Source of the DNA: Acidobacteriota bacterium
Lineage (GTDB): Bacteria > Acidobacteriota > Holophagae > Thermotomaculales > Thermotomaculaceae
DNA: 64,000 nt
Direction of reading: 5' to 3'
NCBI GenBank assembly: GCA_026986725.1
Contig: JALSOA010000124.1
Span: forward strand, 6,296-70,295
Position numbers and translations under genes: made by a program
The notes under the pieces: generated by a model
The model's input: the letters and a program-made list of their open reading frames with translations, nothing else
Told to the model about the DNA's origin: nothing
Databases searched by the model: none
In this document: positions 1 through 64,000 of the stretch, piece by piece
Numbering within the stretch: the stretch's first letter is position 1
Layout: every line of letters starts with the position of its first letter

Positions 1-1929
1 TTGCGTTTGCTCTATGTAACCTTTATTGTACAGTGTTTTTGCCTTCCTTAAAATCTCCCTTTTTAAAGAAAGCATCTTTGTGTTTTCAGGATCAATTTTC
101 AAAACCTTTAACGCCATACTCAATGCCTTTGTGTAATTACTGTCATGGTAGTATTCGGTCGCCTTTTTCAAATAATAATCTTTCAGTAATTGTCTGCATT
201 CCTTTTCAATCTTACCTTCCCTGCCCCATAGATACTTTTCGGATATTGAAAATATCTCTTCAAAGTCCCTGGCTGCACTATCAGTATCTCCTTCCATAAA
301 AGCCTTTTTTCCCGACTGGTACAACCTCCTAACTTTTGAAAGGTTGTCTTTAAGCCCCTTCAACCTTGAAGGCACGCTTATGTTTTTTGCAACATACAAT
401 TGAGTTGCATCAATTATCTTTGTAATAGCATCCACCACTTTACCGTTTAGGTAAAGAGATTTCGCCTCCTTTTCTTTTTCAATAGCCTTTCTCTTTAAAT
501 TTTTCCTGAGAACAAAGTACCTTTTCATCGCCTGTTTTTTCTTCATGTAGTTTTCAAACTTCCTGGCAGTATCATCTTTAACCTGCAACACCTGCTGATT
601 TTCTGGGAATATATCTGCCAGATTGTTTGCAATTTTAAAAGCCTCTTCAACCTTGTTCTCGTCCAGAAGAGAATCTATGTCCTCCAGCTTTGTTGATATG
701 TACTCTCTACTCTTTTCCCGGTACAATTTTTCTCCTTTATCTCTGTAAACTGAGTTTTTATCTATGTTTTTAAGGATAAGGCAAGCATCTTTAAAATTAT
801 TATCTTTTAGTGCATTAACAAACTTGATGTAAATTTCTCTGTTTTTTATCTCAAACCTGGCTCTGTTGTACTCCTTTTCAAACCCTTTTAATTTAAAATT
901 GTCAATCAGATAAACCACATTATCCCAGTCTTCATTTTTATATGAATTTTTTACATCAAGTCTTAATTCTTTTTCAGATATTGACGGCTTGTTTCTTACA
1001 CTTGTTGAAGGACCGGACGGAAGCAGGAGAAGTATTACAAAAAGAAGGACAAATATGCTGCCGGTTATTATATAAAACCTCTTCTTGTTAAACCCTTTTA
1101 CACCCTTTTTTAAATCCCTTTCAATCATTGACGGAGAAAACAATTCACCGGGTGCGATAAAAACAAACTCTTTATCACCAAGTTTTAGAAAATCTCCATT
1201 CTTCAACACAGCCTTTTTAATCTTTTTACCATTGACAAAGGTCCCATTGGTACTTTCACTGTCAACTATCTCGTAATACCCGTCTTTTCTGTTAATAAAA
1301 CAATGAACCCTTGATATGGAAGGGTGATCAATAACAATATTGTTTACATCTTCCCTTCCAATTGTTGTTTCAGCATCCTTTAATTCATACTCCCCTATTA
1401 ACTCCCTGTTTTCATTAAGAAAAACCAGTCTTGCATTCTGAAGCAAGCCTTTAACTCCGTATAAAACGGTTTCTTTCCCTGTTTCCACATCATTTTCTTT
1501 ATCAGTAAAACCTTCATTATTGTCTTCTTCTATTGAACTTACAACATTCTGTACCTCTTCAACCTTTGAAGCATCCATAAACACCGTTCCATCAGAACTA
1601 ATTTCTCGCTCAACCTTTTTGTTTTTGTCAACCATAATATCCACAAGGAACTCAAAAGAAGCAAACTTAACCCTGTCGTTGTGATTCAAAACAACCCTGC
1701 CCTTTATTTGCTCTCCATTTACAAATGTACCGTTGGTGCTGTTCAAATCCTCAAGGTAAAAATTATCATCAAAACACTCAATAAGGGCATGAAAGGAGGA
1801 TACATTCCTATAATTCAAAACATAATCGTTAGAATCTTTCCTGCCAATAGTAACCCTTGTTTCATTTTCACAATCAACAATAATGGGTTTTTCTATATCT
1901 TTGCTCAAGGGTTTTAATACTGCTTTCAT
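1..1929 (-). CDS. Membrane-anchored protein with two N-terminal FHA domains, one TM helix and a TPR-like C-terminal region; 3' end runs off the window (>=643 aa)
   Basis: Absent from the ORF track because it has no stop in the window. The reverse frame from ATG 1929-1927 is open down to nt 1 by hand translation of every 60-nt line. FHA 1: RVTIGRKDSNDYVLNYRNVSSFHALI...DLNSTNGTFVNGEQI. FHA 2: TTIGREDVNNIVIDHPSISRVHCFI...DSESTNGTFVNGKKI. TM: FYIITGSIFVLLFVILLLL. TPR-like tail: ATEYYHDSNYTKALSMALKVLKIDPENTKM. The ATG overlaps the TGA of the upstream gene (ATGA). Confidence 0.8.
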   Translation of the reverse strand, partial: MKAVLKPLSKDIEKPIIVDCENETRVTIGRKDSNDYVLNYRNVSSFHALIECFDDNFYLEDLNSTNGTFVNGEQIKGRVVLNHNDRVKFASFEFLVDIMVDKNKKVEREISSDGTVFMDASKVEEVQNVVSSIEEDNNEGFTDKENDVETGKETVLYGVKGLLQNARLVFLNENRELIGEYELKDAETTIGREDVNNIVIDHPSISRVHCFINRKDGYYEIVDSESTNGTFVNGKKIKKAVLKNGDFLKLGDKEFVFIAPGELFSPSMIERDLKKGVKGFNKKRFYIITGSIFVLLFVILLLLPSGPSTSVRNKPSISEKELRLDVKNSYKNEDWDNVVYLIDNFKLKGFEKEYNRARFEIKNREIYIKFVNALKDNNFKDACLILKNIDKNSVYRDKGEKLYREKSREYISTKLEDIDSLLDENKVEEAFKIANNLADIFPENQQVLQVKDDTARKFENYMKKKQAMKRYFVLRKNLKRKAIEKEKEAKSLYLNGKVVDAITKIIDATQLYVAKNISVPSRLKGLKDNLSKVRRLYQSGKKAFMEGDTDSAARDFEEIFSISEKYLWGREGKIEKECRQLLKDYYLKKATEYYHDSNYTKALSMALKVLKIDPENTKMLSLKREILRKAKTLYNKGYIEQTQ

Positions 1930-2858
1930 TTAAGTAAATTATACCTCCTTAAAGCTATTATGTATATTTGGGAGTTCTCATCGGGTATGGTCTGCATTAT
2001 AGCAAGGTAAACATCCTTTGCACCTTCCCTGTTACCGTCGTTTTCAAGTAACCAGGCATCTTTAAAGAGTTTTTTCAAAGTCATCTTTAATTCTCTTTTG
2101 GTTTTGTTTAACGCAGGTATAATTTCATCCCAAATTGGGGGTTTAGGGGACATAGCCTGAATACTTTTTTTTGCTTTTAAGAAATAAAGAAAAGCGTTGT
2201 AAAGATTTTCCCTGTTCAAATTTTTCATCTTCAATTTTTCTCTGCCAAGGTCAAAAAACCTTTTAGCATTTTCAGGATTTTTTTTGTCTGTTATATCCTT
2301 ATCCATCCTTCTTTCAAGTTTTAAAAAGTAACTGTCAATTACCCCTACCTGAATGGGCCTTTTAACTGTTCTTTTTTTTGAAGGCATCATAAAAACAGCA
2401 AAAATACCACCGATAATTAAGATCAATATCACCCCTAAAAGCAAAAGTGTCTTTTTCTTTTTTCCCTCCCCTGCTTTTTTCAAGTCAGACATAAGATCCT
2501 GTCTTTGAAGTACAACGGTTTTATTTCCAGTGTTCTTTGCGGAGCCCTTTTCAACCCTCTCATTTCCCTCAAGTGAAACCTCCACAACATAACCACAAAA
2601 GGTTATTCTGTCTCCATTGTACAATTTCACCTCATCAACAACCTGAACCCCGTTTACAAAGGTACCATTAACACTTCCTTCGTCTTTTAGAAAATAATTG
2701 TTCCCTTTCTTTAAAATGGTGAAGTGTCTGTTTGATACAGAGGGATCATTGACGATAACATCACATGTTAGCCCCCTGCCATCAATTATCTCCCTTTTAT
2801 CAAAAGTTAACGAACCCTTTTTCACATTTCCCTGGGAAACATGTAGGTGTATTTCCAT
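1926..2858 (-). CDS. FHA domain - TM helix - helical (TPR-like) periplasmic domain protein
   Basis: 310 aa. FHA signature: DGRGLTCDVIVNDPSVSNRHFTILKKGNNYFLKDEGSVNGTFVNG. Hydrophobic span LLLLGVILILIIGGIFAVFMM near aa 147-167, followed by a helical C-terminal region of about 140 aa. Stop overlaps the next start. Confidence 0.8.
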   Translation of the reverse strand: MEIHLHVSQGNVKKGSLTFDKREIIDGRGLTCDVIVNDPSVSNRHFTILKKGNNYFLKDEGSVNGTFVNGVQVVDEVKLYNGDRITFCGYVVEVSLEGNERVEKGSAKNTGNKTVVLQRQDLMSDLKKAGEGKKKKTLLLLGVILILIIGGIFAVFMMPSKKRTVKRPIQVGVIDSYFLKLERRMDKDITDKKNPENAKRFFDLGREKLKMKNLNRENLYNAFLYFLKAKKSIQAMSPKPPIWDEIIPALNKTKRELKMTLKKLFKDAWLLENDGNREGAKDVYLAIMQTIPDENSQIYIIALRRYNLLK

Positions 2859-2896
2859 AAAGCCTCTTTACCTCAAATGAATTTCTTATCTATAAT

Positions 2897-3268
2897 TTAA
2901 CATAAAAACTCAACATCGCAAACACTATTGTTAGATTTTAACAATTTTGTTCCCTCTATCACCGCATAGGCATTTTTTACACTTGCAGTGCTATATGTTT
3001 CAACCCTCAATTGGGAAAGTATCTCACCCTCTTTTGATAGGAATATAATATCTATCGGATAGGCCATGAAAAAGGTGTGTATTGCGTTGCATTTAGTAAG
3101 TAAGAAAGCCTTTCTGTGATCCTCCTTTCTTTGAAAAAGCATTCCTCTTGATCTTGTAAAGAAATTATCGCAGAGTACAAGGTCTTTTATTGAGCAGGTA
3201 CCGTCACAGTATTTTAATTTTATCCTCTTAAACCTTCTAAGGTTTAAACTGTTAAAACCAAGAGGCAA
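2897..3268 (-). CDS. DUF192 (COG1430/UPF0127)-like small protein
   Basis: 123 aa. The core RSRGMLFQRK...AFLLTKCNAIHTFFMAYPIDIIFLSKEGEIL resembles the DUF192 pattern (GLM.R...gMlF...M..t..plDi.f.d..g.i). Its start abuts the tadC stop (3268/3269). Confidence 0.55.
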   Translation of the reverse strand: MPLGFNSLNLRRFKRIKLKYCDGTCSIKDLVLCDNFFTRSRGMLFQRKEDHRKAFLLTKCNAIHTFFMAYPIDIIFLSKEGEILSQLRVETYSTASVKNAYAVIEGTKLLKSNNSVCDVEFLC

Positions 3269-4198
3269 TTAGAAAAGCTCCCCTCTCATCCATCTAACTA
3301 TTATTCCCCCAAATAGAATAAGTACAGTTGACATCAGAATAAAAACAAGGGGGAACATAATTTTAACCGAAGCCTCTCCTGCAGCCTTCTCCGCTCTCTG
3401 AGTTCTGGTTATCCTTAAACTCTCAGCCTGAATCTTCAAAACCTGGGCAACAGGAGTTCCCATCTTTTCTGCCTGAATTATTGCGGTTACAATACTGTTT
3501 AAAGCCTCAACATCAGCTCTGTCAGCAAGGTCAAGCAATGCCTCCTGCTTGGTTTTTCCCATTCTAACTTCCTGCAAAAATTGAAAAAACTCTTCAATCA
3601 AAGGACTTTTAGTGGTGTCCTTCTCAACCATTCTCTTCACTGCTGACAAAAAATCAAGTCCGGCTTCAACCGCCATTGATAGCAGGTCAAGCTTGTAAGG
3701 AAGGTCTTTATATATTTTTATCTTTCTTTCGTCTGCCTGATTTGCAAGAAAAAAATATGGAAACACATTCCCGAAAACAAAGGCAATTAATAAAAAAACC
3801 ACGTTTATACTGCCAAACATTGAGTAATTAAAAAACGCTGCAAGTAATGTAACTATTAACCCTATTGTAAAGGCATACCCGATGTATTCGTAAGGGGTAA
3901 AACCATAGGGATAACCTGCTGCCGCAATCCTTTTCGAAAGCCTCTTTATGTGTTTTTCCGGTATTCCCATCCTGTTTGCCCTGGCAGCAACTGCCAGAAC
4001 AAACGGATATATAGATTTTAAAAAGGGGCTTTCTTCAAATGTCTTCATTTTCTTGTTTTCAAGGTGACCTGCAGGCAGGCTTTTCCTAAACTCCTCCACC
4101 TCGCTTTCAGATGGTAAAAAAAAGTAAACAACAATAAAAATGGCAAAAAAGATCAAAATACTTGCAAGTAAATAGTAAAGTTCAAGACTCATGTTCAC
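3269..4198 (-). CDS. tadC: Tad/Flp pilus assembly inner-membrane platform protein TadC (T2SS-F family)
   Basis: 309 aa polytopic membrane protein. It is the second of two GspF-like paralogs directly after cpaF, matching the tadA-tadB-tadC order. Confidence 0.8.
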   Translation of the reverse strand: MNMSLELYYLLASILIFFAIFIVVYFFLPSESEVEEFRKSLPAGHLENKKMKTFEESPFLKSIYPFVLAVAARANRMGIPEKHIKRLSKRIAAAGYPYGFTPYEYIGYAFTIGLIVTLLAAFFNYSMFGSINVVFLLIAFVFGNVFPYFFLANQADERKIKIYKDLPYKLDLLSMAVEAGLDFLSAVKRMVEKDTTKSPLIEEFFQFLQEVRMGKTKQEALLDLADRADVEALNSIVTAIIQAEKMGTPVAQVLKIQAESLRITRTQRAEKAAGEASVKIMFPLVFILMSTVLILFGGIIVRWMRGELF

Positions 4199-4203
4199 CT
4201 GCC

Positions 4204-5064
4204 TTATATGTCAATGTTAATAACTTTTCTGAGAAAATATATTCCAATTAGCCACAAAACAGCCGCAAAAAACAGTATAACAGTGCCCTGAGGGGTATTG
4301 AAAAGCGGTTGCATAAGGTCAGGGGATATAGATGCAAGTACAAGTGCAAGGGCAAATGGCATACCACCGAGAACAACCGCCTGCATCCTCCCCTGTGCAG
4401 TTAATGCCTTTATCTTTGCTTCAAGTCTCATTATCTCTTTTATCGATTCAGCCAGTTTTTTAAAAATTTCGGCAATGTTACCCCCTGTTTGACGGGAGAT
4501 AAGTATTGCCGTCACAAGCAGGTCAAAGTTGTTTGATCTGAGTCTTTCTGCCATGTTTTCAAGTGCCTGGTCAAAGGGTACCCCAAGTCTTAACTCATTT
4601 ACCAATAATCCGAATTCCTGAGAAACAGGGGGAACCAGCTGCTTGCTTACCACCTCACATGCCTGGGGAAGGGTTAATCCAGCAGACACAGAGTTGGAAA
4701 GCACATAGAGAGCATCTATCAATTGCACCTCCAATTTTTCAGCCCTTTTCCTCGCAGTAAACCATAGAAAAACTCTTGGTAAAAAATACCCTATTACACA
4801 AAATAGAATGGCAAAAAGAACACTGTCAAATGTCAAATACCCAACCAGAGTCATCCCAATTGCTGAAAGAATTGTATTTCTATAAAATCTCTCAGGTGAA
4901 TATGGAATAAAATTCCTGTTTAATTCAGTTCCAACCTTTTCTATATACCCCTGTTTGTACCTTTTATAACCAAGAAGTACTGCCTCATAAATGGAATAGG
5001 CAAAAAATGCAATCCCAAAAAATATAAAAATGTTTGAAACCCAGAAAACCAGTGTCTCGTACAT
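4204..5064 (-). CDS. tadB: Tad/Flp pilus assembly inner-membrane platform protein TadB (T2SS-F family)
   Basis: 286 aa. TM helices flank a cytoplasmic GspF-like helical domain (LIDALYVLSNSVSAGLTLPQA...). It starts 3 nt after cpaF. Confidence 0.8.
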   Translation of the reverse strand: MYETLVFWVSNIFIFFGIAFFAYSIYEAVLLGYKRYKQGYIEKVGTELNRNFIPYSPERFYRNTILSAIGMTLVGYLTFDSVLFAILFCVIGYFLPRVFLWFTARKRAEKLEVQLIDALYVLSNSVSAGLTLPQACEVVSKQLVPPVSQEFGLLVNELRLGVPFDQALENMAERLRSNNFDLLVTAILISRQTGGNIAEIFKKLAESIKEIMRLEAKIKALTAQGRMQAVVLGGMPFALALVLASISPDLMQPLFNTPQGTVILFFAAVLWLIGIYFLRKVINIDI

Positions 5065-5067
5065 AAT

Positions 5068-6759
5068 TTACACCCTGAATAGATCCTCGGGCACGGGTAT
5101 CCCTCTTGCCTTGAACTCTGCAAGGAAGGACGGCAAATAGCCTGTTGCCATATGTTTGCCAATTACCCTGCCCTCACTATCAATACCAGCCTGTTCAAAT
5201 CTGAAAATCTCCTCAGTTACTATGTTGTAATCGTCATCAACCCCCAAAACCTCCGTAATACTTGTAATCTTTCTGGTACCATCACTTAACCTCTGCTGCT
5301 GAACAATAATGTCAATTGCAGACGCTATCTGATCCCGAATTGCCCTTATTGGTAACTCCATTCCTGACATTAAAACCATTGTTTCAAGCCTTCTTAAAAT
5401 ATCATCAGGAGAGTTGGCATGTCCGGTGGTCATTGAACCAGCATGACCTGTGTTCATAGCCTGAAGCATGTCCAGTGCTTCACCACCTCTGCACTCTCCA
5501 ACAATTATTCTGTCTGGCCTCATTCTCAAAGCGTTTTTGACAAGGTCTCTTATCGTTATCTCACCCTTTCCCTCAACATTTGGTGGCTTTGACTCAAGGG
5601 AAACCACATGTTTCTGAGGAAGTCTCAATTCAGCAGCATCCTCAATGGTTACAATTCTCTCATCTCCAGGAATAAAAGAGGATAACACATTTAAAAGGGT
5701 GGTTTTACCTGATCCTGTTCCACCGGAGATTATTATATTTTTTCTTCCTTTAACACATATCTCAAGGAATGTGGCCATGGGCCTGTTTAAAGTACCAAAC
5801 CTTACAAGATCATCAATTGTCAGGTTCTTTTTACCGAACTTTCTTATGGTCAAACATGGACCCTTCAAAGCAAGCGGAGGTATTATTGCATTTACCCTGG
5901 AGCCATCCTTCAATCTTGCATCAACAAGAGGCTGAGATTCGTCAATTCTTTTTCCGATAGGTGCAACAATCCTCTCTATTATTGCCATCAACGCAGCATC
6001 AGAGGAAAACCTTTTATCTGTTTCAACGATCTTCCCCTTTTTTTCAACATAGATAAGGTCCTTGTGTATCACCATGATTTCACTGACATCGTCATCCCGT
6101 AAAAAGTCTTCCAGGGGGCCAAGCCCAACAACCTCATCAAGCATCTCTTTTTTCAGGGTTTTTCTGTCCACCCATATTGGAATTTCACCTTTCATTTGAT
6201 CAAGGATCAGGTCAAGTTTCTTGCTTACAAGACTCTTTAACTCCTCATCTGCTTTTGAGGTAAAATCAACCCATCTTAAATCAAGCATCTCCAGAAGCCT
6301 TTTGTGTATCTTATCTCTTATCCCGGAAAGAGCATCAAGTTGCTCCACCGTTAACTTTTTTTCCGTTCTTTCCTTTCTAAATGGGGATTGAATTTCAACC
6401 TTGTTCTTTTTTATTTCAGGCTGTGATTTTGCTTCCTTCTTAACATTCTTCGTTTCCGCTTTCTCATTAATTTCAGGGGAAAAAATAAGACCGAACTCTC
6501 CAACGATAATGGGATTGTTTAAAGGGACTTCAACCCTCTTTCCTCTTTCCAGTCTGTCTTTGCCTACAAACACCCCATTGGAGCTCGTATCAGTTATAAA
6601 AACCCTGTCTCCTGAAACCTCAACCGTGCAATGTTTTCTTGAAACAACAGGGGATGGAAGGACTATATATGCTGGAGCCTCCCTCCCCACGATAAAATTA
6701 GATGGAATGTTTTTAAACTCTTTTCTTGAACCGTCTTTGAAAACAACGGTTAACCTCAT
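5068..6759 (-). CDS. cpaF: CpaF/TadA secretion ATPase with N-terminal FHA domain
   Basis: 563 aa. N-terminal FHA: IVGREAPAYIVLPSPVVSRKHCTVEVSGDRVFITDTSSNGVFVG. K/E-rich linker. VirB11/T2SS-E ATPase core with Walker A GGTGSGKTT, IVTIEDAAEL, RPDRIIVGECRGGEA and His box TGHAGSMTTGHAN. Confidence 0.9.
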   Translation of the reverse strand: MRLTVVFKDGSRKEFKNIPSNFIVGREAPAYIVLPSPVVSRKHCTVEVSGDRVFITDTSSNGVFVGKDRLERGKRVEVPLNNPIIVGEFGLIFSPEINEKAETKNVKKEAKSQPEIKKNKVEIQSPFRKERTEKKLTVEQLDALSGIRDKIHKRLLEMLDLRWVDFTSKADEELKSLVSKKLDLILDQMKGEIPIWVDRKTLKKEMLDEVVGLGPLEDFLRDDDVSEIMVIHKDLIYVEKKGKIVETDKRFSSDAALMAIIERIVAPIGKRIDESQPLVDARLKDGSRVNAIIPPLALKGPCLTIRKFGKKNLTIDDLVRFGTLNRPMATFLEICVKGRKNIIISGGTGSGKTTLLNVLSSFIPGDERIVTIEDAAELRLPQKHVVSLESKPPNVEGKGEITIRDLVKNALRMRPDRIIVGECRGGEALDMLQAMNTGHAGSMTTGHANSPDDILRRLETMVLMSGMELPIRAIRDQIASAIDIIVQQQRLSDGTRKITSITEVLGVDDDYNIVTEEIFRFEQAGIDSEGRVIGKHMATGYLPSFLAEFKARGIPVPEDLFRV

Positions 6760-7973
6760 TTTTTATTCCTTTGCCACCACTTTTTCTTTTCTTTGTGAAA
6801 TTCTTTAATAGGTTGATCAATCATCTGCTTCATCTCCTTGTTTTCTGCAGTAACCTTTTTTGCTGTTATAAAGATAACACCATCAGTTACTCCCCTTTGA
6901 TAATTCTTCGACCTGAACAGAGCACCAAGCACCGGAATGCTTCCAAGTCCTGGAACTTTCTCAATGTCCTGTGATTTAATCCTTTTTATAAAGCCACCAA
7001 GGGCAATGGTTTGCCCCTCTTTAATCCTTACAATTGTATTGATCTTTCTGGTGTTCAATGCTGGTATGCCATCAACACTAACTCCGCTTAATTCCGACAC
7101 CTCTGAATCAATCTTTATCCTCATGTTACCAAGGGAATCTATCTCTGGAGTGACCACAAATCTGGTTCCGTACTTTTTCCACACAACCGAAGTGGTGTTT
7201 TGAGTAACATTTCTCGTTCCAAACTCTCCACCAACGAAGTATTCTGCAGGTTGACCGGAAACCGTAATGACCCGGTGAGTGTCGTAAACCTTGGCATCTC
7301 CATTGCCAACCATTATATTCAAAGCCTGGCCAAAGTTTGAAACAATACCAATAGTGCTCTTTAAAACATCACCACTGCTAAAATCCTTTGCATAGTTCAC
7401 TGTCAAAGGCTTTATTGCCTGATTCCAGTTTATACCGTAATTACCCATCTTGTTGGTGTTGACCTCAACAAAGTTAAATTCAACCATAATGTTGTCTTCT
7501 TTTGGAAGGTATGCTCTGTTAAATTCAGCAAATTTAACAACCTGATTTCCATAAAGTTTTAAAACCTTGTCAATTCTTTTATTGTCCTTTTCGGTTAGAA
7601 TCTCTCCATCAATTATTACCCTGTCCCCAACCACTTTTATCTCTATTCCTTCAACCCCATCCAGCAATTGCTCAACCTCCTTTTTGACCTTCTCCGGGTC
7701 ATGAGAAATTACATTAACCGTTATCTCTTCAGTGGATCCGTCCCTTTTTAACAGGGTAACCGTTGTAATACCCGCTCTGACAGCCTTTAAAATTATTTTG
7801 GACTGATCCTTTGGGATCACTATCCTGACAACTGAGGGGTTACCTGAGGAAACTGATTTAACCCCTTCAGCGGGCAACACCTTTTGTTTGCCCACAACCA
7901 TTGTGATTTCCTGCGCCATTAAAGTAAAACACATCAAAATCAGAACAAACAACATAAAAACCTTTTTCTTCAT
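6756..7973 (-). CDS. cpaC: CpaC/RcpA outer-membrane secretin
   Basis: 405 aa. Signal peptide MKKKVFMLFVLILMCFTLMAQE. Pilus-N type segment VKSVSSGNPSVVRIVIP...GITTVTLL. C-terminal secretin core NTRKINTIVRIKEGQTIALGGFI...VPGLGSIPVLGALFRS. Confidence 0.9.
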   Translation of the reverse strand: MKKKVFMLFVLILMCFTLMAQEITMVVGKQKVLPAEGVKSVSSGNPSVVRIVIPKDQSKIILKAVRAGITTVTLLKRDGSTEEITVNVISHDPEKVKKEVEQLLDGVEGIEIKVVGDRVIIDGEILTEKDNKRIDKVLKLYGNQVVKFAEFNRAYLPKEDNIMVEFNFVEVNTNKMGNYGINWNQAIKPLTVNYAKDFSSGDVLKSTIGIVSNFGQALNIMVGNGDAKVYDTHRVITVSGQPAEYFVGGEFGTRNVTQNTTSVVWKKYGTRFVVTPEIDSLGNMRIKIDSEVSELSGVSVDGIPALNTRKINTIVRIKEGQTIALGGFIKRIKSQDIEKVPGLGSIPVLGALFRSKNYQRGVTDGVIFITAKKVTAENKEMKQMIDQPIKEFHKEKKKWWQRNKK

Positions 7974-7989
7974 AACATGCCTCCTTTAT

Positions 7990-8790
7990 TTATTTTAAAA
8001 CCTCTATCCTTTTCTTATTCATCTGATTTCTTTTCTTTTGAAGTTGTTTCAATGTGTCCCCACTGAATATGCTTGCAAAGTTAACCTTTTTCAGATCTTC
8101 CATAGTTTTTGTATCTTCCGGATTCCTCAAAACAAAAACGAGTTTTGTTTTTCTTCTCACAAACTCAATCAATTCAGCCTCTTCCGGAGTAACCGAAAGT
8201 GTTATGGTTCTATAATGTCGGGCTATCCTTGCGGTTTTTCTGTTGGGAGTACCAACCTGGCTGCCTATTGCCAAAACAGGCACACTCTGGAGTATGGTAA
8301 CCGTTTGACTTACCACGGTGCCCCCAACTCTGTTAAATGTTGCAAGGATATCAACATAATCCCCCGGTCTGATAAGACCAGCAACCCCTGTTTCAGAGTC
8401 AACCCTGACAGTTATTGCTCTTTCCCCGGGGAGTATTGCACCGGATAAAAACCTTGTGGAAAGACCGGCTACCCCACCTTCTCTGAAATGTGAGGCCAAA
8501 ATAGGCTCCCCTTTTTTAATATCAACCTTTGGTGGTACACCAAGTATCCTGGTAACATCCCTGACAGAAACAGCATCTTTAGGTACAAACTCTTTGAAGT
8601 ATTTTCTAACTGTTAGCATTGACCTTTCAATTGGAGTACCTGCTGCTATGTTCTTTCTGGCAACCAGAACCCTCACCAGTCTGGATTCATCCGTGTATTT
8701 CTTTTTCTCCCCCATAATGTAAAGTTGAACAAGTATTACTCCAATTACTGCAACAATAATTGCAAATACCATTGCCTTTTTTCTATCCAT
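7990..8790 (-). CDS. cpaB: CpaB/RcpC Flp pilus assembly protein
   Basis: 266 aa. N-terminal anchor MVFAIIVAVIGVILV, SAF-like VLVARKNIAAGTPI, and an RcpC-like C-terminal part (GDYVDILATF...). It sits immediately upstream of the secretin. Confidence 0.8.
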   Translation of the reverse strand: MDRKKAMVFAIIVAVIGVILVQLYIMGEKKKYTDESRLVRVLVARKNIAAGTPIERSMLTVRKYFKEFVPKDAVSVRDVTRILGVPPKVDIKKGEPILASHFREGGVAGLSTRFLSGAILPGERAITVRVDSETGVAGLIRPGDYVDILATFNRVGGTVVSQTVTILQSVPVLAIGSQVGTPNRKTARIARHYRTITLSVTPEEAELIEFVRRKTKLVFVLRNPEDTKTMEDLKKVNFASIFSGDTLKQLQKKRNQMNKKRIEVLK

Positions 8791-8808
8791 AAAACCTCCA
8801 GATAAAAG

Positions 8809-9744
8809 TTATTCATACCTCTCAACCATTACAACACTTGTATAGTTTAACCTGTCAGTACCAAATGTTATGTAAACAGATCTATTTCCCTTTTTTGCAT
8901 AGATAAATCTCTTCTCTCCCTTCTTTGCAAGTGCCTGAACAACACTGTCAGGTATCTCCCAGCCATTCCCCCTTAAATCCGAAAGATAGTATATAATTGT
9001 TGAATCAAGGTTATCGTCAACCCTATATGCCACCATTTTACTTGAGGAAAAAGAATCCATCTGTGCAAGAGATAAAAGTCTTTGAGAATATGGATGTCTG
9101 TCAATATCATCCAGATCAAAACCTGGCAGGTCTTTATCCCCCTGAGGGATAAATCTTCTAAAATCTATCATCCTGTCAGTCCAGTATCTTACAACCGTGG
9201 TTTTTGAAGAATATGGTTTATCTTTGAATGCCATAACAACCTTCGGAACAACCTTTTTGTATCTATCTTTATCAATGTAAACCTTTGTATTGTCCCCAAT
9301 ATCTATTACCCCCAGCGCCCCAAAGGTTTCTCCCCTGAATTCAAGTACAGGAGGAGCCATCTTTGCAAAGATTGTCTCAAAAAACCTTATCGCTCTGAAG
9401 GCATCGTCTCCCGGTTTTACCCCAGCTTCTTCAAGTTGCTTATCAGTAAAAATTCTGATAAACGGAGGGTTGTAAAGATTTTTGTAATAATCAAGTACCT
9501 CCTTTATCTCAGCATCCACCACCTCAACCGAGTAGGTAAAAGGAACCCCATTCACTATTGATTTTCCAGTATGAGAGTAAACACCACCCTCTCGAAAGTC
9601 AGGGATATACTTACTGCCTCCATACACAAGATCAAAAATATCGGCATTGCCTTTTTGAACAAGAAGGTGAAACCTGCTTCCCGCCCACAGGATCAAAAGT
9701 GAAAAACAGATTATAGTGGCAACCTTTGACAGTTTTTTTATCAT
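8809..9744 (-). CDS. Hypothetical N-terminally anchored periplasmic protein inside the tad operon
   Basis: 311 aa. Single hydrophobic N-terminus VATIICFSLLILWAG and no motif I recognise. ATGA overlap with the upstream tadE-like gene; 18 nt gap to cpaB. Confidence 0.6.
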   Translation of the reverse strand: MIKKLSKVATIICFSLLILWAGSRFHLLVQKGNADIFDLVYGGSKYIPDFREGGVYSHTGKSIVNGVPFTYSVEVVDAEIKEVLDYYKNLYNPPFIRIFTDKQLEEAGVKPGDDAFRAIRFFETIFAKMAPPVLEFRGETFGALGVIDIGDNTKVYIDKDRYKKVVPKVVMAFKDKPYSSKTTVVRYWTDRMIDFRRFIPQGDKDLPGFDLDDIDRHPYSQRLLSLAQMDSFSSSKMVAYRVDDNLDSTIIYYLSDLRGNGWEIPDSVVQALAKKGEKRFIYAKKGNRSVYITFGTDRLNYTSVVMVERYE

Positions 9745-10307
9745 CCTGCTAAATCTCCTATTGCTGAGCCGAAGGATTTAAGCAGATCCCATAAAAACTC
9801 TATCAATCCTCCCACATCCTTGTGACTCCAGGTGTTTTTATCTATGTAATAGGTGGTGCTGATGGTTACTTTTGCTTTGTTTCCTATGATCTTCTGAGTG
9901 AATTTATGCTTTACCTCAATCTGGTACGAAACCTTATAACCTTTTGTGCTGCTTATTTTGTCAAGAACATTCAGAAAAAAACCTAAAACCTCATTTGTCC
10001 CACCATTGTTTTCACTGAAAACGGTTTCCAAAGCCTCAGATGAACTAACCTTTTCAAAACTAACTTTATCTTTATCAACCCTGTTAAAAAAGATCTTTCC
10101 CAGATTTTCCTTAACTTTCTGGTCATCAACTTTAAATTCACCTTTTTCAATTGTTACATACCTCACTGCAGAAATGGTCTGCTGTTTTATATAGAAGGCT
10201 TTAACAAAAAATATCGCCCCAAATATAAGGATAAGGTAAACTGGCAAAACTATGACAAACTCTGTCATAGACTGGCCTTTTTCATCAGTGAATAATAATG
10301 TCACCAT
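9741..10307 (-). CDS. TadE/TadF-like minor (pseudo)pilin
   Basis: 188 aa. Prepilin-type N-terminus KGQSMTEFVIVLPVYLILIFGAIFFV (G-X4-EF followed by a hydrophobic helix). Confidence 0.75.
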   Translation of the reverse strand: MVTLLFTDEKGQSMTEFVIVLPVYLILIFGAIFFVKAFYIKQQTISAVRYVTIEKGEFKVDDQKVKENLGKIFFNRVDKDKVSFEKVSSSEALETVFSENNGGTNEVLGFFLNVLDKISSTKGYKVSYQIEVKHKFTQKIIGNKAKVTISTTYYIDKNTWSHKDVGGLIEFLWDLLKSFGSAIGDLAG

Positions 10308-12207
10308 TGAAGATCTCCTTTAAAGAGTTAAAGATACCCATAAAACTATCTGAACTATTCGAATTGCCACCACCAAGAGCAACCGCCTGGGACACACCTG
10401 ACGAATCCAGATCTTTCATCAGATCCTTGAACTTGGTAAACCTTACAAGGCGCACCTGCCAGCATTGATTGAAAAGGTGAGGCTCCACCCCATCAGGAAC
10501 ATATATCTCTGCCTGTGAAAAATATACCATCCCAACAGGGTTTGGATTTTTTAAACCTGCCTTTATTTCAATTATATTTTCTTTGGGCAAAGTGTAAACA
10601 ATACCAACATAATCTTTATGCGTCTGCCAGAACTCTTTACCACCATCGTCTTCCCTTTTTAAAAGATAAGGCTTTGGTTTATCATCGTCTGAACTTCTGC
10701 TTCCCCAGGATTCTGAAGGGGAAACCTGCTCGGTAGTCTCATACTCTGCTGAAAGGACTTTTGTTTCAGTTATTTTATATGCCTTTACCATTCCCGCCAT
10801 GGTTGGTTCGTTTTCAACAACAAGGCCATAATCATCCGGATTAACATATATAACATCCCTGGTTCTTTTAAAACAATGCCTGTGCATAACATGATTAAAA
10901 TAATTTTTAGCATCATCGCCTTCAAGAATAAGACTTTTACCCTCATCTGGAAGCCAGGCATCCTTACCATCCACAACCGGCCTGTAATAACCACAATGTT
11001 GCTGCTCATTCCCATTTGCATCAGTATAGGTGGACAAAACCCGGCAAGGCTCCGGATCTCCACAGGTACAATCCTGATTTACCAGAATATCATCAATGGT
11101 GTGTTGACCCGTTCTTATTGTGATCCCCACCGTTATTGAAACTGTTATCTTTGACAATTTATCTGCATTCTGCTTCATTTCATCACAATTGTCTGTTGTT
11201 TTTTTATAACTATAAGTTCCAGGGTGATCGGTGCACATGGACTCATAGGTGGCTTTTACAACTGCATCATACACCTCTCCAATAAATGGAGGAACAAATC
11301 TTAAAAGTGGGTAAAAAAGGTAAGCCTTAAAGTATTCCAGTGGTGCAGGACCAAAATCCCCAAAGGTAATAACATCCATTAAATCACCGAGTTTGTCACT
11401 TAACTTATCGGTTGCCATAAAACTTGTGGTGGGCATGTGTTCTATGTTTTTCTGCCCTTTCATCCCTATGTCTCCAATCTTGTCTATCTTGGTGCCCTCA
11501 GGGACAGCATGCCAGTTAAAGTCTGTGGCCGTTGGCCTGCAAAGTGATTCAAATTTTCTATCATCATCATCGATAAAAGGAAGTTTCAAATCAACATCAG
11601 GAATAAGGGGATACAAAAAACCTATGGTAGCACCATTGGCAAGCCCTGTTTTAACAGCCTCAACCTGTGCTATGAATGGGATAACTTCAACCTCAATCTC
11701 CTCAGCCTCAGTCAGGTAATCCTCCACATCCCATAAAATACCATTGCCATTGTCTTCAAGACTATCTGCAAGAACATTCTCGTAAATATTCACCCCCACC
11801 TCTTCAATTAGATACTGCTGGGGAACAGTCACAAACTCAAGAAAAGCCCCCACAGCATAGGTGTATGGAATCTCCATCAATATTTCAGCAAGTTTCTCCT
11901 GAACCGTTAATAAAGCCTTTGCTATTTTATTTGCTCGCTTAAATGATTTCATAAGGATTATAAGGGCAAGAACCTGTGACTGGGTAACATTAAGCATTGC
12001 GGTTAAATTGTATCCCCTGCACATCCATGTTGCGCCTGACACCGCAACAGCATCGGCATTGTTAGTAAGCCTCATCTTCCTTGATGTAACATCCCCCACA
12101 TTCAAAATCATAAAGACAAACATGGCTATAAAAAGAAAAGTTATGGCTGAGAAAACTATTGATTGACCACTTTCATTTTTGTGCAGATCTTTAAACCTCA
12201 AAAACAT
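10285..12207 (-). CDS. TadG-like large pilus-associated protein, Cys-rich C-terminal half
   Basis: 640 aa. The N-terminus SGQSIVFSAITFLFIAMFVFMILNVGDVTSRKMRLTNNADAVAVSGA matches the Tad (TadE/G-like) N-terminal pattern. Later Cys clusters: CTDHPGTYSYKKTTDNCDE and NQDCTCGDPEPCRV...QHCGYY. No vWA MIDAS motif seen by eye. Confidence 0.7.
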   Translation of the reverse strand: MFLRFKDLHKNESGQSIVFSAITFLFIAMFVFMILNVGDVTSRKMRLTNNADAVAVSGATWMCRGYNLTAMLNVTQSQVLALIILMKSFKRANKIAKALLTVQEKLAEILMEIPYTYAVGAFLEFVTVPQQYLIEEVGVNIYENVLADSLEDNGNGILWDVEDYLTEAEEIEVEVIPFIAQVEAVKTGLANGATIGFLYPLIPDVDLKLPFIDDDDRKFESLCRPTATDFNWHAVPEGTKIDKIGDIGMKGQKNIEHMPTTSFMATDKLSDKLGDLMDVITFGDFGPAPLEYFKAYLFYPLLRFVPPFIGEVYDAVVKATYESMCTDHPGTYSYKKTTDNCDEMKQNADKLSKITVSITVGITIRTGQHTIDDILVNQDCTCGDPEPCRVLSTYTDANGNEQQHCGYYRPVVDGKDAWLPDEGKSLILEGDDAKNYFNHVMHRHCFKRTRDVIYVNPDDYGLVVENEPTMAGMVKAYKITETKVLSAEYETTEQVSPSESWGSRSSDDDKPKPYLLKREDDGGKEFWQTHKDYVGIVYTLPKENIIEIKAGLKNPNPVGMVYFSQAEIYVPDGVEPHLFNQCWQVRLVRFTKFKDLMKDLDSSGVSQAVALGGGNSNSSDSFMGIFNSLKEIFNGDIIIH

Positions 12208-12216
12208 ACCTATCCC

Positions 12217-13374
12217 TTAATGAGATGCCTTCATTTCGACATGCATCGCACAATCAGCGGTTATAGGCAAAACATAACCACTGCAATCTATCCTTAATAC
12301 TGAAAAGTATTCATTGTCAAGGTAGCCCAGATACTCCTGAGTTGACTGGCTCATGCCAAGAGCATCAAAGAGATCCTTATCAAACTTCTTACCCATAAAC
12401 TTGTTTGCAATCGGAATAACAAGGTAATAGGGGAACTTCACCCGAACAACCACCAGGTCACTTCGTGTATAATCCTTCCCATCGTGCTGGACATTGAGGT
12501 CTGTATCAAGGATATCCACATCGGTAAAAAGAGCAGCATACATATACCGGTAAATAACAGCCTGGGTGTATTTGTCAAGGTCATTGACCCCAAAAACATC
12601 CCCTATAAAACCAACAAAATCCGACAAAAGATTGATTAATTCGTCAATTTGAAGGGTCTGAATAATATCCATGGCAGTATAGGTTTTGTTTCCAAAAATT
12701 GTTATTTTAAAATCATTCAAAAATGCTTTGGATCCGTGACAAACAGGCATTAAAGACAATGCTGCAGCCTTTTTTATTAGTTTGTATTTGTTTAACTTTT
12801 TTTCTTCTTCGGAATTTGAACTGCTGTTTTCTTCATTGTTGCTCTCATTAGCAGGCAGGTTAATATGCCCTGAAACCTCCTGCTCAATAGATTGAGGTAT
12901 AACCACAACTGCAGCCCTTGCAGCATTAAATGCAGCATAATTGACAACCAGTTTGGCTGTATAAATTAAACTTAATTGCATAATGCACAGGGTGATAAAC
13001 AACTGGAGGGGAAAGATAAGAATAAACTCCGTTAATGCCTGACCATCTTCGTCATCACCAATATCTTTTATCCTTCTCTTTGATCTCTTGGCAGCATTAA
13101 CTGTTGAAAGAATTATCATTAAAAATATTAAAAAGCAGAAAACTGCAAGAAAAACAGGGACTGCCAGTTTAACCTTTTCAAAACGGGAGCCTTCTTCCTC
13201 AACCAGACCATTCGAAACATCTTTACCACTATCAATGGATTCAATTGCTTTCTCAAAAGACCTTCTCACAAAAAACTTTTGATAGGCATAGGTTGCAACC
13301 ATGGAAGCAAGAGCAATTAGAACAAGTACTATAATGTACTCCCCAATTGATGAGCCCTTCCTTCCGCTTAACAT
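12217..13374 (-). CDS. In-frame fusion of a Flp-like prepilin segment and a TadE-like pseudopilin (two prepilin-peptidase-type sites)
   Basis: 385 aa. Site 1: RKGSSIGEYIIVLVLIALASMV (G-X4-EY). A second TM follows: AVPVFLAVFCFLIFLMIILS. Basic leader and site 2: KRSKRRIKDIGDDEDGQALTEFILIFPLQLF (G-X4-EF). No stop lies between the two modules. Confidence 0.7.
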   Translation of the reverse strand: MLSGRKGSSIGEYIIVLVLIALASMVATYAYQKFFVRRSFEKAIESIDSGKDVSNGLVEEEGSRFEKVKLAVPVFLAVFCFLIFLMIILSTVNAAKRSKRRIKDIGDDEDGQALTEFILIFPLQLFITLCIMQLSLIYTAKLVVNYAAFNAARAAVVVIPQSIEQEVSGHINLPANESNNEENSSSNSEEEKKLNKYKLIKKAAALSLMPVCHGSKAFLNDFKITIFGNKTYTAMDIIQTLQIDELINLLSDFVGFIGDVFGVNDLDKYTQAVIYRYMYAALFTDVDILDTDLNVQHDGKDYTRSDLVVVRVKFPYYLVIPIANKFMGKKFDKDLFDALGMSQSTQEYLGYLDNEYFSVLRIDCSGYVLPITADCAMHVEMKASH

Positions 13375-13383
13375 AAAAACCTC

Positions 13384-13935
13384 TTAAATCTTTATGTAAT
13401 CAAAAATGGATACATTAAACATAAACTCTAAAATAGCCCATAGTGTTCCAAGACATATAGCAAAACCAAAGGGTATCTTCTCACTCTCTTCAGGATTCAA
13501 AGATAAAGGTTTTATTCCAGGAAAGATAAAAGAGAAAAGGTAAGAAAAAATAACCCTGAATATATTTCTCATTCCCCTTAAAAACCTTCCCTTCCATATC
13601 ATCATAGCAATGGACATTAAACCACCAACAAGCGCTGAATAAAAAGCAGCGTATATAACAAAGGGATACCCTTTTATAGCCCCAATTGCAGCCATTAGTT
13701 TCACATCCCCTCCCCCCAATCCGCCTATAAGGAAAACTATGAGAAAGAGGATAAATCCAACAAGTAACCCGATAATAGAAGATTGAAAGTGTTTAATGCC
13801 AAGAAAAAGATTAAATAACACTCCAAATACTATTGCCGGATAAGTAACTTTGTTGAAGATCTTTCCATACATAACATCGGTTATGGCACAAACTGCAATT
13901 ACAGCGTATAAAAGGATATCCCTTGCAAGTACCAT
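13384..13935 (-). CDS. tadV: Prepilin peptidase, A24 family (TadV/CpaA type)
   Basis: 183 aa polytopic protein. First catalytic Asp region AITDVMYGKI and second GGGDVKLMAAIG. Confidence 0.85.
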   Translation of the reverse strand: MVLARDILLYAVIAVCAITDVMYGKIFNKVTYPAIVFGVLFNLFLGIKHFQSSIIGLLVGFILFLIVFLIGGLGGGDVKLMAAIGAIKGYPFVIYAAFYSALVGGLMSIAMMIWKGRFLRGMRNIFRVIFSYLFSFIFPGIKPLSLNPEESEKIPFGFAICLGTLWAILEFMFNVSIFDYIKI

Positions 13936-13945
13936 AATCTAAACC

Positions 13946-14188
13946 TTAATTTCCTCCAAAAGCACTCTGAGAAGCCTGCCCAAGTGTATCTGTTGATTTC
14001 TTAAAAAGGTTTTTGATTTTACTTCCAAAAGCCTTTACCATTACAAGCACAAGAATAGCAACAAGCACAATAATAATTATGTACTCCGTCATGCCCTGAC
14101 CTGTTTCATCCTCGTGAAACCTCTTTGCAATACCCTTAAAATCAATCATTTTGACCTCATTAAAGAGATCCACCAAACCTGAAAACAT
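13946..14188 (-). CDS. flp: Flp/Fap family pilin
   Basis: The track ORF starts at GTG 14194. I prefer ATG 14188, which has AGGAGG 5 nt upstream. Flp motif: ETGQGMTEYIIIIVLVAILVLVMV (G-X4-EY plus a hydrophobic helix). Confidence 0.8.
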   Translation of the reverse strand: MFSGLVDLFNEVKMIDFKGIAKRFHEDETGQGMTEYIIIIVLVAILVLVMVKAFGSKIKNLFKKSTDTLGQASQSAFGGN

Positions 14189-14214
14189 AGTCACCTCCTG
14201 AAAATTATGTTATT

Positions 14215-14427
14215 TTAGGGAAAAGGCAATTGCACAAAAAAACTGATCAGGTTGAAATTAAAATTAACAGCCTGAATAAATGCCTTTAATATCCACAGAA
14301 TAGGAATGAAAATAAAAACAAGTAACAGTGCATACTCAGTGTAAGTCTGTGCCCCTTCATCTTTAAAAACCTGAAAATCATTTTTTTCACAAAACGAATA
14401 ATTCTCTTGATCCCTACTCAATTCCAT
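14215..14427 (-). CDS. Second, atypical Flp-like small protein
   Basis: 70 aa. EGAQTYTEYALLLVFIFIPILWIL has G-X5-EY spacing, not the canonical X4. The C-terminus is hydrophobic. It is the first gene of the operon. Confidence 0.5.
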   Translation of the reverse strand: MELSRDQENYSFCEKNDFQVFKDEGAQTYTEYALLLVFIFIPILWILKAFIQAVNFNFNLISFFVQLPFP

Positions 14428-14456
14428 CCATCATCTCCATCTTAAATGTTATTTAT

Positions 14457-14485
14457 AAGTTAATCCTCAAAAAAATAAAAGTCAA
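14457..14485 (-). promoter_or_regulatory. Candidate sigma70-type promoter of the tad operon
   Basis: Reverse strand reads TTGACT-N17-TAACTT, about 30 nt upstream of the first ATG. By-eye match only. Confidence 0.3.
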
Positions 14486-14628
14486 GTGCTATATGTCACA
14501 TAAAAGGGTTTCTTTTAAATTTTTATTCTAAAAGTAAAAAAACAAAAATGTGAACTAATTTTCACTTTTTTTTTAATCACAGGCATTTTGTTTTAAAATA
14601 AATAAAGAAGCAAAAAAAAGGAGGGATT

Positions 14629-16674
14629 ATGAAAAAAGCGATTTTGCTTTTTATTTTTACATTACTTGTATCATTTTATTCGTCAGCAACAACAAAAAAA
14701 CACACATTTACATTTTACGATATGATTCAAATGACAAGGCTGTCATCCCCTGTCCTTTCACCTGATGGCAATTACATTGCATTTACAGGGACAAAATACT
14801 CTCTTGAAAAAAACAAAGGAAACACAGATATTTACCTTTATGACACAAAAACCGGGGAAACGAAAAAACTTACAAACAACAAGGCTGCCGACTTCAACCC
14901 CGTTTTTTCAAAAGATGGAAAATACCTTTACTTTCTTTCAACAAGAAGCGGCAAATCGGAAGTTTACAGACTGAATTTAAACGGTGGAGAGGCTGAAAAG
15001 GTAAGCGATTTCGCTGTTTCAATTTCCAATATCAGGTTTTCACCGAAAGGAAATTTTCTTACATTTACAGCAAGGGTTTACCCTGATTCAAAATGCTTAA
15101 AAGATGTTGCAGAAAAAGACAAAGAGAAAAAAGAAAAAAAATGCACTGCAAAGGTTTACACTTCCCTTTTTATAAGGCACTGGGACAGGTGGGAAGACGG
15201 GAAATGGACTCACATCTTTATTGTGCCTTTCAAAAAGGGCAAAATAGATGGAAAACCGGTTGATATTATGAAAGGAATTGAAGGAAACTGCCCATCAGAG
15301 CCTTTTGGAGGGCCTTCGGAGTTTTCCTGGTCTAAAGACGAAAAATTTATTGCATTTACAACCAAAGTCGGAAGAGACAGGGCATGGACAACAAACTTTG
15401 ACATTTACCTTTACAACTTAAAAACCGGCGAAACAAAAAACCTTACAGAGAAAAACAAAGCCTGGGACACAACACCGGTATTTTCTAAAGACGGCAAATA
15501 CCTTTACTACCTTGCAATGAAAAAGCCGGGGTATGAAGCCGACAGATTCAGAATAATGAAAATGGAACTTTCAAGCGGAAAAATTGAAAATCTTACCGAA
15601 AAATACGAAATATCCCCATCATCATTTATCCTTGACGGGGAAAACATTTACTTCACAGCATTGTGGCATGCTCATATAAGGGTTTACAGGTTTAATACAA
15701 AAGAGAAAAAGTTAACGGAACTTGTTTCAAAGCACGACAACAACGGGCTTGTAAAATACAAAGATACCCTTTACTTTATGCAAAACAGTTTAACCTCTCC
15801 CAATGAACTTTACTCATTCGATTTAAAAACAAAATCAATAAAAAAATTGACAGGGATAAACGATGGGATTGTAAACAAAATCCAATTCTCAACTCCGGAA
15901 GAATTCTGGTTCACAAACAGAGACGGCATAAAGGTTCACGGCTGGCTGTTGAAACCTGTTCCATTTGAAAAAGGGAGGAAATACCCCCTTGCCTTCTACA
16001 TTCACGGCGGGCCGCAGGGATCATGGGAGGACAACTTCCATTACAGGTGGAATTTGCAGATACTCCCCGCTCAGGGCTATGTTGCGGTTGCAATTGACTT
16101 CAGGGGAAGCACAGGATACGGAGACAAATTCAAGGAAGCAATAAGCGGACACTGGGGAGACAGGCCGTTTAACGACTTAATGGATGGCTTAAACTATGTT
16201 TTGAAAAAATATAAATTCATAGACAAAAACAGAATGGGAGCCCTTGGGGCATCCTACGGCGGGTATATGATAAACTGGATTGCAGGGAATGCTCCCGACA
16301 CTTTCAAAGCCCTTATATGCCATGATGGGCTTTTTGACACATTCAATTCATACTATGCAACCGAAGAGTTATGGTTTCCAGAGCATGAATTTAACGGCAC
16401 AGCATACGATAACCCTGAACTCTACGACAAATGGTCTCCTGCAAGGTATGTTAAAAACTGGAAAACCCCCATGCTTATAATTCACGGGGGAAGGGATTAC
16501 AGGGTTGTGCCAACCGAAGGAATATCGGCATTTACAGCCTGCCAGAGGCTTGGAATACCGTCAAAACTCATATTCTTCCCTGACGAAAACCACTTTGTTC
16601 TCAAACCTAAAAACAGCGAATTCTGGCACAAATCGATAATTGAATGGCTGAACAAATGGGTTAAAGGAAATTAG
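14629..16674 (+). CDS. S9 family serine peptidase (prolyl oligopeptidase / acylaminoacyl peptidase type) with N-terminal beta-propeller
   Basis: 681 aa with a signal peptide. TolB-like repeats (SPDGNYIAFTG; SKDGKYLYFLS twice). Nucleophile elbow GASYGGYM. C-terminal HGGRDYRV and DENH. Confidence 0.85.
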   Translation: MKKAILLFIFTLLVSFYSSATTKKHTFTFYDMIQMTRLSSPVLSPDGNYIAFTGTKYSLEKNKGNTDIYLYDTKTGETKKLTNNKAADFNPVFSKDGKYLYFLSTRSGKSEVYRLNLNGGEAEKVSDFAVSISNIRFSPKGNFLTFTARVYPDSKCLKDVAEKDKEKKEKKCTAKVYTSLFIRHWDRWEDGKWTHIFIVPFKKGKIDGKPVDIMKGIEGNCPSEPFGGPSEFSWSKDEKFIAFTTKVGRDRAWTTNFDIYLYNLKTGETKNLTEKNKAWDTTPVFSKDGKYLYYLAMKKPGYEADRFRIMKMELSSGKIENLTEKYEISPSSFILDGENIYFTALWHAHIRVYRFNTKEKKLTELVSKHDNNGLVKYKDTLYFMQNSLTSPNELYSFDLKTKSIKKLTGINDGIVNKIQFSTPEEFWFTNRDGIKVHGWLLKPVPFEKGRKYPLAFYIHGGPQGSWEDNFHYRWNLQILPAQGYVAVAIDFRGSTGYGDKFKEAISGHWGDRPFNDLMDGLNYVLKKYKFIDKNRMGALGASYGGYMINWIAGNAPDTFKALICHDGLFDTFNSYYATEELWFPEHEFNGTAYDNPELYDKWSPARYVKNWKTPMLIIHGGRDYRVVPTEGISAFTACQRLGIPSKLIFFPDENHFVLKPKNSEFWHKSIIEWLNKWVKGN

Positions 16675-16685
16675 GTTCTGGGTAT

Positions 16686-16808
16686 TGGGTGTTAGGTGTT
16701 GTGAGAAGATTTTGAATTATAAATCAAAAGGTATTTTGCCTCAATATGTAATCCGTAATTCAAAATTTGTAAGTTACAATCTCAACAAAGCCTAATACCT
16801 GACACCCA
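16686..16808. repeat. 12-bp inverted repeat flanking a 99-nt AT-rich spacer, next to the tRNA
   Basis: TGGGTGTTAGGT (16686-16697) pairs with ACCTGACACCCA (16797-16808), with one U-G wobble. The left arm lies in a G/T-rich tract GGTATTGGGTGTTAGGTGTTG. Confidence 0.5.
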
Positions 16809-16820
16809 TTTTGAAAATAA

Positions 16821-16897
16821 TGGTGCGCCCGGCGGGATTTGAACCCGCAATTTCCGGCTCCGGAGGCCGGCGTTTTATCCAGTTAAACTACGGGCAC
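16821..16897 (-). tRNA. tRNA-Arg (anticodon CCG), CCA encoded
   Basis: The reverse complement GTGCCCGTAGTTTAACTGGATAAAACGCCGGCCTCCGGAGCCGGAAATTGCGGGTTCAAATCCCGCCGGGCGCACCA folds as a 77-nt cloverleaf. It has a 7-bp acceptor stem, 4-bp D stem, anticodon stem CCGGC/GCCGG with loop CTCCGGA, and T arm GCGGG-TTCAAAT-CCCGC. Confidence 0.95.
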
Positions 16898-16905
16898 ATT
16901 GTTTG

Positions 16906-17670
16906 TTAAATATCTTTGAGATACTGTTTATCGATCCAGCCGTTTAATCCGTCAGGAAGGTATATGTGAACATAACCGTTTATCTCTTCGCCCTCTTTAA
17001 CCTTTGTTCCTTTATGTATTTTAAATAAAACAGTTGATGATGTGTTGGGCTCACTGAACACTTCCAGCGTTTGAGAAAAAACAATGCCCTCTTTTGCAAA
17101 TGTGAATTGATACCTTGAATAGAAAAGAGAGAAAAATATGAGAAAAAGCAATAATGATACCCCTATACCGTAATAACTTTTCTTTTTGTCAAACCTTCCG
17201 CTTAAAAGCATTGCAATAAAAATAAAAATCATAAAAAAGAACAAGATAGAAAGTATTGTTAAAGTGTTCAATGAGAAAGAAAGGTAAATCTTTTTGAAGA
17301 AAGCAACAAAAAAACCATCTTTAATATTCTTTTCCCTATCCTTTAGTTTTGAAACTATGAGGGAAAGGTTTGTTTCCAATTCTTTGTTTAATGGATGTAT
17401 CCTCTTTGCCTTTTCAAAGTAAAGCCTGGAGTTTGCAATGTCATTTAACCTGTAATAGGTGCAACCAAGGTTAAAATAAAGTTTGAAAGACTTTAAATCC
17501 TTCTTTTCAAGGCTTTTTTTAATTGAATTGTAAACCTTTAAAGCCTCTTTGTACTTTTTTTCATTGTAAAGTTTATTTGCCTTTGTGAACTGTGTATTTA
17601 AATTAAGAGTTGATGCATAAAGAGGTAAAAAAGCGAATAAAAACACCAGATAAAAAGTAACCCTTTTCAT
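16906..17670 (-). CDS. BatE-like TPR / SH3-domain membrane protein
   Basis: 254 aa. Signal peptide, TPR repeats, TM segments, and an SH3-like C-terminus GYVHIYLPDGLNGWIDKQYL. Last gene of the Bat-type operon, with an ATGA overlap to batD. Confidence 0.65.
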   Translation of the reverse strand: MKRVTFYLVFLFAFLPLYASTLNLNTQFTKANKLYNEKKYKEALKVYNSIKKSLEKKDLKSFKLYFNLGCTYYRLNDIANSRLYFEKAKRIHPLNKELETNLSLIVSKLKDREKNIKDGFFVAFFKKIYLSFSLNTLTILSILFFFMIFIFIAMLLSGRFDKKKSYYGIGVSLLLFLIFFSLFYSRYQFTFAKEGIVFSQTLEVFSEPNTSSTVLFKIHKGTKVKEGEEINGYVHIYLPDGLNGWIDKQYLKDI

Positions 17671-19451
17671 AGCACCCTCTCAATTTTCTGTATTATTTCA
17701 TTGGCCTCATCTATCAATTCAAGTTTAACTCCGGAAGAATGAGGGGTATAACTTTCAAAATCACAGTACTCAACAAAATCCGTTAACTGCTTAATTAAAT
17801 TTTCGTCTATCCCTTTTTCTTTTAGAATGTTCTCTATCTCATCTATTCTAAGTTCAATGTTCGGTTTTGAAAGTTTATCCGAAAAATAAGATATAATTGC
17901 CTTTGAGAGAGATTGATAAAACTCCCTCGCCTTCTTCTTTTTCCCCAGCCTTCTTACCTCTTTAAGTCTCTGTTTAAAAAAAGAGTAAGCCTTTGTCTTT
18001 CTGTACTCAACATTGTTTTTCTTCTTTTCATCTGAAACTCTTATGAAGAATGCAAAAGCAAGAACAACAAATGGAAAGACAGATACAAAAATTATAACCC
18101 ATTTATTTTCAACAAGATAAAATACCCTATCAAGTCTGCCAGTTTTGATATAGGTTATGTCCCTGTTTAACAAAGTTACCGTTCCTCCTGAAGGTTGCTG
18201 TCCGACAACAACGCCACCTGTTTCAACCTTTCCTTTAACATTTACGGTGATTCCCCCGGTTGTTTTGGTTATGTACTTTTCTGCAAGAGGATCAAAGTAA
18301 ACCAGTTTCACCGATGGTATCCTTAACTCTCCTTCCCTGACAGGAACGAGAACTATATTCCAGACCTTTGTCTGGTGCAATGGGTCTTTCTCTTTTATTT
18401 CGGCGGAAGACGGTTTAAAAACCCTGAATCCGTCCAATTTATCCGGAAGTATTTTGTCAAAAGACTTTAAATCTCCCTTTCCGCTAACAACCACCTTCAG
18501 GGTTATTGATTGCCCCACTCTTGCACTGGTGGTATCAACGGAAGCCTGAATGTCAAAACTTCCAACAAGGCCTGAAAAACCGTCAGGTGCAGGGGGCAAT
18601 GGCAAAACCCTGATCCTCAGCGGTTCGCTTTTCCTGATAACTCTTTTACCGAAGAAAAAATCCGCCTGTGCATTTAACACAAAACTTACCGGAGGAATGA
18701 CAAGATCCCCCGACTTTGTTGGATAGAGAACCTTTTTGTATATAACTGCAGTGTTATACCTTTTGCCTCCCAATATTGTGGTGTTGAACCTTATTCTCTG
18801 GTTTGTATCAATATCGTAAGCAAGAAAACCCTGAAACGATGGCACTTCCTTCAAAGCAAGCTGGGTGATGGGAACAGTTGTAAAAAGGACAAACTTAACA
18901 AGCACAGGCTCTCCAACATAGACCTTTTTAGACGAAACCTCAGTCCTTATAAAAATGTCTTCCAGTGAGATCTTCCTTGGCCTTGGAGGTGAAAAGAAAT
19001 CATCATTGAAGAAATCGTCAAAGTTGCTGAATGGGTCAAAGGCATTTCCCCTGTTTCTTCTGTGAGGGACAACGCTTCCCTTAACAACCTCAACTTTGAT
19101 TGGCTCTGTGGTGAAAACATCCTTTCCAGCCTTAACCTTAAGAGACGGGATTGTTAAAGTGCCTGTTTTGGTGGGGGCAAGCACAAAACTCAAAGTTTCT
19201 TTTTTTGACATACTTCCGTTAACAATTGAAATTGAGGTGCCACTATTTGGGCCACCGACTATGGTAAATCCGTTAAATTTCAGAGGGGAAAGTATCTCAA
19301 GTTCTCCGTTTACATCCTCTCCCTCAATTGTAAGGGTAAGGGTGTCGTTTAAACCTATCCTGTTAAAAGATACATAGGCCCTCACGCCCTTTGCACAAAG
19401 GGGCAAGAAGAGAGAGGTTATCATTAACAGTATTGTTATAGCCCTTTTCAT
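17667..19451 (-). CDS. BatD-like (oxygen tolerance family) large membrane protein
   Basis: I start it at ATG 19451 (MKRAITILLMITSLFLPLCA signal peptide) rather than the track start at 19508. It has a large extracytoplasmic region, a TM helix (WVIIFVSVFPFVVLAFAFFI) and a cytoplasmic helical tail. Confidence 0.65.
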   Translation of the reverse strand: MKRAITILLMITSLFLPLCAKGVRAYVSFNRIGLNDTLTLTIEGEDVNGELEILSPLKFNGFTIVGGPNSGTSISIVNGSMSKKETLSFVLAPTKTGTLTIPSLKVKAGKDVFTTEPIKVEVVKGSVVPHRRNRGNAFDPFSNFDDFFNDDFFSPPRPRKISLEDIFIRTEVSSKKVYVGEPVLVKFVLFTTVPITQLALKEVPSFQGFLAYDIDTNQRIRFNTTILGGKRYNTAVIYKKVLYPTKSGDLVIPPVSFVLNAQADFFFGKRVIRKSEPLRIRVLPLPPAPDGFSGLVGSFDIQASVDTTSARVGQSITLKVVVSGKGDLKSFDKILPDKLDGFRVFKPSSAEIKEKDPLHQTKVWNIVLVPVREGELRIPSVKLVYFDPLAEKYITKTTGGITVNVKGKVETGGVVVGQQPSGGTVTLLNRDITYIKTGRLDRVFYLVENKWVIIFVSVFPFVVLAFAFFIRVSDEKKKNNVEYRKTKAYSFFKQRLKEVRRLGKKKKAREFYQSLSKAIISYFSDKLSKPNIELRIDEIENILKEKGIDENLIKQLTDFVEYCDFESYTPHSSGVKLELIDEANEIIQKIERVL

Positions 19452-19482
19452 GGTTCGTCCTTTTTTCTTACTCTTCAATAGT

Positions 19483-20214
19483 TTACCAGTCTTTCTCCAT
19501 TCTATCAATAACCGCTCTCATCTTCTTTTTGTTTTTCATATTCTTTCTTCTGTCAATCTTTTCCTGTTCAGCAAGGGTTTTCAACAACTTCTGAAGCTGT
19601 TTTTGTTTCTGTTTCTCTTCATTGTTTTGCTGTTTTTGCTTTTTATTCCGGTTTTCTTTATTTTCCTTCTTTTTGTTTTTATCTTTTTTCTTATTTTCGT
19701 TTTTCTTATTCCTGTTCTTATCCTTTTCTTTCTTTTTCTTCTGAGAATCCCTGTTATTCCTTTTATCGTTCTTATTGTTTTTGTTAAGCATCTTCAAAGC
19801 AAGTTCAAGGTTTTCCTTTGCATACCTGTCTTTGGGATTAACTTTTAAAGACCTCACATAACTGTCAACAGCCATCTTGTACTGCTTTTTTTTAAAATAA
19901 GCGTTTCCAAGGTTGTAATAAAGCCTTTCCTTTAGGTAATCAGGAACAGAGTTCTCAATCTTTTTATAAATTTCAATAGCTTTATCATAGTTTTTCAATT
20001 TGTACAGAGAGTTTGCAAGGTTGTATTTTATAACAGGGTCATCCCTTTCGCTTAAAGCCCTTATGTACTGGCTTATTGCGCCTTTGTAATCTCCGTTTTG
20101 GTAATGTTTATTCCCCTTTTCATTGTATTTGTAACCCTTATCTGCAAATATGTTTTCTGCAAAAGCATTGTTAAATACCAGAAGGACAAATAAGAAAAAC
20201 ACCATCCTTTTCAT
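19483..20214 (-). CDS. BatC-like TPR protein with extremely K/N/E/Q-rich C-terminal tail
   Basis: I start it at ATG 20214 (MKRMVFFLFVLLVFNNAFA signal peptide), 7 nt after the batB stop. TPR repeats (YNLANSLYKLKNYDKAIEIYKK...) are followed by an ~80-aa tail KNNKNDKRNNRDSQKKKKEKDKNRNKKNENKKKDKNKKKENKENRNKKQKQQ. Confidence 0.7.
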   Translation of the reverse strand: MKRMVFFLFVLLVFNNAFAENIFADKGYKYNEKGNKHYQNGDYKGAISQYIRALSERDDPVIKYNLANSLYKLKNYDKAIEIYKKIENSVPDYLKERLYYNLGNAYFKKKQYKMAVDSYVRSLKVNPKDRYAKENLELALKMLNKNNKNDKRNNRDSQKKKKEKDKNRNKKNENKKKDKNKKKENKENRNKKQKQQNNEEKQKQKQLQKLLKTLAEQEKIDRRKNMKNKKKMRAVIDRMEKDW

Positions 20215-20221
20215 AACCACC

Positions 20222-21193
20222 TCACAAAACCAGAAAACCAATTAAGAACAAAACCCCGATGGAAAGAGGTATATAATACCTGTCCTTCAACCTAACAAAC
20301 CCCTTTTCCTCAAACTTCTTCCTCTGCAACTTTTGAATGTTCTTTATCAAAGGATCAATGTCCAGATTGCTTCTAACTATAAAACTTGCTCCGCCAGTGT
20401 CTTTAGCAACCTTGATCAGAACAGACGGATTCAATTTTGTAACCACTATCCTGCCGTCCCTGTCTTTCTTGAACCCGATTACCCTGCCATTTAAGTCTTT
20501 AACCGGTATCGGAGCCCCATCCTTTGAGCCAATTCCCACAGAAAACAAAATAACATTGTTTTCCTTTGCAACCTTCACCCCGTTTTCAACAGAGTTGCCA
20601 AAATCCTCACCGTCAGAAAAAACTATTATTGTTTTAAACCCCTTGTCATTTTCAGGGAACCCCTCTTTTACAACCTTCTTAATGGCACCACCTAAATCTG
20701 TTCCCTGCATTGATATTATATCGGTGTCAACAGAGTCAACAAACATGGAAACCGCATCGTAATCGTCTGTCAAGGGGCAAATAATCTCGCACCTTCCTGC
20801 AAACACAGCAACACCGACAAGGTCTCCACTCATTTTTTCAAGCAATTTGTAAATAACCTGCTTTGTTGCCTCAAGCCTTGACGGTTTTATATCTGTGGCA
20901 TTCATTGAATTTGAAACATCTATCAAAAAGTATATTTCCCTTCCCCTTCTTACCCCCTTTTCCATAGCAACACCGAATTTAGGGGCGGATAGGGAAATTA
21001 TCAGAAACGATAAAGACACCAATAAAAACAGTCTTTTGAAAAACCTTCTATCCAATGAATATGAAACAAAACTTCTTTGAAGTTTTTTCATTGACAAAAA
21101 TCTCTCTTTTAATTTGTATTGAATAAGAAACACAACGGCAAAAAAAGGAATTAACAATAAAAGGTACAGGTATTCAATTCTTCCGAAACTCAT
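20222..21193 (-). CDS. BatB-like vWA-domain membrane protein
   Basis: 323 aa. N-terminal TM helices and a vWA MIDAS motif FLIDVSNSMNATD. Confidence 0.75.
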   Translation of the reverse strand: MSFGRIEYLYLLLLIPFFAVVFLIQYKLKERFLSMKKLQRSFVSYSLDRRFFKRLFLLVSLSFLIISLSAPKFGVAMEKGVRRGREIYFLIDVSNSMNATDIKPSRLEATKQVIYKLLEKMSGDLVGVAVFAGRCEIICPLTDDYDAVSMFVDSVDTDIISMQGTDLGGAIKKVVKEGFPENDKGFKTIIVFSDGEDFGNSVENGVKVAKENNVILFSVGIGSKDGAPIPVKDLNGRVIGFKKDRDGRIVVTKLNPSVLIKVAKDTGGASFIVRSNLDIDPLIKNIQKLQRKKFEEKGFVRLKDRYYIPLSIGVLFLIGFLVL

Positions 21194-22179
21194 TCTTTCA
21201 CCCTCAAAAAGATGTTATTAAGAAATATGTACAACAGTAAAACAACCAGTGCAGAAAATAATAAATCAAAGTATTCATCCTTCCAGACAGTGTACTTTTT
21301 AACCTCTATCTTTGTTTTTTCAAGCGAATCAATTATTGAGTAAATTGTCTGCAACTTCTTCGAATCTGTTGCTCTGAAATACTCTCCTCCTGTCATTCTT
21401 GACACCCTGGTTAACAAAGCCTCGTCAATCTCAACGGGAACCTTTACATAGGTTTCAATTCCAAAGGCATTTTTTTGAGGGATCTCGGCAAAGCCGTTTG
21501 TGCCTATTCCGATAGAGTAAATCTTTATCCCCAATTCTTTTGCAAGCTTTGCAGCACTCAACGGGTCTATTATCCCCCTGTTGTTCATACCGTCTGTGAG
21601 AAGTATTATTACCTTTGACTTTGCCTTTGATTTCCTCAACCTGTTAACTGCAGTGGCTATTGCCATTCCAATTGCAGTGCCGTCTTCAATTGAGTCAAGT
21701 TTTGTATCTTTAATTATCTTTTCAAGCATCCTTTTATCTGTTGTTAAAGGGCACTTTGTGATTGCATAGCCTGCAAAAGCAACAAAGCCTATCCTGTCGT
21801 ACTTTCTCTTTTCCACAAAGTCAAGTGTTGTTTTCTTTGCAACCTCAAACCTGTTTTTCGGCTTAAAGTCAAGTGCTTTCATTGAAGAAGAGGTATCAAG
21901 GCAGAGCATTATATCAATCCCCATGGTTTCCTGCTTTTCGTACCCTTTGCCAATTTGAGGCCTCGCAAGGGCAAGTATCATTAAAAGCAGTGCAATTAAG
22001 GGCAAAAAGTATGAGATCATATAGAGGTAATGTTTGTAATTTTTAGCAAAAGCATCAACAAGAAATGCCGGATAATTTAAACCCGTTTCTTTTCCATTCA
22101 ACCTTTTAAAAAGCACATACGCGAGGTATATTGCAAAAAGCAACAATAAAAGCACATAGGGATATTTAAACCTGAACAT
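21190..22179 (-). CDS. BatA-like vWA-domain membrane protein
   Basis: 329 aa. TM helices at both ends and a vWA MIDAS motif LCLDTSSSMKALD. Confidence 0.75.
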   Translation of the reverse strand: MFRFKYPYVLLLLLFAIYLAYVLFKRLNGKETGLNYPAFLVDAFAKNYKHYLYMISYFLPLIALLLMILALARPQIGKGYEKQETMGIDIMLCLDTSSSMKALDFKPKNRFEVAKKTTLDFVEKRKYDRIGFVAFAGYAITKCPLTTDKRMLEKIIKDTKLDSIEDGTAIGMAIATAVNRLRKSKAKSKVIILLTDGMNNRGIIDPLSAAKLAKELGIKIYSIGIGTNGFAEIPQKNAFGIETYVKVPVEIDEALLTRVSRMTGGEYFRATDSKKLQTIYSIIDSLEKTKIEVKKYTVWKDEYFDLLFSALVVLLLYIFLNNIFLRVKE

Positions 22180-23122
22180 TGCTTTCCCCTTCTTCTTTCT
22201 TTTCCATCATCTCGGTTTCAACCCTCTCGCATATCTTATCAACCAATTGATAGAGGGTGTTAACAGTGGAATTTATTTCCGATTGTTCAGGGATGTACTT
22301 TGCAAACTTTACAAGATCGCTCACATTGAAAAAGTCTTTTATGAGGGATTCTTCATCCATATTAACTTTCCCCTTTAAAAGAAACATAACCTCTTCACTT
22401 GTTTTGGAATCGTAATCAAACTCAAAAACCCTTCCAAGAAACCTTTTTGCTATTTCCGATAGTTCAACGAAAAACTCTTTGACCCTTCCCTCTTTCAAAA
22501 GGGTTGAAGAGAGGAGTTTCGAAAGCATATTTTTGACCTCAATGCAGGGAGGATCAAGCACAACAGGTTTTTCCTTTTCCTTCTTCTCAATACCCTTAAA
22601 CTTCCTGTACAATTTTCTCAACAGAAAAAACAGTGCAAGTAAAATTAGAAATACCACTAAAGCGTACAAAAACATCCTTTTCAAGTATGAGTAATCTGGC
22701 TTTATCTCTCCCTGGGGCTTTAATGGGTTTATGTCTTTCTTGTTTTTCGGGAGTATGGATACAACCTCAAGCTCGGGGATTGTTTTAACAAACCTTTTAT
22801 CGTTAACCTCAACAACAATTTCTCCTGCTTTAACCTTCCCAAGTTTAAAAGGCTGAATGTAAAAAGAAAAGGTTTTTAAACTCATCCCCTCCGGAAGATC
22901 CTTAACTCCCTTTTTAAACCCGTTTAAAACTATCTTTTCGTCTTTCAATGTGTTCAATGTAAAGTCAACCTTTGCCCCTTTATCTGTTACAACCTTCAAA
23001 TCCACATACACCTTATCCCCTATACTGCATTTGTTTTTTGAAAGGGATAAAGTTATATTAGGCTCCCTTGCAAAGGCTAAAAAGGAAATTGTAATTATCA
23101 GAAAAACAAGTATTTTCCTCAT
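22166..23122 (-). CDS. Hypothetical membrane protein of the Bat-type operon
   Basis: 318 aa. Signal peptide, beta-rich N-terminal half, one TM helix (MFLYALVVFLILLALFFLL) and a helical cytoplasmic C-terminus. It overlaps both neighbouring genes. Confidence 0.6.
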   Translation of the reverse strand: MRKILVFLIITISFLAFAREPNITLSLSKNKCSIGDKVYVDLKVVTDKGAKVDFTLNTLKDEKIVLNGFKKGVKDLPEGMSLKTFSFYIQPFKLGKVKAGEIVVEVNDKRFVKTIPELEVVSILPKNKKDINPLKPQGEIKPDYSYLKRMFLYALVVFLILLALFFLLRKLYRKFKGIEKKEKEKPVVLDPPCIEVKNMLSKLLSSTLLKEGRVKEFFVELSEIAKRFLGRVFEFDYDSKTSEEVMFLLKGKVNMDEESLIKDFFNVSDLVKFAKYIPEQSEINSTVNTLYQLVDKICERVETEMMEKKEEGESNVQV

Positions 23123-23994
23123 CTTGCGAACTTCCTTTTTCTTAAATTAAAAAACTTTTTAAAAGCACGGTATATATCGTCGTTTGTTTCAATATCAAGG
23201 TAATCAAGCCCATACTTTTTAAAAACCTGGAATATATACTCATTCCATCCCTTAACATGCTCAACAAAGTTTCTTCTAATCTTTTTTGAGGAAAAATCAA
23301 CAATAACCGGTTTATCCCCTTCAAGCGGCAGGATTTTAAAAACCCCTTCAGGGGGTTCGACCTCGTACTTCGAATAAACCTTAACAGGTATAACATCGTG
23401 TTTCAGGGAAGCAAGGGCAAGGGGCTTTTCAAACCGGGATGAATAGAAATCTGAAACAAGGAAAGCGATGGATTTCTTTTTTTGAACCTTCAAAAAATAC
23501 TCTAAAGCATTCCCTATATCCGTTTTCCCCTCTGATTCTATCTCAAGCAGATCCCTTATAATCTTTAAAACCTGCTTGCTTCCCTTCCTTGGAGTGATAA
23601 AGGTTTCAATCTTATCAGAAAAGGCTATTAACCCCACCCTGTCATTGTTCTCCATAGCGGAAAATCCGATCAAAGCACAAACTTCCGCGAGGAGTTCCCT
23701 TTTAAACTTAGTATCCTCACCAAAATTCATTGAAGGGGAAACATCAACGAGGAGCATAATGGTCAATTCCCTCTCTTCCTTAAACCTCTTCACATAGGGG
23801 AAATTCATCCTTGCGGTAACATTCCAGTCAATTGTCCTTACATCGTCTCCAGGCACATACTCCCTCACCTCAGCAAACTCAAGCCCTCTCCCTTTGAAAA
23901 TAGAGTGGTACTCTCCCCCTATTGCCTCGTCAACAAGCCTCTTTGTCTTTATCTGGATTCTTCTAACCTTCTTTAATAACTCTTCAGTGTTCAT
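23119..23994 (-). CDS. DUF58 (vWA-like) protein, MoxR partner
   Basis: 291 aa. MLLVDVSPSMNFG motif. Canonical position directly after the MoxR ATPase. Confidence 0.75.
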   Translation of the reverse strand: MNTEELLKKVRRIQIKTKRLVDEAIGGEYHSIFKGRGLEFAEVREYVPGDDVRTIDWNVTARMNFPYVKRFKEERELTIMLLVDVSPSMNFGEDTKFKRELLAEVCALIGFSAMENNDRVGLIAFSDKIETFITPRKGSKQVLKIIRDLLEIESEGKTDIGNALEYFLKVQKKKSIAFLVSDFYSSRFEKPLALASLKHDVIPVKVYSKYEVEPPEGVFKILPLEGDKPVIVDFSSKKIRRNFVEHVKGWNEYIFQVFKKYGLDYLDIETNDDIYRAFKKFFNLRKRKFAR

Positions 23995-24021
23995 CTATTC
24001 CCCCGAATCAAGCACAAACAA

Positions 24022-25017
24022 TCAGGGAACTTCAATCTCGTCAAAGATCTTTCTCACAACTGCATCAGAGTCAATGTTTTCAGCCTCAGCCTCGTAAGAA
24101 ACAATTATTCTATGCCTTAAAACATCGGGGGCAACAGCCTTAATGTCTTCCGGGGTTATATATCCCCTTCTCCTTATTGCAGCAAGCCCTTTCGCAGCAA
24201 TAATAAGGGACAATGTGGCTCTTGGAGATGCACCGTAATCTATTAAAACCTTTAAATCATCAAGCCCGTGATTTTCAGGGTTCCTTGTGCAATCGACTAT
24301 ATCAACAACATACTTTTTCAACCTTTCGTCAACATAGATTTCAGGGATCAAAGATTTCAGTTCCTCTATCTCTTTCAATGAACAAACATTTGAAACCTTT
24401 ATCTCTTTGCCTGTTGTGTATCTTTCAAGTATTTCCAATTCCTCTTCCTTTGAAGGGTATGTAACTTTCAGTTTCAGCATAAACCTGTCAACCTGTGCCT
24501 CAGGAAGAGGATAGGTTCCCTCCTGCTCAATAGGGTTCTGGGTTGCCATTACAAGGAATATATCAGGAAGAGAATAGGTGTTATCCCCAACGGTTACCTG
24601 CTTTTCCTGCATTGCTTCAAGCAAAGCGGATTGAACCTTGGCAGGTGCCCTGTTTATCTCATCTGCAAGTATAAGGTTTGCAAAGATAGGCCCTTTTTTT
24701 GATGTAAATGTCCCGTCTTTTGGATTGTAAATCTGGGTCCCGGTAAGGTCAGCGGGAAGAAGGTCAGGGGTAAACTGAATTCTTCTAAAGCTACAGTCTA
24801 TTGCATCTGCAATGGATTTTATTGCAAGAGTTTTAGCAAGGCCAGGAACACCCTCAACCAGAACATGCCCGCCGGTGAGAATACCGAGCAACAGCCTCTC
24901 AACCATATACCTCTGCCCTACAATAGCCTTTGAAACCTCGCTTAACAATGCATCAATTACCGCACTTTTCTCCTTTACCTGCTCATTGATAATTTTTATT
25001 CCTGAATCCATATCCAC
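24022..25017 (-). CDS. MoxR-family AAA+ ATPase
   Basis: 331 aa. Walker A EGVPGLAKT and Walker B LILADEINRAPAKVQSALLEAMQE. Confidence 0.9.
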   Translation of the reverse strand: MDMDSGIKIINEQVKEKSAVIDALLSEVSKAIVGQRYMVERLLLGILTGGHVLVEGVPGLAKTLAIKSIADAIDCSFRRIQFTPDLLPADLTGTQIYNPKDGTFTSKKGPIFANLILADEINRAPAKVQSALLEAMQEKQVTVGDNTYSLPDIFLVMATQNPIEQEGTYPLPEAQVDRFMLKLKVTYPSKEEELEILERYTTGKEIKVSNVCSLKEIEELKSLIPEIYVDERLKKYVVDIVDCTRNPENHGLDDLKVLIDYGASPRATLSLIIAAKGLAAIRRRGYITPEDIKAVAPDVLRHRIIVSYEAEAENIDSDAVVRKIFDEIEVP

Positions 25018-25157
25018 ACTCCCTATAATTTTTTCCAGAAAAATAAATTATGCAATTTTCATGCCTGATTAACCACTGCATAAAACATTAAAAACAGGGA
25101 ATTAACATGGTTTACAATGCCATTTTTGCACATTGAAACAATGCAATTTTAACACAG

Positions 25158-26180
25158 TTAAAGTGAAATCAATTCCCTTAAATTCTCTATTGAGATATCC
25201 CTTTTCCCCCCTTCAATCTCATGCACAATTGAAACAATCCTTTCGTTCACCGGGGTTGCAAAACCAACCTCTCTCCCGTACTTAACAATAATCCCGTTTA
25301 TAAAATCAACCTCTGTTTTTCTCCCCCTTTCAAGGGATTGAAGGCTTGAGGATTTAAGGTTTCTGTACTTTCTTCCAATTATCTTTATTATAAAATCCTT
25401 GTAATACTTTGAAAGGCATAGTTTGTTTTCAACCTCTCTTTGAGATGCTGCAAGTTTGTGTATTGAAACACCGGAAATTTTTTCAAGTTTTATACCCTTC
25501 CTCTTTGCAACCTCAACCCCTTCATAAAGAATGCGTCTAAAAATTGCCCTGAATTGAGGGTAAGAAAGCATTTTCCCGAGCGTTAAGCCTGAAACTGCAC
25601 CCATTGTGGTTATGCAGGCATTTATTAAAAGTTTCGAATACTTTGCACCCCATATATTTGTTGTTATTCTCGTCTCAATCACATTGTTCAGAATAGACTT
25701 TAAAACCTGAACTCGCTCTGTCACTTTTCCGTCCAACTCCCCTATAACGATCTCCCCCTTTGATGTCATTTCAACCACTCCGGGGGCATGCATTGTCGCA
25801 CCGAAACCCACAATTGCACCGACCAATTTCCCCTGTGGTAAAACATCCTTCAACTTACCCTCAACAATACCATTTTGAAAAGTCACAAAAAAGCCTCTTT
25901 CAGTTAAAAAACCAACAAAATCAGTTACAACATCAAAAACAGAATTTGCTTTGGTACAGACAAAGACAACATCAAACCTCATTTTGGTCTTTTCAATTGA
26001 AGAAAATATTTCAGGCCATGTAATTGATTCCTTTCCATCAGGGAGTTTAACCTTCAAACCATTTTTCTTTATTGCATTTAAAATCTCATTATTCTTGCTT
26101 ACCACAACTGGATTATGCTCAATAATACCTCCGGAAATGACCCCACCAATCGCTCCACAGCCAACAATGGTAATTTTCAT
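25158..26180 (-). CDS. Ketopantoate reductase (PanE/ApbA) family oxidoreductase
   Basis: 340 aa. N-terminal Rossmann motif MKITIVGCGAIGG. Overall length and helical C-terminal domain are typical of ApbA. Confidence 0.6.
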   Translation of the reverse strand: MKITIVGCGAIGGVISGGIIEHNPVVVSKNNEILNAIKKNGLKVKLPDGKESITWPEIFSSIEKTKMRFDVVFVCTKANSVFDVVTDFVGFLTERGFFVTFQNGIVEGKLKDVLPQGKLVGAIVGFGATMHAPGVVEMTSKGEIVIGELDGKVTERVQVLKSILNNVIETRITTNIWGAKYSKLLINACITTMGAVSGLTLGKMLSYPQFRAIFRRILYEGVEVAKRKGIKLEKISGVSIHKLAASQREVENKLCLSKYYKDFIIKIIGRKYRNLKSSSLQSLERGRKTEVDFINGIIVKYGREVGFATPVNERIVSIVHEIEGGKRDISIENLRELISL

Positions 26181-26290
26181 AATTCCTCCTTTTTTTAAAT
26201 TTTAGCCAATTTTTCAAAAAAAATGCAATGTTAAACAGGAAACACCAGCACTTTTTAAAAAAAGTTGTAAAAATATTCCTAAATTTAAAT

Positions 26291-27707
<1,417 letters not shown>

Positions 27708-27737
27708 GGTTCAGGAAAACAACAAAGACAATGTTTA

Positions 27738-27764
27738 AGCCCCGATTTTGGTCGGGGCTTTTTT
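27738..27764 (+). terminator. Rho-independent terminator after gdhA
   Basis: AGCCCCGA-TTTTGG-TCGGGGCT forms an 8-bp stem followed by TTTTT. Confidence 0.8.
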
Positions 27765-27839
27765 ATAAATTATCAAAAATTGTATAATTTATTCTATTTT
27801 TGAATGTAAAAACATAGGAAAAATATCATTTTTTTGATT

Positions 27840-28502
27840 TTATTTAAAATCTAAGAAAAATACAATTTCTTCATCTAATTTTTCTAAATCTAATAAGACT
27901 TTTTCTCGTCTTGGATTCCCATTAGAGTTTCTAAAATCTCTTTGAAATGAGCCACATTTAACCAAAACTGAATCATCTATTTTTATAAATGAGATCTGCT
28001 CCAATTTAAATTCAACCTTTCTTAATCTTGACCAGGCCCCCCTTTTAATTCTATCAATCTCATACTTCGATTTTCCACCTTTTAACTCTTCATGCCATTT
28101 TTGAAAACTCCTCTCATTATCATTATATTTAACTTCACCCATTGCAAGAATTAATCCCACAGACCCAAATTCTTTGATACCTTTTGATGTTGCTTCACTA
28201 TCATTAACAATAATTCTATGACTACTTGTATTTATTGCATGTGTTTTAAAATCCCATGGGATTTCTTTAAATCCATCAAATTCAACCTTTCCATATTTTG
28301 GACCTGGAATTTTTAGTTTATCTTTCAAAGTATTTTCACATAAAAATTGAAAATACCAGCCAATCCATTCCATCTGGCGCCAATGAGGATACCCTGCTTC
28401 TTTCATTTCTAAAATTGCTTTTTTGCCATCCCATGTTAATGGTATCTTTCTGAGTATCTCTGCTATTTCTTCAGAAATTTTCAAGAATAATTCCCTTTGC
28501 AT
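27840..28502 (-). CDS. Putative type II restriction endonuclease (partner of the adjacent methyltransferase)
   Basis: I prefer ATG 28502 (GAGGA RBS 5 nt upstream) over the track GTG at 28514. The MTase stop is 18 nt upstream. Possible PD-(D/E)xK elements: VEFDG ... PWDFKTH. No family recognised by eye. Confidence 0.5.
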   Translation of the reverse strand: MQRELFLKISEEIAEILRKIPLTWDGKKAILEMKEAGYPHWRQMEWIGWYFQFLCENTLKDKLKIPGPKYGKVEFDGFKEIPWDFKTHAINTSSHRIIVNDSEATSKGIKEFGSVGLILAMGEVKYNDNERSFQKWHEELKGGKSKYEIDRIKRGAWSRLRKVEFKLEQISFIKIDDSVLVKCGSFQRDFRNSNGNPRREKVLLDLEKLDEEIVFFLDFK

Positions 28503-28520
28503 TATTATCCTCACTGAAAA

Positions 28521-29306
28521 TTATATAAAACCTCTTTCCTGAAAAAAACCAACTAATGGCTTATCCATATAAAAAGTTAACAATGACTCAAACACCACTT
28601 TACCATTTTCGTTTAAATCACCTAAAATAAAATTTCTTTTCAAAAAATAAGAAACTATACCTAACATACCGCTCCCTGCTAAAGGATCAAAAATCAAATC
28701 ATTTTCATTAGAAAAATGCTCAATAAGAGATTGAAGCAATTTAAAAGGTAACCTTGTCGGATACTTGGGCATATTCATTTTATAATCTCTTTTAACTATA
28801 AAAGTTGTTAAATTGGGTTCTCCAGTGCTGCAATGTTCTGTTGAACACCTGTTATTATATTTCCATTTATCACTTTTGGTGACCCAGAAAATCTCATACA
28901 CATTGTGAGCCGGTCTTTTTTTGCATGCAGGGGCAAAATTATAAATCCAGTACATCTTCCCCTCCAAATATAATTTTTTATACTTTAAAATTTCATTGTG
29001 GATTATATTACTGTTATTCCAACCAGAAAAAATCAGTGCCTGCCCCTGAGAATTTAGATTTTTATCTATAACCATTAATAATTGTCGTATCTTTTCAGGA
29101 TATTCTCTAACATCCCATTCCACATATCCATCCACAACATTTTCCTTTTTTCTGTTATAGTTCCCATTTTTACCACTAAACTGAATTCCAAATGGTGGAT
29201 CGGTTATGATTAGATCAGCCTGAACATTATCCCATTCAAGCATATCTCTAATTTTATAAAAAGAAGACAATTCTTTAATAATTTTATCTTTACTAATACG
29301 ACACAT
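28521..29306 (-). CDS. Beta-class DNA methyltransferase (N6-adenine or N4-cytosine)
   Basis: 261 aa. Motif IV IITDPPFG is N-terminal and motif I FDPLAGSGMLG is C-terminal, which is the circular permutation typical of beta-class amino-MTases. Confidence 0.85.
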   Translation of the reverse strand: MCRISKDKIIKELSSFYKIRDMLEWDNVQADLIITDPPFGIQFSGKNGNYNRKKENVVDGYVEWDVREYPEKIRQLLMVIDKNLNSQGQALIFSGWNNSNIIHNEILKYKKLYLEGKMYWIYNFAPACKKRPAHNVYEIFWVTKSDKWKYNNRCSTEHCSTGEPNLTTFIVKRDYKMNMPKYPTRLPFKLLQSLIEHFSNENDLIFDPLAGSGMLGIVSYFLKRNFILGDLNENGKVVFESLLTFYMDKPLVGFFQERGFI

Positions 29307-29533
29307 TACTTCCGCCCCCAGATTTATTTTTCATAAATATTAACATTATTATAATGCTAAGTAAAATAAATTAATTTGTATGGTAATCAATTCTCATTTG
29401 TATTAAAGAAGTTACATTTAAAGGGAAAGCAGATTTGATATCCCCCTGGAAAAGAACTCCCTGAATTTCAAAACCTTAAACCCTTTATTTGACATAAGCA
29501 ATAATTCAGGTTAATTCATTAACAGGGGTTTTA

Positions 29534-29836
29534 ATGAAAAAAATAAGATTAAATGAGGAAGAAATACAGATTATAAAAAATACTGCAAAAAAAATTTTTG
29601 GAGAAAATATTTCCATTTACTTATTCGGGAGCAGAACAGACTTAACAAAAAAAGGTGGAGATATTGATATTTTAATAATTTCAAATAAAAAAATATCACT
29701 AAAAAAAGAATTAAAATTTCTTGCAGAACTTGAATTGCAGGGGATTGAAAGAAAATGTGATCTGTTAACAATAAATAGAAACACAAAAATAAAAGGGATT
29801 TACAAAACAGCAATGGAAACGGGAGTTAAGATTTAA
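29534..29836 (+). CDS. Minimal nucleotidyltransferase (MNT, Pol-beta superfamily)
   Basis: 100 aa. Contains the GS-X(n)-DxD signature FGSRTDLTKKGGDIDILI. Confidence 0.75.
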   Translation: MKKIRLNEEEIQIIKNTAKKIFGENISIYLFGSRTDLTKKGGDIDILIISNKKISLKKELKFLAELELQGIERKCDLLTINRNTKIKGIYKTAMETGVKI

Positions 29837-29905
29837 TGATAAAAGAAATCTTTAAAAGAAATACTTGACTGATTAACTTGTACTCCAAATGTTTCCTATT
29901 CACCC

Positions 29906-29933
29906 TTGAAATCTTTTTTTAAAAAGTTAAACT
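29906..29933 (+). promoter_or_regulatory. Candidate promoter for buk-ptb
   Basis: TTGAAA-N16-TAAACT, about 30 nt upstream of the buk ATG. By eye only. Confidence 0.3.
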
Positions 29934-29965
29934 AAAACTGTAAAAATAATCAGGGAGATGGCTTT

Positions 29966-31033
29966 ATGGATGTGGTTTTTGTAATAAATCCGGGTTCAAC
30001 CTCAACAAAGGTTGGTATTTTTTCAAAAAGTGGTGCGGTAAAAGAGGAGAATATAAAACACGACTTTGAGGATTTGAAAAGGTTTGAACTTGTATCGGAG
30101 CAGTTTGAAACAAGGTTTAAACCAATAAAGGAGTTTTTTGAAGAGAATTTTGACAGAGAAAAGCACAAACTTGTTGCGGTTATTGGAAGAGGGGGGCCCT
30201 TAAAACCACTTGAAGGCGGGGTTTACAGGATAAACGAAAAGATGCTTGAAGATTATAAAACCTCCAAATACTCAAACCACGCTTCAAACTTAGGCTCAAT
30301 AATTGCAGAGGCACTTGCAAAGGAGTACAGTGTACCATCATTTATTGCAGACCCTGTAACGGTTGACAATTTCTGGGATGTTTCAAGGATATCAGGGCAC
30401 CCTGACATTGTAAGAAAGTGCCGATCCCATGCACTGAACATAAAGGCAACTGCAAGAAGGGATGCCGAACATATTGGAAAAAAACTTGAGGAAGTAAACT
30501 ATGTTGTTGCTCACATTGGCGGGGGAATCTCAATCTGTGCACTTGAAGGGGGTAAAATAAGGGATGTAAACGACGGGCTTTTAGGGGAAGGGCCTTTCTC
30601 CCCTATCAGGGCAGGTACAATTCCCATAAACGGGGTAATTGATATGTGCTTCTCAAAGAAAGACAGAAAAGAGGTTGAGTACGAGTTTTCTGCAAACAGC
30701 GGATTTCAGGGGTATCTTGGCACTGCAGATTTTAAAGAGGTTTTAAAGATGGTTGATGAGGGAGATGAAAAGGCAGATCTTATTTACAGGGCTTTTGTTT
30801 TTCAGATTGCAAAGGAGATCGGAAGGTATGCGGCAGCATTGAAGGGAGATTACAGTGCAATTTTGATAACGGGGGGAATTGCCCACTCTGAAAGGTTTAT
30901 TTCAGATTTAAAAGAATACATATCTTTTTTAGGGGAAATCAGGATTTACCCCGGCGAGGGAGAGATGGAAGCCCTTGCAGAAAGTGCATTTTTAGCCGTT
31001 GAAGGAAAAACTGAAATCAAAGAATACATTTAG
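29966..31033 (+). CDS. buk: Butyrate kinase
   Basis: 355 aa. N-terminus VFVINPGSTSTKVGIF and ASKHA-fold motifs (HIGGGISICA, ILITGGIAHSE). Confidence 0.85.
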   Translation: MDVVFVINPGSTSTKVGIFSKSGAVKEENIKHDFEDLKRFELVSEQFETRFKPIKEFFEENFDREKHKLVAVIGRGGPLKPLEGGVYRINEKMLEDYKTSKYSNHASNLGSIIAEALAKEYSVPSFIADPVTVDNFWDVSRISGHPDIVRKCRSHALNIKATARRDAEHIGKKLEEVNYVVAHIGGGISICALEGGKIRDVNDGLLGEGPFSPIRAGTIPINGVIDMCFSKKDRKEVEYEFSANSGFQGYLGTADFKEVLKMVDEGDEKADLIYRAFVFQIAKEIGRYAAALKGDYSAILITGGIAHSERFISDLKEYISFLGEIRIYPGEGEMEALAESAFLAVEGKTEIKEYI

Positions 31034-31035
31034 AG

Positions 31036-31896
31036 GTGGATATGATTAAGGATTACAATTCTTTAATTGAAACAGCAAAAAAACAGAAGGGGAACAAAAC
31101 GGTTGCAGTTGTAATGGCAAATGAAAAAAGTGTGCTTAAAGCAGTTGTCAATTCGGTTAATGACGGGATAGTAAATGCAATACTTGTCGGAAATAAAGAA
31201 GAGATTGAGAATGTTGCAAAAAAAGAAGGGTTGGATTTAAAAAACTGCGAGATTGTTGATATAAAAAACGAAAAAGAGGCTGCAAAACATTCGGTAAAAT
31301 TCATTGTGGAAGGGAAAGCCCACTTTTTAATGAAGGGATTTGTGAAAACCTCAACCCTTTTAAAGGCTGTATTTAAGGAAAAGAGTTTAAAGTTAGGGAG
31401 TGTTATCTCCCATGTTGCAGTGCTTGACATACCGGGAAGGAACAGGTTGTTTTTTTATACAGACGGGGGTATTGTTGAAAAACCTGATTTTAAACAGAAG
31501 GTTGAGATTGTAAAAAATCTTATATCGGTTGCAAAATCCCTTGGAGTGGAAAAACCTTCTTTTGGCTTTATTTCACAGTACGGAGATTTGATTGAAGAGG
31601 AAAACATAAAGGTGATTGATGAGATAAAAAAAGAACATTCTGATATAAACCTTTTGCCTGCAATTGAGCCCTATGAGGCTTTTTCAAAGCATGACGGGTT
31701 GATTGTAAATGCAATTGAGGAATGCAACATTGTAACAAAAGCGTTAACACTTTTTTCAGACACAGTATTTGCAGGGATAATTGCAGGGACAAAGGTTCCA
31801 ATATGCCTTGTTTCAAGGTCTGATACGGAAAAGAACAAGGCAGCATCCCTTGCTCTTGGAGCAATCTTTGCAAACAGGAGGGAAAATGAAAATTGA
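31036..31896 (+). CDS. ptb: Phosphate butyryltransferase (PTA_PTB family)
   Basis: 286 aa. Motifs LMKGFVKTSTLLKAV and HVAVLDIPG, typical of the Ptb family. It starts 2 nt after buk. Confidence 0.8.
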   Translation: MDMIKDYNSLIETAKKQKGNKTVAVVMANEKSVLKAVVNSVNDGIVNAILVGNKEEIENVAKKEGLDLKNCEIVDIKNEKEAAKHSVKFIVEGKAHFLMKGFVKTSTLLKAVFKEKSLKLGSVISHVAVLDIPGRNRLFFYTDGGIVEKPDFKQKVEIVKNLISVAKSLGVEKPSFGFISQYGDLIEEENIKVIDEIKKEHSDINLLPAIEPYEAFSKHDGLIVNAIEECNIVTKALTLFSDTVFAGIIAGTKVPICLVSRSDTEKNKAASLALGAIFANRRENEN

Positions 31897-32473
31897 AGAA
31901 TTGAAAAAAATTATTGAATCAAATAAAGATAAAATTGAAATAGACTTTTCATTTGAAACAGCAAAAGCATTTGAAGATGTGTCAAAGGAATTCAAATGCT
32001 TCTTTTCATCTTCAGCAATTGTTTCAATAGATAACAAAAAATTCATTGTGTCTGATCCCTATCTCAACACCTCATTAAACTATAAGGATTTTACAAAATT
32101 GATTTCAAACTCAATATTTGTGGCAAAAGAATACGGGATTGAATCCCCTAAGGCCGCAGTACTTTCAGCGGTTGAGCTGGTTAACTTAAATATGGAGTCT
32201 TCAATTTTTGGAGCAATTGCAGAGGCAATGGGGAAAAGGAAGCAGTTTGGAAAAGATGTCTTTGTTGAGGGGCCTCTTTCAATGGATGTTGCCCTCTCCG
32301 AAAAGGCGGCAGGAGAAAAAAAGGTTTTAACAGATGTTGCAGGGAAAGCAAATGTCCTTATATGCCACAGGGGAAGCATTGCAAGGGGTATTGTTGAGGG
32401 GATAAAATTCCTGAATATTGCAAAAATTGAAATTGTTATTACAGACGGGGAAAGGGTTTTTAAAGTAAATTAA
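31886..32473 (+). CDS. Short PTA_PTB-like paralog (195 aa)
   Basis: I start it at ATG 31886 (GGAGGG RBS; 11-nt overlap with ptb) rather than the track start at 31781. The C-terminal part VEGPLSMDVALSEKAAGEKKV..DVAGKANVLICHRGSIARGI resembles the PTA_PTB C-terminal half. Confidence 0.6.
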   Translation: MKIEELKKIIESNKDKIEIDFSFETAKAFEDVSKEFKCFFSSSAIVSIDNKKFIVSDPYLNTSLNYKDFTKLISNSIFVAKEYGIESPKAAVLSAVELVNLNMESSIFGAIAEAMGKRKQFGKDVFVEGPLSMDVALSEKAAGEKKVLTDVAGKANVLICHRGSIARGIVEGIKFLNIAKIEIVITDGERVFKVN

Positions 32474-33209
32474 ACTTTTTCAATTTTTCCTCTAATTCTT
32501 TTAATGAAACAGGCTTTAAAAGGTAATCGTCACAGAGGTTTTTGTTTAATCTTGCAGGATTCACCCCTGTTGTGAAAACAACAGGAAATGTCTTTAATCC
32601 TTTTTTTATTAGCCTTTCAACAAAGTCATATCCGCTAATTTCAGGCATCATTACATCGGCAAAACATATTGAAGGAGAAATCTCTGAATGTTCAATCTTA
32701 TTTAAAAGTTCTTTTCCGCTTTTAAAAACAAGTGCATTCACTCCAAGACATAAAGACAGATCTTTGAATATGTTTAATATGTAATCTTCATCATCTAAAA
32801 AGACAACCGTTACCCTATTATCAGCAAAAGTATTCGCATTCTTTTTCTCGTAAAGTGAGGACATTATATCCTCTTTCAATCTCATGTTAAACTCTATAAC
32901 CCTTTTAAATCTGTCATAGCCTGGAAGGGATGGAGGAATCCTCTCCATAGAATCGTGGGTATCAACATCAAAAAGAAGATCCTTCCCATCAATTTTAATT
33001 ATAAGTTTCATGTGAGGGTAAAGAGGGTTACCCAGCCTTAATCCATAAACACCTGTATCAATACTTTCAAAAAAAGCCAGATTGAACAGATCATCATCCT
33101 CTGTATTTTCAATTTGATTTATCCAGGTCACAACTTTCTTTGGAATATCCCTGTCCTTATAGGCTATATCAAGATAAACCCGCACCGCCTCAAGTATCTT
33201 TTCTTTCAT
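32460..33209 (-). CDS. Protein with unknown ~125-aa N-terminal domain and C-terminal receiver (REC) domain
   Basis: 249 aa. REC residues: VVFLDDEDY, phospho-acceptor FADVMMPEISG, VVFTTG, LLKP. Confidence 0.75.
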   Translation of the reverse strand: MKEKILEAVRVYLDIAYKDRDIPKKVVTWINQIENTEDDDLFNLAFFESIDTGVYGLRLGNPLYPHMKLIIKIDGKDLLFDVDTHDSMERIPPSLPGYDRFKRVIEFNMRLKEDIMSSLYEKKNANTFADNRVTVVFLDDEDYILNIFKDLSLCLGVNALVFKSGKELLNKIEHSEISPSICFADVMMPEISGYDFVERLIKKGLKTFPVVFTTGVNPARLNKNLCDDYLLKPVSLKELEEKLKKFNLL

Positions 33210-34453
33210 ACTCTCTCCGGTAAAACTATCTCAACTTTTGTCCCAACACCCTTCTCACTTGTCAATAAAAGCATACCACCAACCATATCCACCATTTTTT
33301 TGCACATTGAAAGTCCAAGGCCAAGACCTTTTAAAGAATGGCTCTTATAATGTTCCACATCAATAAATTGAACAAACGGGACAAATGCCTGCTCAACCTC
33401 TTTTTCAGTCATACCTATTCCCGTGTCTCCAATCACAACAATCACCCTTTCATCTTCTTTCCTGCATGCAATTTTAATACTGCCATTTTTTCTGTTAAAG
33501 ATAATTGCATTTCTTAAAATCGGATCGATTATCTCTATCAGGAAATCCCTGTTTAATTTAAGTCTAATGTCCTTTGAACAATCAAAAAAAACCTTTAATT
33601 CTCTCTCCGAGATAAAAGGTTGATAACGAAGCAAAACCTCATCTATTGCATCTGAAACCTTAATTAGAATATTTGATTTAATCTCAAAATCAAAGTTATT
33701 AAACCTTGACACCTGTTCCATAAGATCCTTTATTCTCAACCCCGAAGAGATAACGCTTTCAATTAATCTGTTACCCTCTTCTTCCAGCTCTCTGAAATAC
33801 TTTATCTGCAATAGCTCAGAGTATCCAAGAATTGAAGAGAGAGGCCCTTTGATCTCATGAAAAATAAAATCAAGAAAATCCTGCCTGAAATTCACCAGAG
33901 CTTCAAGTTTTTTCCTTGCATTTTCAGTTTCCCTGTACAGGTTCTCTATGGTTTTATTTTTGTTTCTCAACTCATTATTTACAGATGTCAATTCCTCCAC
34001 CTTTTCCTGCAATGACAAAACCAGTTCATTCGTGATGGCATCAAAGGAATCCATATCAACTGAATCCTTCCTTTTTACATCTTTTTTTCTGAAATATCTC
34101 CAGATAATGTTCTTTAACGCATCACTTTTTATAGGTTTAGATATGAAATCGTGGCAAAGTGCAAGCATCTTCTTTTCAACCTCACTATCTGTCATGGAAG
34201 TCATTGCGATCAATATAGTACTATTTAAATCTTCCATATTTTTCAAACGAATTGCAGTTGCATAACCGTTGAAATAAGGCATTACCACATCAACAAAAAC
34301 TATATCTGGTTTTTCTTTCTCAGCAATTTTTATCCCTTCGATACCATTTTCAGCCTCAAAAATCTTGCATTCACCACAGACAAAAGAGTGGATCTTCTCC
34401 CTTAGATCCTCTCTCACTGCTTTTGAATCATCAATTATCAGAATACGTTTCAA
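33206..34453 (-). CDS. Hybrid REC - coiled coil - histidine kinase (HisKA + HATPase_c)
   Basis: 415 aa. REC: ILIIDDS, VFVDVVMP, SKPI. H-box FHEIKGPLSSILGY, N box LRNAIIFN, G boxes IGDTGIGM and GLGLGLS. Confidence 0.85.
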   Translation of the reverse strand: MKRILIIDDSKAVREDLREKIHSFVCGECKIFEAENGIEGIKIAEKEKPDIVFVDVVMPYFNGYATAIRLKNMEDLNSTILIAMTSMTDSEVEKKMLALCHDFISKPIKSDALKNIIWRYFRKKDVKRKDSVDMDSFDAITNELVLSLQEKVEELTSVNNELRNKNKTIENLYRETENARKKLEALVNFRQDFLDFIFHEIKGPLSSILGYSELLQIKYFRELEEEGNRLIESVISSGLRIKDLMEQVSRFNNFDFEIKSNILIKVSDAIDEVLLRYQPFISERELKVFFDCSKDIRLKLNRDFLIEIIDPILRNAIIFNRKNGSIKIACRKEDERVIVVIGDTGIGMTEKEVEQAFVPFVQFIDVEHYKSHSLKGLGLGLSMCKKMVDMVGGMLLLTSEKGVGTKVEIVLPERV

Positions 34454-34886
34454 AAATTAACTCCCTTTTTTGATCACCAATTATTCTAATGTTCAATATG
34501 AAAATTCTCCCTTCAACCATTTTCACAATATCAGTTACAAACCTTTTGCCCCACTCAACCAAAAAAATACAATTTGAAGATGTCTCAAAGAGTTCATCAA
34601 AAAAAATATCATCGTTGTGTTCAATCCTGTAAAGGTCAACATGAAACAATTTAACTTTTTCCCCTCTGTAAACATTCATAATGGTAAAGGTTGGACTTGA
34701 AACAATATTCCCGGAAATTCCATAGTACTCAACAATGCATTTTACAAATGTTGTTTTCCCTGCTCCAAGCCCCCCGTCAAGTATTAAAACATCTCCCTCT
34801 TTCAAAACTGGGGCAACTTCTTTTAAAGCAAATTCGCATGTTTCTTCAACTGTTCTCACAATAACCCTGGAGATTGTTTTACTCAT
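34431..34886 (-). CDS. tsaE: tRNA t6A biosynthesis ATPase TsaE (YjeE)
   Basis: 151 aa. P-loop GGLGAGKTTFVK and motifs SPTFTIMNVY, HVDLYR. Confidence 0.85.
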   Translation of the reverse strand: MSKTISRVIVRTVEETCEFALKEVAPVLKEGDVLILDGGLGAGKTTFVKCIVEYYGISGNIVSSPTFTIMNVYRGEKVKLFHVDLYRIEHNDDIFFDELFETSSNCIFLVEWGKRFVTDIVKMVEGRIFILNIRIIGDQKRELIFETYSDN

Positions 34887-36411
34887 AGTTTAATGCCCTT
34901 GAGATATTTGAAATAATTTCACCTGCAACAACTCCTTCTCTGCCACACTCTTCCTCCGCCAATTCCCCTGCCAGTCCGTGTGCTGCAACCCCTAAAATTG
35001 TAGCATCTCTTAAAGGGTAATTTTGAGCAAGAAAAGATGCAATAACCCCTCCAAGCACATCACCGCTTCCTGCCGTACCAAGAGCATTGCTCCCGGTTGT
35101 GTTAATAAACACATCCTCTTTATCTGCAATAACAGTTTGATACCCCTTTAAAACAACGATAGAGCCTGTCTTTATAGAAACATCTTTGGCAACTTCTATC
35201 CTGTTTGACTGAACATCTTTTATATCAAGCCCGGTAAATAAAGACATCTCTCCAGGGTGGGGAGTTAAAACAACCTCTTTATTCTTTAAAACAGGAGTAA
35301 GTTCATCAAGAGTGAAGTTTCTAAATACATCGGCATCAAGAACAACGGGGATATTCGCCTTTCCCAGAACCTTTTTTATCAGAGATCTCTGGTACTCCCC
35401 AATACCAAGCCCCTGCCCGATTAAAATTGCCTTTTTTCCTTCAAGAAATGAAGTTAAGCTTTCTTCATCGTTTTTTACCTTTGTTGTAAAAAACATAACC
35501 TCAGGGTATATGGAAGAAACAAGCGGATAATTATCCTCTTCAATATACACGGTTGAAAGACCGCATCCGGCTTTTAACCCCGCAAATGCTGCAAGCATTG
35601 AAGCGCCCAGCTTTCCTCTTTCGCCGGATATTACACCTATATGCCCGAATGTTCCTTTGTGTGAATCCTCCGAAAACCTCTTTCGCAAACCCTTAATATC
35701 TTCCCTTTCAACAAGGTGAAAATAGCACCCAACCTTTTCAAAGACAAAATGAGGGATTGTTATCCAGTCTTCCACCACCTTTCCACACTCTTTAGAGGCA
35801 GGGTAAAGCACATGGCACGGTTTCATTTTCCCAAAGGTAACTGTCAGATCTGCCCTGATATGAACTCCGTCAACAGAATTTTTGTCTGCAAAAAGCCCTG
35901 ACGGAATGTCAACGCTTAAAACAAAAGTATCAGATCTGTTTACAATAGCGATCACATCGGCGTAAAAACCCGTTACAGGCTTTGAGAGCCCTGTGCCAAA
36001 TATTCCGTCAACCACTATATCGCTTTGTTCAAGTAATTTTTCAACTTTTAAAATTGCATTAACATCGTCTTTTTTAATAACAGAAACTTCAAGTGGATAG
36101 TTTTTTATAATCTCAACCTGAAATTTAGCATCCCCTCTATAATTTTCCGGGTCTGCAAGAAGCAAAAGTTTTGTATCAACTCCCATTGAACGCAATTGCC
36201 TTGCAACAACAATTGCATCTCCCCCATTGTTACCCTTGCCTGCAATGCAAAGAACCCTTTTATCCTTTAAACCTGTGGGAAAAGCATTTTTTAACTCCCT
36301 GACACATGCTGTCCCTGCATGCTCCATCAAAATTATTCCGTTTGTATTTAACATATTAATGGTCAGGCCGTCCGCATTCCTCATTATTTTTGAGTTGACA
36401 ATAGATTTCAT
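34879..36411 (-). CDS. nnr: Bifunctional NAD(P)H-hydrate repair enzyme Nnr (epimerase + ADP-dependent dehydratase)
   Basis: 510 aa. YjeF_N motif GKGNNGGDA and C-terminal kinase-like motif GSGDVLGGVIA. Confidence 0.85.
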   Translation of the reverse strand: MKSIVNSKIMRNADGLTINMLNTNGIILMEHAGTACVRELKNAFPTGLKDKRVLCIAGKGNNGGDAIVVARQLRSMGVDTKLLLLADPENYRGDAKFQVEIIKNYPLEVSVIKKDDVNAILKVEKLLEQSDIVVDGIFGTGLSKPVTGFYADVIAIVNRSDTFVLSVDIPSGLFADKNSVDGVHIRADLTVTFGKMKPCHVLYPASKECGKVVEDWITIPHFVFEKVGCYFHLVEREDIKGLRKRFSEDSHKGTFGHIGVISGERGKLGASMLAAFAGLKAGCGLSTVYIEEDNYPLVSSIYPEVMFFTTKVKNDEESLTSFLEGKKAILIGQGLGIGEYQRSLIKKVLGKANIPVVLDADVFRNFTLDELTPVLKNKEVVLTPHPGEMSLFTGLDIKDVQSNRIEVAKDVSIKTGSIVVLKGYQTVIADKEDVFINTTGSNALGTAGSGDVLGGVIASFLAQNYPLRDATILGVAAHGLAGELAEEECGREGVVAGEIISNISRALNYE

Positions 36412-37655
36412 CTTTCACTCCTCTTTTTCATTGGAAAAATAATGTAAAAACAGGTGATTCCGTTCTCTGTTTTAACCTGGATGTCTCCATCATGCTGCTT
36501 TATATACTCCTTTACACTGCTTAAACCAAGCCCTGTTCCCTGGTTATCTCCACTCACAAAAGGATCAAAGATCTCTTCACTATTAAAACCCATCTCATTT
36601 CCATTATCCCATACACCAATTTGAAGATTCTCACCGTTTAACCTGAATTCAAGCCCCATTTTTCTGTTGTCTTTCTTTTTTTCAAGTATCCTGACAGCAT
36701 TGTTAAGGAGATTGTCTATTGCATTTTTAAATTGAAGAGGATTGACTTTGATTGATTTTCCATAAAGTTTCCCATCAAAATAAACAGAAAACTCTATACC
36801 CTTGCTCTCAGAAATTATTGAATATTCTTTCTCAAAACCATTTTTCAAAACCTCCATGTCAACATCTTCAAACTGAAGATCCTTACCCTCCTTTAAACAG
36901 TAAAGGATCTCCTCAAGGGCAAAACGCAGACTGTCAATCTTTGCTTCAATAAAACCTAAAACCTCGTTTTTTTCCTTATCATTTTTACTGTTCTTTGCCC
37001 TGTACAACAAAACATTCAAGATGGAAAAAGTGTTTTTGAGATCATGAATAATCCTTGAACTGAACAGTCCAAGCGTCTCAAACTGTGTTTTCCTCTCCAT
37101 TGCTTTTTCAGTTTTTAAATAATCAAGATATATGGTCTGAAATTTGTTAATAATGCTATCCACCCCCTCAACATCAATTTCAGGTAACTTTTCCGGTAAA
37201 AACTTTCTCTGTGTTGACAGGGATATAGTTGCATCTGCTCTGGATATGGCGGAAAAGATCTTAAAGTAAAAGAACAAAGCTATCCATATAAGAATCAGAT
37301 CAAAAATAACATTCAAAAAAACTATATTTTTGCCCATTCTGAATACAAGTGTATCATTCAAAGTAACCTTAAACACACCGTGTTTATCATGCACATACAT
37401 CACTCCCGGTCTATAAAAAACTCCTGTACTCATCAAAACCCTTTTTTCCTCTTCAGACAGTTCATTTAAATTGCTTAATTTTTCAAACTTCTTATTTTTT
37501 ATCCTGATATAGAAATTATAAATGGACCTGTTCAACCTTTTTTCAGCATTCTTCAACAGGTAAAACTGAAATGACAAAATCAAACAAAAAACAACCGCAA
37601 GCGCAACAAAAAGGGTTTTAATAGAAAGAGTAAAGTTAAAATTTTTCATGGTCAC
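36408..37655 (-). CDS. Membrane sensor histidine kinase
   Basis: 415 aa. Two TM helices bracket a loop of about 85 aa. H-box SSRIIHDLKNTF, N box LLNNAVR, G box GTGLGLS. Confidence 0.85.
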   Translation of the reverse strand: MTMKNFNFTLSIKTLFVALAVVFCLILSFQFYLLKNAEKRLNRSIYNFYIRIKNKKFEKLSNLNELSEEEKRVLMSTGVFYRPGVMYVHDKHGVFKVTLNDTLVFRMGKNIVFLNVIFDLILIWIALFFYFKIFSAISRADATISLSTQRKFLPEKLPEIDVEGVDSIINKFQTIYLDYLKTEKAMERKTQFETLGLFSSRIIHDLKNTFSILNVLLYRAKNSKNDKEKNEVLGFIEAKIDSLRFALEEILYCLKEGKDLQFEDVDMEVLKNGFEKEYSIISESKGIEFSVYFDGKLYGKSIKVNPLQFKNAIDNLLNNAVRILEKKKDNRKMGLEFRLNGENLQIGVWDNGNEMGFNSEEIFDPFVSGDNQGTGLGLSSVKEYIKQHDGDIQVKTENGITCFYIIFPMKKRSER

Positions 37656-37870
37656 TCTTCTAAATATGAAAGGTCTGTTTTCCCTCCACTTATATCTTTC
37701 ACAAGATCACTGACCGAGCCGTACCTTTTCAGACAATCAAAATGTACCAGTACATAATCGTTTTCAATGTAAACCCTAACAAGGTTGTCTTTACCACCAA
37801 AGAATAAAGCCACCTCATGTGGCGGTATCTTCTCCCTGCAAACCGGACAAACAAACTCTCTTCCCAACAT
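37652..37870 (-). CDS. Small Cys/His (zinc-ribbon-like) protein
   Basis: 72 aa. CPVC ... HFDC. 4-nt overlap with the kinase gene downstream. Confidence 0.5.
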   Translation of the reverse strand: MLGREFVCPVCREKIPPHEVALFFGGKDNLVRVYIENDYVLVHFDCLKRYGSVSDLVKDISGGKTDLSYLEE

Positions 37871-37883
37871 TCAACCCCCTTAT

Positions 37884-39230
37884 CTAACCAAGGCTTTCAC
37901 CTGTCAAAATCAAATACAGCAGAAGAATAGCAATAGCAAGGGGACAAATAAAATAAATAGCAATCTTCAGCCATCCGTTGAAATGAGGTTTCCCAACATG
38001 CTGACAACCTTCAGAAAGATGCTCTAAAAAGCATTCAAGCCCCCATTTGTATGCCACAAAAAGGCACATCATAAACCCACCAAATGTTAAAAAAATATTT
38101 CCAAAAATAAAATCCATTTTGTCAAGAAAACCAATTCTGGTTAACCACCTGTTAGCCCCAAGTGAAAGGGCAGAAGGAATGCCAAGAATAGCAATCAAAA
38201 ATCCAGCCCCAATAGCAGCCTTCTTTCTCTCCATACCCTTTTCATCAATAAGATAGGCAGTAACAACCTCAAGGAGGGAAACGGTGGAAGTCAGTGCCGC
38301 AATTGCCATGAGGGTGAAAAAGATAACGGCAATAACCCCACCGAAAGGGATCTTTCTGAACACATCAACAAGAACAACAAAAACCAGAGAGGGACCGGAC
38401 TTTGTCGGTGCCCCTCCCAAAGCAGGGAAAATTATGAACCCTGCAAGAATTGCAATTAAAGTATCGAAAAATGTAACATAGAAGGCTGAAGAAAAAAGGT
38501 CATCGTCGTCAGGAAGATAACTTCCATAGGTTATCATTGCCCCCATACCAAGGGAAAGCGAAAAGAATGCCTGACCCATTGCCATCAAAATGGTATGGGA
38601 ATTTATTTTGGAAAAATCTGGGATAATGTAGAATTTGACACCATTTATCGCTCCTGGAAGAGTCAACACATAAACTATTAAAACGACCATTAACAAAAAC
38701 AAAAGAGGTAAAAGCACTCTGGCAGCCTTTTCAATACCGTCTTTAACCCCTCCAATGACAACATATACAGTCATTGCAGAAAACACAAAAAGGTAAAATA
38801 TCTGTAATTTACCGTTTGCCGCAAAGCGACTGAACAATACCGCCGGGTCAAGGTTTGACACTGTTAATCCACCGCTGATACCTTTTACAATGTACGCAAC
38901 AGTCCATCCTGCGACGACTGAATAGTACGATAGAATGCCAAAGCCAGCCATAACTCCCATTGCCCCAATAATCCACCATTTGCTGCCTGGAGCTATGGTT
39001 TTAAAGGCACCCACAGGGTCTTTTTTAGACTTTCTTCCTATAACAAGTTCCACAATCATTATAGGAAATGCCACAACAAATACACAGAGAAGGTAAACCA
39101 GAACAAATGCACCTCCTCCATTGGCACCTGTAATATACGGAAATCTCCATATATTCCCGAGTCCGATGGCAGACCCGGAAGCCGCAAGAATAAATCCTAA
39201 TTTTGAACTCCATTCACCTCTATTATCCAT
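37884..39230 (-). CDS. Sodium-dependent transporter, SNF (neurotransmitter:sodium symporter) family
   Basis: 448 aa polytopic protein. Hallmark motif GLGNIWRFPY near the N-terminus. Confidence 0.9.
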   Translation of the reverse strand: MDNRGEWSSKLGFILAASGSAIGLGNIWRFPYITGANGGGAFVLVYLLCVFVVAFPIMIVELVIGRKSKKDPVGAFKTIAPGSKWWIIGAMGVMAGFGILSYYSVVAGWTVAYIVKGISGGLTVSNLDPAVLFSRFAANGKLQIFYLFVFSAMTVYVVIGGVKDGIEKAARVLLPLLFLLMVVLIVYVLTLPGAINGVKFYIIPDFSKINSHTILMAMGQAFFSLSLGMGAMITYGSYLPDDDDLFSSAFYVTFFDTLIAILAGFIIFPALGGAPTKSGPSLVFVVLVDVFRKIPFGGVIAVIFFTLMAIAALTSTVSLLEVVTAYLIDEKGMERKKAAIGAGFLIAILGIPSALSLGANRWLTRIGFLDKMDFIFGNIFLTFGGFMMCLFVAYKWGLECFLEHLSEGCQHVGKPHFNGWLKIAIYFICPLAIAILLLYLILTGESLG

Positions 39231-39324
39231 ACCCCTTCCCCTAATGTTTATCTTATTTAATTTTATACAAACTATTGCTATAAAACAATATCATATTAGC
39301 ATTAACATAGTATAAACTAACTTC

Positions 39325-39352
39325 TTGATTTTCAAAAAAAAAATAGTAAAAT
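39325..39352 (+). promoter_or_regulatory. Candidate promoter for the J-domain gene
   Basis: TTGATT-N16-TAAAAT, about 25 nt upstream of the ATG. By eye only. Confidence 0.3.
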
Positions 39353-39376
39353 ATTTTTAAAAAGGTAGGAGTTAAG

Positions 39377-40930
39377 ATGAGTGTAAAAAAATTTGCCGAT
39401 TTATTAAAGAATATTCACAAAAACAAAATGAGTGGGACATTGAGCCTCGTGTTTTTGAAAGGTCAAAGAAATATATATGTAAAAAACGGAGAAATATCAT
39501 ATTTAAAATCCGATTACCCAGATGAAAAGTTAGGAACAATCCTTATAAATCAGGGATTAATAGATGAAAAGGAACTTGAAGATGCCATTGTAAAAAGCAA
39601 AGAAAAAGGAGTGGTTCTGGGTGAATACCTTATAAAAGAAAAAAAGATCACAAATGAAGACCTTAAAAAATCCCTGAAACAACTTTTTTTAATGATAATT
39701 GAAGCCTGTTTTCTTGAAGACCTGAAAGACATAAATTTTGTAAAAAAAGATATTAGAATTGATAAAAAACTTTTTATGGACATAAAAATGGGGAATCTCG
39801 TACTTGAAACATTCAGAAAGATAGATCACAGAGACTTTGAAGAGTTTTACAAGGAACACAAAAAAAGCAAACCAAAATTAAACCCTGACGCCATTTTTGA
39901 TTACAAAAATCTCAATCTAAATCCTCTTGAAGGGTTTATTCTTTCAAGGGTTGATGGGAAGTTAAGCCTTGAGGAAATCAAAAAAATTGCTTTTACAGAG
40001 GACAAAAAATTTTACAAAACTATATTTGCACTTGATTTTCTGGGACTGATTGATTTTCAGGACAATAAAGAAGAAAAAAAACAGGAGGATAAGAAAAATG
40101 AAAAAAACCATATTCAACAAACCGAACAAAAAGTAAAAGAAGAATGTTATCAAAAAGAACCACAAGAAGAAGCAGAAAATTTTAACATAGAGAACTTTTT
40201 AATAGAGGTTGAAAAACTTTACCTTGATCTGCCCACCATAAATTACTATAAACTGTTGAATATGGAAGTGGATTTTGACGACTTAGAGGAATTAAGAAAT
40301 AATTATCACAGGTTAATAAAAAAATTTCATCCGGATTCCCATCCTGAACTTAAAGAGGTACACCATAAACTTCAGGCAATAATTTCAACCATTACAAAGG
40401 CATACCAGACCCTGAAAAACAAATATTCAAGGAATGAGTACAACAAAAAAATGCACATAACTGTTGAAAAAAACCATTCTCCTTTAAACGAAGAAAAGAG
40501 TAAACCCACTGAGGTTTATAAATCAAAGGAAGAAAAAAAGGAAGAATTAAAAAAGAAAATTGAATCTTTTGTAAAAGCGGGAATGCTGTACGATGCAATT
40601 ACCTTGCTTGAAAATGGTTGTCAGGAGTACAAAGATGACCTCTATTTCTTTAAAACCCTGGGAAATATTTATTTTAGAACTCCAACAAAGTTAAAACAGG
40701 CAATTAAATACCTTGAAAAAGCACACACCATGGACAGGAAAGACCCTGATGTAATAAAAAATCTGGCAGGTGCTTATAAAAAGGTCGGATTTTACAGAGA
40801 GGCTTATTCATATTACAAAAAACTCATTCACATTGACCCAGACAACAAAGAAGCCCTCGAATTTATTGAAGAAGTTGAAGGCAAAGATAATTTTTTAAGC
40901 AAAATAAAAAACCTTTTCGGGAAAAAGTAA
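39377..40930 (+). CDS. DUF4388(PATAN)-like N-terminus / J-domain / TPR protein
   Basis: 517 aa. N-terminus KMSGTLSLVF...NIYVKNGEI. J-domain YYKLLNMEVDFDDLEELRNNYHRLIKKFHPD (HPD motif). C-terminal TPR repeats (AIKYLEKAHTMDRKDPDVIKNLAGAYKKVGFYREA). Confidence 0.7.
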   Translation: MSVKKFADLLKNIHKNKMSGTLSLVFLKGQRNIYVKNGEISYLKSDYPDEKLGTILINQGLIDEKELEDAIVKSKEKGVVLGEYLIKEKKITNEDLKKSLKQLFLMIIEACFLEDLKDINFVKKDIRIDKKLFMDIKMGNLVLETFRKIDHRDFEEFYKEHKKSKPKLNPDAIFDYKNLNLNPLEGFILSRVDGKLSLEEIKKIAFTEDKKFYKTIFALDFLGLIDFQDNKEEKKQEDKKNEKNHIQQTEQKVKEECYQKEPQEEAENFNIENFLIEVEKLYLDLPTINYYKLLNMEVDFDDLEELRNNYHRLIKKFHPDSHPELKEVHHKLQAIISTITKAYQTLKNKYSRNEYNKKMHITVEKNHSPLNEEKSKPTEVYKSKEEKKEELKKKIESFVKAGMLYDAITLLENGCQEYKDDLYFFKTLGNIYFRTPTKLKQAIKYLEKAHTMDRKDPDVIKNLAGAYKKVGFYREAYSYYKKLIHIDPDNKEALEFIEEVEGKDNFLSKIKNLFGKK

Positions 40931-40932
40931 CA

Positions 40933-42765
40933 TTATTCAACTGTTACACTCTTGGCAAGGTTCCTCGGTTTATCTATATCACATCCTTTGAAATCTGCAA
41001 AGTAATATGCAAAAAGTTGCAAAGGGATTACATTTAGTATTGGCTGGAGTATATCAATGGTTTCAGGAACAAAGATAATATCGTCAACTATCTTTTCAAT
41101 CTCAGTGTTACCTTCAGTTGCAATGGCAATAACCTTCCCATTTCTGGCCTTTATTTCCTGAATATTGCTTACTATTTTTTCATAAGTAAATCCATTGGTT
41201 GCAATAGCAACAGTTGGGAAATTTTCATCAATTAAAGAAATCGGTCCATGTTTCATCTCTCCTGCTGGATACCCCTCGGCATGAACATAAGAGATCTCCT
41301 TTAATTTTAAAGCCCCTTCCATTGCAACTGGATAATTAAGATGTCTCCCAATATAAAGAAAGTCTTTAAATGAAAGGTACTTCCTGGCAATATCTCTTAT
41401 AACATTTCCATTTTCAAGTATGGTCTTTATATGCTCTGGCAATTTCTTTATCTCTCTTATCAAATTCATCCCATCAAATATGGAAAGCCCTTTCCTTCTG
41501 CCTATAAGTAAAGCAATGAGGTTTAAAATAACGCATTGGGAAACAAAGATCTTTGTTGATGCAACACCAATTTCAGGGCCTGCATGGCAGTAAACTCCTG
41601 CATCCGTTTCCTTTGCGATGGTTGACCCGACCACATTAACAAGGCCAAGCACAAGTGCTCCTTTTCTCTTTGCCTCTCTTAAAGCCGCAAGAGTATCTGC
41701 TGTTTCTCCAGATTGAGAGATAGCCATAACTCCGTCGTATTCGGAGAGTTTTAAATTTCTATACCTGAATTCAGAGGCATAATCAACATAGACATCAAGA
41801 TCGGTCAATCTTTCAAAAATGTATTTACCATAGAGCCCCGCATAAAAGGATGTACCACAGGAAACAAAAGTTAACTTCTTTAAATTCATTATCTTCTCTA
41901 TAACCGGCTCAAGACCACCTAACTTTGAAATACCCTCTCCCTCAATCAATCGTCCCCTAATTGCATTTTCAACAGTTTTAGGTTGTTCATAAATTTCTTT
42001 AAGCATAAAGTGTTTGAAACCTTTTTTATCATCACCTTCAACCGACCAGTCAATGGTCTCAGGCTCTTTTGATATCCTATTCAGGTTTAAATCTGTAATC
42101 ACTATATTATCATCGTTTAACAATGCCATTTCGTCATCGTTGAGATAGATAACTCTGTTGGTATATCTTATAAAGGCATTGACATCCGAGGCAGCAAGGT
42201 ACTCTCCTTCACCCACTCCAATGATTAGCGGGCTACCCCTCCTTGCAACAATGATCTTTCTTGGAAAATCTCTGTGAATCACTGCAATACCAAATGTACC
42301 TTCAACCATGCCAAGAGACTTTCTTACAGCATCTTCAAAATTTCCATCAAGATTATCTTCTATAAGGTGAGCAAGCACCTCCGTATCGGTATCAGAAACA
42401 AACCTGTGACCCTTCTTCTCAAGTTCTCTCTTTAATACCTCATAATTTTCAATTATACCGTTGTGTATTAAAAAGAGTTTCTTCGAGCAATCTGTGTGGG
42501 GGTGTGCATTCGATTCTGTTGGCTTTCCATGGGTTGCCCATCTGGTATGTGCAATTCCGTAATCTCCTTTAAACTTATGTGATTTCACCTTTTTTTCTAA
42601 CTCACTAACCTTTCCCACTGATTTAACAAAAAGAACATTATTGCTTTCACTATCCAGAGAGGCTATTCCTGCTGAATCATAACCCCTATACTCAAGCCTT
42701 TTCAATCCTTCGATCAAAATGGGAACCGAATTCTGTTTTCCAATATAGCAGATAATCCCACACAT
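40933..42765 (-). CDS. glmS: Glutamine--fructose-6-phosphate aminotransferase
   Basis: 610 aa. N-terminal nucleophile MCGI, two SIS domains, C-terminus LAKSVTVE. Confidence 0.95.
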   Translation of the reverse strand: MCGIICYIGKQNSVPILIEGLKRLEYRGYDSAGIASLDSESNNVLFVKSVGKVSELEKKVKSHKFKGDYGIAHTRWATHGKPTESNAHPHTDCSKKLFLIHNGIIENYEVLKRELEKKGHRFVSDTDTEVLAHLIEDNLDGNFEDAVRKSLGMVEGTFGIAVIHRDFPRKIIVARRGSPLIIGVGEGEYLAASDVNAFIRYTNRVIYLNDDEMALLNDDNIVITDLNLNRISKEPETIDWSVEGDDKKGFKHFMLKEIYEQPKTVENAIRGRLIEGEGISKLGGLEPVIEKIMNLKKLTFVSCGTSFYAGLYGKYIFERLTDLDVYVDYASEFRYRNLKLSEYDGVMAISQSGETADTLAALREAKRKGALVLGLVNVVGSTIAKETDAGVYCHAGPEIGVASTKIFVSQCVILNLIALLIGRRKGLSIFDGMNLIREIKKLPEHIKTILENGNVIRDIARKYLSFKDFLYIGRHLNYPVAMEGALKLKEISYVHAEGYPAGEMKHGPISLIDENFPTVAIATNGFTYEKIVSNIQEIKARNGKVIAIATEGNTEIEKIVDDIIFVPETIDILQPILNVIPLQLFAYYFADFKGCDIDKPRNLAKSVTVE

Positions 42766-42905
42766 ACCTGCCCCCTTTTTCGTTTAAACCATTTTAACAC
42801 AGATAAATAACATTTAAATTGTAAAACCTGAAAAGAAAAAATTGAAATATAAAACATTTTGTATAGTAAAATACACTTGTAATCTTTTTTAAAGGAGTTT
42901 TAAAA

Positions 42906-45164
42906 ATGGATTGGAGAGAAGAGGCATTACAGTATCATTCGAGAGAGCGTACCGGGAAACTGGAAGTTGTGCCTTGTAAACCATGTGAGACCTCAAAGGA
43001 TCTGTCTTTAGCCTACACTCCAGGTGTGGCAGAACCGTGCAGAGAGATCCATAAAGATCCTTCAAAGGTTTACGATTACACAAACAAAGGAAACCTTGTT
43101 GCTGTTGTTTCAAACGGAACTGCGGTATTGGGACTTGGAAACATTGGAGCGCTGGCAGGAAAACCTGTCATGGAAGGTAAAGGGGTTTTGTTTAAAAGAT
43201 TTGCAGATGTTGATGTTTACGATATTGAGGTTGATTCAGAAAACCCGGAAGATGTAATAAAGGTTTGCAAACTTCTTGCACCAACATTTGGTGGTATAAA
43301 CCTTGAAGACATAAAAGCCCCTGATTGCTTTTACATTGAAGAAACATTGAAAAGAGAGTTAAATATCCCTGTATTTCATGATGACCAGCACGGCACGGCA
43401 ATAATATCATCTGCAGCATTCCTGAATGCCCTTGAACTGACAAACAGAAAAATAGATGAAGTTAAATGCGTTTTCTGCGGAGCCGGTGCAGCAGGGATTG
43501 CCTGTGCAGAACTATTTGTAACCCTTGGAGTTAAAAGGGAAAACATCATAATGGTCGATTCAAAAGGTGTTATCTACAAGGGAAGAACCGAAAGAATGAA
43601 CAAGTACAAAGAGAGGTTTGCTGTTGACACGCCGTTAAGAACATTGGATGAAGCAATTGAGGGGGCAGACGCATTTATTGGCGTTTCAGTAAAAGGAATG
43701 CTAACAAAAGAAATGGTTAAAAAGATGGCACCAAACCCAATAATTTTTGCAATGGCAAACCCCGACCCTGAGATCACTCCGGAAGAGGTGGCAGAAGTTA
43801 GAGACGATGCAATAATGGCAACAGGAAGAAGTGACTATCCAAATCAGGTTAACAATGTTCTTGGATTCCCCTTTATTTTCAGAGGAGCACTGGATGTGAG
43901 AGCAAAGCAAATAAATGAAGAAATGAAGATAGCAGCGGTAAAAGCACTTGCCTCACTTGCAAAGGAAGAGGTACCAGACTATGTTTCAAAGGCATACGGC
44001 GGGAAAAAATTTACCTTTGGAAGAGAATACATTATTCCAAAACCGTTTGACCCAAGGGTTCTTTTCTGGGTTGCACCTGCAGTTGCTAAAGCAGCAATGG
44101 AAAGCGGTGTTGCAAGAAAACCTATCTCTGATTTTGAAGAGTACAAAAAAAGGCTTGAAAAGTTACTTGACAAATCAAAAGAGTTTTTAAGAGTAATATT
44201 TGACAAAGCAAAAACATCTCCGAAGAAGATAGTTTTCCCTGAAGGGGACAACGATCTTATACTCACTGCATGCAAAGAGTTAAAAAAAGAGGGAATTTTA
44301 CAACCGGTTCTTATAACACACAATCCAGAAGTTTTGAAAGAGAAGTTGAAAGAGCACAATATTGAGGAAAAAGAGATAGAAATAGTATGTCCACTTACAG
44401 ACGACAGCCTGCCAGAATATGTTGCAAGATACTACGATTTAAGAAAAAGAAAAGGAGTCACCCCTTCCGATGCCCAGAAAAGGATGCTTGACCCACATTA
44501 CTTCGGGGCAATGATGGTCAGGATGGGAAGGGCTGATGGCTTACTGGGAGGACTGACTCACAATTATCCCACAATAGTAAAGCCTGCACTTGAGATAATC
44601 GAAAAACAAAAAGGAATAGGGAAAATTGCAGGGCTTTATGTTGTAATAATAAAGGGTAAACTTCTCTTTTTTGCGGATACCACAATGAACATTGAACCAA
44701 CCGCAGAAGAGCTTGCTGAAATTGCAATTCTGACCGCTGAATATGCAAAGAATTTCAATGTTGAACCAAGAGTTGCAATGCTCTCATTCTCAAACTTCGG
44801 AAGTGTCAAACACCCATTAACCGAAAAGGTGAGAAGAGCCGTCGAAATAGTCAAGTTCAGGGCTCCCCATATACTTATTGATGGAGAGATGCAGGCTGAT
44901 ACCGCAGTGGTTCCAGAAATAATCGAAACCAATTATCCATTCAGTGAATTACAGGGCGGTGCAAATGTTTTGATATTTCCGGACTTGCAATCTGGCAACA
45001 TTGCATATAAACTATTACAGAGGCTTGGCAATGCAACGGTTGTCGGTCCTGTACTGGTTGGACTTTCAAAATCGGTTAATATTTTGCAGAAACATGCCGA
45101 ATTGAAAGAGATTTTGAACATGGCAGCATTGACCGTTGTAGAAGCACAGGAACTTGAAAAATAA
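42906..45164 (+). CDS. maeB: NADP-dependent malic enzyme with C-terminal PTA-like domain (MaeB type)
   Basis: 752 aa. Motifs [29 protein letters not shown], plus a PTA_PTB C-terminal half. Confidence 0.9.
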
Positions 45165-45169
45165 AAAAT

Positions 45170-45190
45170 GGGGGGATTTCCCCCCTGTTT
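45170..45190 (+). terminator. GC hairpin after maeB (weak terminator/attenuator)
   Basis: GGGGGG-ATTT-CCCCCC followed by TGTTTT. The U tract is short and the next RBS follows immediately. Confidence 0.4.
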
Positions 45191-45201
45191 TAGAGAGGAA
45201 T

Positions 45202-45930
45202 ATGGGTAAACTTGATTTCAAAAATTTGGTTGTAACATTTGAAGAAGGTGAATTTATTTACAAAGAAGGTGATAACGCCTATACCATGTTTATTATCCAT
45301 GATGGAAAAGTTAAATTATACAAAAAAACTGATTCAGGTGAAGAATTTGTCCTCGGGGAGTTTGAAAAGGGAGATTTCTTTGGAGAAATGGCTGTCCTGG
45401 GAGCAGACAAAAGAACCGAAAATGCAGTTGCAATTGAACCGTTGAAAGTAATAGTCATAACAAAACCTGTATTTTTCAAGATTTTAAAAAATAATGCTGA
45501 AATTGCAGTTAGAATGATAAGAAAATTCTCGGAAAAGTTAAAAGATGCAAACAGAATGATAGACACCCTCCTTAAACAGAAAAACATTCAGGGAACCAGG
45601 ACGAAAACTGAAAACTACGGTGCACTTGAACTAATTGAAACAAAAGAAAAAATACCCATCACATCAAGAAATATTCTTATAGGAAGGTATGATCCTGTAA
45701 TTGGCATTTACCCTGATATTGATATAAGCCCCTATGACCCACAAAAAACGGTATCAAGGAAGCACGCAATAATTACCCGTGAGGGAAAACAGAGCTTCAT
45801 TGAAGAACAGATTGGGGTTATAAACGGTACATTCTTAAATGGAGAAAAAATTAAAAGCGGCAAAAAATATCCTCTAAAAGATGGAGATAAAATCTTTTTT
45901 GGACTTGTTGGCTGTATATTCAGAGAATAA
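45202..45930 (+). CDS. Cyclic-nucleotide-binding domain + FHA domain protein
   Basis: I start it at ATG 45202 (RBS GAGAGGAA downstream of the hairpin) rather than the track start at 45154. cNMP-binding part: GDFFGEMAVLGADKRTENAVAIEP. C-terminal FHA: ILIGRYDP...TVSRKHAIITREGKQSFIEEQIGVINGTFLNGEKI. Confidence 0.8.
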   Translation: MGKLDFKNLVVTFEEGEFIYKEGDNAYTMFIIHDGKVKLYKKTDSGEEFVLGEFEKGDFFGEMAVLGADKRTENAVAIEPLKVIVITKPVFFKILKNNAEIAVRMIRKFSEKLKDANRMIDTLLKQKNIQGTRTKTENYGALELIETKEKIPITSRNILIGRYDPVIGIYPDIDISPYDPQKTVSRKHAIITREGKQSFIEEQIGVINGTFLNGEKIKSGKKYPLKDGDKIFFGLVGCIFRE

Positions 45931-45942
45931 CAGCTGGATTCC

Positions 45943-45971
45943 TTGAAAAAGTGAGAATCATTTGGTAAAAT
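45943..45971 (+). promoter_or_regulatory. Candidate sigma70-type promoter with extended -10 for the KamA-family gene
   Basis: TTGAAA (45943-45948), a 17-nt spacer ending in TGG, then TAAAAT (45966-45971). Confidence 0.5.
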
Positions 45972-46063
45972 ACTTTCAAGAAAGAGATATGCGTTAGATT
46001 TTTAATTTTCAAATAAAATATTCAAAAGTGAAAAAAATTATTTTCTTTTAAAAAGGAGGTAAT

Positions 46064-47194
46064 ATGAACGTAACCCCCAAAAAGAAAATAAAATACTTTA
46101 ATTCAATTGACAAATTGCAAAACCTTTCAGGGGAAGAAAAAATATCGCTGAAAAAGGTTACAGAAACATTCGCTTTTCGTGCAACAGATTACTATCTCTC
46201 CCTGATTAACTGGCAGGACAAAAATGACCCAATCAAAAAATTGATAATTCCAGATGTGAAAGAACTGCAAAAATGGGGAGAAAAAGACCCCTCTTACGAA
46301 AAGTCGTACACCGTTGCACCTGGATTGCAACACAAGTACACCCAGACGGCACTGTTTTTGATTGGGCCGACATGCTTTGGTTATTGCCGCTTTTGTTTCA
46401 GAAAAAGGCTATTTATGGAAGATACACACGAAATACTAATCGATGTAAAGCCGGCATTAGACTATATAAGCAAACACCACGAAATTCAGAATGTTCTGCT
46501 TACAGGTGGAGATCCTCTTGTGCTCTCAACAAGTAAATTAAAAATGATATTAACAAAACTTGCAGAAATAAAACACCTTATAAACATAAGAATTGGAACA
46601 AAAGCACTGGCATACAACCCATTCAGGGTTTCAACGGACCCGGAACTTCTGGATCTATTCAAAGATATAAACAAAAAAGGAAAAAGAATACATATAGTTG
46701 CTCAGTTTGATCACGAAAGAGAGTTTACCAAACACTCAAGAAAAGCAATAAACCTTTTAATAGAATCTGGCTGTGTAATGTTAACTCAGATGCCACTTTT
46801 AAGGGGGATAAACGATTCCCCTTTAACCCTGTCCAATCTCTGGAACACTGCAGTTAATGCAGGTGTCACTCCATACTATCTATTTCAATGCAGACCCACA
46901 GTTGGAAACAAGCCATTTGCAGTGCCAATAGAAGAGGGATACAGAATATTTGAACAGGCTAAAATGAACTGTTCGGGGCTTGCAAAGAGGATAAAGTTTG
47001 TAATGTCCCATGCAACGGGAAAAATCGAAATGGTTGCACTTACTGAAAAACACATAATACTGAAATATCACCAGGCAGCAGACCCGAAACTAATAGGTAA
47101 AACAATGATATTTAAGAGAAACCCAAACGCATACTGGCTTGAAGACTACACAGAATTGGTTGATGAATATAAAATAGAAAATCCTTTTATTTGA
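46064..47194 (+). CDS. KamA-family radical SAM protein (lysine 2,3-aminomutase / EpmB-like)
   Basis: 376 aa. CxxxCxxC cluster CFGYCRFCFRK and motifs LLTGGDPL, IRIGT. Confidence 0.8.
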   Translation: MNVTPKKKIKYFNSIDKLQNLSGEEKISLKKVTETFAFRATDYYLSLINWQDKNDPIKKLIIPDVKELQKWGEKDPSYEKSYTVAPGLQHKYTQTALFLIGPTCFGYCRFCFRKRLFMEDTHEILIDVKPALDYISKHHEIQNVLLTGGDPLVLSTSKLKMILTKLAEIKHLINIRIGTKALAYNPFRVSTDPELLDLFKDINKKGKRIHIVAQFDHEREFTKHSRKAINLLIESGCVMLTQMPLLRGINDSPLTLSNLWNTAVNAGVTPYYLFQCRPTVGNKPFAVPIEEGYRIFEQAKMNCSGLAKRIKFVMSHATGKIEMVALTEKHIILKYHQAADPKLIGKTMIFKRNPNAYWLEDYTELVDEYKIENPFI

Positions 47195-47237
47195 AAATTG
47201 TGATATAACTCATAACACTTTTTTCTTCTCAACCGTA

Positions 47238-47246
47238 TGTTATAAT
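47238..47246 (+). promoter_or_regulatory. Extended -10 element (TGTTATAAT) upstream of the OMP gene
   Basis: TGT+TATAAT lies 25 nt upstream of ATG 47271. No good -35 element. Confidence 0.35.
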
Positions 47247-47270
47247 TGAGAAAAGCAATTAGGGGGATAT

Positions 47271-47837
47271 ATGAAAAAGATTACCATAATCTTAATTGGA
47301 ATTATTTTAGGTTTTTCAGTTTTCGCTGCCGAAATCGAAAAGGAAGAATCTTACGGATACTTCGGGGTCAGACTTGGATACATGGAAATAGACGGAATTG
47401 AAGACGAAGGAAGTGCGAACCTTGGTTTTACACTTGGATTCAGGGTATCAAACCCAGTTGCAGTTGAATTTTCAGTTGATTATCACTCTGCAGACTTTTC
47501 TGCTGTTGATAGGACAACCTTTGCTTTTCAGGCGAGCTTGCTTCTATATCTTGCTTCAAACACAAATGTTCAGCCATACCTTGTTGGAGGAGGAGGCTAC
47601 TATATTTCCGGTTACGATTACTGGGTAAACGGATACAAATACACAGACTTCACCTCACACAAATTTGGAGCGCACATTGGTGCGGGGATTGATATTATGA
47701 TGGGGGATTACTCTGTAATCACCTTTGATGTGAGGTATCTTGCCGTTGACGAAGATGTGCCTGAAGAAGCACTGGGATACGACAATAAAACCTTTGACGG
47801 AGTGCTTGCAACAGTGGGTGCAAAATTTAAATTTTAA
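47271..47837 (+). CDS. Outer-membrane beta-barrel protein (OmpW/opacity-porin-like)
   Basis: 188 aa. Signal peptide ending FSVFAAE, alternating hydrophobic beta-strand pattern, and C-terminal aromatic residue ...GAKFKF. Confidence 0.75.
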   Translation: MKKITIILIGIILGFSVFAAEIEKEESYGYFGVRLGYMEIDGIEDEGSANLGFTLGFRVSNPVAVEFSVDYHSADFSAVDRTTFAFQASLLLYLASNTNVQPYLVGGGGYYISGYDYWVNGYKYTDFTSHKFGAHIGAGIDIMMGDYSVITFDVRYLAVDEDVPEEALGYDNKTFDGVLATVGAKFKF

Positions 47838-47840
47838 AAA

Positions 47841-48443
47841 ATGGACTGCATTGAGTTGGGTCTTTTTGAAAAGTACAGATACATAATAGGAATAGACGAA
47901 GCAGGGAGAGGGCCTCTTGCAGGCCCTGTTTTTGTATGCGCCTTTTGCTGTGACAAAAAAGATTATCAGAGCCTTTTAACATTCAGGGAATTAACTGATT
48001 CAAAAAGGTTAAACGAAAAGAAAAGGGAAAAACTTTACCTTGGATTTAAACACAGGTTCAATTATTCAATAAAACAGGCCTCCCATGAAGAGATAGACAA
48101 CCTAAACATCCTTAATGCAACCTTAAAAAAAATGGAAGAGGCATTGCTATCCTTTGACAAAGAAATTTTAAAAAATTCAATTATACTCGTTGACGGAAAT
48201 CGCTCTCTGAATATTCCCTACCCCCAAAAAACAGTGATTAAAGGGGATTTGAAGTGCAAAACAATTGCAGCAGCCTCAATTATGGCAAAGGTGTCAAGGG
48301 ATATTTTTATGCTTGAAATGGACAAACTATACCCTCAATACAACTTTAAAAAGCACAAAGGCTATCCGACAAAAGAGCATAGAGAATTGATAAAGAAATT
48401 CGGTTTATCTCCAATCCACAGAAAGAGTTTTAAACACTTTTAA
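47841..48443 (+). CDS. rnhB: Ribonuclease HII
   Basis: 200 aa. Active-site motif GIDEAGRGPLAGPV. Confidence 0.9.
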   Translation: MDCIELGLFEKYRYIIGIDEAGRGPLAGPVFVCAFCCDKKDYQSLLTFRELTDSKRLNEKKREKLYLGFKHRFNYSIKQASHEEIDNLNILNATLKKMEEALLSFDKEILKNSIILVDGNRSLNIPYPQKTVIKGDLKCKTIAAASIMAKVSRDIFMLEMDKLYPQYNFKKHKGYPTKEHRELIKKFGLSPIHRKSFKHF

Positions 48444-49278
48444 GTGACTCTTCAATCATTCTATCCCACTCTTTTTTAAACTCTTTATTCAAAATTTCAA
48501 GGTGAGAAGACACATATTTCATCGCAAGGGGTATTGATTTCTTAAACCACCCCTTCCCCCCTTTAAAACCAAAGAAACAGAATGTCCCCAATGCCTTTAA
48601 ATTCCTCTGTAAGGCAATTGCCCGATAATCGATTGAATTTAACTCAGACTCAACACTTCTAAACCTGCCAACATCAAGATATGCGTCAAACATCAAAGAT
48701 GCCGAATCGTAAAACTCGGGGACAAACAAAGTATCCTGAAAATCAATAATATAAACCTTTTTATCTTTAACCATTATATTTCTGAAATGATAGTCCCTGT
48801 GGGCAAGTTTCAAAGGCAAACCTTTAAGTTTTTTTACAGTGTAATCCTTTAAAGAGTTTAAAAAATCTTTAAAATCAGAGGGGATAAGGCAATCGAAACA
48901 ATGTGCAATGAAAAAATCAAGTTCCTTTTCCACATCAAGGCTTTGCGCTTCAATCTGCTCGCTTTCCGGTATGGATTGAATAATTGAAATATAATTGTAA
49001 ACCTCTTCAACAAACCTTTTCTTTGAAAGTTTAAGGGAATTAAAGTACTCCACCCCATTTACATCACCTAAATCTTCAACAAGCATCTCAAGGTTTACAG
49101 TATCAACATCGTAAAGATCAGGCACAGGAAGATTGTATTTTTTATAAATTTTATACCATTTAAGGTAATTGTAAAAAGAGTCTCTCATTTCAGGGGGATA
49201 AACAACCTTTACAAAGTTTTTCCCCCTGAAATACTGCCTTGATGAAGCGTCTCCTTTTAGCCTTTCAAATGCAGCCAT
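48430..49278 (-). CDS. Phosphotransferase-family kinase, AmgK (MurNAc/GlcNAc anomeric kinase)-like
   Basis: 282 aa. Motifs LKGDASSRQYFR, AHRDYHFRNIMV, IIDFQD. Confidence 0.6.
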   Translation of the reverse strand: MAAFERLKGDASSRQYFRGKNFVKVVYPPEMRDSFYNYLKWYKIYKKYNLPVPDLYDVDTVNLEMLVEDLGDVNGVEYFNSLKLSKKRFVEEVYNYISIIQSIPESEQIEAQSLDVEKELDFFIAHCFDCLIPSDFKDFLNSLKDYTVKKLKGLPLKLAHRDYHFRNIMVKDKKVYIIDFQDTLFVPEFYDSASLMFDAYLDVGRFRSVESELNSIDYRAIALQRNLKALGTFCFFGFKGGKGWFKKSIPLAMKYVSSHLEILNKEFKKEWDRMIEESLKSV

Positions 49279-49778
49279 TATTTTTTAATCAAATTGAAAA
49301 GGTCATTTAAAAACTGCTCAACAGATGGATTCCTCGTTGCCCCAAGCCTTCCCAGTTCATTGCCGTCTGAATCAAGGATAACATAGGTTGGAAACCCCCT
49401 TATCCCGAAGGCATTTGCAAGCTTTCTGTTTCTCTCTCTGTACTCTTCAGGCACAAGGCTTTTATCCCTTGGAAAATCAATCCACACAAGAACTATTTTA
49501 TCCCTTGTCTTATCGTAAAACTCACTTTTCGAGAAAACATTTTTCTCCATCAACTTACACCAATAGCACCAGTCAGAGCCTGTAAAATTCAGGAATATTG
49601 GAAGATTCTTCTCCTTTGCATACTTTCTTGCAGCCTGAATATCCATAGTCCATTTACCTGGCTCATACCCCTTTGTTAAAACATTTTCCATCTTTGCATG
49701 CTGCGAGGCGTTGCAGCAAAAGTTTGAAACAGCAAATAAAACCATAATCAAAAATATCAAAGATTTTAAAACCTTCAT
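49278..49778 (-). CDS. Exported thioredoxin-fold protein
   Basis: 166 aa. Signal peptide and CxxC motif DWCYWCK. Confidence 0.7.
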   Translation of the reverse strand: MKVLKSLIFLIMVLFAVSNFCCNASQHAKMENVLTKGYEPGKWTMDIQAARKYAKEKNLPIFLNFTGSDWCYWCKLMEKNVFSKSEFYDKTRDKIVLVWIDFPRDKSLVPEEYRERNRKLANAFGIRGFPTYVILDSDGNELGRLGATRNPSVEQFLNDLFNLIKK

Positions 49779-49886
49779 ATCCCACTCCCCATATAAATTA
49801 AATACATCAGGTTAATTTTATCAAAATAACTATGGTTAAAATAAAAATTTTATATAATTAAATCATAAAGATTGAAGGAGAGGGAT

Positions 49887-50420
49887 ATGGGGAAGTACAA
49901 ACTGAATTTTAGAGAATACCTGAAAGACCTTGATAAAGAAACATTGATTGAAATGCTTTCGGATGCAGCAAAAAACTGGCTTGCCCACGATGGATTATGG
50001 TTTTTAGAGGTTGAGGCAGGAAGGGGAATGGAAGAGGCAATAAAGTACGACAAAGGCGCTTGGATTCGATTTACTCAGATTGAGGCAAAAAGGATTATGA
50101 AAAGGCACAATATACCTGAAAACTCAGGGTTGGACGGGCTTGAAAAAGCATTGAGATACAGGCTTTACTCTTACATAAACGAGCAAACGATTGAAAGGGA
50201 AGAAAATGTTTTAAAACTTTATATGAACAATTGCAGAGTGCAGGCTGCAAGAAAGAGGGACAACAGGCCTGATTTCCCCTGCAAACCTGTTGGAATTGTC
50301 GAATACGAATACTTTGCAAAAACAATAGACAAAAGAATAAAGACAAGGTGTATATGCTGTCCCCCTGACAACCACCCTGATGAATACTACTGTGCATGGG
50401 AGTTTTACATTGATGAATAA
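49887..50420 (+). CDS. Hypothetical Cys-rich cytosolic protein
   Basis: I start it at ATG 49887 (AAGGAGAGGG RBS) rather than the track TTG at 49872. Motifs AKNWLAHDGLWF, NNCRV...FPCKP...RCICCPPDNHPDEYYCAWEF. Family not recognised with confidence. Confidence 0.5.
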   Translation: MGKYKLNFREYLKDLDKETLIEMLSDAAKNWLAHDGLWFLEVEAGRGMEEAIKYDKGAWIRFTQIEAKRIMKRHNIPENSGLDGLEKALRYRLYSYINEQTIEREENVLKLYMNNCRVQAARKRDNRPDFPCKPVGIVEYEYFAKTIDKRIKTRCICCPPDNHPDEYYCAWEFYIDE

Positions 50421-51618
50421 AGATTACTTCTACCCGCTTGTGCTGGAAAAAGAACTTAAAAACAGGATAGAAAAATTAGGGGGCAGATTAAAAGAAAAAG
50501 GGATTGATTGCTGTTTAATTGCTGGCATATCAAACATTTACTATTATACAGGCACAATTCAAAACGGGGTATTCTTCTGCTCATCAGACGGAAACAGTGC
50601 CTTTTTTGTAAAAAAATCCTTTGAAAGGGCAAAGAATGAAAGCGGTTTAAAGAATATCTACCCATTAAAAGGTATGAAAAATCTGGAAGAGGAATTGAAA
50701 AATGTATTCGGGTTTTCCCCTGAAACAATAGGCTTTGAAGGGGACATTCTCCCATACTCCCTATTCAAAAGGTATGAAAAAGCATTTCCAGAAACAAAAT
50801 TCATGGATTTTTCTCTTGATTTAAGGCTAATAAGAAGCGTGAAATCAGAATGGGAGATAGAAAATATAAAAAAAGCGGCACATCAATTAGAAAAACTCTT
50901 TGAATATATGAAAGGGTTTATAAAAGAGGGAATGAGTGAGATTGAGATAGCGGCGGAGAGCGAAAGGTATGTGAGGTTGTTGGGACATCAGGGAGCAATA
51001 AGAATGAGAGGCTTTAATGCAGAATTGTTTTATTCTGTTATCTGTGCCGGGGAAAGTGCAAACCTGCCAACAAACTTTGACGGTCCGTCAGGCTCTCAAG
51101 GATTGTACCCCTCTGCCATCCACCCTGCAGGCACAAAAAAGGTTGAAAAGGGAAAACCTGTGCTATTTGACTTTATGGGTGCATTTATGGGGTACCTTTG
51201 CGATGGAACAAGGATATACCTTTCTGGAAAACCGTCAAAAGAGATTGAGTATGCACAAAAAAAGTGTATTGAAATTCAAAACTTTATAGCAGAGCAATTA
51301 AAACCGGGGGCAATCCCCTCTGAAATTTACACAAAAACTGTTGAGAAGGCAAAAAGGGAAAACTTCTACGAAAACCTGATGGGATTTAAAAGCAATCAGG
51401 TTAAGTTTTTCGGCCACGGTGTAGGGCTCGAGGTTGACGAATTCCCGGTAATTGCAGATAGATTCAACTTTCCACTTGAAGAAAATATGGTAATCGCACT
51501 TGAGCCAAAAAAATACATTGAAAACACAGGTGGAGTTGGAGTTGAAAACACATTTGCGGTTAAAAAAGGCGGTGGAGAAAAACTTATAAACTACCCTGAC
51601 GAAATAATTTTGATTTAA
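50413..51618 (+). CDS. M24 family Xaa-Pro aminopeptidase
   Basis: I start it at ATG 50413 (MNKDYFYPL), which overlaps the upstream stop. Pita-bread fold motifs: DFMGAFMGYLCDGTR, GHGVGLEVDEFP, ALEP, VENT. Confidence 0.8.
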   Translation: MNKDYFYPLVLEKELKNRIEKLGGRLKEKGIDCCLIAGISNIYYYTGTIQNGVFFCSSDGNSAFFVKKSFERAKNESGLKNIYPLKGMKNLEEELKNVFGFSPETIGFEGDILPYSLFKRYEKAFPETKFMDFSLDLRLIRSVKSEWEIENIKKAAHQLEKLFEYMKGFIKEGMSEIEIAAESERYVRLLGHQGAIRMRGFNAELFYSVICAGESANLPTNFDGPSGSQGLYPSAIHPAGTKKVEKGKPVLFDFMGAFMGYLCDGTRIYLSGKPSKEIEYAQKKCIEIQNFIAEQLKPGAIPSEIYTKTVEKAKRENFYENLMGFKSNQVKFFGHGVGLEVDEFPVIADRFNFPLEENMVIALEPKKYIENTGGVGVENTFAVKKGGGEKLINYPDEIILI

Positions 51619-51628
51619 GGGAGACAAA

Positions 51629-52162
51629 ATGGGTATTACAACAAAAAAGGGAGACAGCGGATTTACATCGCTATTTTCAGGAGAAAGGGTGAAAAAGTCA
51701 AGCATATATATGGAAACCCTTGGCACACTTGACGAATTGAACTCCCACCTTGGGCTTGTTAAAACAAAATGCAGCGATAAATTTAAAAGAGAGATTGAAA
51801 AAATACAGGAAAACATATTCAAAATTGCATCAACAATTGCAACAGAGCCCAACTCCCCTTTAAGAAATCAGATAAAAATACTAACAAAAAATGATTTAGA
51901 TAACCTTGAGGATTTTCAAAAAAAACTAACAGAACAAACAAAAATGCCTGACAGATTTATATACCCGGGTACAAACGAAAACTCTGCAATAACAGATATT
52001 GCAAGGACTGTTTGCAGAAGAACTGAAAGAAGGGTAATTGAGTTTGAAGAAAAGGTTAAAATCAATCTTTACCTTGAAAAAAAGTACCTGAACAGGCTGT
52101 CCGATGTTTTATTTGTACTTGCAAGGCACCTTGAAAAAGGAGAATTCAAGGAGAAATTATGA
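51629..52162 (+). CDS. PduO-type ATP:cob(I)alamin adenosyltransferase
   Basis: 177 aa. N-terminus TKKGDSGFTSL and motif RTVCRRTERR. Confidence 0.8.
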   Translation: MGITTKKGDSGFTSLFSGERVKKSSIYMETLGTLDELNSHLGLVKTKCSDKFKREIEKIQENIFKIASTIATEPNSPLRNQIKILTKNDLDNLEDFQKKLTEQTKMPDRFIYPGTNENSAITDIARTVCRRTERRVIEFEEKVKINLYLEKKYLNRLSDVLFVLARHLEKGEFKEKL

Positions 52163-52437
52163 GCCTCACTGAAATAATTGCAATAACCTTTGTTTTTAAC
52201 ATTCTGTGCGGTTTATTCAGGGTAAGACAGGAGAAACTTAAATGGAAACTGTTTTACATTCACATACCCATCCCTTTAATTGCATATTTGAGAATATCCT
52301 CCGGGATATCGTACAAATTTATACCTGTTTTAGTAATTGTTGCAGTTATAGGTCAGTACCTTGGAGGCAGGATAAACAGGGCTTTATTCCCCCGCACAAT
52401 AGCAATAAAAAAAATAATAACAGACGAAGAGGAATGA
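52159..52437 (+). CDS. Small hypothetical membrane protein
   Basis: 92 aa with three hydrophobic segments. ATGA overlap with the upstream gene. Confidence 0.5.
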   Translation: MSLTEIIAITFVFNILCGLFRVRQEKLKWKLFYIHIPIPLIAYLRISSGISYKFIPVLVIVAVIGQYLGGRINRALFPRTIAIKKIITDEEE

Positions 52438-52499
52438 ATTTTTGCTATTTTTTCAACTTTTGCCTATCTTTTAGAATGGAATAAAAAAGGGGGGGAATT

Positions 52500-53081
52500 A
52501 TGGAACTGGAACTCACAAAAAAGGAAAAACAACTTTTTATAAACCTTGCAAGAAACGAGATAGAGAAAAATTTAGGAATAGAAAAGACAGGGGTTGACGA
52601 AAGGGAATTGAAAGACTACCCCATATTCTTTTCAAGGGATTACGGATCATTTGTAACAATTCACTTAAACGGGAAACTGAGAGGGTGTATAGGATACATC
52701 CAGCCAATAACCGTTTTAAAAGAGCAGATCAGGATGTGCGCAAAGGCGGCAGCATTTGAAGACCCCAGGTTTTACCCTCTAACAAAAGAGGAGTACCCAT
52801 ACATAGACATTGAGATAAGCATACTCTCCCCCTTTGAAAGGGTTAACAACCTTGACGAAATTGTTGTCGGGAGAGATGGGCTCATCGTTCAGCACTCAAT
52901 CTTTCAGGGGTTGCTTCTCCCCCAGGTTGCAACAGAAAACAACTGGGATAAAGAGACCTTTCTCTCCCACACCTGCCTAAAAGCTGGATTACCTTCTGAT
53001 TGCTGGAAGAGAAACGATGTTATAATCAAAAAGTTCAGTGCCTATGTTTTTGATGAAAAAGAATTGAAGGAGAACAGATGA
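52500..53081 (+). CDS. AMMECR1 domain protein
   Basis: 193 aa. Motifs LRGCIGYI and DPRFYPL. Confidence 0.85.
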   Translation: MELELTKKEKQLFINLARNEIEKNLGIEKTGVDERELKDYPIFFSRDYGSFVTIHLNGKLRGCIGYIQPITVLKEQIRMCAKAAAFEDPRFYPLTKEEYPYIDIEISILSPFERVNNLDEIVVGRDGLIVQHSIFQGLLLPQVATENNWDKETFLSHTCLKAGLPSDCWKRNDVIIKKFSAYVFDEKELKENR

Positions 53082-54493
53082 CAAAAAGCCTGACAAAAAT
53101 AGTTTGCACAATAGGGCCTGCATCAGGGGATAGGGAGACTTTGCTTAAACTCTATGAAGCGGGAATGTCTGTTGCAAGGCTAAATTTTTCCCACGGTACA
53201 AAAAATCAGCACCTTGAATTTATCAAAAACATTAGAGAGGTTGAGAGAATTACGGCAGGGTTTATCGGGATTTTGGGGGATTTACAGGGCCCGAAGATAA
53301 GGATTGGGGAACTTGAAAGAGATGAAATCCCGCTAAAAGCAGGGCAGGAGATTGCAATTACAACAAAAAATATTAAAGGCAATGCAAACATTGTTTCAAC
53401 AACATACAAATACCTTGTTAAAGATGTAAATATTGGAGACACAATTCTCATAGACGATGGAAACATAAAATTGAAAGTTGTTGACAGAGATGAAGATAAA
53501 ATCTTATGCAGGGTTTTAAACAATGCAGTTTTAAAGCCTCATAAAGGGATAAACATACCCGGGGCTGAATTATCCACCCCTTCAATAACCGAAAAAGACA
53601 TAGATTTCATAAAGTTTGCAGTTGAAAATGACCTTGATTTCTTGGCAGTCTCGTTTGTGAGGAAACCGGAAGACATACTAATTGTTAAACAGCACCTTAA
53701 AGGTGCTCCAATTAAGGTGATTGCAAAGATTGAAAGGCCTGAAGCCCTTGATTGTATTGAAGAGATAATAGATGTTGCTGACGGTGTTATGGTTGCAAGG
53801 GGAGACCTTGGTATTGAAATCCCCCTTGAGAGGGTGCCTTTTGAGCAAAAAAGGATTATCTCGATTGCCAACAAAAAGAACAAGTATGTTATTACCGCAA
53901 CCCAGATGCTTGAATCAATGATTGAACACCCCTCCCCGACAAGAGCGGAGATAACAGACATTGCAAATGCAATTTTAGATGGAACAGATGCAATTATGCT
54001 TTCCGGGGAAACATCAACAGGCAAATACCCGGTGCTTGCAGTTGAGACAATGGAAAAAGTTGCTAAAACAGCTGAAAAGCACATTAAACATGTGGATTTA
54101 GGCGATATAATTCAGGAAAGATTGAAGGAGAAAAGTGATTTTGCCATATCCTTTTCAGCGGCAGCAATATCTCACCTTCTTGATTTAAAGTACATAGTCG
54201 CATTTACAAAATCAGGGCATACGGCACTGCTTATTTCAAAACAAAAACCTGCATCAAGGATACTAACATTCACAACGGACAAAAAGGTTGCAAGGCAATG
54301 TGCCGCATACAGGGGGGTTATACCTGTTCTATGCGATGAAATAAACTCAATAGACGACATATTTAAATTCTTAAACCCTTATTTAAAAAATTCCGGGTTT
54401 GTTCAAAGCGGAGACAAGGTTGTGTTAACTATGGGCATACCCTTCGGCAAACCAGGTACAACCAACCTGCTCCATGTTATGACGGTTGAATAA
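53078..54493 (+). CDS. pyk: Pyruvate kinase
   Basis: 471 aa. Motifs KIVCTIGPAS, ARLNFSHG, MVARGDLGIEIP. Confidence 0.95.
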   Translation: MTKSLTKIVCTIGPASGDRETLLKLYEAGMSVARLNFSHGTKNQHLEFIKNIREVERITAGFIGILGDLQGPKIRIGELERDEIPLKAGQEIAITTKNIKGNANIVSTTYKYLVKDVNIGDTILIDDGNIKLKVVDRDEDKILCRVLNNAVLKPHKGINIPGAELSTPSITEKDIDFIKFAVENDLDFLAVSFVRKPEDILIVKQHLKGAPIKVIAKIERPEALDCIEEIIDVADGVMVARGDLGIEIPLERVPFEQKRIISIANKKNKYVITATQMLESMIEHPSPTRAEITDIANAILDGTDAIMLSGETSTGKYPVLAVETMEKVAKTAEKHIKHVDLGDIIQERLKEKSDFAISFSAAAISHLLDLKYIVAFTKSGHTALLISKQKPASRILTFTTDKKVARQCAAYRGVIPVLCDEINSIDDIFKFLNPYLKNSGFVQSGDKVVLTMGIPFGKPGTTNLLHVMTVE

Positions 54494-55941
54494 TGAAACG
54501 ATACGCTTTTGTTCTGTTATCCTCTGTTTTAATAACATTGTCGGTTTACCCCTTTAATCTCTCTTTTCTATCCTTTTTCTACTTTATCCCTGCGTTTTAC
54601 GGGGTTTATAAGTCAAAAAACCTGAAAGATAGGGTGTTGCTTTCAATGTTTTTCGGTATAACCATATTTGTTTTCAATTTCTTCTGGGCAATTAAAACAA
54701 TGGAGTTTTACGGGAAATTACCACCTGTTTTAAGTTATCTTCTCGGCATTCCCCTTTCAATATACCAGACCATTCCATTTATAATTTTCCTTTTCACCTT
54801 TCCCTATCTTTTCAAAAAGAATTTAATTCTGCCAGCACTTTTATTTCCAATTTTAACAAACCTTACCCCACTGATATTTCCCTACTCCATATCATCTACC
54901 CTGTCCTCAACGCCTTACCTTTGCAAAAGTGCCGAGATATGGGGGGAATGGGGGCTTGATTTTATTCTCATCTTAACAAATACTCTTATCTTTGCATTTT
55001 TAATCGGCAAAAAGCGAAAATTCCTTTTGTACGGAATGTCAATTCTTCTGTTTCTTGCTATCTATCCTTTAATCTCAAATACATTTTTCAATGAAAAACC
55101 TTTTTCTTACCTTGATACAGTTATTATTCAACCCTGCGTTTACGATGGAGATTCCTTTGAAATCAAAAAAAGAAAATTTTTCGGGATCTTAAATAAAGTG
55201 CAGGAGTTTTCTGAAAACAAGGTCTTGATAATCCCTGAATCAGCCCTGCCTGACGATATCTCTTCCTCTCCCAATAGAGAAGAGATAATGAAAGCAATCT
55301 TAATCAGGTTAAAACTCAAAGCAATACTTTTTAACTGTGTTATTCAGGAAAACGGGAAAATATACAACTCAAACATATTTTTAAGTGAAAACTCAATTGA
55401 CAGGTACAATAAAAACCATTTAATGCTTTTTGGAGAATACTTCCCCTTTCACTCTCTTATTCAAAAACTTCCATTTTCCTTTGCAAACTATGAAAACTTT
55501 GAAAGTGGGAAAAAGTCAAAGCCTCTAAAATGCTGTGAAATCAAAATAGCAACCCCGATATGCCTTGAAAGCATTTATCAGGGGTACACAGCGGCTATCT
55601 CTAAAAACGCCTATGTAATTGTAAATCCCACAGACGATGAGTGGTTTTTAAGCAAAAAGGCAAAGATGATTCACTTTGCACAGGTGAGAACAAAGGCTAT
55701 AGAAAATCATAAATACCTGATAGTTGCAACAAATAACGGGTTTACCTGCATGGTTAGTCCAGAAGGGGAAATAATGAAAAAACTTGAGATTAACAAACCT
55801 GATTATTTAATTGCAAAGATTCCATTGCTTAAAAGAAAAACCGTTTTTCAATATATTCACCCTGTTTTGCCCTTTATTTTTATATTTGCATTTTTAATAC
55901 TTCTATTTGCTGGGAAAAATGAAAAAAGCAATAATAGTTGA
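54493..55941 (+). CDS. lnt: Apolipoprotein N-acyltransferase
   Basis: 482 aa. Polytopic N-terminus plus a CN-hydrolase domain with an E/K/C triad context (IIPESALP, KNHLMLFGEY, TPICLES). Confidence 0.8.
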   Translation: MKRYAFVLLSSVLITLSVYPFNLSFLSFFYFIPAFYGVYKSKNLKDRVLLSMFFGITIFVFNFFWAIKTMEFYGKLPPVLSYLLGIPLSIYQTIPFIIFLFTFPYLFKKNLILPALLFPILTNLTPLIFPYSISSTLSSTPYLCKSAEIWGEWGLDFILILTNTLIFAFLIGKKRKFLLYGMSILLFLAIYPLISNTFFNEKPFSYLDTVIIQPCVYDGDSFEIKKRKFFGILNKVQEFSENKVLIIPESALPDDISSSPNREEIMKAILIRLKLKAILFNCVIQENGKIYNSNIFLSENSIDRYNKNHLMLFGEYFPFHSLIQKLPFSFANYENFESGKKSKPLKCCEIKIATPICLESIYQGYTAAISKNAYVIVNPTDDEWFLSKKAKMIHFAQVRTKAIENHKYLIVATNNGFTCMVSPEGEIMKKLEINKPDYLIAKIPLLKRKTVFQYIHPVLPFIFIFAFLILLFAGKNEKSNNS

Positions 55942-56986
55942 TGTTCAAATACCCGACATTGACAGTATAACCCTTAAACTTCACCTTGATGAACTTGAAA
56001 GGTTGCTTGATTCGTTGAACATTCAAACAATAAAGAGATTTATTCAAAAAAGGGATAAAATCCACCCTGCAACATATGCAGGGAGGGGGTTTTTGGAAAA
56101 TTTCAATACAGATGCAGATTACATAGCCTTTGACAACAAACTCTCCCCCTCACAAAAGAGAAATATCAAAAAACTAACCGGGCTTATCCCAATAGACAGG
56201 GAAGACATTATTCTTCAAATATTCAAAAACCATGCAAAGACAAAAGAGGCAAAGATTCAGGTTGAACTTGCCGAACTTAAAACCATTCTATCAGGCTTAA
56301 AGGGGAGAAAAACCAACCTCGCCCAGCAGGTTGGAGCAATCGGGGTTAAAGGGGGAAAGGGAGAAAAGCAGATTGAACTTGACAGAAGAAAGATTCAAAA
56401 AAGGATTGCCTTTCTGAAAAGAGAGTTAAAAAAGATCGAATCAAGAAAGGAGAGTTTACACAGGTCAAGGGAAAATGTTTTCCACATATCAATTGCAGGG
56501 TACACAAATGCAGGGAAATCCACCCTTTTAAACACTTTAACAAAAGCAAATGTAAGTGCAAAAGACAAACTATTTATGACTCTTGACACAACAACAAGGA
56601 GAATCCACCTTTTTGAAAATAAGTACGCAATCCTGTCAGACACAGTGGGATTTATCAGGAAATTACCCCATCACCTTGTCGCATCCTTTAAATCAACCTT
56701 TGCCGTTATAACCTACTCCGACCTTATTATTCAACTTGTTGACATAACCTCAAACAACTTTGAAGAAGAGATAGAAATTGTACACAGGGAACTACAGAAG
56801 GAATGCGACAAAATCCCGAAACTTCTTGTTTTCAACAAAATCGATCTTACTAACCGTTTTCACTTAAACAGGGTAAAAGCACTTTACCCACACGCACTAT
56901 TCATTTCGGCAAAGGAAAAACTTGGTATAGAAGAGTTAAAGAAAAGCATTATCCACCACTTCACCCTGTGGAAAACAGGGAAATAG
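55919..56986 (+). CDS. hflX: GTPase HflX
   Basis: I start it at ATG 55919 (the track uses TTG 55907). HflX N-domain and G1 motif GYTNAGKSTLLN; also DTVGF and NKID. Confidence 0.85.
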   Translation: MKKAIIVDVQIPDIDSITLKLHLDELERLLDSLNIQTIKRFIQKRDKIHPATYAGRGFLENFNTDADYIAFDNKLSPSQKRNIKKLTGLIPIDREDIILQIFKNHAKTKEAKIQVELAELKTILSGLKGRKTNLAQQVGAIGVKGGKGEKQIELDRRKIQKRIAFLKRELKKIESRKESLHRSRENVFHISIAGYTNAGKSTLLNTLTKANVSAKDKLFMTLDTTTRRIHLFENKYAILSDTVGFIRKLPHHLVASFKSTFAVITYSDLIIQLVDITSNNFEEEIEIVHRELQKECDKIPKLLVFNKIDLTNRFHLNRVKALYPHALFISAKEKLGIEELKKSIIHHFTLWKTGK

Positions 56987-57055
56987 AATGTTTTGATATA
57001 CTTTTTTGCAAAAATACCCTATACTTAATCCGTTTGACTAAAAATAGGAGATTTT

Positions 57056-58642
57056 ATGGAAAGATTGGAAAAATTCAGACAACTGGGCTTAAGCGATAAC
57101 ACATTACTTGCGCTTAAGAAAAAAGGCTTTGAAGAGCCAACAGAGATTCAGGAAAAAGTTATACCTATTCTATTGCATCAGGATATAAATGTAATTGGAC
57201 AGGCACAAACAGGTACGGGAAAAACCGCTGCCTTCGGGCTTCCGCTGATTGAGAAGTTAAAAGGGGGTTCAAAAAAGGTTCAGGCAATTATTTTAACACC
57301 CACAAGGGAGCTTGCAATTCAGGTTGCAGAGGAAATAAACTCTTTAAAGGGAAGAAAAAGGCTTCACATTGTCCCGATTTACGGAGGGCAATCCATCTCT
57401 GAACAGATAAGAAAGTTGAGAAAGGGCATTGACATTGTTGTGGGCACACCGGGAAGAATTCTTGACCATTTAAAAAGAGGCACCTTAAACCTTAACTCAA
57501 TTAAGTACTTCATCCTTGACGAAGCGGATGAGATGCTCAATATGGGTTTTATTGACGATATAGAAGAGATTTTAAGCCATGCCCCGGAAGAAAAAAAGAT
57601 GCTGCTTTTTTCTGCAACAATGCCTGACAGGATTTTAAAACTTGTTGAAAAGTATATGGGGAAATATGAAATTATCAGAATAAAAAAACAAAGCCAGACA
57701 ACAGACCTTACCCATCAGATATACTTTGAGGTTGCAGAAAGGGATAAGTTTGAGGCTTTGTGCAGAATAATTGATTTTGAACCGGAATTTTATGGCCTTG
57801 TATTCACAAGGACAAAGGTTGAAGCAGACAGGGTTGCAAACAAGCTTGTTGACAGAGGCTACGATGCAGAATGTCTGCACGGAGACATCTCCCAGTTTCA
57901 AAGGGAAAGGATAATAAAAAAGTTTAAAAAAAGGCATATAAACATACTTGTTGCAACCGATGTTGCTGCAAGGGGGCTTGACATATCCGATTTAACCCAT
58001 GTTATCAACTATTCAATTCCGCAAAACCCGGAAACATACATACACAGAGTTGGAAGAACAGGGAGAGCCGGCAAAGAGGGAACAGCAATTACATTTGTAA
58101 CACCGGGAGAGTACAGAAACCTAATATTTATCAAAAAGATAGCAAAAGCGGATATAAGAAAAGAAAAACTGCCGGGTGCTGATAAAATACTTGAAAACAA
58201 GATTACCAAACTCAAATCCAGTATTGAAGGAACAATAGGGGATAACAACCTTGATAAATTTACAAAAATTGCAGAGGATATGCTTGAGATTTCAACGCCT
58301 GAAAAGGTAATTGCCGCCCTTTTAAAAATTGCATTCAAAGAAGAACTTGACCCTGAATCCTACAGACCCATATCCGAGGTTTCAATTGATTTAAAAGGCA
58401 CAACAAGGCTTTTTATTGCAAGGGGAAGGGAGCATGGCTTTGATGTTCACAAACTTATAGAGCTTATACAGCAACATATAGATATTGAAAGTAGAAAGAT
58501 AAGAGGGATAAAGATATTTGACAACTTCTCTTTCGTAACCCTGCCATTCGAAGATGCAGAGGTTTTACTTCATACAATAAAGAAAAACACAAAGGGCAAA
58601 AGGCCTATAATAGACAAAGCAAAAGAAAAAACAAGAAGTTAA
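57056..58642 (+). CDS. DEAD-box RNA helicase with DbpA-like C-terminal RNA-binding domain
   Basis: 528 aa. Motifs AQTGTGKT, PTRELA, DEAD, SAT, HRVGRTGRAG. Confidence 0.9.
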   Translation: MERLEKFRQLGLSDNTLLALKKKGFEEPTEIQEKVIPILLHQDINVIGQAQTGTGKTAAFGLPLIEKLKGGSKKVQAIILTPTRELAIQVAEEINSLKGRKRLHIVPIYGGQSISEQIRKLRKGIDIVVGTPGRILDHLKRGTLNLNSIKYFILDEADEMLNMGFIDDIEEILSHAPEEKKMLLFSATMPDRILKLVEKYMGKYEIIRIKKQSQTTDLTHQIYFEVAERDKFEALCRIIDFEPEFYGLVFTRTKVEADRVANKLVDRGYDAECLHGDISQFQRERIIKKFKKRHINILVATDVAARGLDISDLTHVINYSIPQNPETYIHRVGRTGRAGKEGTAITFVTPGEYRNLIFIKKIAKADIRKEKLPGADKILENKITKLKSSIEGTIGDNNLDKFTKIAEDMLEISTPEKVIAALLKIAFKEELDPESYRPISEVSIDLKGTTRLFIARGREHGFDVHKLIELIQQHIDIESRKIRGIKIFDNFSFVTLPFEDAEVLLHTIKKNTKGKRPIIDKAKEKTRS

Positions 58643-58644
58643 CT

Positions 58645-58671
58645 AAAAACCGGGGTTATCCCGGTTTTTTT
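58645..58671. terminator. Bidirectional rho-independent terminator between convergent genes
   Basis: AAAAACCGGG-GTTAT-CCCGGTTTTTTT, with A and T tracts on both sides. Confidence 0.75.
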
Positions 58672-59527
58672 ATAACAAAATCTTCTCCTTATAATTTACA
58701 TAGGCTGCGTAAAGGACAAGAAAAATCCCTATAAATGAGATTTTATCAGGCAATTCATTGAAAAAGATATAAGCCAGGAAAGTTGCAAACGGAATGTTAA
58801 TGTAGGAATACAGGCTTGCCTCACCAACTTTTGTTAAGGAGTAAGATCTGGTCATTGAAAGCTGGGCGCTCATTGTAAATACCCCTAAAAACAAAACCAA
58901 AAGCCAATCAAAAGGATTGTGAGGCAACTTAACACCCTGATAAATCATTAAAGGGGCAAGTATAAAGTTTGAAACAAAAAAGAAAAACCATACAATAACC
59001 GCAGGCTCGTTTGTTTCCCCTAATTTTCTTATTATGGTGTGGGCAATTGCTGAAAAGAAAGCAGAGCAAAGAGGCAAAAAGAGATAAAAATACACTCCTT
59101 TATTAAATCCCGGCTTAAAAATCAACAAAATACCCGCAAAAGCAATGAAGAAAGCAATGAACTTATACTTTGAACTCTTTTCTTTTAAGAAAAACCACGA
59201 CAACAGTATAATCAAAAAAGGCGCTGTCTTCTGTATGGTTATTACAGTGGCAACAGGGAGTTTTGAAAGTGAGTAAAAGTAAAAAAGCGCTGCAAAGCTT
59301 CCCATAACCCCCCTTGCTATCAATAACTTAATATTGTTAAATCTGAATTTTTTTATCCCCCTTTGCAACAAATAGACAGAAAGAAAAACAAATGCCGTGA
59401 AGTTTCTTGCAAAGATCATTTCAAATACAGGGTATTCTTTTGCAAGATACTTAAAGTCTATTGCAAGGAATGCATAACAGCAAGATGCAAGTACCATCCA
59501 GTAAAATGCCTTTACCCTGTCTTTCAT
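58670..59527 (-). CDS. EamA/DMT family transporter
   Basis: 285 aa, about 10 TM helices in two EamA-like halves. Confidence 0.75.
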   Translation of the reverse strand: MKDRVKAFYWMVLASCCYAFLAIDFKYLAKEYPVFEMIFARNFTAFVFLSVYLLQRGIKKFRFNNIKLLIARGVMGSFAALFYFYSLSKLPVATVITIQKTAPFLIILLSWFFLKEKSSKYKFIAFFIAFAGILLIFKPGFNKGVYFYLFLPLCSAFFSAIAHTIIRKLGETNEPAVIVWFFFFVSNFILAPLMIYQGVKLPHNPFDWLLVLFLGVFTMSAQLSMTRSYSLTKVGEASLYSYINIPFATFLAYIFFNELPDKISFIGIFLVLYAAYVNYKEKILL

Positions 59528-60126
59528 CTTTCATCTATCCTCTCTTCTTCACCTTTGAGTAGCCTTATAATATTCTTTTTGTGAAAAAGCACTATTAAAC
59601 ATCCTATAAAGATTAAAAACCACATATCTTTAAGGGTTAAATATCGTTGAAAATGAAAGTAAACAGCAAAAAAAACAAGAAATAACGAAGAAACAATAGA
59701 GGCCAATGAAACCCTTTTAAAGAGTAAAAATAAAACTGCAAACATAAAAAAAACCGCCAGGAACACAAAAGGGTAAAAGAAAAAAACAACTCCTGCTCCA
59801 GTACTTACTCCCTTTCCCCCTTGAAAATTCAAAAAAATGGGAAAAGCATGACCAATTAAAACAGAAAAGGCAATAATGTAAAGGTAACCATCGGAGAGTT
59901 TAAAAAAGTGTGAAATAATGAACAATAAAGCATAACCCTTTAAAAAATCAAGAATAAAACCATAGACAAAGAATCTGAATCCACAAACCCTATAGAGATT
60001 GGTTGCTCCAACATTTCCGCTTCCGGTTTTTCTGAGATCAACCCCATTGCAAAGATATGCCAGAATATAACAAAATGGTATAGAACCAATCAGATAGGAC
60101 AATAAAAAAACAAAAGTCAAATTCAT
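59524..60126 (-). CDS. plsY: Glycerol-3-phosphate acyltransferase PlsY
   Basis: 200 aa. Motifs GSGNVGATN and FQGGKGV. Confidence 0.9.
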   Translation of the reverse strand: MNLTFVFLLSYLIGSIPFCYILAYLCNGVDLRKTGSGNVGATNLYRVCGFRFFVYGFILDFLKGYALLFIISHFFKLSDGYLYIIAFSVLIGHAFPIFLNFQGGKGVSTGAGVVFFFYPFVFLAVFFMFAVLFLLFKRVSLASIVSSLFLVFFAVYFHFQRYLTLKDMWFLIFIGCLIVLFHKKNIIRLLKGEEERIDER

Positions 60127-60158
60127 AACATTGTAAATTATACTTTATGTTTGCATTT

Positions 60159-60167
60159 TGTTATAAT
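60159..60167 (+). promoter_or_regulatory. Extended -10 element (TGTTATAAT) upstream of the metal ABC operon
   Basis: TGT+TATAAT lies 30 nt upstream of ATG 60197. This is the same 9-mer as at 47238. Confidence 0.35.
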
Positions 60168-60196
60168 ATTTTGAGATTGAATAAGGGAGGCATTTT

Positions 60197-61018
60197 ATGA
60201 AGAAATTAATTATAAACCTTCTGTTTTTTATGTTCACAGCATCACTTTTTGCAAATAAACCTCTAATTGTAACCTCTGTTTTCCCTGTTAAAGACCTTGT
60301 GTCCAGGGTAACAAAAGACAGAGCAGATGTAAAGTTTGTTATTCCTGTAGGGGCAAACCCTCACACATTTGAACCAACACCTCTTCAGGCAAAGATTATT
60401 GAAAATGCAGATATTTTTATCGGGGTGTCCAGGCAATTTGACGGCTGGATTGAAAAGTATTTAAACAAGAATGCAAAGGTTTTTTATATTATGAAAGGGT
60501 CAAAGAATCCTCACATCTGGCTATCTTTCAGTACAGCCTGTGGTGTGGTGTACAGTACCTATCATTTCTTGAGCAAAATAGATCCAAAAAATAAAGAGTT
60601 CTATCATAAAAATTATCTTAACTATGCAAAAGAAATCCAGGAAACAAGAATCAAGTATTTTAAAAAATTTCTAAAACTAAAAGAAGTGCCTGTTATTCAG
60701 TATCACCCTGCATGGGAGTACCTGGCAAGAGATTTAAACCTTAGAATTATAGCAACCATCTATCCAACAAACAACAAAATAGTGTCAATAAAAACATTGA
60801 CGACTATTTTGAAACTTGCTCAAAAGGTAAAAGCAAGGGGTATTCTCTGCAGTTTGAATACAAAAGATAAAGTAATAGATGTTTACCTGAATGAGGTCAA
60901 AGGGCTTAAAAAGATTGAACTTGACCCTATTGGTGACCCTGACAGTAAAGACAGAAACTCTTTTTTAAAATTGATGGAATTTAATTGTGAAAGGATTTAC
61001 AGGGCTTTAAGCCAATGA
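60197..61018 (+). CDS. Metal (Zn/Mn) ABC transporter substrate-binding protein, TroA/ZnuA family
   Basis: 273 aa. Signal peptide and metal-ligand contexts GANPHTFEP and NPHIWL. Confidence 0.8.
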   Translation: MKKLIINLLFFMFTASLFANKPLIVTSVFPVKDLVSRVTKDRADVKFVIPVGANPHTFEPTPLQAKIIENADIFIGVSRQFDGWIEKYLNKNAKVFYIMKGSKNPHIWLSFSTACGVVYSTYHFLSKIDPKNKEFYHKNYLNYAKEIQETRIKYFKKFLKLKEVPVIQYHPAWEYLARDLNLRIIATIYPTNNKIVSIKTLTTILKLAQKVKARGILCSLNTKDKVIDVYLNEVKGLKKIELDPIGDPDSKDRNSFLKLMEFNCERIYRALSQ

Positions 61019-61788
61019 AACCATACATTTTAATTGAAGATCTTGAGGTAAAATACCAGCAAAAGATTGTCCTTGAAAATATATACCTTGAAGTAAACAA
61101 AGGTGAAATCGTCTGCGTTGTAGGGCCGAATGGCGGAGGTAAAACAACGCTTTTAAAGGTAATACTTGGTTTAAAAGATTATTCAAAAGGCAGTGTACTT
61201 GTGCTTGGCAAACCACCTGAATATGTTGACAGAAAAGAAATTGGTTACCTTCCCCAGCAGGAAAGTTCGGCGAGAAATTTCCCCATATCTGTCTTTGAGG
61301 TTGTTTTAATGGGAAGGTATCCAAAAATAGGGCTTTTGAAAAAACCCGATAAAGAAGACAAAAGAATAGTGGAGGAATGCCTCAAACTGGTAAAAATGGA
61401 GCATCTTAAAGAAGAAAACATAAACAATCTTTCAGGTGGACAGAGGCAAAGGGTTTTTATAGCAAGGGCTCTTGCAATGGAACCAAAGATACTTATCCTT
61501 GACGAACCTTCAACAGGATTGGACATAGTTGCTCAGGAAGATTTTTACAAAACACTTGTTGAGATAAGAGATAAAAAAGAAATGGCTATTTTAATGGTAT
61601 CTCACGATATAGGGGTTGTGTCCACCTTTGTCGACAAAATAGCCTGCTTAAACAGAACTATTCATTACCACGGAAAAAGCGGACAACCAATACCAGAGGA
61701 TGTTTTGAAGAAGGTTTTTGGAACAAACATTCAAATACTTGTACACGATCAACATTGCAGGGGTTGCCACAGGGGGAACAATGATTGA
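61015..61788 (+). CDS. Metal ABC transporter ATP-binding protein (ZnuC-like)
   Basis: 257 aa. Walker A GPNGGGKTT, signature LSGGQRQR, Walker B ILILDEP. Confidence 0.9.
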   Translation: MKPYILIEDLEVKYQQKIVLENIYLEVNKGEIVCVVGPNGGGKTTLLKVILGLKDYSKGSVLVLGKPPEYVDRKEIGYLPQQESSARNFPISVFEVVLMGRYPKIGLLKKPDKEDKRIVEECLKLVKMEHLKEENINNLSGGQRQRVFIARALAMEPKILILDEPSTGLDIVAQEDFYKTLVEIRDKKEMAILMVSHDIGVVSTFVDKIACLNRTIHYHGKSGQPIPEDVLKKVFGTNIQILVHDQHCRGCHRGNND

Positions 61789-62581
61789 ATTACTGAACTA
61801 TGAATTTGCCAGAAATGCCTTGATTGCAGGGAGTCTAATCAGCATACTCTTTGGATTTCTCTCATTCTTTGTTGTTATGAAGAAACTATCTTTTTTAACG
61901 GTTGGCATATCCCATGCAGCGTTCGGAGGCATTGCACTGGGGCTTCTCATTGGTTTAAGCCCCTATCCAACTGCCATAATCTTCTGTATATTAACCGGGT
62001 TTTTAATTGCTTCTCAATCAAACAGATCAGAATATGATACCGTAATCGGAATTATTTTTGCCCTAACAATGGCACTTGGAGTCATCTTTCTCTCTTTAAG
62101 AAAATCTTACACATTTGATCTAATGTCTTACCTTTTTGGCAGTATTTTAGGTATAAACAAAACAGATCTTCTCTTTATTACCATAACCACAATCCTTGTC
62201 ACACTTTTTTTCACTTTATTCTTTAAAGAGATAATCTTCATAACATTTGACAAAACCGTTGCAAAGGCATCGGGGTTACCTGTCGATGTTTTCGAATACT
62301 CAATAGTGGCAATTCTGAGTTTCGTAATTGTTTTCAGCATAAAATTAATAGGGATTATACTGGTTTCGGCGTTTCTGATAATCCCTGCGGCAACAACCAT
62401 TTTTATTGCAAATAATTATAAAAAGGTAATTATGCTTTCAATTGTATTAAACCTTGTTATTTTTTACTCCGGATTTTTTTTAAGTTACAAACTTGACCTT
62501 CCTGCCGGGGCAACCATTGTTACAATTGGAGCACTTATTTTCTTTGCAACATCTTTTATTAATAAAAAATTTTTTAATTGA
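61781..62581 (+). CDS. Metal ABC transporter permease (ZnuB-like)
   Basis: I start it at ATG 61781, which overlaps the znuC-like stop, rather than the track start at 61718. Polytopic ABC-3 type permease. Confidence 0.85.
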   Translation: MIELLNYEFARNALIAGSLISILFGFLSFFVVMKKLSFLTVGISHAAFGGIALGLLIGLSPYPTAIIFCILTGFLIASQSNRSEYDTVIGIIFALTMALGVIFLSLRKSYTFDLMSYLFGSILGINKTDLLFITITTILVTLFFTLFFKEIIFITFDKTVAKASGLPVDVFEYSIVAILSFVIVFSIKLIGIILVSAFLIIPAATTIFIANNYKKVIMLSIVLNLVIFYSGFFLSYKLDLPAGATIVTIGALIFFATSFINKKFFN

Positions 62582-63428
62582 GATAACTTTTAAGGATAGC
62601 CTTGTATCTTGATTTTTTTAGCTTGTTAAGTGCAGACTTTTCAATCTGCCTTACCCTTTCCCTTGAAAGATTCATAATCTTTCCAATTTCCTGCAAAGTT
62701 TTTGGTTCCTCCCCATTTAAGCCAAACCTGTGGACCAACACAGTTCTCTCTCTCTCATCCAGGATGGACAGAGATTCCATTAGATGTTCAACAAAAGATT
62801 TTTTGATCAACTCTGTTTCGGCGTCAACCACACTCTCCTGTTCAATAACATCTTCATAGTTCAATTCATCGGTATCTGAAGAAATATAGTCGTCAAGAGA
62901 TTTATGCTCTCCATAGGTGGTTAGAAGGGAATTTAATGCAAGTTCATCAATATCCATTGCTTCTGCAAGTTCAGAGGGTGTGGGATCTCTGTTTAACTCC
63001 TTCTGCAATTCATTAAATTTTTTACCCATATTATTTAAAAGATTAAGGGTTTTATAGGAAATCTTGAATATCCCACTTTGCTCTGCAATTGCAGAGATTA
63101 TTGCCTGCTTAATCCACCAGACAGCATAGGTTATAAACTTTACATCCCTATCAGGGTCAAACCTTTTTGCAGCCTCAATCAATCCTAAATTTCCCTCGTT
63201 AATAAGATCCATAAACGGTACCCCTCTGCCCCTGTACTTTTTAGCAATGGAAACGACAAACTTTAAATTAGCCTCAACCAGTCTTCTCAACGCCTCTTCA
63301 TCACCTTTTTTAATTCTCCTTGCAAGTTCTTTTTCCTCTTCAGGAGTAAGAGGGGGAATCCTGTTTATCTCGCTTAAATACTTTTTTAAAGCCTCTTCTT
63401 CTTCAAAAAACCTGTACTTTTTTGCCAT
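62574..63428 (-). CDS. Sigma-70 family sigma factor with regions 1.2-4.2 (compact RpoD/RpoS-like)
   Basis: 284 aa. Motifs LKKYLSEINRIPPLTPEEE, NLKFVVSIAKKY, FITYAVWWIKQAI, LSRERVRQIEKSAL. Confidence 0.85.
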   Translation of the reverse strand: MAKKYRFFEEEEALKKYLSEINRIPPLTPEEEKELARRIKKGDEEALRRLVEANLKFVVSIAKKYRGRGVPFMDLINEGNLGLIEAAKRFDPDRDVKFITYAVWWIKQAIISAIAEQSGIFKISYKTLNLLNNMGKKFNELQKELNRDPTPSELAEAMDIDELALNSLLTTYGEHKSLDDYISSDTDELNYEDVIEQESVVDAETELIKKSFVEHLMESLSILDERERTVLVHRFGLNGEEPKTLQEIGKIMNLSRERVRQIEKSALNKLKKSRYKAILKSYLN

Positions 63429-63430
63429 TA

Positions 63431-63838
63431 TTACTTTTCATCCTCATTATCAATGTCAAGTTTAATAATACCTGAACGGGGGATTTTAACAAGTGCATTT
63501 TTGATCTTTTCTTCACCATTTTTCACATGCTCAAGGATAATCTTCTGCAAAGCCATGGTTAATTGATTTATCTCTTTTTGCATTTGTTCCATTTTTTCTC
63601 GCATATTGAGTATAACTTCAATCCCTGCAAGGTTTACTCCAAGATTCCTTGCAAGATTTAAAATCACCTCAAGCCTTTCAAGGTCTTTTTGTGAGTAAAG
63701 CCGGGTATTACCCTCAGTTCTTGATGGTGTTAGAAGACCATGCTTTTCATAGAGCCTCAATGTTTGAGGATGAACATTGTACATCTTTGCCACAACGCTT
63801 ATCATATAATAAGGCTCATTGTTTTTCTTTTTAACCAT
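63431..63838 (-). CDS. hspR: MerR-family heat-shock regulator HspR
   Basis: 135 aa. HTH motif YMISVVAKMYNVHPQTLRLYEKHGLLTPSRTEGNTRLYS. It lies downstream of a DnaJ/CbpA-like gene. Confidence 0.8.
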   Translation of the reverse strand: MVKKKNNEPYYMISVVAKMYNVHPQTLRLYEKHGLLTPSRTEGNTRLYSQKDLERLEVILNLARNLGVNLAGIEVILNMREKMEQMQKEINQLTMALQKIILEHVKNGEEKIKNALVKIPRSGIIKLDIDNEDEK

Positions 63839-63849
63839 AATACACCCCT

Positions 63850-64000
63850 TTAAACCTTCAAATGCGCTCTAATTGCTTCCCTGTCTTCGTATTGCTCAAG
63901 TTCTTTCATTATCTCCCTCACCCTTGTATCAACTATTGAGGGAGTTTTAATTTCTATCTCAAGAAACATATCACCATTCTTGCCAGTTAACCTTGATTTC
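63850..64000 (-). CDS. C-terminal end of a DnaJ/CbpA-like co-chaperone (5' part outside the window)
   Basis: Hand translation gives ...KSRLTGKNGDMFLEIEIKTPSIVDTRVREIMKELEQYEDREAIRAHLKV*. It resembles the DnaJ C-terminal-domain end (GDLyv.i.v..P..l). Stop at 63850-63852. Confidence 0.6.
   Translation of the reverse strand, partial: KSRLTGKNGDMFLEIEIKTPSIVDTRVREIMKELEQYEDREAIRAHLKV

Follow-up and report, generated by a model that had tools for sequence, protein, structure and literature searches.

The fifteen genes at the start of the window (the whole 64-kb stretch of DNA analysed) are, judging from their sequences, a complete Kil-type Tad/Flp (type IVc) pilus machine encoded by a single operon, i.e. 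rich in FHA domains and devoid of TadZ. A system known from predatory Myxococcus thereby reaches a further lineage, that of a hydrothermal-vent acidobacterium related to Thermotomaculum; no new system is defined. The novelty that the first-pass annotation required of this architecture is largely pre-empted by the described Kil system, which comprises an FHA-bearing KilF, a short secretin and a number of FHA proteins, and among whose listed components TadZ does not figure (PMC8460266).

Organisation of the operon and its relatives

The genes lie back to back on the minus strand, from 14427 down to nt 1 (ORF listing and translation), with spacings of -23 to +38 nt; the widest gap (38 nt) separates g13 from g14, while g14 and g15 overlap by 4 nt. 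ORF listing, translation and Pfam together confirm the initial proposal of one operon of 15 genes in the order given, with gaps of at most 38 nt. The features are:

14525–14554, minus strand: promoter-like site TTCACA-18-TAGAAT upstream of g1 (consensus match only)
14215–14427, minus strand: g1, small Flp-like pilin of 70 aa (one TM helix, G-AQTYTEY leader, conserved C-terminal FFVQLPFP)
13946–14194, minus strand: g2, Flp pilin with G/QGMTEY leader (Pfam Flp_Fap, 32.4 bits for a cut-off of 32.2)
13384–13935, minus strand: g3, prepilin peptidase of TadV/CpaA/KilA type (Pfam Peptidase_A24, 2e-20)
12217–13374, minus strand: g4, TadE-like minor pilin, KilM-like (Pfam TadE at residues 111–153)
10285–12207, minus strand: g5, TadG-like large minor pilin, KilN-like (Pfam Tad PF13400, 21.3 bits, under the cut-off of 22.3)
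9741–10307, minus strand: g6, TadE/TadF-like minor pilin in KilL-like position (Pfam TadE, 7e-9)
8809–9744, minus strand: g7, bitopic periplasmic protein of no family, conserved in position
7990–8790, minus strand: g8, CpaB/RcpC (KilB) (Pfam RcpC and SAF; NCBIfam TIGR03177, 171.8 bits for a cut-off of 71)
6756–7973, minus strand: g9, short KilC-like secretin of 405 aa (Pfam Secretin and pil_N)
5068–6759, minus strand: g10, FHA-fused CpaF/TadA ATPase, KilF-like (Pfam FHA, 51.3 bits; T2SSE, 209.7 bits)
4204–5064, minus strand: g11, TadB (KilG) (Pfam T2SSF; 38.5% identity to KilG, 3e-69)
3269–4198, minus strand: g12, TadC (KilH) (Pfam T2SSF; 40% identity to KilH, 1e-50)
2897–3268, minus strand: g13, DUF192 protein (Pfam DUF192, 31.1 bits)
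1926–2858, minus strand: g14, FHA-TM protein, counterpart of MXAN_4649 (Pfam FHA, 69 bits)
1–1929, minus strand: g15, FHA1-FHA2-TM-TPR-like protein truncated at the window start, corresponding to MXAN_4648 and to KilD-like proteins with two FHA domains (Pfam, two FHA, 150.5 bits)

The window edge cuts the operon, which continues past nt 1. g15 starts at the ATG at 1929 and is open at the window start; since its own cluster representative has 658 aa it would be short by about 15 codons (orthologues have 673–684 aa). The promoter-like site lies within the 201-nt gap that separates g1 from a divergent peptidase S9 gene, and such sites are no more numerous in the region than in shuffled sequence.

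Conservation of this gene order, raised as a question at first pass, was found in four relatives. Two loci whose CpaF is 85% (L001) and 73% (L003) identical have an identical 16-gene order. The order is also conserved in the complete genome of Thermotomaculum hydrothermale (L088), where the TadG-like gene is split in two, which makes the activity of the machine uncertain in that strain. A “Nitrospira SG8_3”-type MAG (L089, CpaF 53% identity) shares the order as well, including the DUF192 and FHA-TM genes after TadC. In kil cluster 2 of M. xanthus (L009) the genes for CpaB, TadB, TadC, FHA-TM (MXAN_4649) and FHA-TM-TPR (MXAN_4648) match in order, and every such pair gives a significant blastp score, non-FHA C-terminal parts included.

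By homology, two Flp pilins and the prepilin peptidase supply the fibre. g1 has no family match in the Pfam scan; it is nevertheless kept as a Flp-like ORF of 56–67 aa, at the same position, in the Thermotomaculales-type loci L001, L003 and L088, and L005 has a related Flp-like ORF of 62 aa there. The true start of g2 is likely the ATG at 14188 (orthologues of 79–80 aa). The trio g4–g6 (TadE-like, TadG-like, TadE-like) corresponds by homology to the “tip” minor pilins KilM, KilN and KilL. g4 (blastp 1e-11 with M. xanthus KilM4) begins with a Flp-like leader (G/SSIGEY) and a TM segment, followed by a second TM and the TadE leader G/QALTEF; L088, L001 and L003 conserve this fused N-terminus, which is missing in L007 and M. 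xanthus. g5 matches the TadG-like KilN4 (MXAN_4659; blastp 5e-10) and is likely the pilus tip backbone, by analogy with the tip-complex model of PMC12075869. For g7 neither Pfam nor NCBIfam gives a match, and no PDB entry matches its AF2 model (pLDDT 76); its homologues form only 25 clusters, and the genes in this place in L089 and L005 encode relatives with 25–26% identity.

By homology, the outer conduit is made of CpaB and the short secretin, and the inner-membrane platform of TadB and TadC. g8 is 33% identical to M. xanthus KilB (blastp 4e-30). g9 has no N0/Secretin_N match in Pfam, and NCBIfam secretin models cover it only partially. The motor, again by homology, is a single FHA-fused CpaF hexamer: the FHA domain of g10 spans residues 23–85 (nt 6505–6693), and the protein aligns with solved CpaF structures only from residue 136 onward. 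Its core is 60–62% identical to that of M. xanthus KilF, versus 44–47% for alphaproteobacterial CpaF. A neighbour-joining tree of ATPases (240 columns) places g10 in a clade with the Kil ATPases supported at 98%; the inner branches have 10–60% support, too little to fix its place within a “Kil clade” in the strict sense. The DUF192 gene recurs with such loci: L001, L088 and L089 have it in this place too, and in L004–L006 it heads the operon.

FHA proteins and the role of TadZ

In classical Tad systems the ParA-like TadZ positions the ATPase. The Pfam scan of window ORFs of at least 150 aa found no ParA/MinD protein, no Hanks-type kinase (Pkinase) and no PP2C phosphatase, which upholds the first reading. 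The flanks of three relatives, T. hydrothermale among them, and of L089 contain no TadZ either; just beyond nt 1, where its presence would have overturned that reading, the three relatives carry a gene for a secreted TPR protein, followed by those for HU and a CsgG-like protein. Five related loci likewise have no Hanks kinase or PP2C phosphatase gene within their 10-kb flanks. The reported lack of a TadD-type protein holds in part: there is no clear TadD/RcpB lipoprotein, but in the relatives the secreted TPR protein lies directly past nt 1.

The four FHA modules announced in three proteins, the motor ATPase included, all score above the Pfam thresholds. The phospho-threonine-binding residues GR...SxxH...SxNG are present in each of them (g10, g14 and twice in g15), and those of g15 are invariant across 16 orthologues. 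g14 consists of the FHA domain (27–87), a linker with a conserved T114 (GNKTVVL), a TM helix (134–162) and a helical periplasmic tail; it shares 38% identity with MXAN_4649 over residues 1–100 (3e-14), and a second HSP (9e-4) covers the C-terminal part. g15 matches MXAN_4648 in both its FHA part (7e-12) and its C-terminus (2.5e-4), and the 2xFHA-TM protein of L090 at 7e-21 (blastp). By hydropathy each protein has a single TM helix, that of g15 at 283–311 (282–302 in its domain layout). The periplasmic domain of g15, of which the TPR match in Pfam is weak, is predicted to be all-alpha and TPR-like (AF2, pLDDT 83). In its disordered linker the only invariant residues are two T-x-x-hydrophobic motifs (T115 and T154), and g14 has a similar one after its FHA domain in several lineages; this is a low-information motif. 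Another FHA protein of the window, the fifth, combines cNMP-binding and FHA domains (45154–45930).

The canonical pockets and the invariant linker motifs make a phospho-threonine scaffold standing in for TadZ plausible, and we moderately favour a Kil-type machine in which a phospho-threonine-dependent FHA docking network has taken over the role of TadZ. Both the gating and the replacement are what we infer, as they equally are in the Kil papers, which report FHA enrichment and the recruitment of KilD to contact sites (PMC8460266; PMC12075869). The bitopic inner-membrane proteins g14 and g15 would take the place of TadZ, their cytoplasmic FHA domains building the network with that of the ATPase. 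The T-x-x-hydrophobic sites of both linkers would be phosphorylated by a Ser/Thr kinase whose gene lies elsewhere, and then be bound by FHA domains in cis or in trans; this binding would recruit the ATPase to the TadB/C platform, or release it there, and so start the assembly of the pilus. On the periplasmic side, a link from the platform to the secretin and CpaB may be made by the helical domains of g14 and g15, together with the secreted TPR protein whose gene comes next in relatives.

It seems rather unlikely that g14 and g15 are instead a phospho-independent scaffold similar to T3SS YscD/PrgH (SctD), whose FHA folds hold the ATPase under the platform with no gating. Both have the bitopic layout of SctD (cytoplasmic FHA fold, TM, periplasmic domain) and pass the cut-off (33.2) of Yop-YscD_cpl, the Pfam family of phospho-independent FHA-like domains, with 42 and 88.3 bits respectively; moreover HHpred annotates MXAN_4649 as PrgH-like (PMC8460266), and no kinase or phosphatase gene lies near any locus examined. 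Against this, the pockets are canonical, which those of SctD are not, and the best PDB matches in sequence and fold are phospho-threonine binders (GarA, OdhI, FhaA, DgcB): GarA and Rv1747 are among the solved domains closest to g14, the best Foldseek matches of g15 are also of this kind, and YscD/PrgH are missing from the top 50. In addition, the all-alpha fold predicted for the g15 periplasmic domain is not the alpha/beta motif that builds rings.

Comparison with known machines and output

With the canonical Tad/Cpa systems (Aggregatibacter tad, Caulobacter cpa) the locus shares the Flp pilin, A24 peptidase, RcpC/CpaB, RcpA/CpaC, TadA/CpaF, TadB, TadC and TadE/F/G-type pseudopilins; it differs by the lack of TadZ/CpaE and of a clear TadD or RcpB lipoprotein, and by the FHA domain on the ATPase and the two additional FHA membrane proteins. 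That it encodes a standard adhesive pilus, next to FHA genes of another pathway and with TadZ elsewhere in the genome, is very improbable. In its favour, every core part is canonical by HMM, and the search for TadZ covered the window and the flanks of relatives; against it, the FHA genes abut or overlap tad genes and keep their positions across lineages of 53–85% CpaF identity and in M. xanthus, and the motor protein itself includes an FHA domain.

Two other machines offer partial likenesses. In Bdellovibrio bacteriovorus TadZA, which belongs to the same large tree clade as g10, a positioning or regulatory module is also fused to the ATPase N-terminus; there it is a ParA/MinD-like TadZ that binds RomR (bioRxiv 10.64898/2026.07.08.737194), here an FHA domain. 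The Fha1/TagH-PpkA-PppA switch of T6SS also joins FHA to an envelope-spanning machine, and the phospho-threonine-dependent assembly logic would be common to both; the locus has no kinase, phosphatase or T6SS part, and g10 and g14 match TIGR03354 (TagH) only weakly, far under the cut-off (51 versus 120 bits).

The Kil-like character proposed at first pass is borne out: g14 and g15 match MXAN_4649 and MXAN_4648 by position and sequence, and the ATPase is FHA-fused like KilF. The traits shared with M. xanthus Kil (Seef et al. 2021, PMC8460266; Nat Commun 2025, PMC12075869) are the FHA domain at the N-terminus of a single ATPase, a short secretin with pil_N and no N0 domain, a minor pilin trio of TadE/TadG/TadF type, and FHA-TM and FHA-TM-TPR proteins right after the second platform gene, similar beyond their FHA domains. 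The differences are in the proteins, g15 having two FHA domains instead of one in MXAN_4648 and g14 only 310 aa, with a much shorter periplasmic part, instead of 484 in MXAN_4649; and in gene content, namely the added DUF192 gene, the Flp-like leader fused onto the TadE-like pilin and, in relatives, the downstream TPR, HU and CsgG-like genes.

This component-by-component match, extending to the accessory FHA proteins and the tip-type trio, could mean that the machine kills by contact and that Thermotomaculales-like bacteria are undescribed predators. We consider this improbable. T. hydrothermale is an anaerobic heterotroph, isolated and grown axenically, which weighs against predation. MAGs scattered over the phylogeny (Acidobacteriota, “Nitrospira SG8_3”) have this architecture, and FHA-fused CpaF (the ATPase alone, not the full locus) is also named from Schekmanbacteria and CSSED10-310; a general Tad subtype is thus indicated. 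Furthermore the window has no T3SS*-like partner, another difference from M. xanthus Kil, and the tip proteins, in which killing specificity resides in M. xanthus, are poorly conserved here, with N-terminal matches only. The FHA-gated machine that we favour would produce a Flp pilus whose tip is specialised and which, in this organism, serves surface or cell contact more probably than prey killing.

The Kil genes lie in two distant clusters in M. xanthus, whereas here they form one unsplit operon, in a lineage of thermophilic acidobacteria not known to be predatory. The modest value of the locus is that of an unsplit reference for the Kil-type machine in a cultured, apparently non-predatory thermophile.

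Composition and extent of the tad operon

ORF listing and translation place 15 consecutive minus-strand genes at positions 1-14427 of the window, which they fill; the distances between them run from -23 to +38 nt, the maximum lying between g13 and g14. Families were assigned with Pfam and NCBIfam, and both agree with the order and domains that the first-pass annotation had read from the sequence.

Genes of the tad operon (all minus strand)
g1: Flp-like small ORF; no HMM match, kept in relatives
g2: Flp
g3: A24 peptidase
g4 (12217-13374, minus): TadE-like, with an additional N-terminal Flp-like leader
g5: TadG-like; misses the Pfam cut-off by 1 bit, but blastp to M. xanthus KilN4 confirms the call
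g6: TadE-like
g7 (8809-9744, minus): no family assigned
g8: CpaB
g9: secretin, 405 aa; matches pil_N and Secretin
g10: FHA-CpaF; Pfam FHA at residues 23-85 (51.3 bits), and T2SSE
g11: TadB
g12: TadC
g13 (2897-3268, minus): DUF192
g14: FHA-TM
g15: 2xFHA-TM-helical/TPR

Flp pilin, A24 prepilin peptidase, CpaB/RcpC, secretin, TadA, TadB and TadC have Pfam/NCBIfam matches at or above the curated cut-offs. All four FHA domains lie far over the Pfam cut-off of 20.7 (51, 69 and 150 bits, the last for two domains), and the earlier FHA calls stand. The N-terminal FHA region of g10 is not present in solved CpaF structures, and g9 has no STN or Secretin_N match in Pfam at E<=0.01. There is a promoter-like site upstream of g1 and no convincing terminator inside the operon.

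Three of these genes have features of their own. At its N-terminus g4 carries a second, Flp-like prepilin leader (G/SSIGEY) with a TM helix, followed by a return TM helix and the TadE leader (G/QALTEF). This Flp-TadE fusion is kept in the related loci L088, L001 and L003 (described below) and is absent from L007, a further locus, and from M. xanthus. As the two putative cleavage sites would lie on the cytoplasmic side, two pilin-like products might arise from this one gene. Between the minor pilins and cpaB, g7 encodes a conserved bitopic protein of 311 aa. Its homologues form only 25 clusters, with remote relatives at the same position in L089 (a contig of a "Nitrospira SG8_3"-type MAG) and L005 (a marine contig); a Foldseek search with its AF2 model (pLDDT 76, medium confidence), alongside a homologue search and a 23-sequence alignment, gave no significant PDB fold match. 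DUF192 genes accompany Tad loci with FHA-CpaF in three or more lineages (window 2897-3268, minus; L089 12654-13007; L005 2414-2764), either following tadC or as the first gene of the operon. This linkage suggests an unrecognised accessory role; a literature search on DUF192 returned only irrelevant results.

The nearest CpaF homologue is 86% identical to g10, and its 90%-identity cluster holds a protein of Thermotomaculum hydrothermale (Acidobacteriota, Holophagae, Thermotomaculales). Gene content and order are common to three relatives:

L088: T. hydrothermale locus, AP017470.1 776,222-797,901
L001: metagenomic contig, CpaF 85% identical
L003: "Acidobacteria bacterium" MAG contig, CpaF 73% identical

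The genes past nt 1 were inferred from these three syntenic loci. In each of them g15 (673-684 aa) is followed by a secreted TPR protein (318-337 aa), HU and a CsgG-like gene whose product is without lipobox (L001 16828-19104; L003 16895-19201; L088 16830-19109). By this synteny the operon would comprise at least 16 genes, and the transcription unit may reach 18, since in L088 the first strong terminator-like hairpin is located only 3' of the CsgG-like gene. No TadZ follows g15 in any of the three, and by the same synteny the TadZ-less reading would extend past nt 1. The absence of a TadD-type protein is uncertain: the window encodes no TPR lipoprotein pilotin of this type, but the next gene of the relatives specifies the secreted TPR protein, which carries a signal peptide, lacks a clear lipobox and gives only weak PilW and GltE matches. 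In T. hydrothermale the TadG-like gene is split into ORFs of 463 and 178 aa (L088 4540-6479, AP017470.1), and it is unsplit elsewhere (640 aa in the window, 641 aa in L001); a frameshift, a sequencing error or decay to a pseudogene may explain the split.

Other features were recorded elsewhere in the window:

16821-16897: tRNA-Arg(CCG)
16906-25017 (minus): Bat/MoxR-type operon (MoxR AAA_3 ATPase, DUF58, two VWA proteins, TPR protein, BatD, TPR-SH3 protein), a few genes from the tad operon, past a divergent peptidase S9 gene and a tRNA gene
28001-30000: GC 29.7% against about 37% elsewhere, with an N6/N4 DNA methylase (28521-29306) and an ORF (27840-28514) that has no family assigned; perhaps a restriction-modification islet
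31036-32473 (plus): overlapping ORFs (31036-31896 and 31781-32473), each matching parts of the PTA_PTB phosphate acyltransferase profile, preceded by an acetate/butyrate-kinase-like gene; looks like a single gene with a frameshift
45154-45930 (plus): 258-aa protein with a cyclic-nucleotide-binding domain then an FHA domain (Pfam 1e-23 and 5e-13), a fifth FHA module, 30 kb from the tad operon

Correspondence with the Myxococcus Kil system

The Kil system of Myxococcus xanthus has one ATPase and a short secretin that lacks N0 (PMC8460266). Its FHA proteins are MXAN_3104 and KilD in cluster 1; in cluster 2, MXAN_4649 (FHA, PrgH-like) and MXAN_4648 (FHA and TPR) adjoin kilH (PMC8460266, Supplementary file 1). 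A stretch of 160 aa of KilG in the published supermatrix led to cluster 2 (locus L009) in the genome collection, and the window proteins were compared with it by tblastn and blastp.

Matches between window proteins and M. xanthus Kil proteins
g4, KilM4: 1e-11
g5, KilN4: 5e-10
g8, KilB: 33% identity, 4e-30
g11, KilG: 38.5%, 3e-69
g12, KilH: 40%, 1e-50
g14, MXAN_4649: 38% over residues 1-100 (3e-14); second HSP in the C-terminal part, 9e-4
g15, MXAN_4648: FHA 38% (7e-12); 230 aa of the C-terminal helical region, 2.5e-4

The order CpaB, TadB, TadC, FHA-TM, FHA-TM-TPR is the same in the window and in cluster 2, and MXAN_4649 and MXAN_4648, like g14 and g15, each have one TM helix after the FHA domain. 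The two systems differ in that M. xanthus keeps the secretin and FHA-ATPase in cluster 1, whereas the window has both between CpaB and TadB. The order secretin, FHA-ATPase, 2xFHA-TM protein is found in L090, a Myxococcota MAG, whose 2xFHA-TM protein, at the KilD position, aligns to g15 (26% identity, 7e-21; a proxy for M. xanthus KilD). Several features of Kil are found together here: an N-terminal FHA domain fused to the TadA/CpaF-type ATPase (g10), accessory FHA membrane proteins directly after kilH/tadC (g14 and g15) and a short secretin without N0 (g9). Because the gene orders of L009 and L090 and the blastp matches correspond, the window holds an unsplit Kil-type gene set.

A further Kil feature is the single ATPase without a TadZ/CpaE partner. 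All ORFs of at least 150 aa in the other 50 kb of the window were scanned for families, and no ParA/MinD protein (TadZ/CpaE) was found among them or in the flanks of L001, L003, L088 and L089. The ParA-like ATPase that adjoins tadA in canonical Tad loci is thus absent from the operon, the window and the relatives' flanks examined, as the first-pass annotation had stated for the window.

That annotation had suggested a Kil-like machine, and the order and sequence matches of g14 and g15 together with the FHA-fused ATPase bear this out. The FHA-rich, TadZ-less architecture is not in itself new: the Kil papers already describe it, and in its architecture the operon belongs essentially to a characterised subtype. 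Literature searches on Thermotomaculum pili and on FHA with CpaF and TadZ returned nothing beyond the Kil papers. What is new is the host lineage and the unsplit operon, together with traits particular to this lineage (a g15 with two FHA domains, the fusion of Flp to TadE, DUF192, g7, and the TPR, HU and CsgG-like genes downstream) and the explicit pairing of g14 with MXAN_4649 and g15 with MXAN_4648, with their candidate phospho-sites.

An NJ tree was built from 240 ATPase columns for the 26 taxa of the published supermatrix, g10 and nine database homologues. The window and T. hydrothermale fall within a clade of 98% support, separate from alphaproteobacterial CpaF (44-47% identity) and from a Desulfovibrio-type group. 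This clade holds the Kil ATPases (Myxococcales, Bdellovibrionales, Bradymonadales), a beta/gamma-proteobacterial group and other FHA-CpaFs; its inner nodes have 10-60% support, and only the deep split is supported.

CpaF proteins with a fused FHA domain are plentiful: PF00498 is present in nearly all of the best 120 matches, and among the named sources are Acidobacteria, Deltaproteobacteria, Myxococcota, Schekmanbacteria, "Nitrospira SG8_3" and CSSED10-310. In L089 (CpaF 53% identical) the whole order is repeated, including a g7-like gene, DUF192 and FHA-TM after TadC; the marine contigs L004-L006 have a variant order that opens with DUF192 and has a single FHA-TM gene following TadC. From this spread, the Kil-type architecture is not confined to known predators.

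FHA domains and a possible phosphothreonine switch

The four FHA domains all match the GR...SxxH...SxNG pattern of phosphothreonine binding, and the pocket residues of g15 do not vary among 16 orthologues, the most distant of which has 37% identity. The closest solved sequences or folds (GarA/OdhI, FhaA/Rv0020c, Rv1747, Ki67 and Bdellovibrio DgcB) are all phosphothreonine binders, with no SctD in their number. In the disordered linker of g15 the sole invariant residues are the motifs G-T115-V/L-x-x-D and T154-V-L-Y/F-G-x-K; g14 and its relatives have GNK-T114-V-V-L/I about 15 residues past the FHA domain, and MXAN_4649 has two copies of DATRPIR. All these motifs follow T-x-x-hydrophobic, the usual FHA ligand pattern, which makes T114 of g14 and T115 and T154 of g15 candidate phospho-sites.

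The operon has all the parts for a Flp pilus, a tip set of minor pilins (likened to KilM/N/L), an outer conduit, a platform and one motor. We infer that the linker threonines of g14 and g15 would be phosphorylated by a kinase encoded elsewhere, and that the FHA domains of g10, g14 and g15 would read them, tethering the ATPase to the TadB/C platform or releasing it, which is the job of TadZ in classical systems. In Bdellovibrio, TadZ is fused at the same N-terminal position of the ATPase (bioRxiv 10.64898/2026.07.08.737194).

The main weakness of this phosphothreonine model is that no kinase or phosphatase is encoded near any examined locus: no Hanks kinase (Pkinase) or PP2C was found among the window ORFs of at least 150 aa, in agreement with the earlier reading, or in the related-locus flanks examined. 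A T6SS-type Fha module, in which a cognate Hanks kinase and PP2C are encoded with the FHA protein (Fha/PpkA/PppA), was rejected as a family for g14 and g15 on this ground.

The missing kinase also favours the main alternative, a phospho-independent SctD-like scaffold, as do Yop-YscD_cpl matches. SctD proteins (YscD/PrgH) combine a degenerate FHA fold with periplasmic ring-building alpha/beta domains, and this combination was not found here. The FHA pockets are intact, and the g15 AF2 model (pLDDT 83) shows a pair of FHA sandwiches, a TM helix and an all-alpha periplasmic domain modelled with confidence. The top 50 Foldseek matches of the full model are FHA matches, with none for the periplasmic helical domain and no SctD. 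Membership of g14 and g15 in the family of SctD-like rings was rejected on these grounds, and a scaffold of this kind, working independently of phosphorylation, seems rather unlikely, at perhaps one chance in four. A true predatory function is conceivable but unsupported, and we hold it to be improbable. That the FHA genes lie here by chance is very unlikely, because synteny is kept across phyla and an FHA domain is fused to the motor.

Implications for Kil-type machines

In the Kil literature FHA enrichment is a hallmark of a Tad-like killing machine, and the systems are placed only in predatory "delta-proteobacteria" (PMC8460266). The window locus gathers the Kil parts into a single compact operon, and its acidobacterial lineage is cultured, has a small genome (2.3 Mb) and seems not to be predatory. 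The boldest reading is that thermophilic vent Acidobacteriota of the Thermotomaculum group attack neighbouring cells on contact by means of this complete Kil-type machine; the network of FHA-TM proteins and FHA-ATPase would then be the ancestral phosphothreonine switch for assembly that replaced TadZ. We give it little chance; if true, Kil-like predation or antagonism would be old and widespread, and not an invention of Myxococcota and Bdellovibrionota. Because the Kil parts occur in an apparently non-predatory lineage, and the same order in a "Nitrospira SG8_3"-type MAG, FHA scaffolding is more likely a general means of assembling Tad machines without TadZ than an extra specific to predation. 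The comparison offers candidate phospho-sites and the MXAN_4648/4649 correspondence for the genetically tractable Myxococcus.
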